Source of the DNA: Lingula anatina | Taxonomy: Eukaryota > Animalia > Brachiopoda | Assembly: GCA_051362555.1 (NCBI GenBank) | Contig: CM120640.1 | Location: 37,157,967-37,221,966, forward strand | DNA length: 64,000 bases | Direction: 5' to 3' | Part shown: positions 1 to 64,000 of the stretch, one piece after another | How the letters are laid out: the number at the start of each line of letters is the position of its first letter | How positions within the stretch are numbered: the stretch's first letter is position 1 | Notes under the pieces: model-generated | What the model saw: the letters and a program-made list of their open reading frames with translations, nothing else | What the model was told of the DNA's origin: nothing | Database searches by the model: none | Position numbers and translations under genes: made by a program

Positions 1-1422
1 GGTAACTACATATAGCAGTCACATTGATAGAAGAAATGATTTCCATAAAACATTGTCAGTTCTCCAGTTAATGTAATCAGACCAGAGGCAGTATTCAAAA
101 TAAGTGGTAGTGATAGAGAAGTTTACCACAGCAAAAGTGGCTTATTTTCAAATCAAATCGTATTTCCTCTACTTGATCCAACTGTTGTGCTGTATTGTTT
201 AGTTTTTATGGAGTTACCTTTGCCTCTTTATCAAGCAGAAATTTAGCTTATCGGTAAGCTTAATGGTGTTTAGTGGAAACAATGGGTGTTTGGTTATCTA
301 GAGATATATGAAAGTTCAATGCTGTTTTGATTCAAACCTATTTAACTCTAACTTCAATAGGTGGATTGTTAAATAAAATGGAATGCCTTGGTCACAAAGG
401 TTGTTAAGATTTTCCTTAAATTCACTTAGCTATATGCTTAGTGTATAGACTTCCAAATTAAAAGATTATATCTTATGTTCTTCCCTACTTTACTAAGTAA
501 AGAAAATTGTTGTTATCATATACTTGACAGTGACTTCATACTCTGTCACCTGTGGCTATAAAACCAACAAGTATTTAATCCCCCCCTCCCCCAATCATTA
601 ATCTAATATATTGTTAGATAATTTTATGGAAAAAAATTAATGTAATATATTGTTAGATCATTTTGTGTCAAACCAACATATACTGTGTATCTATCTGCTC
701 CTTAAGTTATCTCTTTTTTTGTTTTCTTCTTGGATTACACTTACTTGTCACATTGCCTAGATAAGTTTTACTTGTGGTGCATTGTTATATATTTGCTTCT
801 ATTCTCAGTCTTCCAAAGGTAAAGATATATTAAAGTTTTTTTCTTTCTTTTGTGTTTTTTTTTCATGTTGCATATTTACCTGCTGTGGACAACTCTACTT
901 ATATACTTTGACAATTCAATTAAAAGGTGAGTAAGAATTTGAAATTTAAATTGTCATAAAAATATAATGTTGTATAATACCTTCAGAATTGAGCTGTAGG
1001 TATTTACTTTAAAAATTATGTAAATGTATTCTGGTAATCTACAGCTGGTGCTATCCACTGTTAGTCATTTCCCCATCTACATTAATTTTATCATAGCCGT
1101 ACCATATGGGCACACCTAAATATAAACAGGATTCTCTTTGTCCTCTATTTGTTAATCATTCTTGGACTTCAAAGACAAAAATCACTACTAAAATAGAATA
1201 CTGTTGTAACATATGCATTCCCATTGTTGGAATGACAATACACCATATCATATAAATGATGAAAATTATTGATTATTTGATATCATCAAAGTGCAGGAAA
1301 GACGTTACTTTGGTATTTACAGTAGATACCAGTTGTGAAAATTCTTAGTCAAGAATCTGATTTAATGACCTTTGATATTTGATATCTAGTTGAATTCTTT
1401 ATTTGCTATCTACTACCATACC

Positions 1423-1428
1423 AATAAA
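1423..1428 (+). other. Possible polyadenylation signal of a convergent plus-strand gene lying left of the window
   Basis: Overlapping AATAAATAAAA ends a long T/G-rich non-coding stretch (1-1420) that resembles a 3' UTR. Inference only. Confidence 0.3.
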
Positions 1429-2648
1429 TAAAAGCATTATATTGTATTTGATTCTACAGCACCTTATTTAAAGATTGAAAAAATAGCTCTACAAGAGATG
1501 ATATGGCTGTTTTCCACCACCTTTATTTTACAAAACTATTACAAAACATATCACATATCATCAATTTATCATCAACTTATAATGCTGTTTTACAGTTTCC
1601 ATAAGCATTGTGTTCATACAATTGTTCTATGCATCATATTAATTTATACTTCATATACTTAAAATTGCATTTAAGTTTTTTATTGTTTGTTTTTGTTTTT
1701 TCAACATCCTACTTCCATTATTCCTGGTAATAAAGGGAAACACAAGGATGATCATGCCATTTCTGTTATATGTGATTATTTAATTTTTGTAATATTGAAT
1801 TGCGAGGTCTCTCTTACATGTGTACTGTTGTAATAGCATTAATTTACATTAAACAATAATAATATAAATAAACTGAATAAAAGTGAAAGACAATTGAATA
1901 AACAAAATGTAAGGTAAGTACAGTGGCAGTTATGGATATATACATGTACACAAAGAAGAAAACGTTCTCTCTGTTGAAATATTTGTTTAAATTTAAGAAT
2001 ACGTGTCATGTACAGCAAACCACTACATCGTTGGCAGATAGATATCTGATTCAATGAAAGGATGCTGTAAATTAAATATAGTAGTAGCTAAAAATAATAG
2101 TTTGTGTTGATAGAAGGTTGTTAAGTTTATTGGAAGCACTTGAACTTTGTTGTTTACTAAAGACTTGTAGATATGTAGAAAGTGCACATATATGCACATG
2201 TAAGTGGTACATTTAGCCTTGACCCCTGTGGTTAGGGTTATATTATAAAGTCCTCCTGTTCCTTCGGTAATAATCCCACAGGAACAATCATTTCTGGATT
2301 AGAAGTCAAGGTTAAAATGTATTTTTTCGTCATGTGTGATACAAATGTGGATCAGTATAAAATAATATCATAACCAAATTTAAAGCTTAAGGTTACTGTT
2401 CATGAGAATAGTGTGGGGGTGGTTGACAGTCATAATTGGCATGATGATGTTGGCATTGGGTTGATGGCTCAAAATCTGATCAGTGTTGAAATCAAGGGTT
2501 AGAGTCTTGTTGGTGAAATGCACTGCATTGCCATTTCTAAAATATTAGTTTGATCATGTATTGGTCAAAAAATAATCAAGATTTAACATGGAAATTAAAT
2601 TCAAAAGCTCTCTGTTCAAAACTGTGAAGCTTCTATTTGTCATCTTGC

Positions 2649-5600
2649 TTAAATGGGATTTTCCTTGATACCACTGTCTTCTTGTGAATCCTGCTTCACA
2701 TCTTCTGTACAGTTTGTGCTTTTTTCAGACTTTTCTTCTATTTTCTCAAACGTTCCATTCTTGTCACTACTTGTCGGTGACACCGGAGGATCAGGTAGAG
2801 GGCGACTGTGTTGACTGCCCCTAATCCTTCCTGGAACCTGACTGCTATTAGATTCAGAAGACGGGCTTTTTGATATTTTCTCCTTGTGACGCTTCCTAGA
2901 ATTTGAAGGAATATTTAATTGAATTCAAGTTGTTGCTCATACTATGTAAAAATCATGATACTGTGCATGGCATAACTGCATGGTTTTGAAATATAATTGG
3001 ATACTTTTACTATTTTGGCAGATATGTCTGAACTTGAATATTTTTAGTTTACACGCATTACAATAGGGCAAGTTTCAGGTGAATTACCCTGAATAATAAT
3101 ATGTGTAGGTTTGTTCCTTTAATATACATACCATCTACTACAATTGTTATTATGGTTTATACAATGACATGTAGGTGAATTACCCTGAATAATAATATGT
3201 GTAGGTTTGTTCCTTTAATATACATACCATCTACTACAATTGTTATTATGGTTTATACAATGACATGATATTCCCTCACCTTTTGAATCTGATGAGTAGA
3301 ACTGTAAGAACAACTAAGAAGGCCAGAGATATGACACATGCTATAATAATCCCAGCTAGAAAAAAGAAAAAATTGTAAACATAATTTGCAGGTTTAATTT
3401 GTTATAATTTAAGATTATTTGCTTTTTGTTCCTTTTATGAACAAGCAAAGTCATTCACTGTTTTTTTTTCCCTTATTTATTGGATCTATAAGTTCTGTTA
3501 GTCTTAGATATGTTGTGAGATATATGTGTACTCAATCTCCATAAATATACACATCTTAAGAAATTATGATGAATGAGTACAACTTGGCTTATATGGTAAC
3601 AAAACAAGTAAATTTCTTTTTTATTATAATTTCAATCCTGCAAGACATTACTACCCAAACCAGAAATAATTTACTTTTTTACCATTACTACAAAAGAAAC
3701 AATGAAAATCTTATTTCACCATGCTTTGAATAGCTCTTTTTTTGTTCAATTCATAGCATACTATACATACCTATAGAGGGTTCATTATTTGCATCTGAAA
3801 TAATGATTATATAGGTCCTTTAATAGTTTGTTAGTGAAGATTATGCAATTGAAATCAGGACAGTTCCCAATACAACCCATCAACTTGCTCCCAGATTATG
3901 CCACATGAAAGATGGACACGCAAAAGGGGATGTCAGATTTTTTTTTATATATGTGAAACTCATAAGAGAAAGCCCCAAATTTTTAGAATATTTTTCTAAC
4001 CTGAGAATAGAACTTTTACCTGGCAGTGTGTGTGTATTTTCCATCTCTGCCAACTTCTCTGTATTTTTATTTTCTTCCTCCGTATTCATCTTGACTGTAG
4101 TTGTTGTTGAGGGAGGTTCAGTGGTGGGGATATAGTTTGTAGGGCTGCACTGCACAGTCACAGGTTGGGGGGCTAGGAAGATAAATAACTGTGAATTTAT
4201 ACAGGTACATGTGTGAAGCAAAATTCAAGAAACTATGTGCGTAATATGAATGGACATCGGATATAGCAAAACTATGAGACTAATGCATAAGAAACAACTC
4301 TTAAATCCAGACTCAAATGAGGATTTTTTGCTTTAAATATAAACATATTTTGTACATGATTATATATCAAGTTTCTAGGAATCAAAAGTTTGAAATGTAT
4401 TGTGTATTTGTATTTGAACAAGTGTTATGAAGCTTGCGAAATGTTGTTTCCAGGTATTTGTCCTGATTAAGGATGTGCTTTTTCTTCTGAACATCTAACA
4501 TCTTCACATAATAGAATTTAATTTGCTGCTTTCTTGTCATTGGACTAACGTTGGTTTTGATCATCAAATGTTTACTTAAATGATTTTTTTTTTCAATTTT
4601 CAAGACAAACTCACACTTGAAATTCATCCAAAATCCTTTCCCTTCTTGCTGTCCATCTGCCACAAATCGCACCAGAACGGAACCAAATTTGGTTGTGTAG
4701 TTGAAGTTCCTGTGCAAACTGCCGCATCGCACTATGTTGTGGTGACCATCATATATACGTATAAAATCCCTTTGACAATCCTTACTCCATTCTATTAGGG
4801 CATCGACAAAAGTCAAGAGAAGTTTCGCATCTGGCTTTGTGGTAATATTACACGTACAGTCTGTCACTGGGCCATAGTTGTTTGGGTAGTTTGGTGATTT
4901 GATGAAGCCTGTCAGTGTGCTGTGAACTCCACCACGGATACACATGTCCAGGGTGTCTTTAACTGAAAAGAAAAAAAATCTTTGAAGAACTCCTTTATCA
5001 TGTAATTGTTGTTCCTTTTAAATTTTGCGTTACAGTGTTTGGCATTAAGGATGAGTGACTTATTATTTGAGAAGTTATTTGTACTAAAGGTACTGTAGAG
5101 TTTCAGGACTTAATACATGTCTGTGGCATATGTTGGGGGAGGGGTAATTCTACAGAATATTCTAGAAACTACATATTACGATCATGTTTTCAATAGCTTT
5201 CTTTTAATTCCTGATGTCAACTTCATATCACATGTATATATTGATTGATTTATTCATTCACTCACTCATTCATTCAAAAGATAAAAGACCAACTTTTGCT
5301 TTTCTGAAACTGGCCCTGGTTTACCTGGTATACAGCCATACTGTACATAGTTATATGTACTGTATGCACTACACCATTGCATCCATGACACTGTCACAGT
5401 TGTAGAACATGTGCTCTTTCCGACGCATTCCTGGAGCTTGGCATCTGTGTCTGTGGAAATGACATCAGTGCAGTCCCCCTCCTGGTATTCACACTGGTTA
5501 GGCTGGCGACTGATGCCTTGTATGGCTTTGGTGATCATGATCATGTCTAGTTGACTGCACTTGCTCAGGTCTATCTTTGGTACTCCGTAGGAATTGAAAC

Positions 5601-6364
5601 AGCGACTGGCTTCATGGAGTTCTTTTAACAAAAGAAGTGTGATGCAGTTGATTTCGGCTAAATTCTAAATGAGCAATGTTTGCAGTCCTATACCATTTAA
5701 AGAATTAAGTGCACTAACCTATTTCTTAACCAAGAAGGAAAAAAAAGCTTACACGACAACATAAGTTTTACATAAATTTTTTAGTAAAAAAAAATTGAAA
5801 ATAGCCAATAATTCTTAGATATATGATTGAATTAATTTCATGTTAAATCATGCCTTTGTAAGTTAGGTTTACAGTCTTGAAGTGTCTTCCCTATCATTTA
5901 CTGCTCTTGACAGAACATCTGTGGTTCCCTTATTATAGACACTTTCAAACTAACTGCCATCCAAAAGTATTTAGAATTGACCTTGGTCAGATGCACTATT
6001 GCTAGTAATTTTCCACGTCATTATGTAAAGCAAACGCTGATCACCACAATTTTTAATATTCTCTTTTTCCTCATTATTACCAAATTTTACATTTTCCCTT
6101 TTTGTTTGGAACAAACTTAACTTGTTTACAGAGTTAAATGCTTACAATGCACTCATACAGCAATTAAATTTCATTTAAATCTGTTGACTTCTTTTTTACC
6201 ATCTTTTGGTTGTTTTTCAAGTAACTTTTTCAAAACTGCTAAAATTTCAAGAAATGTCTTAAGAAGCCTTAATACTTACTATAGTGTCCACCTATGCTCA
6301 GTACTCCCATTGCAGACATGGTAAATATTAGTATTTTCCATCTATTCCCTGTCCAGTTGTCCAT
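2649..6364 (-). CDS. Gene 1: SUEL-lectin + CUB type I membrane protein, ~409 aa, 7 coding exons
   Basis: Hand-spliced GT-AG exons: 6280-6364 (signal peptide MDNWTGNRWKILIFTMSAMGVLSIGGHY), 5325-5621 (SUEL-like, ...CVGKSTC...YNYVQYGCIP), 4615-4962 (CUB, GFIKSPNYPNNY..CTC..GKGFW), 4020-4172 (VTVQC + Thr-rich stalk), 3771-3794 (24-nt microexon), 3280-3355 (TM AGIIIACVISLAFLVVLTVLLI-RFKR), 2649-2895 (tail, TAA). Exon lengths keep frame throughout. Confidence 0.88.
3077..3267. repeat. Direct tandem duplication, 2 x 96 bp, intronic
   Basis: aggtgaattaccctgaataataat...tatacaatgacatg at 3077-3171 recurs identically at 3173-3267, in the last intron of gene 1. Confidence 0.95.
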
Positions 6365-9300
6365 TCTGGTCAGTCCCTCCCCAAGCTTCCAGATCCTGGT
6401 CAGTTTCTGCCTGCCCTGTGCCTTGAGATAAAAATTAATAATTGGGCCTAATTGTTGGCCCCATCAAGGGGTACAGCGGTATCTATACAGCTGAGATAGT
6501 ACTCCTATGGACTGCATTATGCTGTGATGAAAATGCCAGCATTGTGGACTGTCTTCGCCAGGAAGGGTGTGGTGGGAACGAAATGTAGCGATGGAACAGT
6601 TGTATGTAACATATGGCACCAGGCTGATGGCAGTGCTCAATCAAGAAAGTTTAATGTGCCATTGATCATGGATATAGACGAGGTTGTTTATAGTCACTGC
6701 ATTTTTATCCACGTGTCTGTTTTATTTACTTTGTTAATTTGGAGTTTTTGTTGTTAAATAAGTTGTTGTATTTAAATGGAAAACCTCACTTGTGATATGT
6801 CTTAATGGCGTATTGTAAGACACAAAAATTTCTGATATTTGAAAAATGTTGACAGATTCTTGAAAAATGTGCACAGCCATCTGTGTCACAGACATGTTGT
6901 TGTAATATCAGTCAACTGTCAGGCAAATGGGTAACACGACTTCCAAATCTAACAACTTTTTACTTGCTTTGCTCAGATGGGAAAGTTAACACATGCAGCT
7001 ACAGCTGTATATAAGAAACGTCCCAGATTTTGAGGAACTGAAACAACATGATGATGATGTGGAAGTTAATGTAAGAAGCAATAAAAAAGAACTGAACTGC
7101 AGTTATAGAGAAAAAAAAGGAGCTGTCAGTTACATAACAGCGGCTTGGTCAGCAAGGCTGTGTGAAGCACATCATGGTGACGAAGTAGTGCAGCTGTACA
7201 CCTGAGGCAAATGCAAAAACACACATGTACTAAGATATGATGTAACTTCATCTTAACATGTTCAGCATACATCAAAATGTCAGTTACATGAAGATAGCAT
7301 TTTTGACATTGTTGACCATTCTTGTGGTATCTTTGGTTTCTATTGATGCTCTGCTTATATTTCTCCTGTACTGGATATAATTTGAAACTTTTCAGAGTTG
7401 CTTGTGATAACTTTTTGTAAATGCAAATGTATTGATGCTGTATTTTTGTTTTGCATTTAATTTGATGGTATTTTTTGCTTGAAAATAAAGCAGACCAAGT
7501 TACAAAATCAACTTGATCAAATTTTTCCAAAAGCTATTACACTTTTATGGCTGCAAAAGGAAAACTTTGTTTACTTGAAATTCAATTTACATGTAATATC
7601 CCTTGTTGTAAATAGGTTCACATAAGGCTGAGAGTTTGAAAAAAGATTATTTATTTTTACAAAAGCCTGTACAATTTTCTATTTTTTGTATTGGTTTTTA
7701 TTTTCTGGTACGTTCCATATACTTAGGTATTGTTGTCCTTTCAATTTCCAAATTGTACAATTGTATTTGCTGGGAGGATCTTTTTGGTAAAGTCCAGGTC
7801 CAAGTTCAAAAGTTGGCATAATTTAACACAATAAACCTATCTTTAAGAGATTTTTTTCTTTCTCCAGTTGCATCTTAATTTTAGTGCATATAAATCTCTC
7901 TTAATCTTATCTATCATAATCGCAATCAGTCCCATTTTGCTGAATTTTTACCCCATCTTCTCTAGCACAATTATATGTGTTAAAATACTATTCTTCATGA
8001 AAATAGTACATTTGATTATTTTATTATATATATAAAATGTATGGATTGTCTATGTGCAGTTGATAATCATTATCTAGATATGAAAAGCATACAGGATTAG
8101 TAACATTTACTGATAAATGGGCCAGAACTGGCATTGGTGGATTTTCTGTTCACGGTGTTGGAGATACAGTATTAAGAATGTAAGCATCACCAGCAGAAAA
8201 TAAGCAGAACAAATTTTTATGTGACAATAGTATAATATATTTGCTCCAGAATTTTGTTAAAATTGTTTTATGGCCATGGAAATTCACTAAAGCTGCTTGT
8301 CTTATGGTTGATGCCATCTTCTTATTGATTGGTTCATGTTTCTAAAACCTAGAGATTTTATTCCCCTTTGAGAATTGAGTAAGAAATTCAACAATAATAA
8401 CATTGCTTTTTGTATGATTTATTTGACATGTACCATGTAATTTACAGAGGTAATAGTCAGAATTTTGGGTGATGCAGTTATAATGACTGTGTTATGACTT
8501 AAAAATACTTTAAAGAGGAAGCTTTCTTATCAGCCTACAACAGTGTTGTCCATTGACAGCAACTTTTTTCAGTTCATTAGTGCAGGCTAAAATGAAAATT
8601 GGGATCTCGCTTCATGAAAGAACTTGAGTCAAAATGATCTTTGGCTAATCCTGGTTAGAATCTTAAAAGCCTAAGTTATTATATTTAACAAAGATTTTAA
8701 AGGGCTGCTGAAACTTTTTTCATTTTTAAACTGGTGCCTTTGACCAAATGTAATATTAACTGTCATGGCATTAGTATTTTTTCATTGTTCATATATTTAG
8801 TTTTAGATTAGCCTAAAAACTTAAACCAATTAATGAGACTGACTATGGTGTTTCTTTCTAAGAGTGATTCCATGGTTGTGCTATCTTACCTAGTTATGTA
8901 TATAGTATTACATATACATGTAGATATACATTATGTGACTTTGTATTGTATTATTATGTTGAAAGGAAATATTTGAAGGTGTAATGTGTTATTGATCCTT
9001 CTCAAGTTTGATAATGCTTCTGTATGAAAATTTTTGATATTGGTTCTATTTTTTTTCTTAGTTTTGGTTCTTTCAAATACTGTCCAGTTAAAGTTTGATC
9101 TTTGTTTGCAAGAAAACTCATATTTGAAAATAGTTTATTGGATCTCAGATTTGATAGTCAAAAAGTTTTCATTTATGATAGATCTAGATATTTGATTTAC
9201 CTATTTAATGTTTTGTCCGTTCATTCTGACAGACTTGGTCACAACTGAATTACCTGTTCAGGTGAAGGTGAACAGGGTATTACCTCAGTCTTGATGATGA

Positions 9301-9683
9301 CTTGTTAATCCCTCTCGCCATGATGACATTCTCAAACCCACCTTGCCTCATTTACAGTGTACCTTTGTTGTGTGATGCCTGAATATTTCGCTGGCAAATT
9401 ATTACCATTTTCAGTTATTCTTTGTTCTACTATACAACGTAAGTACCAATAAAAACTACATATTAAGGAAAAAATGTATAGGGGATTAGCTATAAATGTC
9501 ATGTTAATAATATATATAGATTTTGACATGTCAACATCTTTCATTTCTTCAACATTTTCATCTTTTTTGTATCGTGAATTATTTCTAATTATTCAAAATT
9601 GTCTTCTTTAAAGTTCCTTCGTTGTGATAAGATGCTGTTTTCTTGTGGTTTAACAGCAAAGAACCTTTGATAAGAAACTTTTC

Positions 9684-10669
9684 TCAGTGGGGGCATCCTC
9701 TGTGTCCATGCCTTAGCACGCATTCCTTTCTGTGCCTCCTCATCAGTTCTTGCTGAGGATTGGTACGAGTCCGCAGACTAGGAAGAACAAACCATGAATG
9801 TGATTAATATAGAGCTGGCTTTTATTTATTTTGTAAAGGAGTGTTTACTATTCAACAGTTTGTTCTAAATTTTATTGTTTTATTTTTTTTTTATTTTAAA
9901 ATAAAGGTCAAATTCTGTAATTTCTAATGATTTTTTTATCCCATGCATATTACATCAATATTTAAGCAAATTTAGTTAATGATGATACTATAAATGATGC
10001 AGTACTTGATACTCACATTCTCACTAAAATGCCCACCACAACAATCAAGAGAATGCTACCAATTACTGATGCTGCAATAATAGTCACTGAAACAAAAGGG
10101 AAAAAATATAGCTATTTTGTGAAGCACATTTTAAAGTAGATCATGCCACAAGCTGAGTCACTATGTGTAAAAAACTATACACTGTCAAAGGGACATGTAC
10201 CCTTCTCAGATGTGTAAATATATTAAACATGACCTTATAGATACAATGAGCATGATGTTGTTGCAAATTTGGGGAACTGCTTTGTCTTCTTTGTTAATAA
10301 TTTTTTTAGTTTCTGTCCAGCTTATGATTAAAAGTGGGTGTATTATGGGTAGTTATGTGCAAATTATCATGTCTCACCCGTGAGAGAATCATTGGCATCC
10401 CCATACTTTGAAGAATTTTCTTCTTTGTCTGAAAAAATTTAATTTAAATACAACTTATTGCACATTATGATATGTATCTTTGCACTAGTGGAAACTGGAA
10501 ATCTTCCAAAAGAGATATTGTAAAAATGCTGATTTTTGTTATTATTTTTTAAAAAGATTAGTTTAAAATGGTGTTGCTAAAATCGTACACCGATAAGTTT
10601 TTATCTGTAGAAACACTGACCAGTAGATTTAATGGATGAAGGTTATTTTACCAGGTCATAGTTTCTCTC

Positions 10670-10709
<40 letters not shown>

Positions 10710-13700
10710 TTATTATTTATCATTAATTAAGGTAACTGTTATTTATTACTTTATGTGATATCTGAAACTAGGCAGTTGGGGCATCTAGGGCCTTAATTAA
10801 AAAAAAAGACAAATGAGATTGCAATGTACAAGTTATAAAATCTGACCTTTTTCCAGGGTCTTGTCACCTTGCTTTTCATCCCTTCCAGCATTTTGCACTG
10901 GGCTGGTACTGTCTGTTTGCAGGAGTTGGTTTTTTCTTATGTTTGTAGATTTATGGATAGGACCTCTACCACCCTCAGGCTGACTCCTGCTCTTGAATTT
11001 CACTGCTTCTGTTGTTGTTGTCAAAGATTTGGCACTTGCCTTTTGGACCTCATTGAAGTCTGATTTTGTATCTGTTATGTTCTTTTGTCTCCTTCTTTGC
11101 CCCTTCCTATGGATTTGTCTCACATCAGTTCTTTGGGGTTGTTTAGTTTTTCTTGTGTAGCTTCTGGGAATGGGTATGGTTGTTGTCTTTTTTGTTGTTG
11201 GAGTGTTAGTGGTGACTGTTGTAGTTGGAGTAGTTGTTGTTGTCGTGGTTGTTGGTGTGGTAGTAGTGGTTGTTGTAGTAGTAGTAGTAGTTGTGGTTGT
11301 ACTGGTTGTAGAAGTTGTGGTGGTTGTGGTAGTTTGGGGCCTGGTGCTGGGAAGGCTCTGGCATTTCACATGCACTGTTTCTGTCTTAGGATGTACTGGA
11401 ATAGGAGAAAAAGTGTTTAATTGTCATTAAAAATCTCAGTGTGTGTCCACTGCCACAAAGTTAGTGGAATAACAGTCGTGGTCTACACCTTTTTTTCTCA
11501 GGTGCTGAGAAACTATTCTCGGTACAAATACAGGGAATTCAGATGGCACAGAAGAGCCTGCTATCATAAGTGGCTATAGCTAGCTATGTTAAATTAATGT
11601 TGGCTAATAACAGAATTATATTGTACATAAGTTCTGTTGGGACAAGAGTAGGCACATGGAAATAAATGGAAATTAAAATGTATCGCTGTAAAAAGGGATT
11701 AATGGCGTAACTATACTGGTCCTTATTTTCACAGTTTGAACAAAAGAACCTGTGTGATGGCCAAAGCATGTAGTTTTGCATATTTTTTTTTCAAGTGTCA
11801 CACTGTAAAGAATATTATAACTATCCAACTTACTGTATTACCTTCATATTTCAACAAGAATCCTTCTTGTCTGGATGATTTGTACCAATCAGAGTCAAAA
11901 GCAACTGTTAATGGTTTCCCATAAGTGGCGAATTGCTTGGGGCTGTAACTCCCACAGTAGTTTTCCTCACGTCCATTTTCTTTGATGCTAAGTCGGTCTT
12001 GTTCACATCCCTTGCTATATTCCAGTTTCATCATGACCCGTGTTATCAGCAGCCTGCTGCCCTCTGGTGGCACAAACTCACACTGACAGAACGTTCTGTC
12101 TGGATAGGGTCCAGGGTAGTTTGGAGAGCTGATGTAACCAGAAGATTTCACCTGATCTGCTGGGCCACAGATGTCGTGTACAAGATTTCCTATAAATAAA
12201 GTTGTGATATTTCTAAATTTCTGCTGCTTGACAAATTCCTTTCAGAGAGATTCAAATGATTTACAGAATTGTCACTCTAAGAGGGCTTTCCCAATGTAAG
12301 TATGGTTGTATGTAGATGAATGCAACTCCACGGGGACTCTTGCTTAATGCAATTAGTTTGACTGAATGGCATCATGTGATCATGTGCTCCGCTTTTTCAC
12401 TTCGTTTTAAGTGCGACCCAAAGCACACGAAAGTTAATCACCCCTAGCTGCTTGAGGAGGTGTGTCATTCAGTTAATCTGATTGCATTCAGTGAGAGTCC
12501 CTGCATATTTGAATCAATCTACACAGAACAATAGTTTCATTGGGAACCTGCCCTAAGAGGATGAAAAGTTCACTGACAAAAATATTTAGCCATGTCTGTT
12601 TCATTAGCACGAAGTAACTCTAACACAAGTTGCATATTATTTCTGTTTACTGTTTAGTGAGCATTTTACAAAAACATATCTTGGAGAGAATGTCCAAAGT
12701 ACTGAAGAAAATTGCCCTGATGGTCCAGTAAACAGTGTCATTCTTTAATTCATATAATTCTGTCGAATCCTCTTTGTGGCTCCAACAGGAAGAAAAGTTT
12801 TGAATCTGCAGAAAATAATATGAATATGATATTGTTTATTACAGAATTTTAAAAGTATTTTTATAGAAAAAAAATGAAAGATTGTACAAAAGATATTTGA
12901 ATTACCTTGCACACACTCAAATTCCACATACATGTAATCACTAAACTGGTGGCAGGCGGAGAGAAAATACAGCATCCCCGTGATGCGACAGTTACTGCGC
13001 CCTGTGCACTTGAGGACATCTGCTGGTAGCTTTGGACAGCCATCTTGGTCATAATCGCAACCACAGTCATTGACATGATAGCCACAGGATCTGTTATTGC
13101 CTGATGTTACCTAATATTACAAGTTTTGTCTTTTTATCATATGTATACATTTGTTAATTTATAATGTTTGCATAAAAATTAATGAGGCTTGATGAGCATG
13201 GGTAAAGTGCTATCAGTGTTGAGATATAACTGACTGATACAATGAATGTAAGATTATGAAATTTTTATTGTGCAGGATAGGGCATTTTGTTCAAATCATG
13301 AATATAAATACAGTGTACATGTATCAAGAGAGGGTTTTCATAGGTCGCTATTTTTTTGTATCGCGTGACAAGAATGAACTTATCTTTGTAGTTGAAATGG
13401 GTAAATACAAGTTAAACATATTTGATGCAGACATTATGGCTTAATGATATTTAAGTGATTATGTGAACTGTACAATACAAACAAAACAAAGCATAGCTAT
13501 GAGAAGCTAAAAAATGGTCACTGTAAGATTGTAGTCATAGAAATTGAATACTGTATTTGCAAGTGTCACATATTTTCCCTGATGCAACATGTATCCTTTA
13601 ATTAGCAACCATCAATATATTTAAATGTACAGCACTGACTTCAAATTTTATTTTAAGATGAAATGAACAGCATAGAGAGTCCTGCTTACTCTGAGTCCAG

Positions 13701-14210
13701 CTTTCTTGATGTTGACCACTTTCCCCCTAGGACAGCTAGGGCTGATGGTGGGTATGCCGCCACCTCCCCAGCAAGCAGAGCGAATGTCATCAGCTGGGAA
13801 GAAAACAAACAAAAATCAATTAAAACAAATCAGATATCCCAAGATTTGATTATGAAAGTTACCTTTTTTAGTAAATTGTATAAAGTTCCAGTTTGACTTT
13901 TGCTTGTATTTAGAGTTTTGCTTTAAGTATATATTTTTCTTATTTTTCTCATCCGTATTCAGAAATTAAAATGAAGGGTATAATATTGTCTTGCTTACCA
14001 GCACATATCAGGAAAGTGGTGCATACACAGCTGCCCCTCATTTTTTGATGATAATATTGCTATTTTCAAAGGTAAAATCATGCATTAAGTTATCAGGACA
14101 AAGTGCTCAACAAACATAATATTAAAACACTTACCTTCAACCCAGGATCCTATTGATAGAAGAAACATCATATCCACGAGGCACAGAACATTTTTTAATA
14201 TTCTCACCAT
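9684..14210 (-). CDS. Gene 2: SUEL-lectin + CUB + mucin-like stalk type I membrane protein, ~498 aa, 8 coding exons
   Basis: Exons 14135-14210 (signal peptide MVRILKNVLCLVDMMFLLSIGSWVE), 13690-13793 and 12906-13110 (SUEL-like domain split by a phase-0 intron), 11842-12189 (CUB, GYISSPNYPGPY..CQC..EGFLL), 10847-11395 (VHVKC + poly-Thr stalk), 10378-10428 (51 nt), 10017-10086 (TM VTIIAASVIGSILLIVVVGILV-R), 9684-9777 (short basic tail ...HGHRGCPH*). All GT-AG and in frame. Confidence 0.87.
10671..10720. repeat. (TTTA)n microsatellite
   Basis: Run of ttta/attt units in a gene 2 intron. Confidence 0.85.
12281..12553. mobile_element. MITE, probably PIF/Harbinger (Tourist-like), in a gene 2 intron
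   Basis: About 90-bp imperfect terminal inverted repeats (ttcccaatg..tgtagat..gggactct..aatgcaat..actgaatg versus its reverse complement at ~12462-12553). Flanked by TAA on both sides (12278-12280, 12554-12556). Non-coding, 273 bp. Confidence 0.72.
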
Positions 14211-17200
14211 CTTTGTAGTAATACATGTACATTTGAATTTACTTATTTTGGCTGATGAATACTGATGCTCAGTATATCTCGTATCCAAACTACATTGCTG
14301 TTAAAGGAAGAACACTGTTTGAAACTTCGTTCTCTTCACAATTATCCACACTTGTTCACCTGTACAGTGATTAATCAAACATGATGTAAAGGGTCAACAC
14401 TTACAACCCTTTGCCAGAATATACTGCCAAAACAAAACAAAATAGATCACGAAGACTTTCAGCAGTTTGTTGTCTTTCCTCAGCAATGCTGTCCCGGTGT
14501 AACATGTTGCACTTCATCATCATGCCAATTCAGGGCACCATTCTAAAAAATGGAACTTCCATATATCACATGACAACACGAAAGCACTCCTTAGAAGAAT
14601 CTTTATTATTCCTCCTCTTTGCCAGTATTGTTATGAACTGATGATTAATAAAGATATTTTTTGTGTAAAGTTGCCATTTAAAGTTGGCCCTTCCTGTGTT
14701 TAATAGATGTTCTGAGGCCAGGTGAAGTTGGAATGGGTGTGTCTTCCGTGTTGCAGCTGTTACCATGTGAGGTAGCATGGTTTTACAAGGAAACAACATG
14801 AATGAGAGATTTTAATGAAGATTTTAAAATGGTGAAACTTCCTTTTGGCCACAGTTAATTGTGTGTGTTTATAATTTCACCTGGTTTGATATCTATATAC
14901 ACGTGACCAAAAAAGTTTGGAAACATTGTTATTTTAAATAATAATAAAATCGTATCAGCTAAGGTAAATAATTTAATAAAATATTGATGGATAATGCATT
15001 CACCATTCATTACGTTTTTATATACACTCAAGATTTTCCCACTACAGTGCAAAGTTTAATTTTTATATATTGAAAAACAATTTCATGTTTCTGAACCTTT
15101 TTTTTGGTTTAGTGTATATATGTACATAGGGACACATAGGTTGTTAATACTCAGAATATAATTGGCAGTAACTTGGATGCTTGAACTCAGAACAAGCATG
15201 CTGCACTTAGGCCAGTGACTTTCCAGCTGGTCCAATAACATGTATACATGTATCTCTCTGGCACAAAGTGTGTGACGTACACCATCATATTTTCATCTTG
15301 AATTTTCTAGCATCATGGGAAAAATTATGTGGGAATTCTATAGTTTATGAATTTTAATATCTACCAAAGTAACTTACGTACATATCATCCGTATATTGGT
15401 AGAAAGGTGTATGATAACATTGAAATGTAAGATATGAATATATGAATTTTTTTTTTTTATTTGTCATCCTTCTTATACCCTTTAGGGTGTCGAGGGGAGA
15501 AAGAGTTTTCTGTCTCTGGCGAGCTGGAATGCTTGGTTGAGTGGGATGTTGTTCGATTGCAAGATCTCTCGTACTCTATCTACACACTTCTTTCTCGGGC
15601 ATATATAGTTATTTGACAGTGTAATTGTTCAAAGGATTTTGAATTGACATTAAGATGATGTATTTACAGCAGATTTAAGCTTGGACATAGTTTGCCTTGA
15701 AGTAAGAAAAAAACAGGGACCGAATCATTGATTATTTCTATAATAACTTTGCTCCAAGACAATTGCCTTTAGTTCACACACTGGCAATTATTATTAATTA
15801 CAGCAAAGTATTCTGAGGAATAAATGGTCATGTAACGTATATATTTAAATGAAACTAAATCTTGTTGGCAAGTTAAAATGTTCATCTTAGGCCTATATTA
15901 ATATATATATATATATTAAATTTTTTTTTTTTTTTTTTTGACATTTAATATGAAATGCATTTTTCAGAAATTATGAAAATAGAATTGCACTTTGTTGTGT
16001 GCACTTTGTTTTCAAAAAGTGTCTCCTTGTTACAGATAAAAAAGAACACCTCAAATTTACTTTGTAATTTTATGTAGTATGATTCAGTGAATTTCTTCAG
16101 ATCTAGGTTTGAAAATTGCAACAACCATGATGCTTTAATTTTCAGAGAAATAAAACAATAGGTCTTTCATTTCTTTGTTCAAATTGCATTTATTATGTCG
16201 ACAGAAATACCATTTAGATTGAAATGATGAAAACATTGCATCAAAGCCACTGAAGTGGTCAACCATACCAAGTGAACAAAAGAAAATAATCCACAATTTC
16301 AACATATTAATAAAATGTATCATGACATATCTGCCCCATAGACCATAAACATTTGATTTAGTAGTTTTACAAGGTATATCACATCCATTTTGTTTTTGAA
16401 GAATAAATATTAATGTTTTCTGAATCAGAATTAAAAATACTTTGAGACAAAAGTTGACCTGGTCAGGATGATCAAAGCATTTGAAAAATTCCACTTATAT
16501 TACTGTTTGCAGTAACATCTGTGAAATTCATCCCAGCAGAAGTTTAAATTAATATAATATTTACAACATAAAGTTTCATATCAATGTGACATATTTTAGC
16601 TTTAAGAAATATTGTCCAGAAGGCTAAAATTATTGAAACACTAGAGAAATTTGACAATTGTGTTAGATATCAAACTTGATTTTATGGTTTAAAACGAGCC
16701 ATTATTGAGTTCTGTAATTTGGATAGTATAATGAACCAAAGGCCCTTGGCAACAAGGCAATAGCAACAGCATTATTGACAGAAAATAAGTGATAAATTCT
16801 GCATGTGAATAGAAACTGCCTGTACATAAAGTCAAAACATACATCTCAATACATTGCATTTTGTATCTTGATAACTCTGTCAACAAATTTCACCATGTCT
16901 AACCTCTTGTTAGTCTGCTTTGTAAAGTAACTATAGTATTCACATTATATCACAATGATGCTTGATGGCTGTTATTGAAAGGTAGAACAATATAACAATA
17001 TTACGTTAATTTATTAGCACAAACATATAAGCCTTGTACACAGTACATAATTGTACTACATCATCTCACTTTAAACACACAAATATAAAAAGTATGACTT
17101 TGTGTAACTGTTCTAAAGATTTGGTTCTTGCAAGCAAGAATGCTGCTTTTCAAACTTTTTTCTTATAAATACACAGTGAGTTTTTTTTTATTTTTTCACT

Positions 17201-17476
17201 TTTTTGCATTCATTTGCTTTTACACTATCAGAAGCAATTAACAATAATTATGGAGGTAAGTTATCTTAATTGGTTAAATCATTTTTTCTCCCCTTGTGAT
17301 TTCTCTTCTACTTTAAAGAGGTATAAACATGTTTTTGACATTTGTTCATAGCACTTAAAAACCATACGAATGTCAATGACAGTAATGTCTTTGGAAAAAA
17401 ACACTATATGCAGACTGCCTTTGTATCTTTTTAATGCCTTAAGTGGCATGGTTTTGATTTCCCTCATGTCACTGAC

Positions 17477-17750
17477 TTATTTCCATATGGCATACTTTTT
17501 GTTTTTCTTTTGAGAACTAAAAGAAAAAAATTCTTTATGATCCTTTCATCACATCTTTGGTTGTATTTCCTCATTCTTGTATCACATCTTAGGAGTCTGT
17601 ACACTGGATGTAGTTACACAGGACTAACATCATCTGTAATGGAAAAAACTATGAAATTATTTGTGCAAACATCTCCAATTTTAGGATTTTTGTAAACAGG
17701 AACTGTTGTCTGTACATAATAATTTTGCTGCCTCAGGATTTACTAAGTGG

Positions 17751-17781
<31 letters not shown>

Positions 17782-20700
17782 ATTATTTAATTAGATAATT
17801 AGATTTAATTAGATATAATTCTCTCACAGCATAGAATAAGGGCATTTTAAAACTGCTTTGAACTCCTGAAACTTACCTTCTGAAGACCAGAACTATGACA
17901 ATGACAACAGCTATAAGAATTAAACAGCCAACTACAACTCCAGTTATTATTTGCACTAGAAGAAATCAAAGTAAACTGTTTTAGAAAAAATTGCAAGTAA
18001 ATCCAAAGTTTAAAGGACATTACAGAATTATGAATCATGTTATTTCAACACTGCATTATGCAAAAAAAAAAAAAAAATTAAGATGGATGGCAGTATCTGA
18101 AATGAGACTACTATAGTTTCTTTAAGAACTACTGAAATGATTCATCTATATTGATAAAGAGGCATATTTTTTATAAAAATAATATAAACTGAAAGGTGAG
18201 AATTTTTTAATCTGACTAAAAAAAATATGGTGCTTGTTGACATGAATATCATGCCTAGAATCCAAAATTGAATTAATTAGGGTAGGGGACAGCTCACAGG
18301 GTCACATGATAATGTGACCTCCTGTTATAGGCTCATCAATTTGAATGGAAGATTAGGTTCTGAAGGACAGCAAATGATCACTTCAAAAGAAATTATAAAC
18401 AGATTATGTAAATTTGACATTTTCATTATTATAATGTCATATTTTCTTTATTATAATCTTCACTTACTTTTGTCAATATATCCTGTAACTGAACCACCTT
18501 CTTCTTCTGCTGTCGTGGAATCTTCAGCACTTTCAGAGCTCCCACTGATATTTTTTGTTTTGTCAGCAGATTTAGTTGTTCCAGTTGATATCTCTGGTTC
18601 TGTCTCACCGCTCTTTGAAGGTCCTTCAGTTTTGAATAGATTATTCAGTTCTTTATCTGTGGGTAGCTCTTGTTCTTGTATGATATCTGACTGTTTATAT
18701 GATTTACAGCTTATTGTGACCTCACTGCCTGGTGATGATGCTGAAGTATAGAATTTAAATTTTGGATTTATGAAGAACATTGAAACAAGTTTCAGATAAA
18801 TGCTCCACTGGAATGTTGAATCTGTCTGGAGATAAAATTGATGTATTTGTGAAAGCTTATAATTATTATCTTATGGTATATTTTATAGGAATTGAAAGAG
18901 GTATATATATAAGCCATTTGCATGGTACATAAAAAATATGCTTCCTTTGCAATATAAAATTACTAAGAAAAAGATATGAATAAGTGGTGTGCACAGGAAC
19001 TAGAACTGACCCTGCTGTGTTACAATTAATCCATTAATTAATATGCATGATATATATGTAATAAAATAAATAAGCAGGGCCACGTCCAGAGATTTTTTTT
19101 ATTGACAGTCCTCCAAATTATCTTTTTTGATCCATCCTCCATTTTTTGGCCATCTTTAGAAAAAAAAATCAGATGCATGTCAATGTAAACTTTAAAATAA
19201 AAAGACCCACACCCAAAAGACGGATTCCTTCTGCCCCTGATTAAATATAATACATGGACATTAAATGATTACATAATACTTCTATCCAAAATCCTCTGGC
19301 ATGTCTTTCCCCATTGGTTCTAAAACGGATGTTGTCATGATTCCCATCAACCTCGATCACAAATGGCAGGTATTTAGGCTTAAAGTAGCCACAGTATCGT
19401 AAACCTCCTGCATCAATCATGTCACTTTCACATTTTGCTCCACCAGTTCTGTCATCATCAATCTCAAAATATAGATATTTTAATATAACTCGGCCTGCGC
19501 TAGCCTGTATTTGGCAACCACAGTCTAGGTTTGAAGTGTAATTTTTCTTTGGAAAATTTGGACTCCCTATGAAGCCATGCGTCGCTGTTATAGAGTGTTG
19601 TCTACATATATCTAAAACCTCTTGACCTGTGAAATGGAAATTGTAGAATAAAAAGGGGATTCATTTACTCAAAGCACAGAAACTAGCCAAAATTGTTGCT
19701 ATTTATTCTTTCTTATATGTGTATATTTTGCTTTGTCATACATTATAGTGGAAACTGTATTATAGCACCAAAACAAAATAACAATTATTTGATGATATAT
19801 GTATTTTGAAGTTATTTGATGAAATAAAATCATTTGTAAAGTAAATTTCATACAAGATATTTGGAAAGTTGATTTGACTATACATACAATGACAAAAAAT
19901 AAAAGGAAAAGAGAACTCACTTGGTATACATGTATAGTTCACCTGAAGGTACCAAGCATACCCTTGGCAGTTGGGAAGGAATGGGTTACTAACGGGCAAG
20001 GCACACCTCTGCCTGCCATTACAATTCTGGGACACTTCAGCAGACTCCGTGCAGTGGGAGGTGGAGTCTGAATGGTAGTATTCGTATGAGCACGTGTTAT
20101 TTTTGCGTAGTCTTGGGATACCGTAAAAGGGGGAGAGCACCTTGATTAGGTAGAAGGCTGGGCAGGTGAGCTGGGCTGTGGGAATTCCTTTGATTTGGAA
20201 ACAGCTACTGGTGTTCTTCAGTTGATATTTTGGGTCTGCAGTCAAAAGAAAATTGAGGAGATATTAGAAATACAGGATGGTTATAAAATACGCAAAATAT
20301 GTAAAGTGATAGTTCACAGCAATTTTATTAACTCATTATTTTATTAACTTAAAAACTCATTATGTATCATTTGGAGACAATGGATTAATTACTTGCTATA
20401 TGCTAGTTTCATTTTTAGTCATATTTTCAGTGCATAGGTTCTTATTCAGTTTATGACATTTTATTGTGAAGCTAGTTTTTTAAATGAAACTTTCATTAAA
20501 AAAGTATTGTAACAAAAGGGAATAATGTAACAACAAACAGTGAGTTTGTAAACAGTATTAAAGATATTTATGTTTACATTTATATGTTATGTACATTGGT
20601 TTTTAACAAAAAATGGCACAATCATCATTCACTCAACATGGAAATGGGAATCAAAATTCTTAACGAGCGATTGTTTTCCATTTTTCACCATTAAAGTCAA

Positions 20701-20895
20701 TGCCAAAATTATTGAAGAATTTGTAATGAATTGAATGTTGATTAATTCTATTGAATGCTGTCATGCCATTTGAACAAAAAAGTAATTCAACTAACCTATA
20801 AAATCCTGGCTTTTGCAGACATTTTTCAACAGAAATGTTGATGCCAGAAGTAAAATCCTAGCAGTAATAAGCTGGGTTATTTGAGTCACCAACAT
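17477..20895 (-). CDS. Gene 3: SUEL-lectin + CUB type I membrane protein with a very short tail, ~386 aa, 6 coding exons
   Basis: Exons 20796-20895 (signal peptide MLVTQITQLITARILLLASTFLLKNVCKS), 19921-20235 (SUEL-like, FYGI..CNGRQRC..YLQVNYTCIP), 19273-19626 (CUB, GFIGSPNFP..DCGC..YCG..ARGFW; absent from the ORF track), 18468-18740 (VTISC + S/T/E stalk), 17877-17955 (TM IITGVVVGCLILIAVVIVIVLVF-R), 17477-17516 (SSQKKNKKYAIWK*). The choice of last exon is less certain. Confidence 0.83.
17751..17783. repeat. (TAAA)n microsatellite
   Basis: About 8 taaa units. Confidence 0.85.
19075..19239. mobile_element. Possible degenerate short non-autonomous DNA transposon
   Basis: Ends cagggc...gcccctg form a short inverted pair with a T-run after the left end. 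No TSD is evident and the sequence is decayed. Confidence 0.3.
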
Positions 20896-21837
20896 TTCTG
20901 CTCAGCTCCCACCAGCCGTAGTAAGTAAAACAGTGAACCACACACCCAAGAAGGTTGCCTCAGTGTTTCATTAGTACGTGTTTTTCGTCCATTAGGTAAA
21001 GTTACTTGAGTTGGTTAAGATGTCAATTAGTTAGGAAAAATTGTTGGACACTGGCATGATTTCCTTTCTGTTGCACTGTGCAGTTACTGCTGTTTCCGTG
21101 TCACATGAACAGTACAATGTGTTGCATGCCCCACCCTTTATTAGCCCAGATGGTGTCTTTGGTAAATACTGGAGCAGCCCCTTATGCAAAAGTCCTTCCA
21201 CACAGTGTTCCCATTCAAATGTACAGGCTTATTCTATATGTGTCCCTTTTCCCATACCTGTTTCGTATGTAAACTGCCTTTGTCATATAACCTAAAAAAA
21301 GAATAAAATGTCAAATATTTTATTGAAATTCATTTACATAAACAAATTTGGCTGACTTTGAGGTGGCATTTTCACATTTGACAGTTTATAATGTTATTAT
21401 GAATGATAAAAAGAAAAGAAAACACTGTAGAAGAGACTACCAGGCATAGCTTAATGTGGAGACATTGGCCCTGACTGAGTCAAACTGGGTGGCTATCAAT
21501 TAATCTTCTTGAGCAACACATGATTTCAGGTTTCTGTCTAGCACACTGCTAATTGCAAATTTACAGATAATGGTTTGGTAATTAGAAATATACAGTCAAG
21601 TTAAGTGATTTTCTTCAACATACATGTAGGTCAGCTAACCTAATCTGTGTCTTTAGGGCCAACTTTATTTTCTTTTTGATGTAACAGTTCATAAAATGGA
21701 AAGAGGCAGCTGATACAGTCAAATGTGCATATTCTTACTTGTACTTATATTGGGCTAACTTGCAAAATAGTTGAAAAGTTGGCTCTATGTAATCTTTTAT
21801 TTAAAATGGAAGCATGAAAGCATTTTATTTAATGATA

Positions 21838-22102
21838 GGGGCCATTCATAATGATTTGAGTACTAACTGATCCGCCGACTAAATATGGCCAACCACTCTT
21901 CAAAAGCAATGCTGCCAATTCCCAATTCCATTAAATGGATTAAATCTTGGCTCGGAGGTTTAATTGCTAGGCCCCTGCAGCAATGGCGCGTGTGGAGGCA
22001 GGGATACCATCATGGAATTAGCGGCATCGCTTTTGAAGTAGGGTCAGCCATGTTTTGTCAGCAGATAAGTTAGTACTCAGATCATCTATTCTGAATGGCC
22101 CC
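21838..22102. mobile_element. MITE with long terminal inverted repeats
   Basis: ggggccattca..tgagtactaact..ttcaaaagc.atgc.gc.aattcc (21838-~21922) is inverted at ~22013-22102. Flanked by ATA on both sides (possible 3-bp TSD). 265 bp. Confidence 0.8.
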
Positions 22103-22188
22103 ATACTCATTTTTTTTCTATTTCACCAACTTACAGAAAATTTTGCTTTATTATTATTATTATTGTTGTTGTTGCTTTATTTTATTTC

Positions 22189-22422
22189 GTAACCTCCAAG
22201 GAGGTCATGTTTTCACCTCCCTTTTGTTTGTCTGTCCTTTTGTCACCTACTAACTCATAAAGTTATGGATCAGTTTTGATGCAATTTGCTGGATAGGTCT
22301 GAAATGCAGGCCCTAACTTAAAAGTGATTAGATTTAGGTGATGATCCATTAGTTAATTAATGGTTGATTATTAGTTCATTATATGTTTTGGTGGAGGTCT
22401 GCCTTCTGGGTGATTTTCTAGT
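22189..22422 (+). mobile_element. Non-autonomous Helentron/HINE-like element
   Basis: 5' acctccaaggaggtcatgttttcacc followed by (tgtt/tgtc) microsatellite-like DNA, a 3' inverted subterminal ggtggaggt, and a terminal ttttctagt. This is the layout of HINE/DINE-type elements, recognised by pattern only. Confidence 0.65.
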
Positions 22423-24014
22423 CTTTTGATGTTAAATGTGTTTATACAATTCTTATATGATTTTTAAAGCAAATATCTCTGTAAGGAATTTTTGCCAATT
22501 TATAGTATTCCAGACAAAGTAACTGACCAGGAAATTTACCTATAAATGATCGAGTTTCACTTGACCTTTTGATAAAGCATCATATTTTTAGCACACTTAA
22601 GTTGTTATCATGACACTATTGTAAATGGACCAATTTGGTGTCTTTGGGTTAATATTAGAGGACAGTTTAAGTATAATGTTAATGTTCCTATGCTTTGATG
22701 TTTGTTAAGCTTAAATGAAAATCTTTGCTTCAATTTAAATACATTTTTATAAGTTTGGCAACCAGTACATGCCTTAAATGCCTAGAAATGATTTATGGAG
22801 GACATCATTTTCTCCTTCAATAGTAACCTCACATTGTAGAGCTGGTATGGTTTTGATATAGCATTGGTTTTATATTGCTGGCTCAGCATAGAGAGCCTTA
22901 TATTATGGTGGTCAGTCACATTATGAATACCAGTGCTTGATTTCTGGCCATTTATTGCTTTTAGATGATTGTCAGCATGCACCTTTCTGGTTAAATCCTG
23001 ATTTCTTTGGCTAAGTCACCAAAGTCATTGACTAGAAGTTTTTATTTTTAATTTTTAGTCTTTTAATTGGTGATATATACCCAAACTCTCATAAAATTCA
23101 AGTGAAACAAAAATAGTTTGGCAGTATTACAAAAAAAAAGTTGGATTTTCAACAAATTTTTATTGATTTCCTTTTTTGCGTATATTTAGGTACTGTTTGT
23201 CCCATAGGTGCAAAAAAAATATATTTTTGATTTTGCTGGCATTGCCAGTCTATTTGATTTGAATACATCATTCTTCAGCAGTGATTTGTCATTTTAATAC
23301 TTTTTTGTCAGTTTCCACATATATCTTGACCATAAAATCTCAACCAACTCTTCTCTATTGCAATTAGTCCATTTGTGGTGACATCTCACATTGTCCTTCT
23401 CCAACACAATGAATTGGGTTATGTATGGGATCTTAGCCACAATTTTTAGAAAAGTTGGGACATGATTATGAATATAGAAAGTGTGCATATGTAAGATATA
23501 TATTGATATTTGGTTGAATATGTCTAGCATGGACACAACTTGAAATGGGCATTTAAGTCAGAGGAAAAATTGAGCAGAAGAATTTGCAGATATAAAGTAA
23601 CTGCCAAATCATATTTCAGTTTAGTTAAACTTTGTTATGAGGCTCTCTGTGGACAAAATACAAGGTAGTTTCAAATCATTAAATAATTTTTTTTTCAGAA
23701 GTTACCACATGTGTTTTAGTATCACAAGTACTTTTATATCTTTATCCACATAACAGCCAAACCAAATGACCCTTTCTATTGAACTCTGCAGGTACGTTCT
23801 GTATTTTGGAAATGCGAGCATATTTTGAAGTGTATAGTGATAAAAGACATGTTTAAAAAGATGAAAATTTTCTTGGAAAATTTAACACCCAATTTTAAAC
23901 GCCAAATTATATTACATTCAAATTTTTTTTTTTTTTGCTGAAAAGACCCAATCATTTTGGCCCTGTATTAAATAGGGAAGCCACAAATTTCAAATGTAAT
24001 ATGGTCTGTCAGCT

Positions 24015-24016
<2 letters not shown>

Positions 24017-24062
<46 letters not shown>
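24017..24062. repeat. (CA)n microsatellite
   Basis: About 23 perfect AC units. Confidence 0.95.
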
Positions 24063-24065
<3 letters not shown>

Positions 24066-24645
24066 CCCCCCCTCAAGAAAAAAAAACTCACTTTATCAGA
24101 TAATATATTGATTTATCTCATTTACATTTTTATTATTCAGCAATGTTTTGAATCTCAAGTGCTAAGTCATTTTTATTGTATACAAATGAAATGTGGATTA
24201 TGGTGTTTGAGAACATCTCCTTCATCATCAAACTACTCATATTTTAACATTCATTTCTTTTGTATTTTCACATTTTGTCTCTGTTCTCAAATTGAAATTG
24301 CACTTCCACCAATCATGATAGAAGTGCCTTTTCTTTTCCAGTATCAATTCAAGAATATGCCAATATTCTTACTTTTGTTCTTATATATATATCCATGATG
24401 CAAGATTATATTTCTCCTCTTCACTAATTCAGACTAATGAATATCTACTGATATCAATTGTCTGAGGAGATTTTTGCCAGCTGCAGAATGAGTAATGTAT
24501 GCATTTTGATCCCCTGAGGCCATCTTTCAATTTACCCGCAGAAAAAAAGTCTTTGTTTATTTTTGTATATTGTATCAGTATTGCTGGGGTACAGCTTCAT
24601 GGGTGCATTTGAGTCCCAGTGCCAAGAATGCTGCTTATTAATATG

Positions 24646-27497
24646 TTAATATAGCACTGTCATCATCAGCAGTAGGGTAAAACTCCAACCTCGTGGCAAG
24701 GTAGACGCAGTTCCAGCTATTACAACACCTAAACAAGAAGAAAAAAGGAAACATATTCATTAAGAGTGAACATACTTGTCTTGATGCAAGGTAGATACAG
24801 TTCCACATATTACAACACATAAGCATTATCAAAAAAAAAAAAATCTTACTTACTCATTAGAAATGAGTTATTGGTATGATGGAAGTATTTTACTGCTTTG
24901 TATTCTATCATGATGGAGAACAGAGCACTGCCTCCAGAATTCTGTAATTTATGTTACTCCTATGATGACAAAAAAATCACATTTTTATCAACTATATGTT
25001 GGCATTAAAATAATTAATAAAAGATGCACTGTCGTCTTTTATCTTACCTCCCTTTGGAATTGGATTAGGTGTATAACTTTGAAGTTTCTTAGGTTTAGTA
25101 GGACCACATTTTACTAAAACCTCATCTTTTGGCTCAGCTGTAAGAAGAATAATGTCAATAGTAACAGAAAATCAAATAAATTATTAACTGTTTTATAACG
25201 ATATAAACAATTAATTAAAATCGAGTTTCTCTTGCATAAGTGCTAGGGTTGTTTGATTGTATCCATTTTTTTCATTGATGATTAAAAAATACAATCTTAG
25301 TTTATTCAAATCTTTTCAGTAGACTAATATCACTGTTTGAAGGTAATATTTTCTCACATTTATCAAAGAAATAAATATAAGAATATCTGTGGAAATAAAA
25401 AAAGAAGAGATTTGTGTTATGAATCTTAATTATTGCTCAGTCACGGGGGAGAATGTAGCATAAAATTCACCACCTACAGCTGTGGCTTCTTCTAACATGA
25501 AATTGCCACACTATGAACTTGGCAATTCATCTGCTACACCAGTTAGTATAGTCACATGTGTGTAAGCAGTTATTTTCTCATCATTGGTTTTTAATTGAAC
25601 TTTGTAGTATATTATTTACTCTGATAGTGTTATACTTACCATTTGACATGTATTAGGTCCAGTTGTTGCCTCTTTGGTTTGAAATATACAGTGTAAGACA
25701 TTTTTATCAGGCAGATACAAGTTTCACTACAATTTTTGGCTGAAAATTTAGATGCACCGTACATCCTTTCTTGTTATAGAAACAGGGTAGATAATGAAAT
25801 ACTTTTTTGACCACTGGGCATACCATGTTCAGGAAAACAATATATATAATAATTACCATTGAAATATACCCAAAAGCCTTTGAGGTTTCTTTGTGTATTA
25901 TAAGAAAATGACTGTCTCCGAGTGTTGTTAACGTCTGTGTGAAAATGTAACCGTATCTGAGGTCCTTGCCAAGACACATTCTTCATTCCTGTCATGATTT
26001 CTCCACAGTTCAAATCTTTGTAGTCATCGTCGTAGATCATCAACCAATCAGCACATTTCTTTCCATTCATCTCCAGGAGGAGGTCATAAAAAGAGACGAG
26101 CATGCGGCTCTTTCCAGACACTGAGATGTTACATTCACAGTCCCTGTGTATTGGGTAGAATGAAGGATAGTTGGGACTTTTTATGTAACCCTCTGTCACA
26201 TAAGTATTGCTTTTCTCACAGATGTCAAATACTTCTTCATCTAGAATGTAATGGTAAATTAAGCAGGCTTTAAGATATAAAGTTCATGATAGTTATAAAA
26301 ACGAGTGATCACATAGTTTATCATATGTGTGACATGTTATATCGAAACATTGTTTAGGTTATGATATATGTAAGAAAAAAAAAAAGTGTGGTTTACTCAT
26401 TACTAGCTGAAGATTACAAATGACACTGCTTTTAAGTGTTATACCAGCAAAATTTATAATAGTGCACTGTACATACTCTTTACACACTGATAGTCAATCT
26501 GCAGGTATTTGCTGTAGTTTCCACATTCTCTTAGCCATGACTGTTTCACAGATTTAACGCAATGTTCAGCACCAAGACAGTTTGACCAGTCATAGTAAGG
26601 TGACAAATCTCCATCCATACAGTCCCCTGGTAAGAAATTACAACGGCTGATGTTCTGGTGGTGCATGCCATGGAATGCTCTGTTGATTTTGATCATGTGA
26701 TTAGACCCACAATACAGTGTCACAAATGGATTGCCCCTGACGTGGAAACACTGACTGACAGTCTTCAAAATATGATCTAAGAAATAGTAAATTTCAGCAT
26801 TAGATGATTTTTGTATGATCAGTAGAATGCTAGTCTGTAACCATGTGCATTGGTATAGGCCAAGTCTCCAAAGATAATAGGATTCCTCTTTGGTAACCTT
26901 CATTTTGATTTTGAATGAAGACGATTCATGAAAGTTTACTTTTATTATACATCAATATTTGTTTCTAATTCAGAAATGTTTTTAAATAACATGAGGAAAG
27001 AAAGCTTAAATATATGCCATATAAAACAGACATGTTTGCCGGTGATATGTGCAAAAATAAGACTGAAACATAGTAAGTATAATGGAATTTTGGTATTTCA
27101 ACAGCTGCTCAAGATAATGATCACCGCTACAATGTACTATGCCATACACTCCTTGCATACTTATGAGATGGTATACCAACCCAGATTAAGAAGACAACAT
27201 TATAGCTTTAATTGTTATGCTTCATGTCTATTGCTAGGCACACTAGAAAGTTGATTAAAATTTTTCAAGTGTGATGTTGGATAGAGATTCTAGATCAAAC
27301 ATATGTTGGCAGTGATCTTTGTGTGGCATAGAGTCTTTCTTTGTTTAACAACTAAACACACATTACTCACTTTCATTAGACTTCTCTGCCATCTGCACAT
27401 CCCGTTCTTCCAGTCTACCATCATAACAGTGGACTTTCCCAAAGCAAAGCAGGAAACAGAGAATGATTGTAACACTGTAATCCGTTGTGGTCATCAT
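24646..27497 (-). CDS. Gene 4: SUEL-lectin + CUB protein, probably GPI-anchored, ~327 aa, 5 coding exons
   Basis: Exons 27371-27497 (signal peptide MMTTTDYSVTIILCFLLCFGKVHC...), 26477-26776 (SUEL-like, AFHG..YDWSNCLG..SKYLQIDYQC), 25857-26240 (CUB, GYIKSPNYP..CEC..LKGFW), 25048-25137 (AEPKDEVLVKC...), 24646-24728 (GVVIAGTASTLPRGWSFTLLLMMTVLY*, hydrophobic end with no cytoplasmic tail). Confidence 0.86.
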
Positions 27498-28727
27498 TGT
27501 CTTCCCCAAAAACCAAATGCACAAATGTGTGCAATTTTTTCAGCTTTTTTGATTACCCAATGTACCGTTCAGGTGCAGCGATTTCATAAGTGCGTGACAC
27601 CAACAAAAAATCTGAGGAATTATAGAGAAAGCATATGGTGCCATAATACATGCTGCCGCAGGGTGTGGTCTTGCAAAAGAACGGCTGCTATTGATTCCAA
27701 AGATGTCTCTTCCTCGAACATTACATGCAAATTACTTTAGAAAATTATCACATCAGCTGTGGATGTGCCTGTTGCTGGTGTTAAAAATATAGTTGAAGGA
27801 AGAAATGATTTGAAAGCCGTTATCCAAAAATTCAGATGAAAATGTTCATTTATGACATATCTTTACAAATGACTTTCTGGCTGACCACTGTTTTCTGACA
27901 TGCCTTGTTATTTTGCTAGCATTTGAAACAGAGAGTAAATGGAATAGCTGTCGCATTTTTTGATAAATGGAAAATAAAAGCCATACATTTTTTATGGCAA
28001 CTTGTAAGGAATACTACTGTCACAGACATTGTCTTATAATTATATATATGCAAATGTGATGATCAGTAAAACCTGATGAACACTGGAACAGTAAAAAGAA
28101 GATTCAAGAACCCGATTATATTATAAGTTTCATATTTCCCAAGTTTGGAATAAAAGTGCTTTAAATGTATTCAATAGGATGTTACTGAGCATTGATATTC
28201 TAAATATAATAATTGCTTTTTAAGGTAGTGAAATTTTATTTCCTGTAATTGGCATCCTTTTGTTTCTGAATTCAGAGCAAATCCAACATAATCAGAGGCT
28301 TAACTTAAACAGACGTTAACAATATTTTGTTGCCATTTATTCCTTTTTTCAATTTTAGATGACCTATGCTTATGCATTGAAGACAGGCAACAAATTTTGA
28401 ATTATCGAATTAATGACCATCACTTTGTTTAACAAAGAAAAATTTGTTTAGCAAAGAATGCTTGATACCTTTCACTCAGCAATAAGCCAAGTGAAAAGAA
28501 CAGTGTTTCTAAAAACACAAGTTTTTTTTTTTACTTTAGAAAACACTACAGTGATGGTACACATGGTACACAAAGCAATGGCAAGTTGTTGAGGATGCCA
28601 GTAAATTTTTTTAATCTATTGTGTTTCTGCTGTATATTCTACAAAGACAAATACTGGCTTCACAAATGTCAGACATGATCAAAGTTTCATAGACATTTTC
28701 AGGTGGTATATTAAATTGTTTACTTTT

Positions 28728-31066
28728 TCACAAGCAAGAAAAAGTGAACTTGACGAAAACAGCAATCATTATCAAATAGTTTGTAAGCTGGACCTTGAAT
28801 GTGATGCCGTGATTAGAAAGCAAAGCTGTCACAGTTGTGGTACCTGGAATAATAAAGTACGCTGTACATGCTACAGTTTGACAGTTAAAGAGTGTTCTCA
28901 TTTTGAAAATGATAAAAAAAAGTCTTGAGTAAATGGTTCATGGTTCTGAAGAATAATGTTTATTGTATTATCCTAAAGAAAATATTTAGGACTTAACATT
29001 CTTGCTTCTTACCTGACAGTGTCTTATTTGTAGCTCGAATCTTTGATCCTTTCTTTTTCTTTGGTTCTGATTTGAGTATATTTGGTTCGGTGTTGTTCAT
29101 TTGAGCAGTTTTTCCCTTTTTATCTTTGAAGTTCTCCTGCAAATTTTCTTTTTTGGTTGTTCTCATTTGACTTGGCACTTTAAATTCTCTATCTGAAATT
29201 GCGCATAATCTTTAGATAACCATTTCTTATGGCCAGTTGATAATGGTATCAGTTAAATAAGAAAGTTTTGTTCTTTTATGATTATCCTTATCAGCTGGTT
29301 AAGACATCATATAATATAAAAGTTATATTTTAATTCTTGCAGCATTAATGATCATAATGCTTAGGTGGTCTTTACCTTCAGTTTTCACATATATTTTCTT
29401 TTTCACTGACTTGGGTTCAATGTGAGAAGTGGGACTGCATGTCACAGTGATCTTGGTGTCAGCTTGGCTGCCTGGAATTCACAAGATCACCAATGAGCCA
29501 AGGCCAATGTGTTCCCTTTATTGTGTAATGGTCCCATACAGTTTTGCAGTAAAGCAGGTTTCATCTTCTTTTCCTAGCAATTTTGTATATGACATGGCGG
29601 CACATGCCAAGTAAAGGGAGTTGAATGTATTTTTTTACCCTTACTCTTCATTAAATAAATGAAATGTTAATTTCTTAATGACTCCCCATCCTCTTAATGA
29701 TACTGGATTGCTTAAGTTTTTTTAGTTCAAATTTGATTTTAAATGAAATACTTGGTCTCCAAAATTATTCCGTCTCAATACTTCACCTTTCATATGCATC
29801 CAGAATCCTTTCAGTTCTTTAGTTTTGTCATTGGTGACTTTAATCCTCTTGACATCATTGGCATTGCTACTGAAATAAACATCGGTAAAGTGCTGCACTT
29901 CCACTTTTGCAGCACTTGGTAGCTGTTGGCTGCAGAACACTTCTTCTTTCGTTTGGTTCTGGACTAGCACCCAGTCTTTACACTCCTTGGAGGTGTCTTC
30001 CAGGGCCAGGTCAGCAAATGTCAAATACAGCATCCCTCCAACGGCCACTAGATGGCACTTGCAGTCAACACGAGCCTTGTAGGCAGATGGGTAGCTAGGA
30101 CTACTGATGTAACCCTCGTAACGGATTTGTTTCTTAGTGTTACAGATATCTAGAACATCTCCCACTGATAATTGAATATGATATATAATTCCATTATCAA
30201 AACCTGCATAAAAGTAGTTTACTCAGAACTTTCAATTTAATGATGTTACAGCAATTAATGAAATGCCTATGAAGTTAAACATGAAAATAAACCATGTGAA
30301 ATAAACCATTATTATCTATAATTTTTGTGTATTAAGCTGATCAATATGTGTATTGAGATTAACATATGTATCTTGAATAATGAAAAAATAAAAACTTAGG
30401 AAAAAGTGATGAAATTTGAAAATTTCAAAAAAATAAGGCAAAGAAAAAAGAAAGAAATATGAATGAAATAAACAATGATCATAAAGCTAAAAAGGGGTTT
30501 GTATTCATGCACCTGAAACACATTCATATTCCACCTGCAGGTACTGACTGTCTTTTTTACAGCTTTCAAGATAACTTTTCTTCACTGGTTGAACACAGTA
30601 CTGTAGTCCCATACACAGGGACCAGTCATATGCCTCTGCATTTTCTTCAGTGCAGTCATCTAACATGGCCGTACAAAGCCCAATGCTGCCTTTATGTGCG
30701 CCATGAAAAGCACGCTTGATGTTTATCATTAGCCCATAGCCACAATATAAGGAAACAAATGAGTTTCCTGTCCCATAGCATTGTCCAGTCACCTTTTCCA
30801 GTTCTAAAACCAGAAAATCGAAATGAATAACCTACTAGACAAATACCCATCATATTTTCCTCTTAGTAACAAATAATTGTTTCATTGGTGATTATCATAT
30901 CAACGTAAGATTTTTTTGTTCGTAGAGCAAGTACATAATGAGTCTCTGTCAAAAATATTTGAGAAAAGCAGTTAAGAATAACAGATGTGTCACAAAACTG
31001 CTTACCATCTTTTCCATCAACAAGAAGTACATGGAGAAAAAGCATCCATACACAAATAAACAACAT
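28728..31066 (-). CDS. Gene 5: SUEL-lectin + CUB protein with a Lys-rich stalk, probably GPI-anchored, ~373 aa, 6 coding exons
   Basis: Exons 31006-31066 (signal peptide MLFICVWMLFLHVLLVDG), 30513-30803 (SUEL-like, AFHG..YDWSLCMG..SQYLQVEYEC), 29787-30164 (CUB, GYISSPSYP..CKC..LKGFW), 29376-29471 (ITVTC), 29013-29192 (Lys-rich), 28728-28843 (...SNHGITFKVQLTNYLIMIAVFVKFTFSCL*). Confidence 0.85.
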
Positions 31067-32718
31067 TTTCTTCTTCTTGGGGAAGATTAGGTCCCAAATC
31101 AAATAAATTTGTGTTCCAGTGGTCCACTGTTAGCAGCTAAATCTTGGGTGTGGTCAAGGTCAAGAAAAAAGAGAAGCATTTTGTAATACTAATTATTCAC
31201 AATGTCATATAACAGCTGGGCAAATACATGTACAGTGAGCATCACATACTTTTGCTTCCTGTGTGTACAGTGTCATTTATGGCTTGTTTTGTTGCATTGG
31301 GTGGATAGATATATGCATCCTGCATTTTATTTCAATTTCTCAAAAGTATTTAGCGAAGTGTAAGGAAATTCCACTTTATTCCACTGGGTGATATTGCCTC
31401 TGGTATAGAAAAAATATCTTTGTAACATATTCCTTTGGTGGTCAATATAAACATCATCCAAAGCACTGTCCTGGAATGTTGTGAGTGATTGGTGTTAATT
31501 TTCATGTATCGGTTGGCAACAAATGAGAGAAAATGCCAATGAGCCAGGAATATGACCACCTTTGTATCAAAGTATATGCCAATTAAAAAATATGTATTAC
31601 AATTATTCTAAGTTAATCTGAAACATGATTTTAATTATAAACAAGGTGCAAAGATTTGGAAAATATTCATTTCTGTAGACTTTTTTAACCTAAACGTTTT
31701 TTATTAAGAAAGCCAAGCCAGGTATTCTCATACTGGTCTCTGCAGGAGGTGAAAAAAAATAGAAATCGTCATTTGGAAATATTATACGTTGATTGTTAAC
31801 ATTCAACTTGTAAGACAACACGCTATCAATGATACCTTTACCACCTAACCAAGAGGCTTAATATGGATATAAGAATATAATTATTTGGCGGCTTAATCGA
31901 CAATGCATTGAAATGTCAAAAATAACTCATTCAAAAATAATCAGATAAGGATTTACTAAAAATGTCATGTAAAAACAATATTAGACAATTGAGAGGTTTT
32001 GATGTCAGGGTTCATGAACATTAAAAATACCAAAATAATGAAATTATAAAACTGTTATTGTGAATATCAACAAGATTGACGTTAAATTGAAAAATATGTT
32101 TAAAAACATAGTTTGTTTTAAAATTAACAGTAATATATTTATTTCAATATAATTTATGGATTTTTATTTGATTTTGCGGTGAAATGTTTTTTATTGTCTT
32201 TCGTACAATGATGATAAAAATAAATCATTTCTACAAATGAGGCATGATATTTTGACCTTCCTGTTAAATCACATTAAAATCTCTTTAAAGATTATTTACT
32301 GCTTTATCAATATTTTAATATGGTGACACGTCACAGTGCTGATATAACCCCAATTTTTTTCAATATCAACTTAGGCAAATTCATTAAATGCTAGCAAGTA
32401 ATAATGGAATGATAATTCACATCAAAATGGTGTTTTTTATGTTACCCTCAATAACAACATAAAATAACAAACAACATGTTAAAAATCAACTTTTATTATA
32501 TGATCTGTTACATTTCATTTAGATATGCGTTTGCAAATACGAATTTAACTCAAGAGCTATAACTTTAAGAAAATGGAGGACAAGTACACATAATTACTGA
32601 TGCTGTTCGGAGGCATGTCTATAACTCGATATTTTGAGACAGGTTTTTTTCGAAGTGGCTCGGGTTCTATTTAAGTCATCTCAAGAAGCATGATGAATGT
32701 CTAAAACTTTTAAGTTCT

Positions 32719-35116
32719 TCACAACAGGGTTAGAAGCAGCAGCAGTACAGTTGACACTACAGAGGTGAAGGCCAGGTTCAGGCTTTTGAAATCCGCTGAG
32801 TTTACAGAGTTTCTTTTGGCAGTTGCTGAAATTGATAAAAATGAAAATGTAATATTTATACAAAGTATATAAATTCAGTTAAGATTTTTGAATGTATCTG
32901 TAGCACATATGAAAAGTGAGATGGAATGTTCCATCTGTTAATGGAACTTAAATTGTAAATGATATAAATATAATTTGAAAAGCTTATTGCAGCATGGTTT
33001 TATGAATACATGCTGAACTGTGTTGAATGTATAGATTTTCATTGAAAACTGTTTTGCCTGCAGTTGAATGACATCTTACATTTTGAGTCATTGGATTTGC
33101 CCTTATTTCTACAACTTCTTCCTCCATCTAGGCATGTAGTTTTGTGCCCTCTGGAATTGTTAGTAGCATGTGTGGTGGGTTGGGTGGATCTGCTGGTGGT
33201 TGGAGGGACGGTCACTTCCATAAGGCCAGGGTCATCTGGAGGAAGTCTACCACATGATATTTTCATGTTAGACGATACAACTGAAATGAAAATGTCAATG
33301 GGATTTTTTTTCTGTCTTTGATATATGGAATACGTTTCATAGTTTGTATGTAAACTTAAATGAAAAAATGGTTCTTTTTCATGTAATTATGTTGACTAAT
33401 AACCCTGCCTCCAATGGTTAATACAAGCATATTGATGGAAGTTAATTTTAAAATGTCAAAAAATCTATACTTTTCCTTACAAAAGGCACATGAAATGTAT
33501 TTGAAATATCTGCAATACATAGGTAATCAAAACCAGTATGCATACAGTGAAGAAGTTAAAATGGATAATTATGATTAATTTTTTCTTACCCTTAAAGTAG
33601 AGCCAAAATCCTTTGAGAGTCCTAGTAAAATACTGGAACATTTGTGTGCTGACATCATTGGAGTCAGTGTAGAAGTACACGTCCACCACTCTACCAGGAA
33701 CCGTCATTGTTGTGTTGAAAATCTGACCACAGTGTCTCATCTTCGTCTTTGAATTCTTGATGAGCAGCCAGTCCTGGCACTCCTTATCCTTGTTCTCCTC
33801 CAGCAAAAGTTCATATATTTGGAACTCCACCCCACTCTCTCCCCAAGAAGCTTCCAGGGAGCATTTGCATGCTTGAGACGGCTGGTAGTGGTTGGGGTAG
33901 TTTGGAGAACTGATGTACCCATCCCTGACCCATCTCTCTGGCTGGGAGCACACATCAAACACATTTGCCTCTGAAAAATAATTGCTTATAGTATAATGTT
34001 AGGTTGTTCATTTAAATGATTCTTGGAGAAAAGGGTTAAATGTAAATTTTTTATGCAGACTAGTGGCAGCTAGACCCTTTTTGAGTCGATCTTCCTAAAA
34101 GGTTGAAAACATTTGTGGCATAAAATATGTGATTTCATTTTTTCATAAATGCTGTTTCAGTCATGACATTAAATATTAATTGGCAGAAAATCCAGACATT
34201 TATTTATTTGAGTATAATATGTTTTATCCTGTATCTTTAATCTTGTATAAAAAATCTTTTGTTCAAGTGCAGGCACATGGTATCACAAATTTCATAACTT
34301 AAGTTTTCTAAATTGTAAACAAACAATATTTGAGGCATTTTTAACAATGTCTAATTATCTAGATAATCATTCACAGACAATATAAAAGTGACTTCTTACT
34401 TGGAATGCACACATACTCCAAGTAGAGATAATCGCTGTATTGCTTGGGACATTTTGGCATGTTGGTTTGCATGACATAGTGTGTGCAGTTGGACGTCCCC
34501 GTACATTTGGTCCAGTCATAGGCCATGGTCAGGGAGTCGTCAATGCAGTCCTCAGGGCAGTAGATGCACTTATTGTCCACCCCATCGGCTTTGTAACACT
34601 TGGAGCTGTCAAAAGACGCCCAGTGCCTGTTGGTCGCCTTGCCATGAAAGGCATTCTTCATCAGAATCATGGCTGTCCCTGGAGGCTGCTCACATGTCAT
34701 TGTAATCAGGGGCTGACCTGTCTTCACATTGAAACACTGACTTATCCATTTTGTATCTGAAATGAGGATGATGAAAGAGTTGGTCATTTATCAGTAAATT
34801 CAAGTCTTTTCTATTGTAATAACAATACACATGTAAAGTTGTGTCTCATGTTAAATTCTAAGGATAACAGAGTCCAGATATTATATGTTTGCTGCACATT
34901 ACTTTCTTGCAAACCTTTTCATACATTAAACATATGCCTTTACAATAAACAAAAAAGCAACTTTTTTAAAGTTAGAAAATTGAGATTATTTCAATTATTT
35001 CAAAAAATCTATAATAAATATATCACAATTTTCCTACCCTTTTTACCAACAGTTTTGCCCAAGGTAGAGAATGTCCCATACAGCAGTATACATTGAGTCA
35101 GAATTAAAAAGTTCAT
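32719..35116 (-). CDS. Gene 6: SUEL-lectin + CUB protein, probably GPI-anchored, ~371 aa, 5 coding exons
   Basis: Exons 35047-35116 (signal peptide MNFLILTQCILLYGTFSTLG), 34400-34756 (SUEL-like with Cys insert), 33590-33970 (CUB, GYISSPNYP..CKC..TRTLKGFW), 33080-33280 (MKISC + stalk), 32719-32825 (STAKRNSVNSADFKSLNLAFTSVVSTVLLLLLTLL*). Confidence 0.88.
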
Positions 35117-37779
35117 ACTCTAATTTGAAAACAAGAATAATGAAATAGGAGTATATTATAAAACTCCTATGGTTGTTGGCACATTTCCCTGCTCCTACAA
35201 TAGGTCTCCGAGTCAATGGAGTGGTATGTCTTCCTGGTAGTGTAGTGACACCATCTGTGGCTAATCGCAGTTTTAGGAAGACCAGGTCTAGCAATGGGCA
35301 GAACCCGCAGGCTTGTCCATGCTGCAAAATGTCAATATGCACATCTGGGTTTCCTCTCTCTCTAAGTCTGTTGCATATACACATATGATTAACTCAAGTT
35401 GTGTTTTTATAGGTTTTAACAGCAGTAATTTTTTAAGGTCAAGGTTCAGGATGTTTTTGATTGCAATACACCCAGATTAATAGTTCCTTGGTCCCTCCAA
35501 CTGTTCCTTGGGTTTACTCATAACTAGGAGATTACAGATGGATTATGCTATAATAGGCAATGAAAATCTAACACAATAACCATTTTTGTTTAATTCTTTT
35601 ATATTTTGACCTGGTCAGATCAAATGATGCATTTTAATCAACTTTCAGTCTATGTTACTATTGCGTGTGACCAGATCAAAAAGTTGCCCTCTGCATGCAA
35701 CAGTTGTTGTAATATTATGCTAAAACAGAGGTTGTACTGCACATTATGTTACTCGGTAATCAGTAATTTTTACATGACTTGTGTTGTCACTTTGCCAATT
35801 AAATGAGGAAGTAACTGAGTTGAGATTTAATTTGTATGTTTTTCTGCATCTGGAAGGAAATATGATTGATTTTAGAACCTTCTTGTTCTCTTTCGAACAA
35901 AATCTGCCCACTGACCTTGCATTTTTTTCTGCATGGTTATGTTGCCAAAATATTACTAATATAAAAATATATTTATTTTAAACTAATATTTTGACCTTCC
36001 ATTTATGAAATGTTGTCTTTCTTTTTCTTTTTCATGTTGTTGCCTTGGTACCTGACTACACCTATTGTGTTTGACATTTTCTGGTCTGATGAAATACCTT
36101 ACATTTACACACATAGGTAAGTGCTTTCCTCAATAGTTCATGTTTTATTAGTTGACCCCAAAATTGCTTCCCAAAGAGTCTCTAAAAATGTGGAACTTCA
36201 AATTTTGTATGTTTGCACTAAAATGATGCCTATCAATTAAAAAAGTATTCTTACAATGCCAGATTTGGAGTGTATTCTGAATAGGCCTGAATTTTTTTGG
36301 ACCTGGTTCAGAAGTAATAAACATAACTTTTATTCTAGTTGACAGTCAATATACAAATTCCCTATGATAAGTTTCAGATTTTTAGCATGTATATTCATTT
36401 GTCTTGACCAACATTTTCATAATTCTCATGTGTGTGCATGTGTGTGCATGCGTGTGTGTGTGTGTATGTGCATGTGGGAGAGAGATTGAGAGGGAGAAAT
36501 TGATTTATTGTTATCATGTTTCGAATTGTGAAACAGGTGTGCATACTGTCATTTATAATTATGTATTTTAATATGTATATCTTACTTATGAACAATGTTT
36601 TCTTAGACACTTTATTATGTTCCACAGAACATATTTTTTTGTTACATGTTGTTGTCGTTGTTAGATCATTTGTATATAATTTGATAAGTACTGACAGAAT
36701 GTTAATGCAATTTAAACAGTACAGATTCCCAAAAGTAATTTATAACTTGTACAGGACAACCATTACAAAATAAAGAAATGATGTTTTATCATATGAAATG
36801 CATTGCTGTTACCCACATTTGTTGGTTATTACAGATCTATTATAGTTTAAGTCTCTCTATTTGCATGGTTGGCATATTGGTTGATAATGAACATATCACA
36901 TTGATTGTCATTTTCTACACTGGGTGAAGAAATTATTTTTTCTCTTTATTTTTTTTTTCATATTTGTTGATATTTTTAACAACTTTATTTGTGGTTAAAG
37001 TAGATGATGTGCCTCATTATCTGTGAAGTCAGACTAGAAGAACAAATAAATGCAGTCAAAAAACTCAACAATAATCTACATTCTACATTTATTTTGCCTC
37101 ATGAGGCATTATAAGAAACTAAAATGTTGCAGCGGTACTGTTGCATCCCAGATTATGTATATAGTACAGTTTATCTCCCAAATATTGCATATGCCACCAA
37201 TGCATTTGAAAGAAATTTGAAAACACCTTTTAAGGGAAAATTATTTTCTTTGCCACTGTCCATGCCAATTATTTATTTATTTATATCATTGGTTTTGAAA
37301 TCATTCATGATAGGCTATGTTATGCCTAGTAATCGTGAACAAATTACTACAGATTCCTGAATACCTGAACATGTAGTTGTGCCCATATTGTATAGAGTAA
37401 AAATTGAGAAGTGTCAGTGTGATTCATATTTTCAACCAGTTATCATGAAGCAAATTTTAAGTAAAAAAATAACATTTATGACCAATCTTTCTATATTGTT
37501 TTTATTGTAATATAATTAGGCTTATTTACATTTAGGTGTCTCATATTGACAGGCTCATATTCACCACATAGATGGAGACAGTTACTTTTATTTGAATTAT
37601 GTTGTTGTTATATTGTCATTTTCACTAAATATCATTTCCATTTACACATGTATTTAATCCTTTTCATTTTTGTGTAAGGTGTTAGGTTTTTTCAACAAAT
37701 GAAAAAGAGATTCAAGAGTTCACACTATGTTATCATTTCTACAAAAAGCACAGATATACACATAAGGTCAAGTCTCTAG

Positions 37780-40131
37780 TTATTTCTCCAGATAATAAAT
37801 AAGAAAAAAAATTGTACACATGGAAACGATTGAACTGCCATGGAGTGGGGAGGCTGTGTTTGCAGCTTTTCTCTTGGAAGTTGCTGAAAGAAAAAAAGTA
37901 ATTGTTACTTATATCTCATTGCATTCTTTTTATTATGCTTTGAAAGAGAAAACGGTACACAGATAGTAGTAAGAATATTATAGAAATATTCATTAACATG
38001 AACGATAAACATTTTAAAGTTAGTTTAAACAGGCAATGAGAAAAAAACAGTAAATGCCATTTATTTAGATTTTAACAACACTAAGCTTTATGAACTAAGA
38101 TTATGTAAATTTGGTAAACAATAGATTAACATTTGCAGCACTTAAAAATTGGAATTATATCATATATATATAAACTTCTACCTTACCTTCATTTTCTTCA
38201 CTCTTAGGAACCGATTTCTTTTCTTGGTTGTCTTTGTGTCCAGGTTTTTCTGAACCATATGCAGTGTTATTGTTTCTGTCTTGTCTATTTTTTGCGACTT
38301 TTTCATCAGCCTGTGTGCTGTTACCCGGGCTTTCTGATGTCATTGGAGGAATGGTCATCTCCATTAGTGTAGGGTCATTTGTCTTGAGTTGACCGCAGCT
38401 GACTTTGATGTTAGACCCCACAACTGGAATAAAGAGTGTTGCAGGATTATAATGACTGCTGCAGATATTGGTGCAACGTGTGCTTTTAATGTGTGTATTT
38501 TTAAGAAAAAAAGGATATGTTGGTTCAGATGGGTTTTATTCAAACTTAATCACATATACCATAGTTGAAATGATTGCACTATGGCATACTTGCTGGCATT
38601 TCTAAAACAGTGATTCTGATAGACATAGAATTGCTTTTTTTCAGAGTGGATTTTGATGAAAAATGGGGAAAAAATGCCCCTTTAATCTATTTATTTATCC
38701 AACAATATGCTTAAGTCCAATGATACTGGATTACAACTATACGCACATCTGAAATGGAGCCAGAATCCTTTGAGTGTTCTGGTGAAATACTGGAATACTT
38801 GACTGCTGACATCGTTGGAGTCGGAGTAGAAATAAATCTCTGCCATACGACTGGGAACTCTGATTGTTGTATTAAAAATCTGGCCACATTTTCTCTCTTT
38901 CTCATCGCCATTCTTGACCATCATCCAGTCTGTGCACTCTCCATCTGCATCTCTCTCCAGTAGGAGTTCATATATTTCCAGTTCCACCCCGCTGTCCCCC
39001 CATGTTGCCTCTAGGGTGCATTTGCATGCATGTGATGGCCCATAGTGGTTGGGATAGTTTGGGGTGCGAATGTACCCTTCTGTAACCCATTTTTCATCAT
39101 TTGCACATATGTCGAACACTGATGTCCCTGAAAAGAAAAAACAAGGATTTTACTTTTTGTCTTGGGACTTTGGGAAATTTTTATTCGGTGTCCCTTTTAA
39201 ACATATATTACAACTGTTATGATGTTTTTTATTATTATTCATATCTTCTATTTTTCTTTTTTTTTTTTTTTTTCAGTTTCCTGTTTTAGTTCTCAATTTT
39301 TTTTTAGTTTTTAGTGTAGATTAGTACTGACTTTTATACAAAGATTTCTATAAGGAGTACACATTTAAAAATTAGTGCCATTAGAGGAAGTAAAACAATT
39401 TCTGTGTTGCACTCACTTGGTATGCACATGTACTCCAAATGGAGATAGTCGCTGTATGTATTTTGACAGTTTGGCATTGACGCCTGCATCACATAGGTGG
39501 TGCAGTTAACCATCCCCGTGCACTTGGTCCAGTCGTACGCCACCATGATGTCTTTGGACTCATCCGTGCAATCATCTGGGCAGTAGGTACACTTGATGTC
39601 ATCGCTGCCAGCCCTGTGACATTTGTCAAAGTTGTGGTTTGGCCATTTTCTTGGGGTAGTTTGTCCGTGGAATGCTCTCCTCATCAGGATCATCCCTGGC
39701 CCTCCCGGCTCGGCGCATGACATGGTCACCTGGGGTTTGCCCACTTTGAAGCACTGGCTGGCTCGCTTTAGCTCTTAAAAAAGATAAAAGAAGAAGTGAA
39801 AAAAGGAATGTTATAGGCATTCTTTTCAATGTTTTTTTTCTTTTCATGAAGTTAGTCTTATTTCTGTGTCTTATATTTCCTGTGAGATATTCAAGATAAA
39901 AGATTCTCTTTTTGGTTTATATTCTCAAGAGTATTCATCAATTTTTTATTTATAATAAGTCATGAATTGTCATGTAAAAATTTGGTTGCATTGATGGAAA
40001 ATATATTTGACACTCAATGTGCATATATACAAATTTACAAGGTGTAGATTGTACTTACCCAGTGCAAACCCCATTATTGGTGGCAAAAAATAGAAAAGCA
40101 GCACAGTTGAGACTCTGATGTCCATCTTCAT
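37780..40131 (-). CDS. Gene 7: SUEL-lectin + CUB protein, probably GPI-anchored, closest paralog of gene 6, ~383 aa, 5 coding exons
   Basis: Exons 40059-40131 (signal peptide MKMDIRVSTVLLFYFLPPIMGFAL), 39417-39773 (SUEL-like, 357 nt as in gene 6), 38747-39127 (CUB, 381 nt as in gene 6), 38187-38423 (IKVSC + stalk), 37780-37883 (ATSKRKAANTASPLHGSSIVSMCTIFFLIYYLEK*). Confidence 0.87.
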
Positions 40132-41144
40132 CTTTACATCAAACAATGCAGATAAGATCAGTGGAATCGCATGCATAAACCAAGTAAAAATATTGTTTGC
40201 ATTGACAGAGATACTCGTTTTTCAGGTAACCAATACAAGAATAGAAGGACTTGTGTCTTCTTCTATATTCAGACTGGTCTTTCTAGGGTGTGTCACATGT
40301 TACATATGTCGCAAGTCACAGATGTTGATAATTGCCAGCCACTTTTAACTTTAACCAGGTGACACACTTCGAAGGATGAAGCCATGGAGTGGTTCGGGTT
40401 GAAAATTAATTGTTTACAGGAACATGTTGAGTTTAAAATGACACAGCTGTTGAAGTAAACATTATTTTATTGTTTGTTTTTTTTTTTTACAAAAAAAGGA
40501 AAATTTCACAGTTGCAAATAGGCAGATTACAAACCACACTTCAGTGCACTTCAAACTGATCACAGCTACATGTGGGGTGTGCTTACATGTGATTTTTTAT
40601 ATTATTTCATTTATAATTTTCTTTGTAAGAAAAATTGAGAAACCAACTGCCACCTGCACTAAAATTGCCTGTGCACGACTCAATTATTTACAAACTGCTT
40701 CGACAAAAAGTGTATTATATTAATGTGAGGATAATGTGTGTAAAGGTATATACTGTAACAGTTAAAATTATTATACTCAAATCGGGGTTAAAAGTATGTG
40801 TTGCATATTTGAAATTACGATTTTTTTTATAACTTATTGGTAAGCAGTTACATGTACCATCTGTTTTTCAATATCGTATTCCTTTTTCTCAACAATTTTG
40901 GAATGTGCAAGTCTATATCACAGATTATGATTGCACTCTTTTTTTAGCCCAATATACATTAGAGCTCAGCAGTTAATACTGTTTCAGGTAGATGCCATTT
41001 TGCATGAAAGTAAGAGTTATTTACAAATATTTTGCTATCTGTGCTACATGTGCTAAGTTTTGAAATTGTATATAAATACTTGATTGGCACTTGATGAGAT
41101 TGTTCTTGGACAGTTATATTCAATAGTCTGTCAGAAAATGTGAT

Positions 41145-44100
41145 TTAGTCTGAGTTAGGATTAAGCCAGTCAAAGTCTGATTTGGGACTGTTTGATTTTT
41201 TCACTGATGGTCTTTTGTTTTGGAAAGCTCCTTCACTTCTTCTCCATTCCCCCTTCTCAAATATGGTATCCTCAAAGTGAACTTTCATAGCAGGAGGTGT
41301 AGAGGATTGTGGCACATCTGAAACGGACACTCGTCTGGGCTGGATTTGTACGTTTGGCATCTCAAGATCCTCGAGAAATGCCTGGTTGTTAAAAGCATGA
41401 AGAGCAACACTCTCATACTGGTTGCCCCTTTGGGGTTTCAGTTGCAGGGTTTCGTCATCTGCTTGGTATTTTCTTCTTTGTCCAGTCAGTTTGATTGGCA
41501 TGGACCTGCTGTCTGTATTCCCACTGGGACTCATGTCTTGGTCATCATTTGTGTCTGGGATATTGTCAAATTTCTCAAACCTCTGGCTCAACTGCTGCTG
41601 CCTACGAGTTTGTCTTTTTTCAATATGTCTGAAAAATAAGGGCTTTTTAGAACAGGTGTCTATATCTGTTACACTGTTACATTTATCATATTCTTATCAA
41701 TGCCTATTCTTTTATAACAAATACCCCCCCCCCCCCCCCCCGAGAAAAAAAATTAGGTTATAATCTTTAGCTACAAAGCATGTTTCCTATAATCCTATTA
41801 TTAATTTTTTTTGCAGTTCTTGTAATGAATGTTTGCATGGCTCATCCATCACATATGGTTTTGTGTGTGTTTGTTTATTTTACTGCTGTATATGGAAAAT
41901 ATTAGAAATATGCTTGTAAATTACCTTCTCCTAAAGTAGATAAGAGTAATAGCAAGGAAAAATATCACAACTGCACTGGCAAATGCAATGCCAATCAGCC
42001 AGCCTGAAAAAAACAGAAAAACCATATTTAGAGTCAACTTGAAAAGTGAGTCCATGTTGTTAAGATGTTTTCAGATGTCATTTTGTTTTATTCTTACTAA
42101 AATATACAAGCTAAATCAGTCATATATAAATACAGGAGTGAAATAAGAAAAATCGTTTGCTGGCTACAAATTTCATAAATTCTGCTTTAATTTAAATGCC
42201 ACATCTCTTTTGCAATGACTGGATTCAGAGGATAATTCAGGTACAAAGATGCAGATACAAAGATAAGTTATTGTTAACAAAACTGCAAAATTAAGTACTT
42301 ATCATAGCCATTGCCATACCTGCATTTTTGAAGGCCACTTCTTTTGGTGTTAATTTGTGTTCAGGTTGGTATGGAACAACCTTGGTTGCAGTAGTTGTGC
42401 TGCTGGGAGCAATTGTGCTAGACTCTGTCATTGATGTAGTGGTTTTATGGGAACATGTCAGGTTTATTGAAGATGGATCTAGAATGAAGAAATGCTCATT
42501 TTGTGGCATATTTATAATGGTATATAAATAGATAAGATATTTGAACGTGGTATTAAAACAGTAGTAAAATTGATTTCATGAGAATTGTAAATAATTTTTT
42601 TGTGTGTGTGAGCACACAAACAGTTTTCATATAACAGTTTTGGCATATGTTATTACACAACACATTCATTTGTGGGTATACTGAATTCAAAATTTTGTGT
42701 ATTTTAAAAATAAAGTAATTAGTCATTTACCTTGGATTTTTATCCAGAGTCTACCATATGGGTTAGAAATGGCGTTAGAAGAACTTTGGAAAGTTCTGTT
42801 TCCAAAAGGAATATTCCACGCTGGAGACGCACTGCATATGTCATAGGTGGCATTCCCTGAGTAGAGCTGAACGAGGCCTTGGCAATGACTTAGCAAAACA
42901 GTGATGTTGACACTTGCTGTGGATGTCAGATGACACTGACAGTTGCTGTTGTTGTTACTAATGGGGAATTGTTCACTGAACATGTAATCTGTTGGAGCTG
43001 TTGGTGAACAAAATGAGCTGGCAGTTTTGGCTGAAAGCAGTAAAATATGAGTAACAGTAGATGACAGCATTGTGTTAGATGAATGACGTTAAGGTGAAAA
43101 TTGCCATACAATATTCTGAGGACTTGCATTAAGGAACAAAAAAATGTATATTAATTTCTTGCTTTCATTGTATTTATTTATTTTGTTCAAGCAAAAGTAT
43201 ATGAAAAATGGGAATGGAGAGCAATGTCCTGACTATTATCTTTTTATTGAGATTAACAAAAATAATGTTATTTTATCACATGCCCATTGTTAATTAAAGG
43301 AAAACATGGGCATATGAAAGACTTCTTACCAGGTATGCATTCATAGCTTGCTGTAAGTGAGGTTTGAGGAGTGGTCTGGTTGATGTTGTACCCACAACTC
43401 TTGTTGGTCAACTGAAAGGTACAGTTGGTCAGTCCAGTACAGATGGACACCAGGTCGGACATAATGTGAGGACGGTCACATTGAGAAGAATCACACTGTG
43501 CTGTGGTGTAATTGTCTGCCTGATTGAGTAGTCTCACAGATTGAATGTGGATCCATGTGTCTTCCTCACATTGGAGGTGGACTGTATTTCCAGTGAGACA
43601 TGTCTCTGCTGCTGATTTAAGCTGGCTTATACCTATGAAAAACAGGTTTAACTAGATTAGATAAACTCTAAAAATGTATGTATTAAGTGACTTGATGTTG
43701 TATTCACCTCATCTAAAACATTAAAGGTGCTGCATAAGTAAAACTTGCTTATCTGAGGGTTGTTTTAATAGGTCATGAAACATAAGTAAAGTTCACATTT
43801 CTTTCAAAGCAAGTAAAAAAGTCGAATTCAAGGCAGGTGTTTCAAGAATAAAAGGATTTAAAATCATTAAGTTATCTGTTAGTTTAAAGTCCAACTTACA
43901 CTCAGTTGTCTAGCTGTATAAATGCACGTAATATTATACATTAAGGCTAACTTCTGCATTTTAGTTATAAATATCTCCTCATTTTAAATAGTTATCCCTA
44001 CACTAAAATAATAGCGACATTTTGCGCTTTCCTCATACTAAGCAATAAAAGTTATGACCAACCAAGTCAGTTGCAACAGTGAGTACAGGGTGTTCAGGAA

Positions 44101-44370
44101 CTCTTATTTAAAACCCTCTAAATTAAAAATGAAATAAAAGTTTGTCACCACTGCAATTAGACTGACACACCATGTTGAACATTTACGTTTAAAAAGCTTA
44201 AAGTAATGTGTGACAGCTAAGAAAGTAAAGCAATTAATTCTTTTGAAATTAAATTTAATTTGTTGTGTATAAATTTCTTGACACTTACCTTGTACTCCTC
44301 TCCCACTGATGACAATGACAGTCACCAACATCAGAACAGCATGTAAAATACACAATGAGTGGTTACTCAT
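41145..44370 (-). CDS. Gene 8: divergent SUEL-lectin + shortened CUB type I membrane protein with a long cytoplasmic tail, ~468 aa, 6 coding exons
   Basis: Exons 44289-44370 (signal peptide MSNHSLCILHAVLMLVTVIVISGRG), 43330-43632 (SUEL-like, ..CTGLTNC..LTASYECIP), 42731-43030 (degenerate CUB, YMFSEQFP..CQC..GRLWIKI), 42320-42478 (INLTC + Thr-rich), 41925-42003 (TM WLIGIAFASAVVIFFLAITLIYF-RRR), 41145-41628 (tail). Confidence 0.85.
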
Positions 44371-45905
44371 GTTAAATGCAGAAATAAATCACCCTTGAAA
44401 CTTAAATTTATCCTCTGTCTATACTAACGGCAGCCATAAAATGGTGGCCAGCCCTGGTACAGGTACCTGTTCAATGTTCAATGTACAAGTCAAACAAAAC
44501 AAAATATTGATTTTGATCACGTGACTGTGGTTCATAATGAGAGGTCCTTGAGAGCACTCTGTGTAACTAATCAACCGTAAATACCAGGCCTCGTTTCTGC
44601 ACACACTGTGCTGTTCTTCCATTGTTCTAAAAATCAATTGTGAACTACAGAAGTTTTCCACTGTGCTGCCATCTACTGGTATTTGAACCTGATTATGATT
44701 GTAAACCTGGGGATTTTACTGAAGAACAATTTTTATGAAGAAGATTTTTCTGCCTGTACTTAAGCATATGTATGTGCATATGTCACAGAATGTTCAACAT
44801 CTGAACCAGTATTCAAAACATAATCATTAATGATGTTGTATAATGTTTTTCATTTCATTTATAAAAGCTGTTGCAATGCATTTGGATAATCTACTCACAA
44901 AAAGTTTTCTTTTTATTTTAGTCACACACACAACTTGTTCGTAGATTCAAGATGTTTCTGATGATATTGTTTTTAAATTGGATCAGTCGTGATTTTGGTG
45001 AAAATAAGAAGCACGGAAAGAAAAAATGATTTGTAAAATATGAACTCTTCACACTTGAAATTTTTTCACATTCGATTAAATTTTTTGAAAATTGCTTTTC
45101 TTTAAAAGATGCTTGAATATGGTAATAAGTGGAATTGTTTCTTTAAAATTTTTACATAATTATGAGCTGTAAATAATAGAATTCAAGCATGGAACTGTGT
45201 AGATTTTTACATATTTTGTATGTATTATGCAATCAAATTACTGGGATACTGTGGCTGTAACAGAAAGATGGTAAGTTGCAGAAAGTTCATATGAAATTGT
45301 TAGATACTGAATACCAGCAGCATCCAACATCCTTCCAAAATATACAGGTGCCATTTGTAATATTTTTAGGTGTTTGTTTTTCAAATTAATGGATGGTCTG
45401 TAAAAAAAATGGATTATATTTAATTTGACCCAGCTATGTTAAATCTATAGAATATCAAGATCAAACAAGTATATATCTGAATTAATCCATTTTTTCCACT
45501 TATTGTGAAAGAACTAAGCTCTATATCCTCATTTAAGTAGACTGTTACAGGTTTAAAGTGTCAAAGCAAACAAAAATTTCCATCCTTTCCCTTTTTTGTG
45601 TGTGCATTTGTGTGCGAAAGAATCCCAGCAGTGATATATATCATATTTCCATAGTAAAAATGGTGAAACCAAGTATTTTTATCAGATAGAAGTAATACAA
45701 ACCTTTGATAGTATACTTCAAAATGCATTTATTGAATAGAATACTTTTTTACCTTTGTCAAAAAGGCATAACACCATATTAAGAAAACATAACACACACT
45801 GTACAACCTTCTAAGTACAAAAATGTTTTTTTTTCTTATTAATAAGCAAGTCCTCATAATTTCTCAGGTGTAATGTTCTAGATGAAGCAGGAAACATCCT
45901 TATTA

Positions 45906-48900
45906 CTATCTAAAGGCAGGGTTTTTATATCCCCTGATGTTTTGACTGCTGTTAATAGATCTTGGCCTGTTCATTGAATTACTGCTTTGTGTTCTGCTAG
46001 GGGGCCCTCCATTCCTTCCCTGGTTGTACTTGTATCTGCCCATAGGTTTTTCCTGTAGATGGTGTGATTTTCCAGGCAGTGGCATGGTATTACTGCCATG
46101 GTGTTGAATTGGGTTGGAGTAGTTGACTTTGTTACTGTTGCTGTAGGTACTTGAAACGCTGTCGCGCTGGCCTCTCTGAGCTGAGGCACGGAGACTGCGG
46201 TGGCGATCTCTCTGCTCTCTGTGATTTCTTTAAAAAGAGAAGAAATATACTGTATTCTACAACCTTGCTATTAATGTTTACATTACATCTGAGCCTAGCT
46301 GCCTTCTGTCATTGATTAATAAAAAATGACCTAGAAAAGACTTTACACAGAATCAGAGACAATCCAAGTTAATGAATTTGTGACAGTTTTTGAGAAACTA
46401 AACCCTGACTTATTAAAATATGGGCTCTAACTGATTTGACTGTAAAAATTGATTTTCAATTTCAAATTACACAAAAAGATGATGATTAAAAGATTAAATG
46501 TGTGTTATCTTCATATTATTTTCAAAAGAATATGTCCCGAATTTTGATGCCACGAAACATTAAAAACACTGTAAAAGATTCTGACAAATTTTATAATTTG
46601 TCAAGGTAAAAATAATCACTTTCATTTATTCTCAGAGAAATTAACTCACTTTGCTTTAAGGCAAATTCCCACTATAATCCCCACAATCAAGACCAGGACT
46701 GCCAGACCACCCAATACAATACCTGAAATGAATGTTTACATTCCAATTTAGGTTGTAGTAGTAGTAGTAGTAGAAGTGCTGATGATTAAATTTACTTAGA
46801 AGAACAGAAGCTTAATCTTGGCTATATAGAATACTAAGCATTTTAGGTACCAGTCATAAATTATAGATTACACATGCATTATCACACAATGAATCAAGGA
46901 GATTTGTAAAAGAAATTATTGACATTTGCAATTGAAAATGAGCAAATAAATGCGCTATGGTCCTTTTTTCTGTAGAATATTTAATATAGTAATATGTTAA
47001 CTGATGAATTTGAAAACATACCCATATTAATATTAGGATCTTCAATGAATGTAGCTTGGGTCGTTGTAGAGTGTTCTGATACGTTGATGGAAACCGCTTC
47101 GTTTATTTCATTTAGTATGATGCCGATTTCTACTGTGTTTGTTGGTTGCACATCTGTAGTTGTTCTTGGTGTTATCATGTCATCAGATTTGTACACGTTT
47201 GGTCTTTGGGAAGGAGAGACAGGATAGGGTGTAGAAGAAGCATCAAAAGTTCTCATTTTGGTGGTGGTGGTGCTAGGTGTAGTTAGTGTTGTGGATGAAG
47301 TGGTGGTAGTGGTGCGCCTTGTGGTGCTTCTTATGGTTGTGGTAGAAGTTGTAGTAGTAGTAGTGGTGGGAGGAGGAGTTGTAGTAAGTTTGACTGTTGT
47401 AGTACGAGTTGTAGTTGTTGTGGTGGCAGGAGTTGTAGTAGTAGTAGTAGTGGTAGTTGGAATTGTAGTTGTAGTTGGTGTTGTGGCTGAAGTTGTAGTT
47501 GTTGTTACTGGGATGCTTGAAGTACAGTTCACTGTCACAGGACCATTCCTGGCTGTAAATATAAAATAATATAAATATTAACCAGGATGTTCTTTACCAT
47601 GCAACATAGTATTTTGGATTACGTGTTAACATATCTTTTTATATTGGGTCACTGCGCACAAGGATTTCATATATTACATTAAATATATAGTTTATTATGA
47701 GCATAGAAAAAATTTTAGATGGAACAAACGAAAATTGGACAATATATTTTTATGATAAAAGCATTTGGTAATTTCCTTACCATTATAATGAAGCTAAAAT
47801 CTATGAATGGACAATTACATTTCTATGATAAAAGCAATCTGTAATTTTCTCACCTTTATAATGAAGCCAGAATCTCCCTGCATCCTTCTGAACAGTATTG
47901 ACAAAAGTGATGTTGACCTGTCCACCAGCAACTTCATACATCATGACATTACTTCTTTTGTCACAAGAATAAACACTGGTGGACCTGCTGTGGCTGTTTA
48001 CTATGAGTTGCTGCTGATGCTCACACCCTAACTCGTCGTACATGTGGAGCTCAATAGCCGATATGCTGACGCCATTGTTGGGCTCTGCGGTAATTGCACA
48101 TGTGCATTTGCGAAAGTCGTTGCCTAGTACAGACCGTGGGTAGTTTTCACTGAGAATGTGGCCATCGTCTAATATACGGTCTCCCTCCTCACACATAGTA
48201 TTTGTAATACTCACTGCAAGTATAACAATACAGAAATATAAGATTGTGTAGTGATGGCATCAGGCATTGATTAGATTATAAATATTTTTATGTTTCTTTT
48301 CTACCAAATCTAAATATAATAATGATGATGAGGAGGAGGAGGAGGAGAAGGAGGAGGAGGAGGATGGGAGCATTTATTAAATGATGAATTATTTATTGCA
48401 TGTTATGATGGACAAAAGGAGCAATTACTAAAATGATGAATTATTATTTCATTTTATCAACATTAATTAAACAATCTCCTAACAGAAGAAAAAAAGATAC
48501 AAGGCACACATTTCATCCAGGAATTTCTACTGACCTGGTATACATTCATAGGTGATGTTGACATAGTTGCTGGACAAAAATTGACTTCCGCACATGCCCT
48601 GGACCCTGTTCACAGGCACATTACACTCCCTGTTCCCGAGACAATCCCCAACCATGTTTCTGTACACCCCTGGGGTCCTGACAGCCAGGGGGACGGTGCA
48701 GTCTGTATCCCTGGGGCAGCACCTGTGGGGGCAGGAGAGGTCAGGGGCACGACCATAGATGGCGTCATGGATCCTTATGTGAGTGCCGACATCACAGAAA
48801 AGCGTGATGTGGCCAGGCAGCACGCCATGGCACATGGACACAGTTGTCTTCAATACTGAATTGAATGCAGACCAATGAAAGTATAAGAAGTATTGTTCTT

Positions 48901-51900
48901 GCATATTGGTTAATGTATTGTCTCAAGGCAGCATGATTAATTTTCACAATAAAAATACCTGTTGATATTATTTCTGATAAAAAGTTATAATGAAATCGAA
49001 CTGCCAAGCTTTGAATATTTTCATGCTCTGATCACACTTTAAATTTAAGCTAATATATGCGTCAGTCGCAAAGAAAAAAATGAGATGTATTGTTTAGCAA
49101 AGTATAAAATGGCATATTTGTTTGGTTTCCTGATGAAGAAAATTAATTTGTAATACATACCTTTGACACATTCATAGACTACATGCATGTAGTTGCTATA
49201 GCCTCCACCAAATGCACACTTGACTCCCCACATTGGTCCCTGCTCAACCAACACAACACAGTGACTCTGACCTGAGCACTGCTCAACCAACTGCTCATAG
49301 GATTCTGGTCGGCTCTTTTCCACATGAACTTGACAGTCCGATTCTTTTGGACAACAGATGTCACCACAGCTGCTTCCGTAACTTCTCCCATAAAATGCAC
49401 TGATAATCCTGATAAAAGTTTTCGGCTCTGGGCAGCTCAGTTCCATGTGTGGAGGAATTTTTCCAAAGCATCTTCCCTGAAGTTGGTAATTAGGGTTGGT
49501 TGCCAGAACCTTGTAGGAAGTCAAGAAGTCATCTTGCCCTGTAGTATCGCCCCCTCCATATTGTCGTCTACGGCTGGTGTCAGAAGCTGTGTCTGTTGGG
49601 CGTGGGGTATTGTTTTCATCTGGATTTCTATATCTGTAGGGCTGTGTGACCTTTTGTGTAGTAGGTATGGTTGTTGCTCCAGGTTTTGGGGTGGTGACTC
49701 CCACTGGTTCAGTGCAGTTCAGTGTGACATTTCCAGAAGAGGCTGGAAGTGTTAGCAACACAAAATGATCATTTGTCAAACGTATTATTATTTTTATGTG
49801 TAGACTGTGCCTTAATTTATGTGTACCTTTGTGTGAATGTGCGTGTGTGTACCTATGTGACTTTAAGCATTCAAAAGGTAGTTACCTAATATGAGGTTTT
49901 ATATTATTTCGGTGCATTTGTATTTTCCCTTACCTGTGTACTCTAACCAGAATTGACCGACATTTCCAAGTAAAGTGTTCAGGAAAGTCACATTGACTTG
50001 ATTGCGTGTGGAGTTGTACATCCAGAAATCTACTCTGTGTTCACATGAGAAGCTGCTAGAGGGCTTTCTTTGCTCTTCAAATGTCAGCGTTTGCAGGTCT
50101 TGACACCGCGTGCCATTGTAAGGACTAAAGTCAATGGCGCGGACAGCTATGGTGGCAGCAGGTGGGGCAGTGAGAACACATTTACATTGGCGGAGGTTAT
50201 TCCCTGGGATCTTTGTAGGGTACTTCTCACTCATGATGTAGCCTTGATCTAGCATGTTGTCTTCTTTGGTGCAGAAGTCGTTAACAATACTCACTAGATT
50301 ATAAAGAAAACCAAATGAATGATTGAGGATGTGTGAATTTTTTTTCTTTTTTATTAAGATTAACTCGAAAAAGGTATCAAGTTGAGAGAAATTGTTTTAA
50401 TGGGAAATTGGAAATAGAAAGAAGTTCTGATGTGGGGAATGTATTATTTTTGGCTGAATATTGAAAAATCATTTGATAGATTAACTTCACATAACCTGAG
50501 GCTGCTATTTAGTTGTGCAGGGTCATGTAAAAGAACTTATTTATACACGAAATTTGCAATTGTTTTTCTTTTAATTATGGATAATGCAGTGGTTATCTTT
50601 TAAAAAAAACCTATAATCTAGATGACCACACTAAATTTCAAGCAGTGACATTAATTTTATTAATATTGTACTGAATGGCATAGATAAGCCTTTTCACAGT
50701 TTCAGTTGGTACCAATATGGTCATGACTTACCTGGGACACACTGGTAGGTGATGTTCATGTAGTTACTGTTGTAGAACTCGCTTCCACAGGTCCCGTGCA
50801 GCCGTTCCACAGGTATACTACACTGTGTTCTACCCAAACACTGACCCAGTATGGCAGTATACAGGCCAGGATTTCTGGTGCGCACTTTCTCTGCACAGTC
50901 ATCCTCTCGAGGACAACAGCGGCGAGGGCACGGTTTGTAGTCGCTTCTTCCAAATATGGCATCTCTAATATGGATGTAGGTACCAATGTCGCAGAACAGG
51001 TTCATCTCTGGAGGATACTCACCATAGCACTTAGAGATGGTTGTGACCTTGGCTGTAAGAAGTTAATTAAAGTTAAAGAAGTGAGGGTTTATAACATTTT
51101 AGTTAATGAGATGTTTTTGCGATTGTTAACATTTGCAATGATTTTAAATAAGAAATCTATTAGTGTAATAGAACTATTAATTTACTTCTTGTGCCAGATT
51201 ATCCCATATTTTCCTACTTATTTAAAATCGTGTACAGTTCTTTGTTTAAAGTTATATTCTTCACAGAACCTTTGACACATTGGTAAGCAACCATAAGATA
51301 ATTGCTGTATTTCCCTCTGCCACACTCTGCAGTCCATAGTTCCCCTTGCTCTACCAATACAATACAGTGCGTCTGACCAGAACACTGGTCAACTATCTGT
51401 TTATAGGACTCGGGACGGCTAGCATTCACATGGACTTGGCAGTCATTATTGCTGGGGCAACAGATGTCATTGCATCGGTCATTTGTGTTCAGTCCATACA
51501 CTGCAGCTTGAATCTTAATAAAAGTTTTTGGTTCTGAACATGTGAGTTCCATGTGCGGTGGACTCTTTCCAAAACAGCGAGATTGGTACCTCCAGGGTTC
51601 TTCCTGGCTTTGGTCACCAGTGTCGCCACCTTTTGTGTTGGGATCCGGTACTATAAGGATAGATCTGATGCTGGAGCCAGGGTCAACTTTCACCATAGGC
51701 TGTGTCACTGGTGGGGTGAGGGTGGTTGTGGTGGTAATGGAGATTGCAGAGGTGCAGTTGACTATCACAGTCCCCCAGGATGCTGAAAATTTAACCAATG
51801 AGGAGTCTTGTTACCTCAGAATCACCAATGTCACTATGTTTAAAGATTGCATCTTTGGTCGACACATCTACCGGTAGATAGCAGCTTACAAAACAAAGTG

Positions 51901-54900
51901 TAGAAATTGAAAATGACATTCAAGGCACCCTGTGAAAAAATTTTAAGCATTTTCCACAGAATTAATCCAATAAAATATCTATTTATCTTACCACTGTATT
52001 CTAGCCAAAATTTCCCTTCATTGCTAAACAAGGTGTTCACAAATTTTATATTCAATTCATTTGCTAGTCCTGTGAAGAATATTTTTTTGCATTTTCCACA
52101 GAATTTATCCAATAAAATATCCATTTATTTTTCTTACCACTGTATTCTAGCCAAAATTTCCCTTCATTGCTAAACAAGGTGTTCACAAATTTCATATTCA
52201 GTTCATTTGCTGGCCCATTGTACAGTATGGTATCTGTGATGTGTTGACAGCTGTAGGCTGCTTGGTCAGTTTTTGTAAACATGGCTAACTCTTGATGCTC
52301 TCTGCAGCCTGGTCCACTGTACATATTGATGTCAACAGCACGTATGGTGATTGAACTGTTCTTGGCTGTGGAGAGTCGGCACTCACAGGAACGTAGGTTG
52401 TTTCCTGGCACTTCTGCAGGGTAGCCCTCACTTTGGATGTAGCCCACATCAATGGCATTGTTCCCCTCCATGCATACTTCATTGACAATGCTAACTAGAA
52501 AAAATGAATGATGGGTTCTTGACCATTGGTTGACAATAGGAAAATGTTAACAGAATTGTTGAAGTTTGTAGCATATAGCTATTTGGGAATATGAGAGGAA
52601 GGGAAAGTCCCTCTTTGTGTAATTTGGACCCGAGATGGAAATTAGGATAGAAATATACTGTAAAAAAGTCATAATGCTTGAAAACTTAACAATTAAGGTA
52701 CAATTTACCATGGATATTGTTTTAGTATCTGCAAAAGAGCTAGACTGAGTGTATAAATTGGTATTCTTGGCAATGACCAACAGATAAATTTGATTATTAT
52801 TACCTGGTACACACTCATAAGTCACATTTACATAGGTGCTGACATGAAACTGATTTCCACACATCCCAGAAATCTTGTCCACTGGAATGGTGCACTCTGC
52901 CCTGCCCAGACATTGACCCAAGATGGCCGTATAAAGAGGAGGGGTCTTTTCCAGAAGCTTCTCTACACAGTCGGTCTCGGCAGGACAGCAACGCCTTGCG
53001 CAGGGTGTGCGATTGCTACGGCCATAGACGGCATCTTTGATGTTGATAAAAGTCCCCTTCTCACAATAAAGATGCATCGTGCCAGATGGTTCTCCATAGC
53101 AGTTGGATTGGGTTGTTATTTCAGCTGTTGTAGGAAAGTAGTGGAATATGACAAGTTTGACTACTGTTTCAGCAAGGAGATATGGCTAAGATTAACAACT
53201 TCTACTTAACATGATTATTGATTGTGCAAATGCAGTGAGAAATGTTCACTTTATGAAATCATTTTGATTTTATTTTTTTTCAAGATGGGATCAGATACAT
53301 GAAGTTTTACATACCTTTCACACACTCATATTTGACTTGTAAGTAGTTACTGTACTTTCCCCTGCCACAGGGAGCTGACCAAAGAGACGCTTGCTCTACC
53401 AACACTATGCACTCTTGTTGGCCAGAGCACTGACCAAAGATTTGGTTGTGGGTCTCTGGACGACTCATATTTACTGGGACCTGTTGAGAAAAAAATCAGC
53501 TTTATTTTCATCTTTGCAAAGCTTTAATTCTTAAAAAAAATTAATTAGCATGTTGACTCTTTGTGTTAGTTCAAATGCAAAATATTGCGTATCTAATGTC
53601 ATTTAGAAATTCAACTAAAGCAATAGAAAAAACCATTGATTTCCACTTTTTTAATTAGATCAAAATTGAGACAAAATAAAAACGGAAAATTCCAACAAAT
53701 AGGGCATTATGTACATTATAATATTTTAGAATAGATATATTATCTTTTATAAGATATAATGATGTCACATACATGTACTATATGTGCATATCCCATTTCC
53801 CAAAGGCACTACATTTTCCGGTCTTGTTCAAGTTCAAGCTATTCTAACTGTTAAGTTAACAGGTCTTAAAGGCAATGATATATTACAATTCCTTAATTAC
53901 CTGGCAGTCGTTGACTTGGGGACAGCACAGGTCCCCACATGCTGTGTCACTGCTGAGACCGTATACGGCAGAGATGACGCGCATGAAATGTTTGGGATCC
54001 GTGCACTCCAGCTTCATGTGGGGTGGAACAATGCCAAAACACCGTGATCTGGTTATCACTTTGATGTTAGACGCATGCTGGTGTTGACCTTGAAAAAAAG
54101 TTATCATCTAATTAAATACTTTGTTTTTTTCTTTTTGGGATACCTTTTAATAAATTTAAAGGAGATTGATGATGGTGCTTCATTATATAAGGCCTTTTTT
54201 TAAATGGATCATGCCAGTGCAAAGCCCTTGGCTGTTTGCATGAAACTTGACAATAAAGCTCCTCTATTTTTTTTTTATTAGTTTATACTGCACTCACTGG
54301 CATATCTAAAAATGCATTATAGGTTTCTCTTTAAAGATAACTGATAAAGTGGTATTTCATGATACTTAAATCTGGTCTGCTTTTGGCACATGAGTAATTA
54401 CTATTTGAGTGTTATTGTGTATGCAGTTTTAACAGATACCTGGTTTGGGTAATTATGCCCTTTTAGAGCAGAGAACTATATTGTATTTCAGCATAATTAC
54501 CTGGTGTAAATTAGATAACAATCTTTGTCTGAGTAACTTTGTACAGGTAGACTAACTTATACATGTATATGTAGAACAGGAGTGATGCTGTGTTGGATAA
54601 GTAGGTATCTTGTACGTGTAGATGTGTGTAGTAACATACAGACAGAATCTGATTTTTTCAGATGCATTTTTTTCAGTAATAATTTATCTTATTTGATAGT
54701 CAGTGTTCATTATATATTTCAACTGTTTTCAGTGTTTTTGGTCATGTTGTTGAGAGTGCTGGAACTACTTGTCATAGAAAACTGTACCCTGTAAGAGTTT
54801 TGAAAAGAATTAAATACATTTCACAAAATGATACTAATATACTGCTATTCATATTGAGTTATATGTTTACAGTGCATTCTTTGCTGAGATGGCAGAAGCT

Positions 54901-55225
54901 ATTTGTTAATGACTTTGGTCATGAAACAAGGTTGGCTAATCGCTTTGACTGTGGTCTTTCTCTAATGTGTTAATGGTACAAAATTGGCTCAAATTTTCTC
55001 TTTTTATGTTTGAAAACTTCTCATTGTGTAACACAAAATTGTGCTTATACAAGAATTCTTGAGCCACGTTTGTACTGACAAAAAAGTTCCATTTTGAATA
55101 GTTTCTTTGACTGAGCTTCTTTCATGATCTATCTTATAGACATACAACTTTAAAAAGAAAAAATATTCAGACTTACCATGAACAACAACAAATGTGAAAA
55201 ACCCCATAAACCACAGCAATAGCAT
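45906..55225 (-). CDS. Gene 9: large type I membrane protein, (SUEL-SUEL-CUB)x3 + mucin stalk + TM + tail, ~1487 aa, 14 coding exons
   Basis: Exons 55177-55225 (signal peptide), 53901-54088 + 53315-53480 (SUEL-A1), 52804-53124 (SUEL-B1), 52138-52494 (CUB1), 51270-51782 (linker + SUEL-A2), 50732-51052 (SUEL-B2), 49934-50293 (CUB2), 49161-49742 (linker + SUEL-A3), 48535-48855 (SUEL-B3), 47854-48213 (CUB3), 47022-47552 (poly-Thr stalk), 46650-46722 (TM GIVLGGLAVLVLIVGIIVGICL-KAK), 45906-46227 (tail ending GYKNPAFR*). All three SUEL-B exons are 321 nt and the frame is kept throughout. Confidence 0.88.
48328..48363. repeat. (GAG)n trinucleotide repeat, intronic
   Basis: gaggaggag... run following gatgatgat in a gene 9 intron. 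Confidence 0.8.
51929..52215. repeat. Tandem duplication (~146-bp offset) of the CUB1 exon 3' end, its donor site and intron start
   Basis: cttaccactgtattctagccaaaatttcccttcattgctaaacaaggtgttcacaaattt occurs at both ~51987 and ~52133. The flanking intronic gcattttccacagaat..atccaataaaatatc is also duplicated. Confidence 0.92.
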
Positions 55226-56673
55226 AATTTCCCAAGGTGCTCCAGTCTCCAGAAATCCTCAAAGTTCTTTACATGTAGTATGGTGAGGTTTGTTACCACC
55301 ACCACCACAGCCACTGGCGTCTAATCTACCTGCATTTGCCTGCCTCCCCGTTCATGTCAGAGAAACATTAGTTCTATGTTGTTCCAGTCACCAGTGGAAT
55401 GAATAAGCAGTTGACTGAAGAAAAGACAGTGTGTGTTTTGTTATTCTTTGCTCCCATCTGGTTATCTCTAGGACAGACCTGCACAGATCAGACATATAAT
55501 ATAGTAATTGATAATTTAAATCTGTTTGAGTAATATTCTTCTGATTAAATTTATCTGATTATATCAAGGAATTACATTTGGACAATTTTAACTTTATGTT
55601 ACTGAGAAAGGAAGGTGGCATTTGCATTTTTATTTATTGAGATGTGAGATGAGATTTGTGTCCCTGTTGGAATGGTGTTTAAAATATGAAGCTTACAACC
55701 TTTTTACTGACATCACTGTCACTGCCCAAATCATGAATATTGATGAATGTGTGTCACTGAAATGTGTAATAGGAATTTTATATTTCAAATGAAAAACAAG
55801 TTTCATTGTCAATTTCGGTGATAAAATAATAAAATTACCAAAAGGAGAAATTTGGGGACCCCTGATTTGATGTATAAACAACTTTTGTATTTTCTGCCCA
55901 AGTTGCCAGAGTAGAAATAACCATGATAATGGATTGAAATCACTTTGTTGCTAAATTTGAAGTTAAATCTATATATTTGCAAAACCATCAAAGGTTAGAT
56001 ATTTAATTTTCAGTTTTTTTTTATTTAATCATTTATTTATTTATTTATTCATTTATTTATGGTTCAAATACATGCATCATCTGTAGGGTTGTTAAGTCTC
56101 TGAATTTAGATTTATTAGGGTGAATATACAATTTTAGTATCTGCTTCCTTTGTTTTTCATGTCATTTTTCATTACTCTAAAGTTACACAACAGATAACAG
56201 TCTTTTTAATTTATGTTTCAGCCTTGGCCCTATTTTATAGTGAAATTTGTTACGTTGGTGTCAAGTGACAAAATGTGTGAAACGTGGGACCAGTATGGTG
56301 TTTTTTATGCATTTTTATTGAATTATACATATTTAGAACAGATGTTTGTAATAATGGGATATACTTTGACAACTTTATAACGTGTTCACCGCCATGTTTG
56401 CCTAGTCACAGACCTTAATCAGAGCCAGGATTTTGTCCTGTCAATAATGCTTGTTGCTCCAATGATCATGTAGAATTGGGAAAGCCAGCAACCTCAAATA
56501 TAAATTCTTTACTTTTTCAAAGGAGCAATTAAGTATACAGCAATTTTTTTAAAGCATCATCTAATAAAGTTTTCTTGGGATAGCTTCAAATTTTCAAACA
56601 TATGTGAATTTAGGTTAATATTGGAATATCCCAGCTCTTGAGGGCATTTTTTATGCCCCGACCCACATACTAG

Positions 56674-56783
<110 letters not shown>

Positions 56784-58074
56784 GTAAATAGTTTAAAGAC
56801 CCTGTGATGGCATCCTTATATACCGTGACAAGCACTATTTATTTACCACAAAGTTTGTACTACTGGTACCCCAAGAGCTGCACATTGTTTATCTTTTATC
56901 TCTGCATTTTAATGTTTTATTTACAGTAAAGTCTGTGGATTTTTCATACAAAAACAATCAAATTTTAATGTAAATGGAATAAAGAGATTTAACTCACTGG
57001 CCAGGTAATAATTTTCAGAATGAGAAATAACTGTTAAGTATTTGTTAAGAACAATTGCCAAACAGGGAAAACTTTGGGAAGGTCAAGAGACAAGTCTTTG
57101 CATTGCTTTGAAGCTGTTTTTTCAAACCTTAAAGATTTGTTATATGTGTGTAAGATTGTTGAGTAATTGAAAATTAATTATACAAAAGGGAATAAAAATC
57201 GTGTGTCATCATGTTATGGTCATCATGTTATTTAAACATGAGTTCTAATATATTTTTATTGAATTAAAAAAGAAAATGCATTTTTATAAGCACATTTTAT
57301 ATTCTGGGATAAAATCTGGGATAATTTGATAAATATGTGTGGTTTTCATTTACTTAAAACATTCAGTTAAAATGATAAAAAAAATTGTGTTAAGGTAATA
57401 AATTTACACTAAAACAGCATAAATCTGACATTCACTGCTACTACACTAAAATTAAATATTTGTGTATAACATAATTACTAGTACTCCTCAGATACATTAT
57501 CTGAGATATATAACCACATGAATGGTTTTTTAAAACTATTAAACATATTAAAATACATTAAAGCTATGTTATGGAATGTTTCATACTCCATGATTGTAAA
57601 TTGTAAAAAAAAAAAAAAAGCATTTTTGAGTTCGGCACATCTGTTGGCGTCACTCCTGTAACAATTGCCTTCATTTCAATATGTCATTGCTTGTCCTCCT
57701 GTGAATGAACATCTTACAAAACAATCATTTGGCTTGAATCTGTCATGGCTCCAGCACTGTTTCCATGTCCGTGTCTCTTTTAATTAACTCCTTTCTTAAA
57801 GGGTTGATATTTGATATAGAAATGCCAATCAGCAGAAGATGTATTTTCTACATTATTAGCATCACTGTCACAAATCAATTAAAATATGACATACATTGTG
57901 TGATATTAAGTACCTTCATTAAATGATGGTCATTTTTTAGTTTCTGTGATACATTTTTCATCAGAAGTTTTTCTGCTGGTTAAGAATGTATAAATAATGT
58001 ATATCCGTATATATGGAAGAACCGGTTAACAATTTTTATTAGTTATGTACTTGATATTATGTTTTGCTGGTTAT

Positions 58075-60185
58075 TTAATCTGGTGTTATTTCAATGTTGG
58101 TTACATAAACCGCACTGCCATTTTGCTTCTGTTCTGTCATTTCTTCTTGATTAGGTGGGTGGCCATTTTTAGTGGGCGATTCTTTTCCATTTTTATGAGA
58201 ATGCTTCTTTGAACTTTTTGAATCTTCTTTGGCTCCTTTGAATTTCACAGTTTTGCCTTTCTCCATGCCACCGAAGAAGAACTTGTCGTTATATGCTGGA
58301 GAACCCGAGGTATGACTTCCCACTGATGTGGGGGATGCTGCACGTGAAAGATACTGCAACCTGGCTTCTTCATATCTCTTCTTTCTAAAAAAAGGAAAAA
58401 AATCATTTGTTATAATGCAAGTTATTCTCTCATTACAATAGAACATAAGGAATGAAATTATTCTGAATTTATCCAGAATACTGTATATTTGAGTGTTGTA
58501 TTCCTGCACCCAGCCCCCAGCCCATGTTGGTGCTTGCATTGTCAGACTTTTTTTTGTAAATGTAGGTCCACTTTCATTTCATCAACTTATTTCAAAGTTT
58601 GTGAACCACAATGGCAGAAAAATGTAACTTACTGTAATGAGATTATACAACAGAAGATTTGCAATGGAAATTGTTGTAGATGATGGACTGTCAGATTTGA
58701 CTCTCATGAGAATCATAATCATGCCTTTTTTAATGCTTTGCACAGCTGATTCAGAAAAAGTGAAAGATGAAATTTATTTTAACGTGTCTTTAAAATTATA
58801 AATATCTTTGAAATATTGGCAAACAAGATGCATTTAAGTGCATATTACTGCAAGGAATACTCACCGCCTGTTTAATATACATATTCCAGCAATAATGGAG
58901 GCAGCTATCAGGATTGCTGCACCTGCTATGCCAACGACAACTAAAAAAGATGGAAATACAGACGTCTTGAGATTTAGGCCATAGTGAATTTTTTGTAGTT
59001 GTTGTTTTTAAAGTATTATGTTATCTTGTTGTAGACATTTTTTTACATTCTTTTGTCCCTTCTGTATATTACTCACCTAACAACAAAATTTACCTTCATG
59101 TGAGAAGGGAAATCATATGTTGTTAGCCTAGCAACAGGATACCTTTCAGGCAAGCTTTTGTTAAGATAATTTTGGCCCTCATTTTATATATGAAGGTATT
59201 TTTGTGTGTGCACACTGTATATATATATATATGTACACAATAAGAAGGTGTCATATTGGGGCAACTTTGCTTGGTCTCCTCATTCACTCATTCACATTCA
59301 TGTTTTGAGGCAACCAATGTTACACAGCCTCTTATGTGCTTCTAATTGGTTGGATCATTACTGACCAGTTTCAAGACAATTTAGTTTTAAAACATTAAGT
59401 TCAATTTTACAAAAATAAAAATCTTCATATTCATGGCCATATTTAATTTTAGCCCATGTACTGTATATCCAGATATCCACAGAAAAGCACTCCCACCCTA
59501 AGCTGAAATCAAACTAGGAAATTGCAAAGGTAGCCAGCAGGCCAGTTCAGTTAACATTTCTGATATATTGGTAAACGTCTAAGCACATGCTGGTTTTTAA
59601 AGACATCAAATAGGCTCGGAAACTCTGGGTGTCCAAATACTATTGACGTGATTATGTCCGAAATGAAAATCTTCCAAGCTATTAGCACTACGTGATGGCA
59701 CTGTGTGAGAATAAAAAATGTCCAAGAATCTATATGGGGTGGGGGTAACTTTTCAATGACAAAGGCATAACTCTGTGTGGTTGGAATGTCATCTTTAAGA
59801 GAGCAATGAAAAAGTTATTGTTGTGCAATAGACTGTAGAGAGAAAACGAGCAGAAAAATATTTGTGCATTGATGTTATGCTTAGTTGTTAGACATTGGAC
59901 TATCTTCGATGATTCCAGTTGAAATTGAATGTCTTCCATTTGTAATTGGGGGAGGGAGGCCAGATTTAGAATAAAAAAGGAATTTCAAAATAAAATAATG
60001 TAAATAAGAGAGTATTATTGCAATATAGTTTTGACCCCATGTTCATCTATCATTCTTTGCTTGTGCATCATCTCTAATCAAAATATAGTTATATGTTCAT
60101 ACTTACTAACTATTATAGTTTCTGTTCCTATGTAGGTACTGCTGGTTGTAGTCACCCCAGGTAGTATGGTAGTAGTAGTAGCCAT
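58075..60185 (-). CDS. Gene 10: small single-pass membrane protein with no signal peptide or folded ectodomain, ~154 aa, 3 coding exons
   Basis: Exons 60107-60185 (ATG in aacATGG context with an in-frame TAG 21 nt upstream; MATTTTILPGVTTTSSTYIGTETIIV), 58865-58940 (TM IVVGIAGAAILIAASIIAGICIL-NRR), 58075-58384 (KKRYEEARLQY...VYVTNIEITPD*). All GT-AG and in frame. The N-terminus could instead extend through an AG at 60207-60208. Confidence 0.75.
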
Positions 60186-63100
60186 GTTGCAGAATAAGTA
60201 TCCTTCCTATAATCTTTCACCTGTATATGGTCTTTCACTACAGTTGATGAAAGGGGCTGAGCTTGGGTAATGTTGCAATGACTGCTTTACTAAGCCCATA
60301 TAATCATCTCTAATCACTTATCGTCAGTGGTGTTGATCAATATCTTCTAGTACTTCCATGGACCAAGTGACAGCATGGTATTCAGTGTGGTATTTGGTTC
60401 ACTGCATGGCATTTGACCACTCCTTATTGATTTGATCTGCCAGGAAGGCCCCTTTCAGAGGTCACTAACTGTAGAGGTCTGAAATCAAGTATGATATAAG
60501 GGTATACAATTACAGAAAATGGAGTATTCTGAACACATGGCCCTTTTGAACCAATGTCACTGAACTCTTATTTCTATATACAGATGCAGTTTGCACTCAG
60601 CTAAATTTATCCTATTGTTGTGGCAGTGAAGCCTTTAAAGGTCAACATGTTTTTGACATGTATTTTCCATTTTAAATTCACTGAAAATAAGTCTCCAATG
60701 AACATCATCAGAAAACTATAGATTTCCAACTAACAACATGATTTACCATCCTCAAAATCTCTTTAAAGCAGCCCTGTGGCCAGCAATTTCAAAGGTGGTT
60801 ATTTTTTGAAATAGTGTACCTTTTTACTCCAAAACTTGTGTGTGTTCATAGAAACCGTAAATCAAATTTTGATTCAGTGGGGAACTTTCCTGGCCAAAAT
60901 GTTATTCATTTAAATCAAACAAGCCTACCTACGAGCCTGCAATTACTTGTTTCTTCTTGGTATTACAGATTGCAAAAGAGATATGGAGTAGTCCTTTGGC
61001 ATTTGAAAATGAGTGTTGCTTTGAGAAACGGAAAAATTAGCACACCAATGTGATACATTGCTGTTTTGATGGATATGACCTTAAGAAAATACCAAGTTGA
61101 ACACAGAAGAAACGTGATTCCATTCAATGTGATACATGCTACTGAATATACCCTTTATTATGTAGAATTTTAAAAGAAAAGTTATTATACAGTATAGGCT
61201 CTGTCAGTCAGTGATCATGTAGAATATCTCCAAGATGTCTGCCACGTACCAAGTCAGCAAAGTATTGAACCACCTGAAAATAATCCCAGTCAGTGATAAT
61301 TCCTATAGGACTGTAGCCCCACCCTTCTGTTTACAAGTACTATAACTTACCTTTGGTTGAAGCTAACTTTGCAGAAATGTTAGATGATAAAAGCCAGCAA
61401 AATTGATCAGTGGCTGTTTCCAAGTAAAGTTACCCATGAAACAAAGCATTTGTGTTAACCTATTTCACCAAAAACTACCTTAACTTCCCCTTACCTTACA
61501 GTTACGCCTCTTGAATGCACACTTTTCCGCCAACTCTCTTCAAATGTATTTACTCAGTGGACAAAGCACAACAATAACTATCAAGTGTTTGGGTAGGATT
61601 GTATTACTTATACGTTACAACAAAGCCACTGTGGTATTTCCCAGTAGTAATACACTTGAAAGGCACATGGTTGGTCAAGATTGTTGAATCAAAGTCTAAA
61701 AGAATCTAGCCGTTTAGATTTCTCCTATTTATTAACATACCTATAATCCTCGTCTCTATTCAGACAGGTCATTGTATTTGGCGGAAGGCTTGGGGACATT
61801 GGATGTTAAGCAAAGGGGGGCATTGTGGTGTGAATATAATTATATAACATATGATTAAATGGGACCTGTCCAGATTTATCAATCGATGTGTAGAAGGTGT
61901 GGTTGTTTACCAGGGGTGACTAACCATGAGTGATAGTCCTCAAGTAATGATATGTATCAAGACTTTTGTAAAATTGACATGGGGGCCACACCCAACATTA
62001 AAAAATGGGTAGTTTATGCAGTATTGGCAATCTTTTGCCTTTAAATCAAATTTTCATTGAATTTTGTTTAAATGTTATATTGATTGAGAAAGTATGACAC
62101 TATGTTAGCAATAGACTACAAAAAGCTTCAGTGTCAGTATAAGGTCCCTAGCAGTAATCCAATAACACAGGCTAAAAGCATACAATACTCTATAGTTGAA
62201 TACTGGCTGATAAGTGGTTGTAGACAAATTCAAAGCAATTGCAGTAATGGAATATTTTTCCGTTAATTTGGAAGTGAGGAGAAAGCAGAATGCTATAGTG
62301 ACCACTTCCTAATCGGATTTTAAATTGAGAGATAAAAGAGGTAACTCAGGCCTTTCTCTTTTGTCAATTTTTTCACATTCTCTGATGCTGCTGTCTGCAT
62401 GGAATGGTGGGAAAAGGTGGTCAGACATTCACAGTGGCCTTTCTATAACCCAATTAGCACTGTTAGCATTAACAGTAAATGCACGCTTAGAACTGTTTCA
62501 ACTTTTGTCCTCAAGTGCTCTTCCTGCATAGAAATTTCTTGCCTATTAATTCACTATAATAATAATATGGATATAGCATTGATTATAATGTTTTTTTCAC
62601 ATCTGGCAAATTTACCTTTATGCATCATGCCAAAATAGGTATATCAGGTAATTAATAAGAAAATAAAATTTGTGTTTTTACAATAAAGTTTTTATTTTAA
62701 AACATTTAAATGATACATTATATATGAGTTTATAGATAACTATAAAAATGTTGTAAAAATGAGGAAATGGCATGGATGATTTTAATGTTATACTCAACAA
62801 ATACACAGTTGTGTAAAAAGCCAATTCCACACCTAAAAATGTCATCAAAATTAATACTCTTTTGAGTCATTACACGTATGTCTCTCAAATTCGTGTACTG
62901 AACTTCAAATAATTATTTTGGAGTCCCTTTTGGAAATTTATTGTTTTTTGTTTTTGTTATTGTTTTTGGAAACTTATTGTCAGCAGCACACTGTGGCAGT
63001 CATCTGAAATGGACCCAATGCATTAGGACACATGATGTCTGCATCCCCATATGTGGTGTTATTATCACCTACTCTCTCTAGAAAACTCATGAAAATGCAC

Positions 63101-64000
63101 AACTTTTCTAAGTGCTGAACAATATTTTGAAAATTGATGCTATATGAGAGAAATGCCTTCTAGTGCTTCTTTTACAGTTACTCATTCTTAGTCTTAGTCT
63201 TAATTATAGACATCAGTAAATACAATGAAACTATAATTTTACTCTGGAAAAAAATGCTTACTTAAGATACAGTAACACATTAGTCTTAGCTATAGGCACC
63301 AGTATATGGCCTTAGAATGGTATTGTCCATTCTGGAACTATTTATGCAGTCTTATTTTTTCATTTATGTTCCAAATGACAAAAATAAGAAAATGATATAT
63401 TTCATTCAGTAATATGGTCAATTTTTTTGTTTGCCTTCATGTGAAAGAGCATTTTTAAGTTGACCCAAATCTTCAAAGCTATTGTTCACACACGCACACA
63501 GACACATGATACTGCAAAACTGAATCTTTTTATTTCTAAAGGTATGAGTCATAAAGGTAATTACAGTGTCCCTTCATATACATCTCCCTGTTAAAAAATG
63601 GAAAAACATTTTAGTGTGGCTGGTGTGAAAAAAATACAAAGAAAATGTATCACAGGAAAGTGAATGATAAATGATATGAAAATGAAATTAATTAAAACAT
63701 TTACCCTTCCTGCAATGTACAACTTAGACTTTGCATATCTGTACACAAACATCCAGAGTTAAAATGCATTTTTTAAGCAAAATCCTTTCCTTACCTTTCA
63801 ATCAATGATAATAATCCATGCTTCAGCAGATAAAATGCCTTAAAATATCCTAGATTTTGAGTTTTCCTGCACGTATTTGTGCATGTAATGCCCTGCCTCA
63901 CTGCAACACTAAACTGAATACATTATCACATTATCAGCAGCATGTCTCCCTGGTGCTTTACATTTTCAACCTGCACATGCTTGCACATTGCAATTGCTTA

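What the first reader, a model, noticed from the sequence alone, without database searches (positions are those of the whole stretch)
2649..55225. Tandem cluster of nine divergent SUEL-lectin + CUB cell-surface genes: a candidate recognition-code family
Seen in sequence: nine co-oriented genes share a signal peptide / SUEL-like / CUB / stalk layout with phase-1 domain exons. Their ectodomains are strongly diverged, their anchors differ (TM versus GPI-like), and their tails are unrelated. All reading frames are intact. Established knowledge: SUEL/RBL domains act as sugar-binding lectins and as protein-binding modules (latrophilin-teneurin; C. elegans EVA-1 with SLT-1/MADD-4), and CUB domains mediate extracellular protein interactions. 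Inference: this is an old, retained and diversified family that could act as a combinatorial surface code (neuronal wiring as with Dpr/DIP, or immune, allorecognition or gamete recognition). I do not recognise a characterised family with this architecture.
Basis: partly seen in the sequence, partly recalled or inferred. Interest (0 to 1): 0.9.

Follow-up and report, generated by a model that had tools for sequence, protein, structure and literature searches.

The report
Ancient lectin-like surface receptor gene cluster
This stretch of lamp-shell (brachiopod) DNA holds nine related genes for predicted cell-surface proteins whose lectin-shaped tips lack the residues needed to grip sugar; several have one-to-one counterparts in segmented worms and sit in the same order in another animal, so they are likely an ancient set of protein-recognising receptors that we found no description of.

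Summary
Confirmed, with corrections. Nine intact minus-strand genes carry 14 SUEL-like and 11 CUB domains. Gene 1 is one 1,487-aa protein, (SUEL-SUEL-CUB)x3; RNA joins 12 of its 13 introns. g3-g6 end in GPI-like signals and g7 has a 2-residue tail. Seven of nine match uncharacterised Lingula anatina RefSeq models.

New here: this is not a brachiopod-only expansion. The annelid Owenia has separate counterparts of g7, g9 and g3/4, and a Lingula-only clade is rejected (AU p=0.0004). A contig from another animal keeps g3/4-, g5/6- and g7-like genes in the same order and strand.

0 of 14 SUEL domains keep the Glu required for sugar binding; 5 of 11 CUBs keep the full Ca2+-site motif. Allelic variation is low except in g2's head.

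Best reading: an old, conserved cluster of predicted protein-binding co-receptors, probably developmental or neural. The 'combinatorial code' is untested; allorecognition is unlikely for most members. I found no description in print. The scan noted similar SUEL-CUB receptors in abalone DNA before.

The parts
45906..55225 (-). g1: signal peptide, (SUEL-SUEL-CUB-linker)x3, Thr-rich stalk, TM, 109-aa tail; 1,487 aa, 14 exons
   Evidence: Model; 12 of 13 introns as RNA joints; RefSeq XP_013401280 (P0005) differs at 12 of 1,486 residues
41145..44370 (-). g2: signal peptide, very divergent SUEL and CUB, short stalk, TM, 163-aa tail; 468 aa, 6 exons
   Evidence: RefSeq XP_013400814 (P0004) 468 aa with 12 differences, 9 in the head; low RNA depth, no joints listed
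37780..40125 (-). g3: signal peptide, 10-Cys SUEL with insert, CUB, stalk, GPI-like end; 381 aa, 5 exons
   Evidence: XP_013400825 (P0067) 3 differences in 342; low RNA depth
32719..35116 (-). g4: closest paralog of g3 (62% in the head), GPI-like end; 371 aa, 5 exons (first exon predicted only)
   Evidence: XP_013400835 (P0172) 3 differences in 329; last intron seen as RNA joint 32825/33080
28728..31066 (-). g5: signal peptide, SUEL, CUB, Lys-rich stalk, GPI-like end; 373 aa, 6 exons
   Evidence: XP_013401104 (P0007) 1 difference in 373; RNA joint 29470/29786
24646..27497 (-). g6: signal peptide, SUEL, CUB, very short stalk, GPI-like end; 327 aa, 5 exons
   Evidence: RefSeq LOC106180139 (P0010) 1 difference in 327; AlphaFold pLDDT 82, pTM 0.73
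17630..20895 (-). g7: signal peptide, SUEL, CUB, acidic stalk, TM ending VFRR-stop (2-residue tail); 374 aa
   Evidence: Owenia CAH1798752 (P0151) 42% identical in the head with the same TM end and stop; no RNA laid, no RefSeq match seen
9684..14210 (-). g8: signal peptide, SUEL split over two exons, CUB, long Thr-rich stalk, TM, 32-aa tail; 498 aa (prediction only)
   Evidence: Open frame with GT-AG introns; CUB Pfam E=3.6e-15; no RNA, RefSeq or ortholog support found
2649..6364 (-). g9: signal peptide, SUEL, CUB, stalk, TM, 85-aa tail; 409 aa, 7 exons
   Evidence: XP_013419485 (P0002, auto-named 'neuropilin and tolloid-like 2') 4 differences in 409; Owenia CAH1798755 (P0088) 49% identical in the head with a conserved juxtamembrane stretch

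Best explanation
The nine genes are an old tandem cluster of predicted membrane-anchored proteins whose SUEL-like domain lacks the sugar-binding residues, so they likely act as protein-binding receptors or co-receptors, each type probably with its own conserved partner in development or nervous-system wiring. Shown: the gene structures, both folds, loss of the rhamnose/galactose site, retention of the CUB acidic motif in most single-head members, separate annelid counterparts, and kept gene order in another animal. Inferred: a compact SUEL-CUB head is held off the membrane by an S/T- or charge-rich stalk; Ca2+-loaded CUB loops and the reshaped SUEL surface would bind protein ligands, as the latrophilin and EVA-1 lectin domains do. 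GPI-like g3-g6 and tail-less g7 could not signal alone and would act as tethers or co-receptors. g1, g2, g8 and g9 could couple to the cytoplasm.
For: Sugar site: 0 of 14 window SUEL domains have Glu at first-Cys+1, against 12 of 13 generic tandem-lectin domains aligned as control; 1 of 14 has the Lys and 0 of 14 have DPC. Mutating either residue dramatically reduces or abolishes binding in latrophilin-1 RBL (PMC2430599 passages). Folds: CUB Z 14.9 to MASP-1/3 (rmsd 1.8, 109 aligned); SUEL Z 8.9 to the latrophilin-3 lectin domain (rmsd 3.0, 87 aligned), tied within 1 Z with SUL-I 8.1. CUB Y/E/D/D motif: full in 5 of 11, partial in 2; these loops form ligand sites in solved CUB complexes (PMC8051872 passages). 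Age: Owenia P0151 and P0088 pair with g7 and g9 (SH-aLRT 95 and 99), and a Lingula-only clade of g3-g9 is rejected, p-AU 0.000367. Locus L005 keeps the g3/4, g5/6, g7 order on one strand. Constraint: 6 differences in about 2,070 head residues for six genes between assemblies; 47 of 63 listed coding codon changes in the RNA reads, mostly from the divergent P3 runs, are synonymous.
Against: No ligand, tissue or cell type is known. Bulk RNA depth is low and the tissues are not given, so 'neural or developmental' rests on analogy only. g1 and g2 have lost the CUB acidic motif (4 of 11 domains). g2's head is polymorphic (9 of 190 against 1 of 240 downstream, Fisher p=0.006, one pair of haplotypes, noticed after the fact). 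Orthology of g1, g2 and g8 is not shown (long branches). The g3/4-annelid grouping is only moderately supported and partly rests on a shared insert. A non-canonical glycan site cannot be excluded from sequence.
Confidence: 0.55

Rival explanations
1. The members bind one another selectively across cells and are expressed in neuron-type-specific combinations: a true recognition code that works like Dpr/DIP but is built from SUEL-CUB heads.
For: A mix of GPI-like and TM anchors, low-identity heads with type-specific inserts, low bulk expression and retention of types across phyla. Dpr/DIP and IgLONs include GPI-anchored members and are expressed combinatorially (PMC10084454 passages).
Against: Only about 4-6 ancient types are visible, few for a code. 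One-to-one retention fits fixed separate jobs equally well. There are no cell-type expression data.
Confidence: 0.15
2. They are auxiliary subunits or clustering factors for ion channels or receptors on the same cell, working like the CUB proteins NETO, SOL-1 and LEV-10 (SOL-1 and LEV-10 roles recalled).
For: Extracellular CUB plus TM with little or no tail (g7). The g9 juxtamembrane stretch is conserved to Owenia. NETO2 is among the CUB structural matches (Z 11.4).
Against: NETO ranks below many other CUB proteins. The architecture differs: one CUB, a SUEL domain, and no LDLa hit in Pfam. Four members lack a TM.
Confidence: 0.1
3. They are innate-immune or symbiont-sensing surface receptors that bind microbial glycans or proteins at a non-canonical site.
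For: SUEL lectins of marine invertebrates have immune roles (PMC3269628 and PMC8878817 passages). g2's head is polymorphic. g1 is a six-SUEL array that would give avidity. g1 and g2 have tail tyrosines.
Against: The canonical sugar site is gone in 14 of 14 domains. Six of seven genes compared are nearly invariant in the head, and types are conserved across phyla, unlike fast-turnover immune clusters (the contrast is general knowledge).
Confidence: 0.13
4. They are allorecognition or gamete-recognition proteins.
For: Tandem cluster of surface proteins; CUB occurs in spermadhesins and SUEL in egg lectins; g2 head polymorphism.
Against: Head differences between assemblies are 0-3 residues for six genes, and 47 of 63 listed codon changes in RNA reads are synonymous. 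41-49% head identity to annelid counterparts is not what self/non-self or gamete loci usually show (recalled).
Confidence: 0.04
5. They are shell-matrix or extracellular-matrix organisers.
For: CUB and galactose-binding lectin domains occur in lophotrochozoan biomineral proteomes (PMC13425148 passages).
Against: 0 of 5 accessions searched (g1 twice, g2, g3, g9) occur in that paper's supplement, and the PF02140 row seen with an XP_ accession is another protein (2 of 5 places shown). Counterparts exist in shell-less annelids.
Confidence: 0.03

Closest known systems
EVA-1 / EVA1C (C21orf63)
   Same: Single-pass surface protein with RBL/SUEL domains that lack sugar-binding residues; a co-receptor for a protein guidance cue (PMC2430599 passages).
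   Different: EVA-1 has two RBL domains and no CUB. Here each head is SUEL+CUB, four members are GPI-like, and there are nine clustered paralogs.
Latrophilin (ADGRL) lectin domain
   Same: Top-ranked structural match of the SUEL part (Z 8.9, tied within 1 Z with SUL-I); binds a protein, teneurin (PMC10084454 passage).
   Different: No olfactomedin, GAIN or 7TM part here. Latrophilin-1 keeps the Glu and Lys, which these lack.
Rhamnose-binding lectins (CSL3, SUL-I, SUEL)
   Same: Same fold and eight-Cys core; best PDB sequence hits.
   Different: Those are secreted tandem lectins with Glu7, Lys86 and DPC. The window's domains have Glu 0/14, Lys 1/14, DPC 0/14, an N-terminal SQCF-type start, and often two extra Cys.
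Ca2+-binding CUB receptors: neuropilin, NETO, cubilin, MASP/C1s
   Same: CUB fold (Z 11-15) and the acidic motif in 5 of 11 domains.
   Different: One CUB per head, preceded by SUEL. The Trp after the second Cys is replaced by Cys (CxC), and a sixth Cys follows in the stalk exon in 11 of 11 domains; a third disulfide is inferred. No F5/8, MAM, LDLa or EGF. The RefSeq name 'neuropilin and tolloid-like 2' for g9 is an automatic mislabel.
Dpr/DIP and IgLON (Wirins)
   Same: A family of diverged, partly GPI-anchored surface proteins; a possible functional analogy.
   Different: These have Ig domains, not SUEL-CUB. Their binding network and combinatorial expression are shown by experiment; both are untested here.
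Large SUEL/CUB/fn2 membrane proteins of bdelloid rotifers (e.g. P0023)
   Same: SUEL and CUB in one TM protein; PMC8878817 mentions SUEL in large bdelloid membrane proteins.
   Different: P0023 is 2,277 aa with many repeats and fn2. Its SUEL domains fall in a separate clade with similar long unnamed proteins.

Membership tests
SUEL / rhamnose-binding lectin | RBL fold with eight conserved Cys | tested here: met
   Eight Cys columns in 14 of 14 domains; Z 7.9-8.9 to CSL3, SUL-I and latrophilin for the g6 model
SUEL / rhamnose-binding lectin | Glu at first-Cys+1 (Glu7 / Glu42), needed for sugar binding | tested here: not met
   0 of 14; control tandem lectin domains 12 of 13; requirement from PMC2430599 passages
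SUEL / rhamnose-binding lectin | YGR and DPC-x-G-T-Y-K-Y-L motifs (Tyr27, Asp79, Lys86) | tested here: not met
   YGR 3 of 14, DPC 0 of 14, Lys 1 of 14; motifs from PMC3269628 passages
SUEL / rhamnose-binding lectin | Measured binding of rhamnose or galactosides | not testable with these tools
   Needs a glycan array or NMR/ITC
Ca2+-binding CUB domain | CUB jelly-roll fold | tested here: met
   g6 model Z 14.9 to MASP-1/3, rmsd 1.8 over 109; PDB profile hits cubilin E=8.7e-34
Ca2+-binding CUB domain | Tyr plus three acidic residues in the Ca2+ loops (exact Y/E/D/D pattern recalled, placed by alignment to cubilin and MASP-2) | tested here: inconclusive
   Full in g3, g4, g6, g8, g9; partial in g5, g7; absent in the three g1 CUBs and g2; Ca2+ binding itself not measured
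EVA-1 / EVA1C | Two tandem RBL domains, single TM, no CUB | tested here: not met
   Every head has a CUB; g2-g9 have one SUEL
EVA-1 / EVA1C | Co-receptor for Slit | not testable with these tools
   Needs binding and genetic assays
Neuropilin / NETO | Two tandem CUB plus F5/8 and MAM (neuropilin, PMC10084454) or LDLa (NETO, recalled) | tested here: not met
   Pfam on g9 (P0002) finds one CUB and no F5/8, MAM or LDLa
Dpr/DIP (Wirins) | Ig domains | tested here: not met
   No Ig hit in 7 full-length Lingula models
Dpr/DIP (Wirins) | Selective binding within the family and combinatorial neuronal expression | not testable with these tools
   Only bulk RNA of unstated tissue was available
Allorecognition loci (Hydractinia Alr type; feature recalled) | Very high allelic divergence in the ectodomain | tested here: not met
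   0-3 head differences in 6 of 7 genes; g2 has 9 of 190; only two or three haplotypes compared
GPI-anchored proteins (g3-g6) | Small-residue omega region, spacer, terminal hydrophobic stretch, no cytosolic tail | tested here: inconclusive
   Pattern seen by eye and hydropathy in g3-g6 and in annelid counterparts; no GPI predictor available; g6's stretch is short

The most novel reading that the evidence does not exclude
Lophotrochozoans carry a Cambrian-age, order-conserved cluster of SUEL-CUB surface proteins whose GPI-linked and transmembrane members bind each other selectively and label cell types. This would be a non-immunoglobulin wiring code for annelids, brachiopods and molluscs, with one fast-varying member (g2).
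Probability: 0.15. Interest if true: 0.85.

Novelty: new variant of a known kind. Interest (0 to 1): 0.52.

Why it matters
Known cell-recognition families come almost wholly from flies, worms and vertebrates; what lophotrochozoans use is little known. Paralogs kept as distinct types, and in order, since before brachiopods and annelids parted (early Cambrian or earlier; date from general knowledge) point to fixed, non-redundant jobs. Pfam misses or under-scores many of the domains (no SUEL hit for g2, g3, g4, g9 or Owenia P0056 at E<=0.01), which probably explains why the family looks unnoticed. Named annelid counterparts make it directly testable with single-cell atlases and ectodomain binding screens. 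Function is still unproven, which caps the score.

Tried and rejected
Single-sequence AlphaFold of g6 failed (pLDDT 33); the alignment-based model worked.

Homodimer prediction for the g6 head gave no answer (score 0.05, mark 0.32; my alignment was not used). It is no evidence either way.

The run search listed no RNA holder by shared words; the nine runs came by species label. Run X4 laid only 2 reads. Read piles near 36,930-36,960, 41,720-41,750 and 50,338, and the joint 36958/41722, are poly-A/poly-G artefacts and were rejected.

No whole genome was held, and the rest of the L005 record could not be searched. So g8- and g9-like neighbours there, and the positions of the Owenia genes, are untested.

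A longer tail for g7 was sought (6 candidate acceptors) and rejected because Owenia P0151 stops at the same place.

A fused g3+g4 database model (P0173) was rejected: g3 has its own terminal exon with RNA depth and its own RefSeq model.

ESM Atlas gave only generic CUB and SUEL clusters. The word-index searches found few relatives (4, 13 and 3 proteins), and only the best 150 of 1,529 HMMER hits were visible, so the taxonomic range is a lower bound. No named mollusc member appeared among them.

No SUEL or CUB exon was found upstream of 56 kb.

Paper searches: 0 hits; listings only, none describing this family by title or abstract start; 0 papers for 6 accessions; background; one search timed out. 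Subscription journals were not searched, and Figure 5 of PMC3269628 (RBL architectures) could not be seen; its main text has no 'CUB'.
Full report
WHAT IS THERE. The window is AT-rich, CpG-poor animal DNA. Profiles built from its own frames find 14 SUEL-like and 11 CUB domains, all on the minus strand, with nothing above 6 bits on the plus strand. Pfam hits 10 of 13 SUEL frames and 9 of 11 CUB frames at E<=0.1, only 5 and 7 above the curated cut-off. Exon assembly gives nine open models with GT-AG introns, from the ATG at 55225 to the stop at 2649. g1 is 1,487 aa: signal peptide, three SUEL-SUEL-CUB units (43-50% identical to each other), Thr-rich stalk, TM and tail. g2-g9 have one SUEL and one CUB. 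g2, g8 and g9 have TM plus tail, g7 has a TM ending VFRR-stop, and g3-g6 end in GPI-like hydrophobic signals. Domain exons are phase 1, except phase-0 introns inside two SUEL domains and phase-2 introns after the TM.

ARE THEY EXPRESSED AS MODELLED? Reads from four runs laid on 36,600-56,000 give 12 of g1's 13 introns as joints, mostly in run X7. A 7-read loose end at 49,745 matches, by eye, the exon across the 13th. So g1 is one gene. In X1 and X2 the first mate lies almost wholly on the plus strand, which fits minus-strand RNA. On 24,100-44,090, four runs show low depth over g2-g6 and only 2 of 21 testable introns reach the listing threshold. Near-identical database proteins are named Lingula anatina RefSeq models, uncharacterised except for an automatic 'neuropilin and tolloid-like 2' on g9. 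They match 7 of 9 models (g1-g6, g9) with 1-14 differences, some N- or C-terminally truncated. g8 is prediction only.

AGE AND CONSERVATION. A HMMER search of 1.84 billion representatives gave 1,529 hits, of which 150 were shown. Of 165 fetched proteins plus nine models, 33 carry both domains. The annelid Owenia fusiformis has P0151 (42% to g7 in the head, same TM end and stop), P0088 (49% to g9, conserved juxtamembrane stretch), P0056 (41% to g3 and g4, 43% to g6; it shares the 10-Cys SUEL insert and the FQYFTR-LKGFW loop with g3/g4) and a double-headed P0111. All four are on a contig of 37,288,061 bases; the g7- and g9-like accessions are three numbers apart, which hints at adjacency but does not show it. 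Ridgeia piscesae, an annelid (recalled), has a g3/4-type protein.

A SUEL-only tree of 61 rows shows cross-species groups for g7, g9, g5/6 and g3/4, only the g9 group starred. In a 15-row SUEL+CUB tree (g1, g2 and 6 non-window rows of the 25-row set left out), g7+P0151 and g9+P0088 are starred, and forcing g3-g9 into one Lingula clade costs 82.6 log units, p-AU 0.000367. I framed that test after seeing earlier trees, and long branches (g8, g5, g7, L005_D, P0111a) are present.

A scan of metagenome contigs returned 7 loci from 64 candidate stretches. Only L005, at 21.7 kb, is long enough to show neighbours; it comes from an intron-bearing animal of undetermined phylum, GC 49%. On one strand it carries the end of a TM gene with the family's VxVxC stalk start, a divergent SUEL-CUB-TM gene with a Tyr-bearing tail, then g3/4-like, g5/6-like and g7-like genes. 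That is the window's order (g1, g2, g3/4, g5/6, g7). The first two matches are positional only; the tree does not pair them with g1 or g2.

ANATOMY. AlphaFold with a 37-row alignment models the g6 head well (pLDDT 82, pTM 0.73). The CUB part matches MASP, C1s, cubilin and neuropilin (Z 13-15), and the SUEL part matches latrophilin, SUL-I and CSL3 (Z 7.9-8.9). The RBL sugar site uses Glu7, Tyr27, Gly83 and Lys86 plus Asn74 and Asp79 (PMC3269628 passages), and even E42D or K120R strongly reduces or abolishes binding in latrophilin-1 (PMC2430599 passages). In the window: Glu 0 of 14, Lys 1 of 14, DPC 0 of 14, YGR 3 of 14. Four non-window family members also lack the Glu, while 12 of 13 generic tandem-lectin domains keep it. 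The CUB Y/E/D/D motif is full in g3, g4, g6, g8 and g9, partial in g5 and g7, and absent in g1 and g2. Those loops are the ligand site in solved Ca2+-binding CUBs (PMC8051872 passages). All 11 CUB regions have six Cys, with CxC in place of CxW and one Cys in the next exon; an extra disulfide clamping a stalk-encoded strand is inferred.

VARIATION. Between the window and RefSeq models, six genes differ at 6 of about 2,070 head residues. g2 differs at 9 of 190, against 1 of 240 downstream (p=0.006; one haplotype pair, noticed after the fact). The P3 runs are about 3-5% divergent from the window, judged from read-identity bands. Of 63 coding codons touched by listed differences, 47 are synonymous. 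That count used all 40 rows shown (of 204) and 25 of the 40 rows shown (of 65).

HOW IT LIKELY WORKS. Shown: structure, folds, loss of the sugar site, kept CUB motif, cross-phylum types and kept order. Inferred: each type presents a SUEL-CUB head that binds a conserved protein partner, often Ca2+-dependently; GPI-like and tail-less members act as co-receptors or adhesion tethers; tailed members may signal. By analogy with EVA-1, the latrophilin lectin domain and neuropilin, a developmental or neural role is my best guess (0.55). A true within-family code (0.15), immune or symbiont sensing (0.13), channel auxiliary subunit (0.10), allorecognition or gamete recognition (0.04) and shell matrix (0.03) are the rivals. 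Five accessions are absent from a Lingula-including shell-proteome supplement.

KNOWN OR NEW. It is not a member of the sugar-binding RBLs, EVA-1, neuropilin/NETO or Dpr/DIP by defining features; it may work like EVA-1 or neuropilin. Nine answered full-text searches besides the accession search (listings only) showed no description of a SUEL-CUB receptor family, and the accession search found 0 papers. I read passages, not whole texts, of PMC3269628, PMC2430599, PMC8878817, PMC13425148 (plus a supplement search), PMC8051872, PMC10084454 and PMC9334734. Closed-access literature was not covered. Two earlier scan notes report SUEL-CUB receptors without the sugar site in abalone; I had reached that reading, before seeing them, and could not test their DNA. 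Verdict: a real, apparently undescribed, ancient family with a new pairing of known domains; function open. Interest 0.52.

Noticed in passing
window 58078-59007, minus strand: 3' end of another single-pass membrane gene just upstream and co-oriented: a TM exon ending in NRR and a tail exon ending ITPD-stop. No SUEL or CUB exon was found between 56 and 64 kb, so it may be a tenth member with its head outside the window, or unrelated.
   Followed up: partly
window 51929-52211: Two-copy 146-bp tandem repeat (90%) that duplicates the 3' end and splice donor of g1's first CUB exon into the intron; RNA uses the first donor.
   Followed up: partly
window 47736-47875 and 3077-3267: Similar small duplications beside splice donors: a 73-bp pair starting in the end of g1's third CUB exon, and a perfect 96-bp pair just after g9's TM exon.
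   Followed up: no
window 43330-43632 (g2 SUEL exon): 8 amino-acid differences in about 94 residues against the RefSeq model, far above the other genes; possible diversifying selection on one member.
   Followed up: partly
RNA runs X7-X9 over window 24100-56000: These runs carry the same species label but differ from the window at many fixed sites (most reads 90-99% alike), suggesting a distinct population or cryptic lineage.
   Followed up: no
L005:724-2106: An open frame that looks like a mariner/Tc1-type transposase (recognised by eye, not searched) sits inside an intron of the upstream TM gene.
   Followed up: no
L005:7940-8365: The tail of the g2-positioned gene has repeated N-V-Y / Y-D-N tyrosine motifs, like the (E/D)NDxY tails noted for an abalone SUEL-CUB receptor in an earlier scan note; the window's g2 tail has only two tyrosines.
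   Followed up: no
RefSeq scaffolds of 85,860 and 233,605 bases: The public assembly holds the cluster twice, probably as two haplotypes, with a truncated g1 model on one; gene counts from it would be inflated.
   Followed up: partly

Follow-up and report, generated by a model that had tools for sequence, protein, structure and literature searches.

The stretch of DNA analysed here (the window, 64,000 nucleotides of the brachiopod Lingula anatina) contains a gene with 14 exons, designated gene 9, on the minus strand from 55225 to 45906. The exon model has canonical AG/GT sites and one open frame of 1,487 amino acids, and encodes a predicted signal peptide, three successive SUEL-A/SUEL-B/CUB units, a Thr-rich stalk, one membrane helix and a tail of 106 amino acids. 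Between exon 3 and exon 13, every intron is in phase 1. An earlier interpretation of the letters alone (the sequence-only reading) had placed the gene at 47022..55225, which holds exons 1-12 and leaves out exons 13-14 (46722-45906). The features of the locus are as follows.

3280..43632, minus strand: eight tandem neighbours, each with one SUEL or SUEL-like and one CUB or CUB-like domain (predicted models)
55177..55225, minus strand: exon 1, start codon and predicted signal peptide (exon model, 9-read joint to exon 2)
53901..54088, minus strand: exon 2, first half of SUEL-A1 (exon model, 7-read joint)
53315..53480, minus strand: exon 3, second half of SUEL-A1 (Pfam SUEL E 1.4e-5, joints)
52804..53124, minus strand: exon 4, SUEL-B1, 321 nt (Pfam E 2.1e-7, joints)
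52138..52494, minus strand: exon 5, CUB1 with CxC, 357 nt (Pfam E 0.0048, fold match)
51270..51782, minus strand: exon 6, putative extra CUB strand with Cys, short Thr/Pro linker and SUEL-A2, fused (8-read unit 1-2 joint, Pfam E 3.1e-7, homology to exon 12 start, predicted strand)
50732..51052, minus strand: exon 7, SUEL-B2, 321 nt (Pfam E 1.2e-6, joints)
49934..50293, minus strand: exon 8, CUB2, 360 nt (Pfam E 0.012, own profile)
49161..49742, minus strand: exon 9, putative extra CUB strand, linker and SUEL-A3, fused (Pfam E 3.4e-8, 7 loose-end reads)
48535..48855, minus strand: exon 10, SUEL-B3, 321 nt (Pfam E 7.8e-6, joints)
47854..48213, minus strand: exon 11, CUB3, 360 nt (Pfam E 0.00048, joints)
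47022..47552, minus strand: exon 12, putative extra CUB strand and long Thr-rich mucin-like stalk (joints, 19 and 22 reads)
46650..46722, minus strand: exon 13, only predicted transmembrane helix (hydropathy peak 3.1)
45906..46227, minus strand: exon 14, cytoplasmic tail with YKNPAF-R before the stop (18-read joint, motif test)

The gene 9 protein corresponds to the RefSeq entry XP_013401280.1 of L. anatina ('uncharacterized'), with 1474/1486 residues identical. Pfam detected six SUEL (PF02140) stretches in this entry. When searched exon by exon, the SUELs scored E 3.4e-8 to 1.4e-5, with exon 2 by itself giving no SUEL match, and the CUBs E 0.0005-0.012, under the curated cut-off; on the whole protein the CUB match reached 34.6 bits against a cut-off of 21.4. 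The only hydropathy peak above 1.8 was that in exon 13.

Among the eight neighbours, a stalk exon was found in most and membrane exons in four, and three correspond to HMMER hits described below (P0025, P0034 and P0081). Pfam left the SUEL unscored in three of them and the CUB in one. Their SUELs are 20-58% identical to each other; genes 6 and 7 have a common Cys-rich SUEL insert, and gene 8 is highly divergent. Read depth is low from 37000 to 44000, where no joints were listed. On the other side of gene 9, positions 58075-59007 hold the last part of a further membrane-protein gene on the minus strand, with a charged tail and a hydrophobic stretch near 58900; no SUEL or CUB motif was seen upstream of it within the window.

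Transcript support for a single gene

Raw RNA reads from four runs showed 12 of the 13 introns of gene 9 as read joints, with 7-22 reads each; ten of these joints were listed in another read comparison as well. Run X4 contributed 0 reads and hence no test. The junction between units 1 and 2 is a spliced joint in 8 reads. Intron 8, at the junction between units 2 and 3, is absent from the listed joints; 7 reads, all of the single run X7, break off at 49745. The loose letters of these reads fit the window best at 49937, where exon 8 ends (26/30, versus 21/30 for the second-best position). Both unit junctions are spliced, and gene 9 is a single gene as followed joint by joint in short reads. The offset of the exon 1-2 joint fits a 3-nt allelic insertion. 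Reads from three runs were mostly 90-99% identical to the window, which indicates that the same gene structure is present in a diverged population. Of the read variants tested, 41/51 were synonymous (25/30 in the ectodomain), these 51 sites being the best-supported rows among 127 and 256 found. Two other signals in the reads were discarded: loose poly-T ends at 50338 (run X2), considered as a short isoform, coincide with a genomic T run and are a probable artefact, and joints to 46754-46774 arise from a GTA repeat in intron 12.

If gene 9 were a prediction or assembly artefact uniting separate genes, the gap at intron 8 among the listed joints would be expected, and so would a second RefSeq model, XP_013419491.2, which has 816 amino acids (808/815 identical to gene 9) and terminates within linker 2. 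This explanation is nevertheless extremely improbable, given the 8 reads across the first unit junction and the 7 loose-end reads at the second, which come from a diverged population, and the lack of any internal signal or membrane segment in gene 9. The units are also just 36-63% identical, hence no collapsed or doubled repeat. XP_013419491.2 lies on another scaffold and its final five residues resemble run-on into a splice donor; its end may reflect an allele, a secreted form or an assembly break.

Repeat units and their order of duplication

Within gene 9, pairwise identity is 56-63% among the A-type SUELs, 49-57% among the B-types, 36-43% among the CUBs and 34-38% between A and B, while domains of the neighbouring genes reached 16-35% in the same comparison. 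In a quick tree of 69 domains (112 columns), the A-types and the B-types each formed a clade (SH-aLRT 98 and 92). A and B grouped together against the neighbour domains in the identity comparison and not in this wider tree. Together with the spliced junctions, the two clades bear out the proposal of the sequence-only reading that one gene carries a triplicated SUEL-A/SUEL-B/CUB cassette. The matching exon sizes it pointed out were likewise recovered (321 nt for all three B exons; 357, 360 and 360 nt for the CUBs), as was the fusion of linker and SUEL-A into one exon in repeats 2 and 3 (513 and 582 nt). SUEL-A1 is split by a phase-0 intron (53481-53900) that the other five SUELs and seven neighbours lack, and whose gain probably postdates the first duplication. 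An apparent SUEL intron of neighbour 2 lies at a different position (about 13110-13815).

The CUB assignment was examined by structure. The available AlphaFold model is that of the 816-aa form (mean pLDDT 63.5), of which SUEL-B1 and CUB1 alone are well modelled (81-97 in ten-residue blocks). In this model, CUB1 matched the second CUB of MASP-2 with Z 13.7 and rmsd 2.2 over 112 residues, and CUB2 and CUB3 were assigned by homology to CUB1; the gene 9 CUB is a beta-sandwich with four conserved Cys. Neuropilin, NETO and Kremen also have this fold on a single-pass protein (Z 11-13), but with other partner domains and 14-18% identity, so that only the fold is in common.

The fold match of CUB1 ends at residue 364-365, and a further Cys-bearing strand, which comes from the next exon, is predicted at 367-373. 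Extra Cys are present in the gene 9 CUBs as a CxC motif, and all three combine the CxC with a Cys-bearing strand of the next exon. This combination was defined in the present analysis, not in the literature, from 34 CUBs (48 minus 2 duplicates, 6 single-exon fragments and 6 cut short, 14 in all). Cys occurred within the next 22 residues in 23/23 CUBs with CxC and in 5/11 CUBs without it; thus, 23 had both features, none had CxC alone, 5 had the downstream Cys alone and 6 had neither (Fisher p 0.0003, overstated as the rows are related). Each CUB appears to take a completing strand from the exon that follows it, and we infer from the paired Cys that a disulfide ties this strand to the CUB. Such a bond would explain the position of the join inside the stalk exon (see below).

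Several other observations were made at the CUB exons. The Asp shortly after the third Cys, kept by most neighbour CUBs, is absent from those of gene 9 (47855-52492), which suggests that the calcium site has been lost. Local duplications are present at two of the three CUB donors of gene 9 (73 and 146 bp). At 51920-52228, the end of the CUB1 exon and its donor are repeated in tandem as a 146-bp copy, whose upstream acceptor would allow an in-frame mini-exon of 78 nt (52069-51992, 74/78 identical); no joints to this candidate were listed in the RNA runs. The other duplication, 73 bp at 47743-47876, repeats the donor and end of the CUB3 exon in decayed form (47/57 identical) and contains a stop.

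As to the origin of the units, the opening part of both linkers is homologous to the beginning of exon 12, the terminal stalk exon (shuffle p 0.002 and 0.0005), so the remnant stalk described from the sequence holds for the 5' part of the linkers. Neither linker showed traces of a signal, membrane or tail exon (p 0.15-0.91). Past the first 20 residues, the likeness between linker 1 and linker 2 is not significant (p 0.16), and a single origin of the fused exon is thus no more than tentative. The closest pairs, in amino acids as well as third codon positions, are A2/A3, B1/B2 and C1/C2. These pairs are out of register with the units, as expected if the last event copied exons 4-6 rather than an A-B-CUB unit. 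In 5,000 resamples with four alternatives, the out-of-register block order came out best in 87% when all positions were used and in 86% with third positions, which are near saturation; this hypothesis was framed after the pairwise identities had been seen. In-register pairings won 7%, 2% and 0.1%. AU tests rejected no duplication order (p 0.34-0.45), and intron comparison between units gave 2/78 pairs at p<0.03, which is the chance level.

In the sequence-only reading, the gene was considered a head-to-tail fusion of whole-gene units. This was not supported, as the linkers lack signal, membrane and tail remnants and the closest pairs are out of register. A version of this idea, in which three complete cluster genes arose head to tail by duplication and then merged through loss of their membrane, tail and signal exons, would suit the one-strand tandem array in which gene 9 sits, the stalk-exon sequence at the linker starts and the AU tests, which do not reject in-register orders. 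We nevertheless regard it as unlikely: besides the missing remnants and the small share of resamples taken by in-register pairings, the same fused exon would have to form twice.

Judging from the domain sequences, we favour duplication of an exon block [SUEL-B, CUB, linker+SUEL-A] as the last step, whereas the first may have copied either part of the gene or all of it, with a deletion afterwards in the latter case. According to this exon-block scheme, the ancestor would be a SUEL-A/SUEL-B/CUB/stalk/TM gene within the tandem cluster. In its first duplication, the copies would have joined within the stalk exon, immediately past the strand and Cys that apparently complete the CUB, and this join would have created a single fused exon of linker and SUEL-A. 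The phase-1 block would have been duplicated later, giving three units.

Relationship to SUEL-CUB membrane proteins and EVA-1

The HMMER search returned 89 hits, many of which are SUEL-CUB-TM proteins, including the top hits. Named SUEL-CUB-TM proteins were found in Lingula, Owenia, Haliotis, Crassostrea, Saccostrea and Ruditapes (20 hits looked up). The combination of six SUELs with three CUBs had not been recognised in the sequence-only reading, and indeed no other case occurred among the 89 hits, where SUEL-SUEL-CUB was confined to the Lingula gene. With regard to repeat number in relatives, which that reading had proposed to compare, SUEL-SUEL-CUB units were thus seen only in Lingula, and multiplied SUEL-CUB was predicted four times over in Potamilus (P0003) and twice in Owenia (P0005), both with no membrane helix by the cut-off used; these may be real multiplications or fused gene models. 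Word-based searches gave 1 match for exon 9, 0/2,296 candidates for the ectodomain and 2/4,484 for the alignment, and are insensitive and weak evidence of absence. The ESM Atlas provided leads only, at 0.80 or less.

Like the lophotrochozoan SUEL-CUB-stalk-TM proteins, gene 9 has a SUEL directly followed by a CUB, mostly with CxC and downstream Cys, then a stalk and a single membrane helix; both lack the sugar-binding Glu, and tandem clustering is seen in the window. They differ in that those proteins have one SUEL and one CUB, whereas each of the three units of gene 9 holds two SUEL types. Gene 9 is a derived member of the tandem cluster, and the family is also found in molluscs and annelids. 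In the literature searched, judged mainly from search listings, there was no description of a SUEL-CUB membrane family, and this SUEL-CUB-TM receptor family is apparently undescribed.

A link to EVA-1/EVA1C (C21orf63) had been suggested from the tandem SUEL pair on a membrane protein. EVA-1/EVA1C proteins have exactly two RBL domains, a stalk and a single TM, an arrangement different from the six SUELs and three CUBs of gene 9. It would be conceivable that gene 9 is an EVA-1/EVA1C-type Slit co-receptor that gained CUBs, since tandem SUEL/RBL domains on a single-pass (type I) protein and degenerate sugar sites are common to both (PMC2430599), and 12 two-SUEL membrane proteins were among the HMMER hits. 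However, the 24 domains of these 12 hits, labelled EVA here by their architecture, formed a clade of their own, N and C domains together (SH-aLRT 96), that excludes A and B. Moreover, these proteins lack a CUB and the top hits were SUEL-CUB proteins, so that we consider an EVA-1 origin very unlikely. The closest kin of gene 9 are the SUEL-CUB membrane proteins, the eight neighbours included.

Sugar-binding residues and possible function

The six SUELs of gene 9 have the SUEL fold with its eight invariant Cys, and their best fold and profile matches were the rhamnose lectins SUL-I and CSL3 (structures 5h4s and 2zx0). The residues that directly follow the first Cys are F, Y, F, Y, F and H, with no Glu in any of the six domains; DPC and the loop-2 Lys (KYL) are absent from all six, with Asn or Thr instead, and YGR/FGR is retained in four. 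Glu after the first Cys was also found in 0/37 family SUELs, scored by pattern with several truncated or mis-picked (none has Glu by eye), versus 28/96 in SUEL-only hits. Rhamnose-binding lectins (SUL-I, CSL3, SUEL) share tandem copies of the eight-Cys fold with gene 9, but are secreted and keep Glu, YGR, DPC and Lys, whereas gene 9 is predicted to be membrane-bound and has CUBs. Latrophilin (ADGRL) is a seven-helix GPCR with olfactomedin and GAIN domains, none of which occurs in gene 9; what is alike is a SUEL-fold domain on a receptor. In a study of latrophilin-1, sugar binding required the loop-2 Lys and the Glu that follows the first Cys, E42D/Q or K120R nearly or fully abolished rhamnose binding, and the authors argued that receptor RBL domains, including that of latrophilin, take non-carbohydrate ligands (PMC2430599). 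The DPC and YGR motifs of rhamnose-binding lectins are described in PMC3269628.

The lack of key sugar-binding residues suggests that the SUELs of gene 9 bind protein rather than sugar, while glycan binding at another surface may still occur. An alternative is that gene 9 is a multivalent carbohydrate receptor for immunity or feeding, whose six SUELs bind microbial glycans with an avidity boosted by the triplication. Its best matches are indeed rhamnose lectins, YGR/FGR is kept in most domains, and a bivalve SUEL lectin agglutinates bacteria, according to PMC8878817, which also calls the role of SUEL lectins in lophotrochozoans elusive. It is hard to reconcile with the absence of Glu, Lys and DPC from every domain, with the lack of Glu throughout the family SUELs and with the loss of latrophilin-1 binding on equivalent changes (PMC2430599), and appears improbable to us.

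Our preferred reading, held with moderate confidence, is that gene 9 is one spliced gene of three SUEL-SUEL-CUB units, probably produced by two internal exon duplications, and encodes a predicted single-pass surface protein. This protein would not be a sugar lectin but probably a receptor or co-receptor that takes a protein ligand in multivalent fashion. Its units, carried on the Thr-rich stalk, would engage a protein partner with avidity. The tail, short and non-catalytic, would recruit a PTB-type or endocytic adaptor via its terminal YxNPxF motif. No catalytic domain was found in the tail by Pfam. The [FY]xNPx[FY] motif at the C-terminus (YKNPAF) arises in 0.4% of shuffles, and we take it to fit the NPxY/F adaptor or endocytosis motif of LDLR/APP type. 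The strict motif was present in 1/22 family tails and a looser form in 6/24 (1.9 expected).

The architecture is new, as (SUEL-SUEL-CUB)x3-TM was not found outside Lingula, and the mechanism is ordinary. Extracellular exons in phase 1 are commonly duplicated within a gene, and gene 9 alone is thus of modest interest. A wider proposal, which we put forward tentatively and consider rather unlikely, is that the SUEL-CUB-TM cluster represents a hitherto undescribed set of receptors, spread across lophotrochozoans and diversified for the recognition of proteins, that would serve as a code for cell identity, gametes or self/non-self. Its members would combine a de-sugared SUEL with a CUB locked by a strand of the following exon, gene 9 being the multivalent one, and unit multiplication would have recurred in brachiopods, bivalves and annelids. 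Gene 9 offers an entry to a widespread and apparently undescribed family of orphan receptors with tandem clusters in brachiopods, molluscs and annelids, and a clear case in which a domain split between exons may dictate where duplications can join. If the cluster is a true recognition code, it would represent a new receptor system for lophotrochozoan immunity or development.
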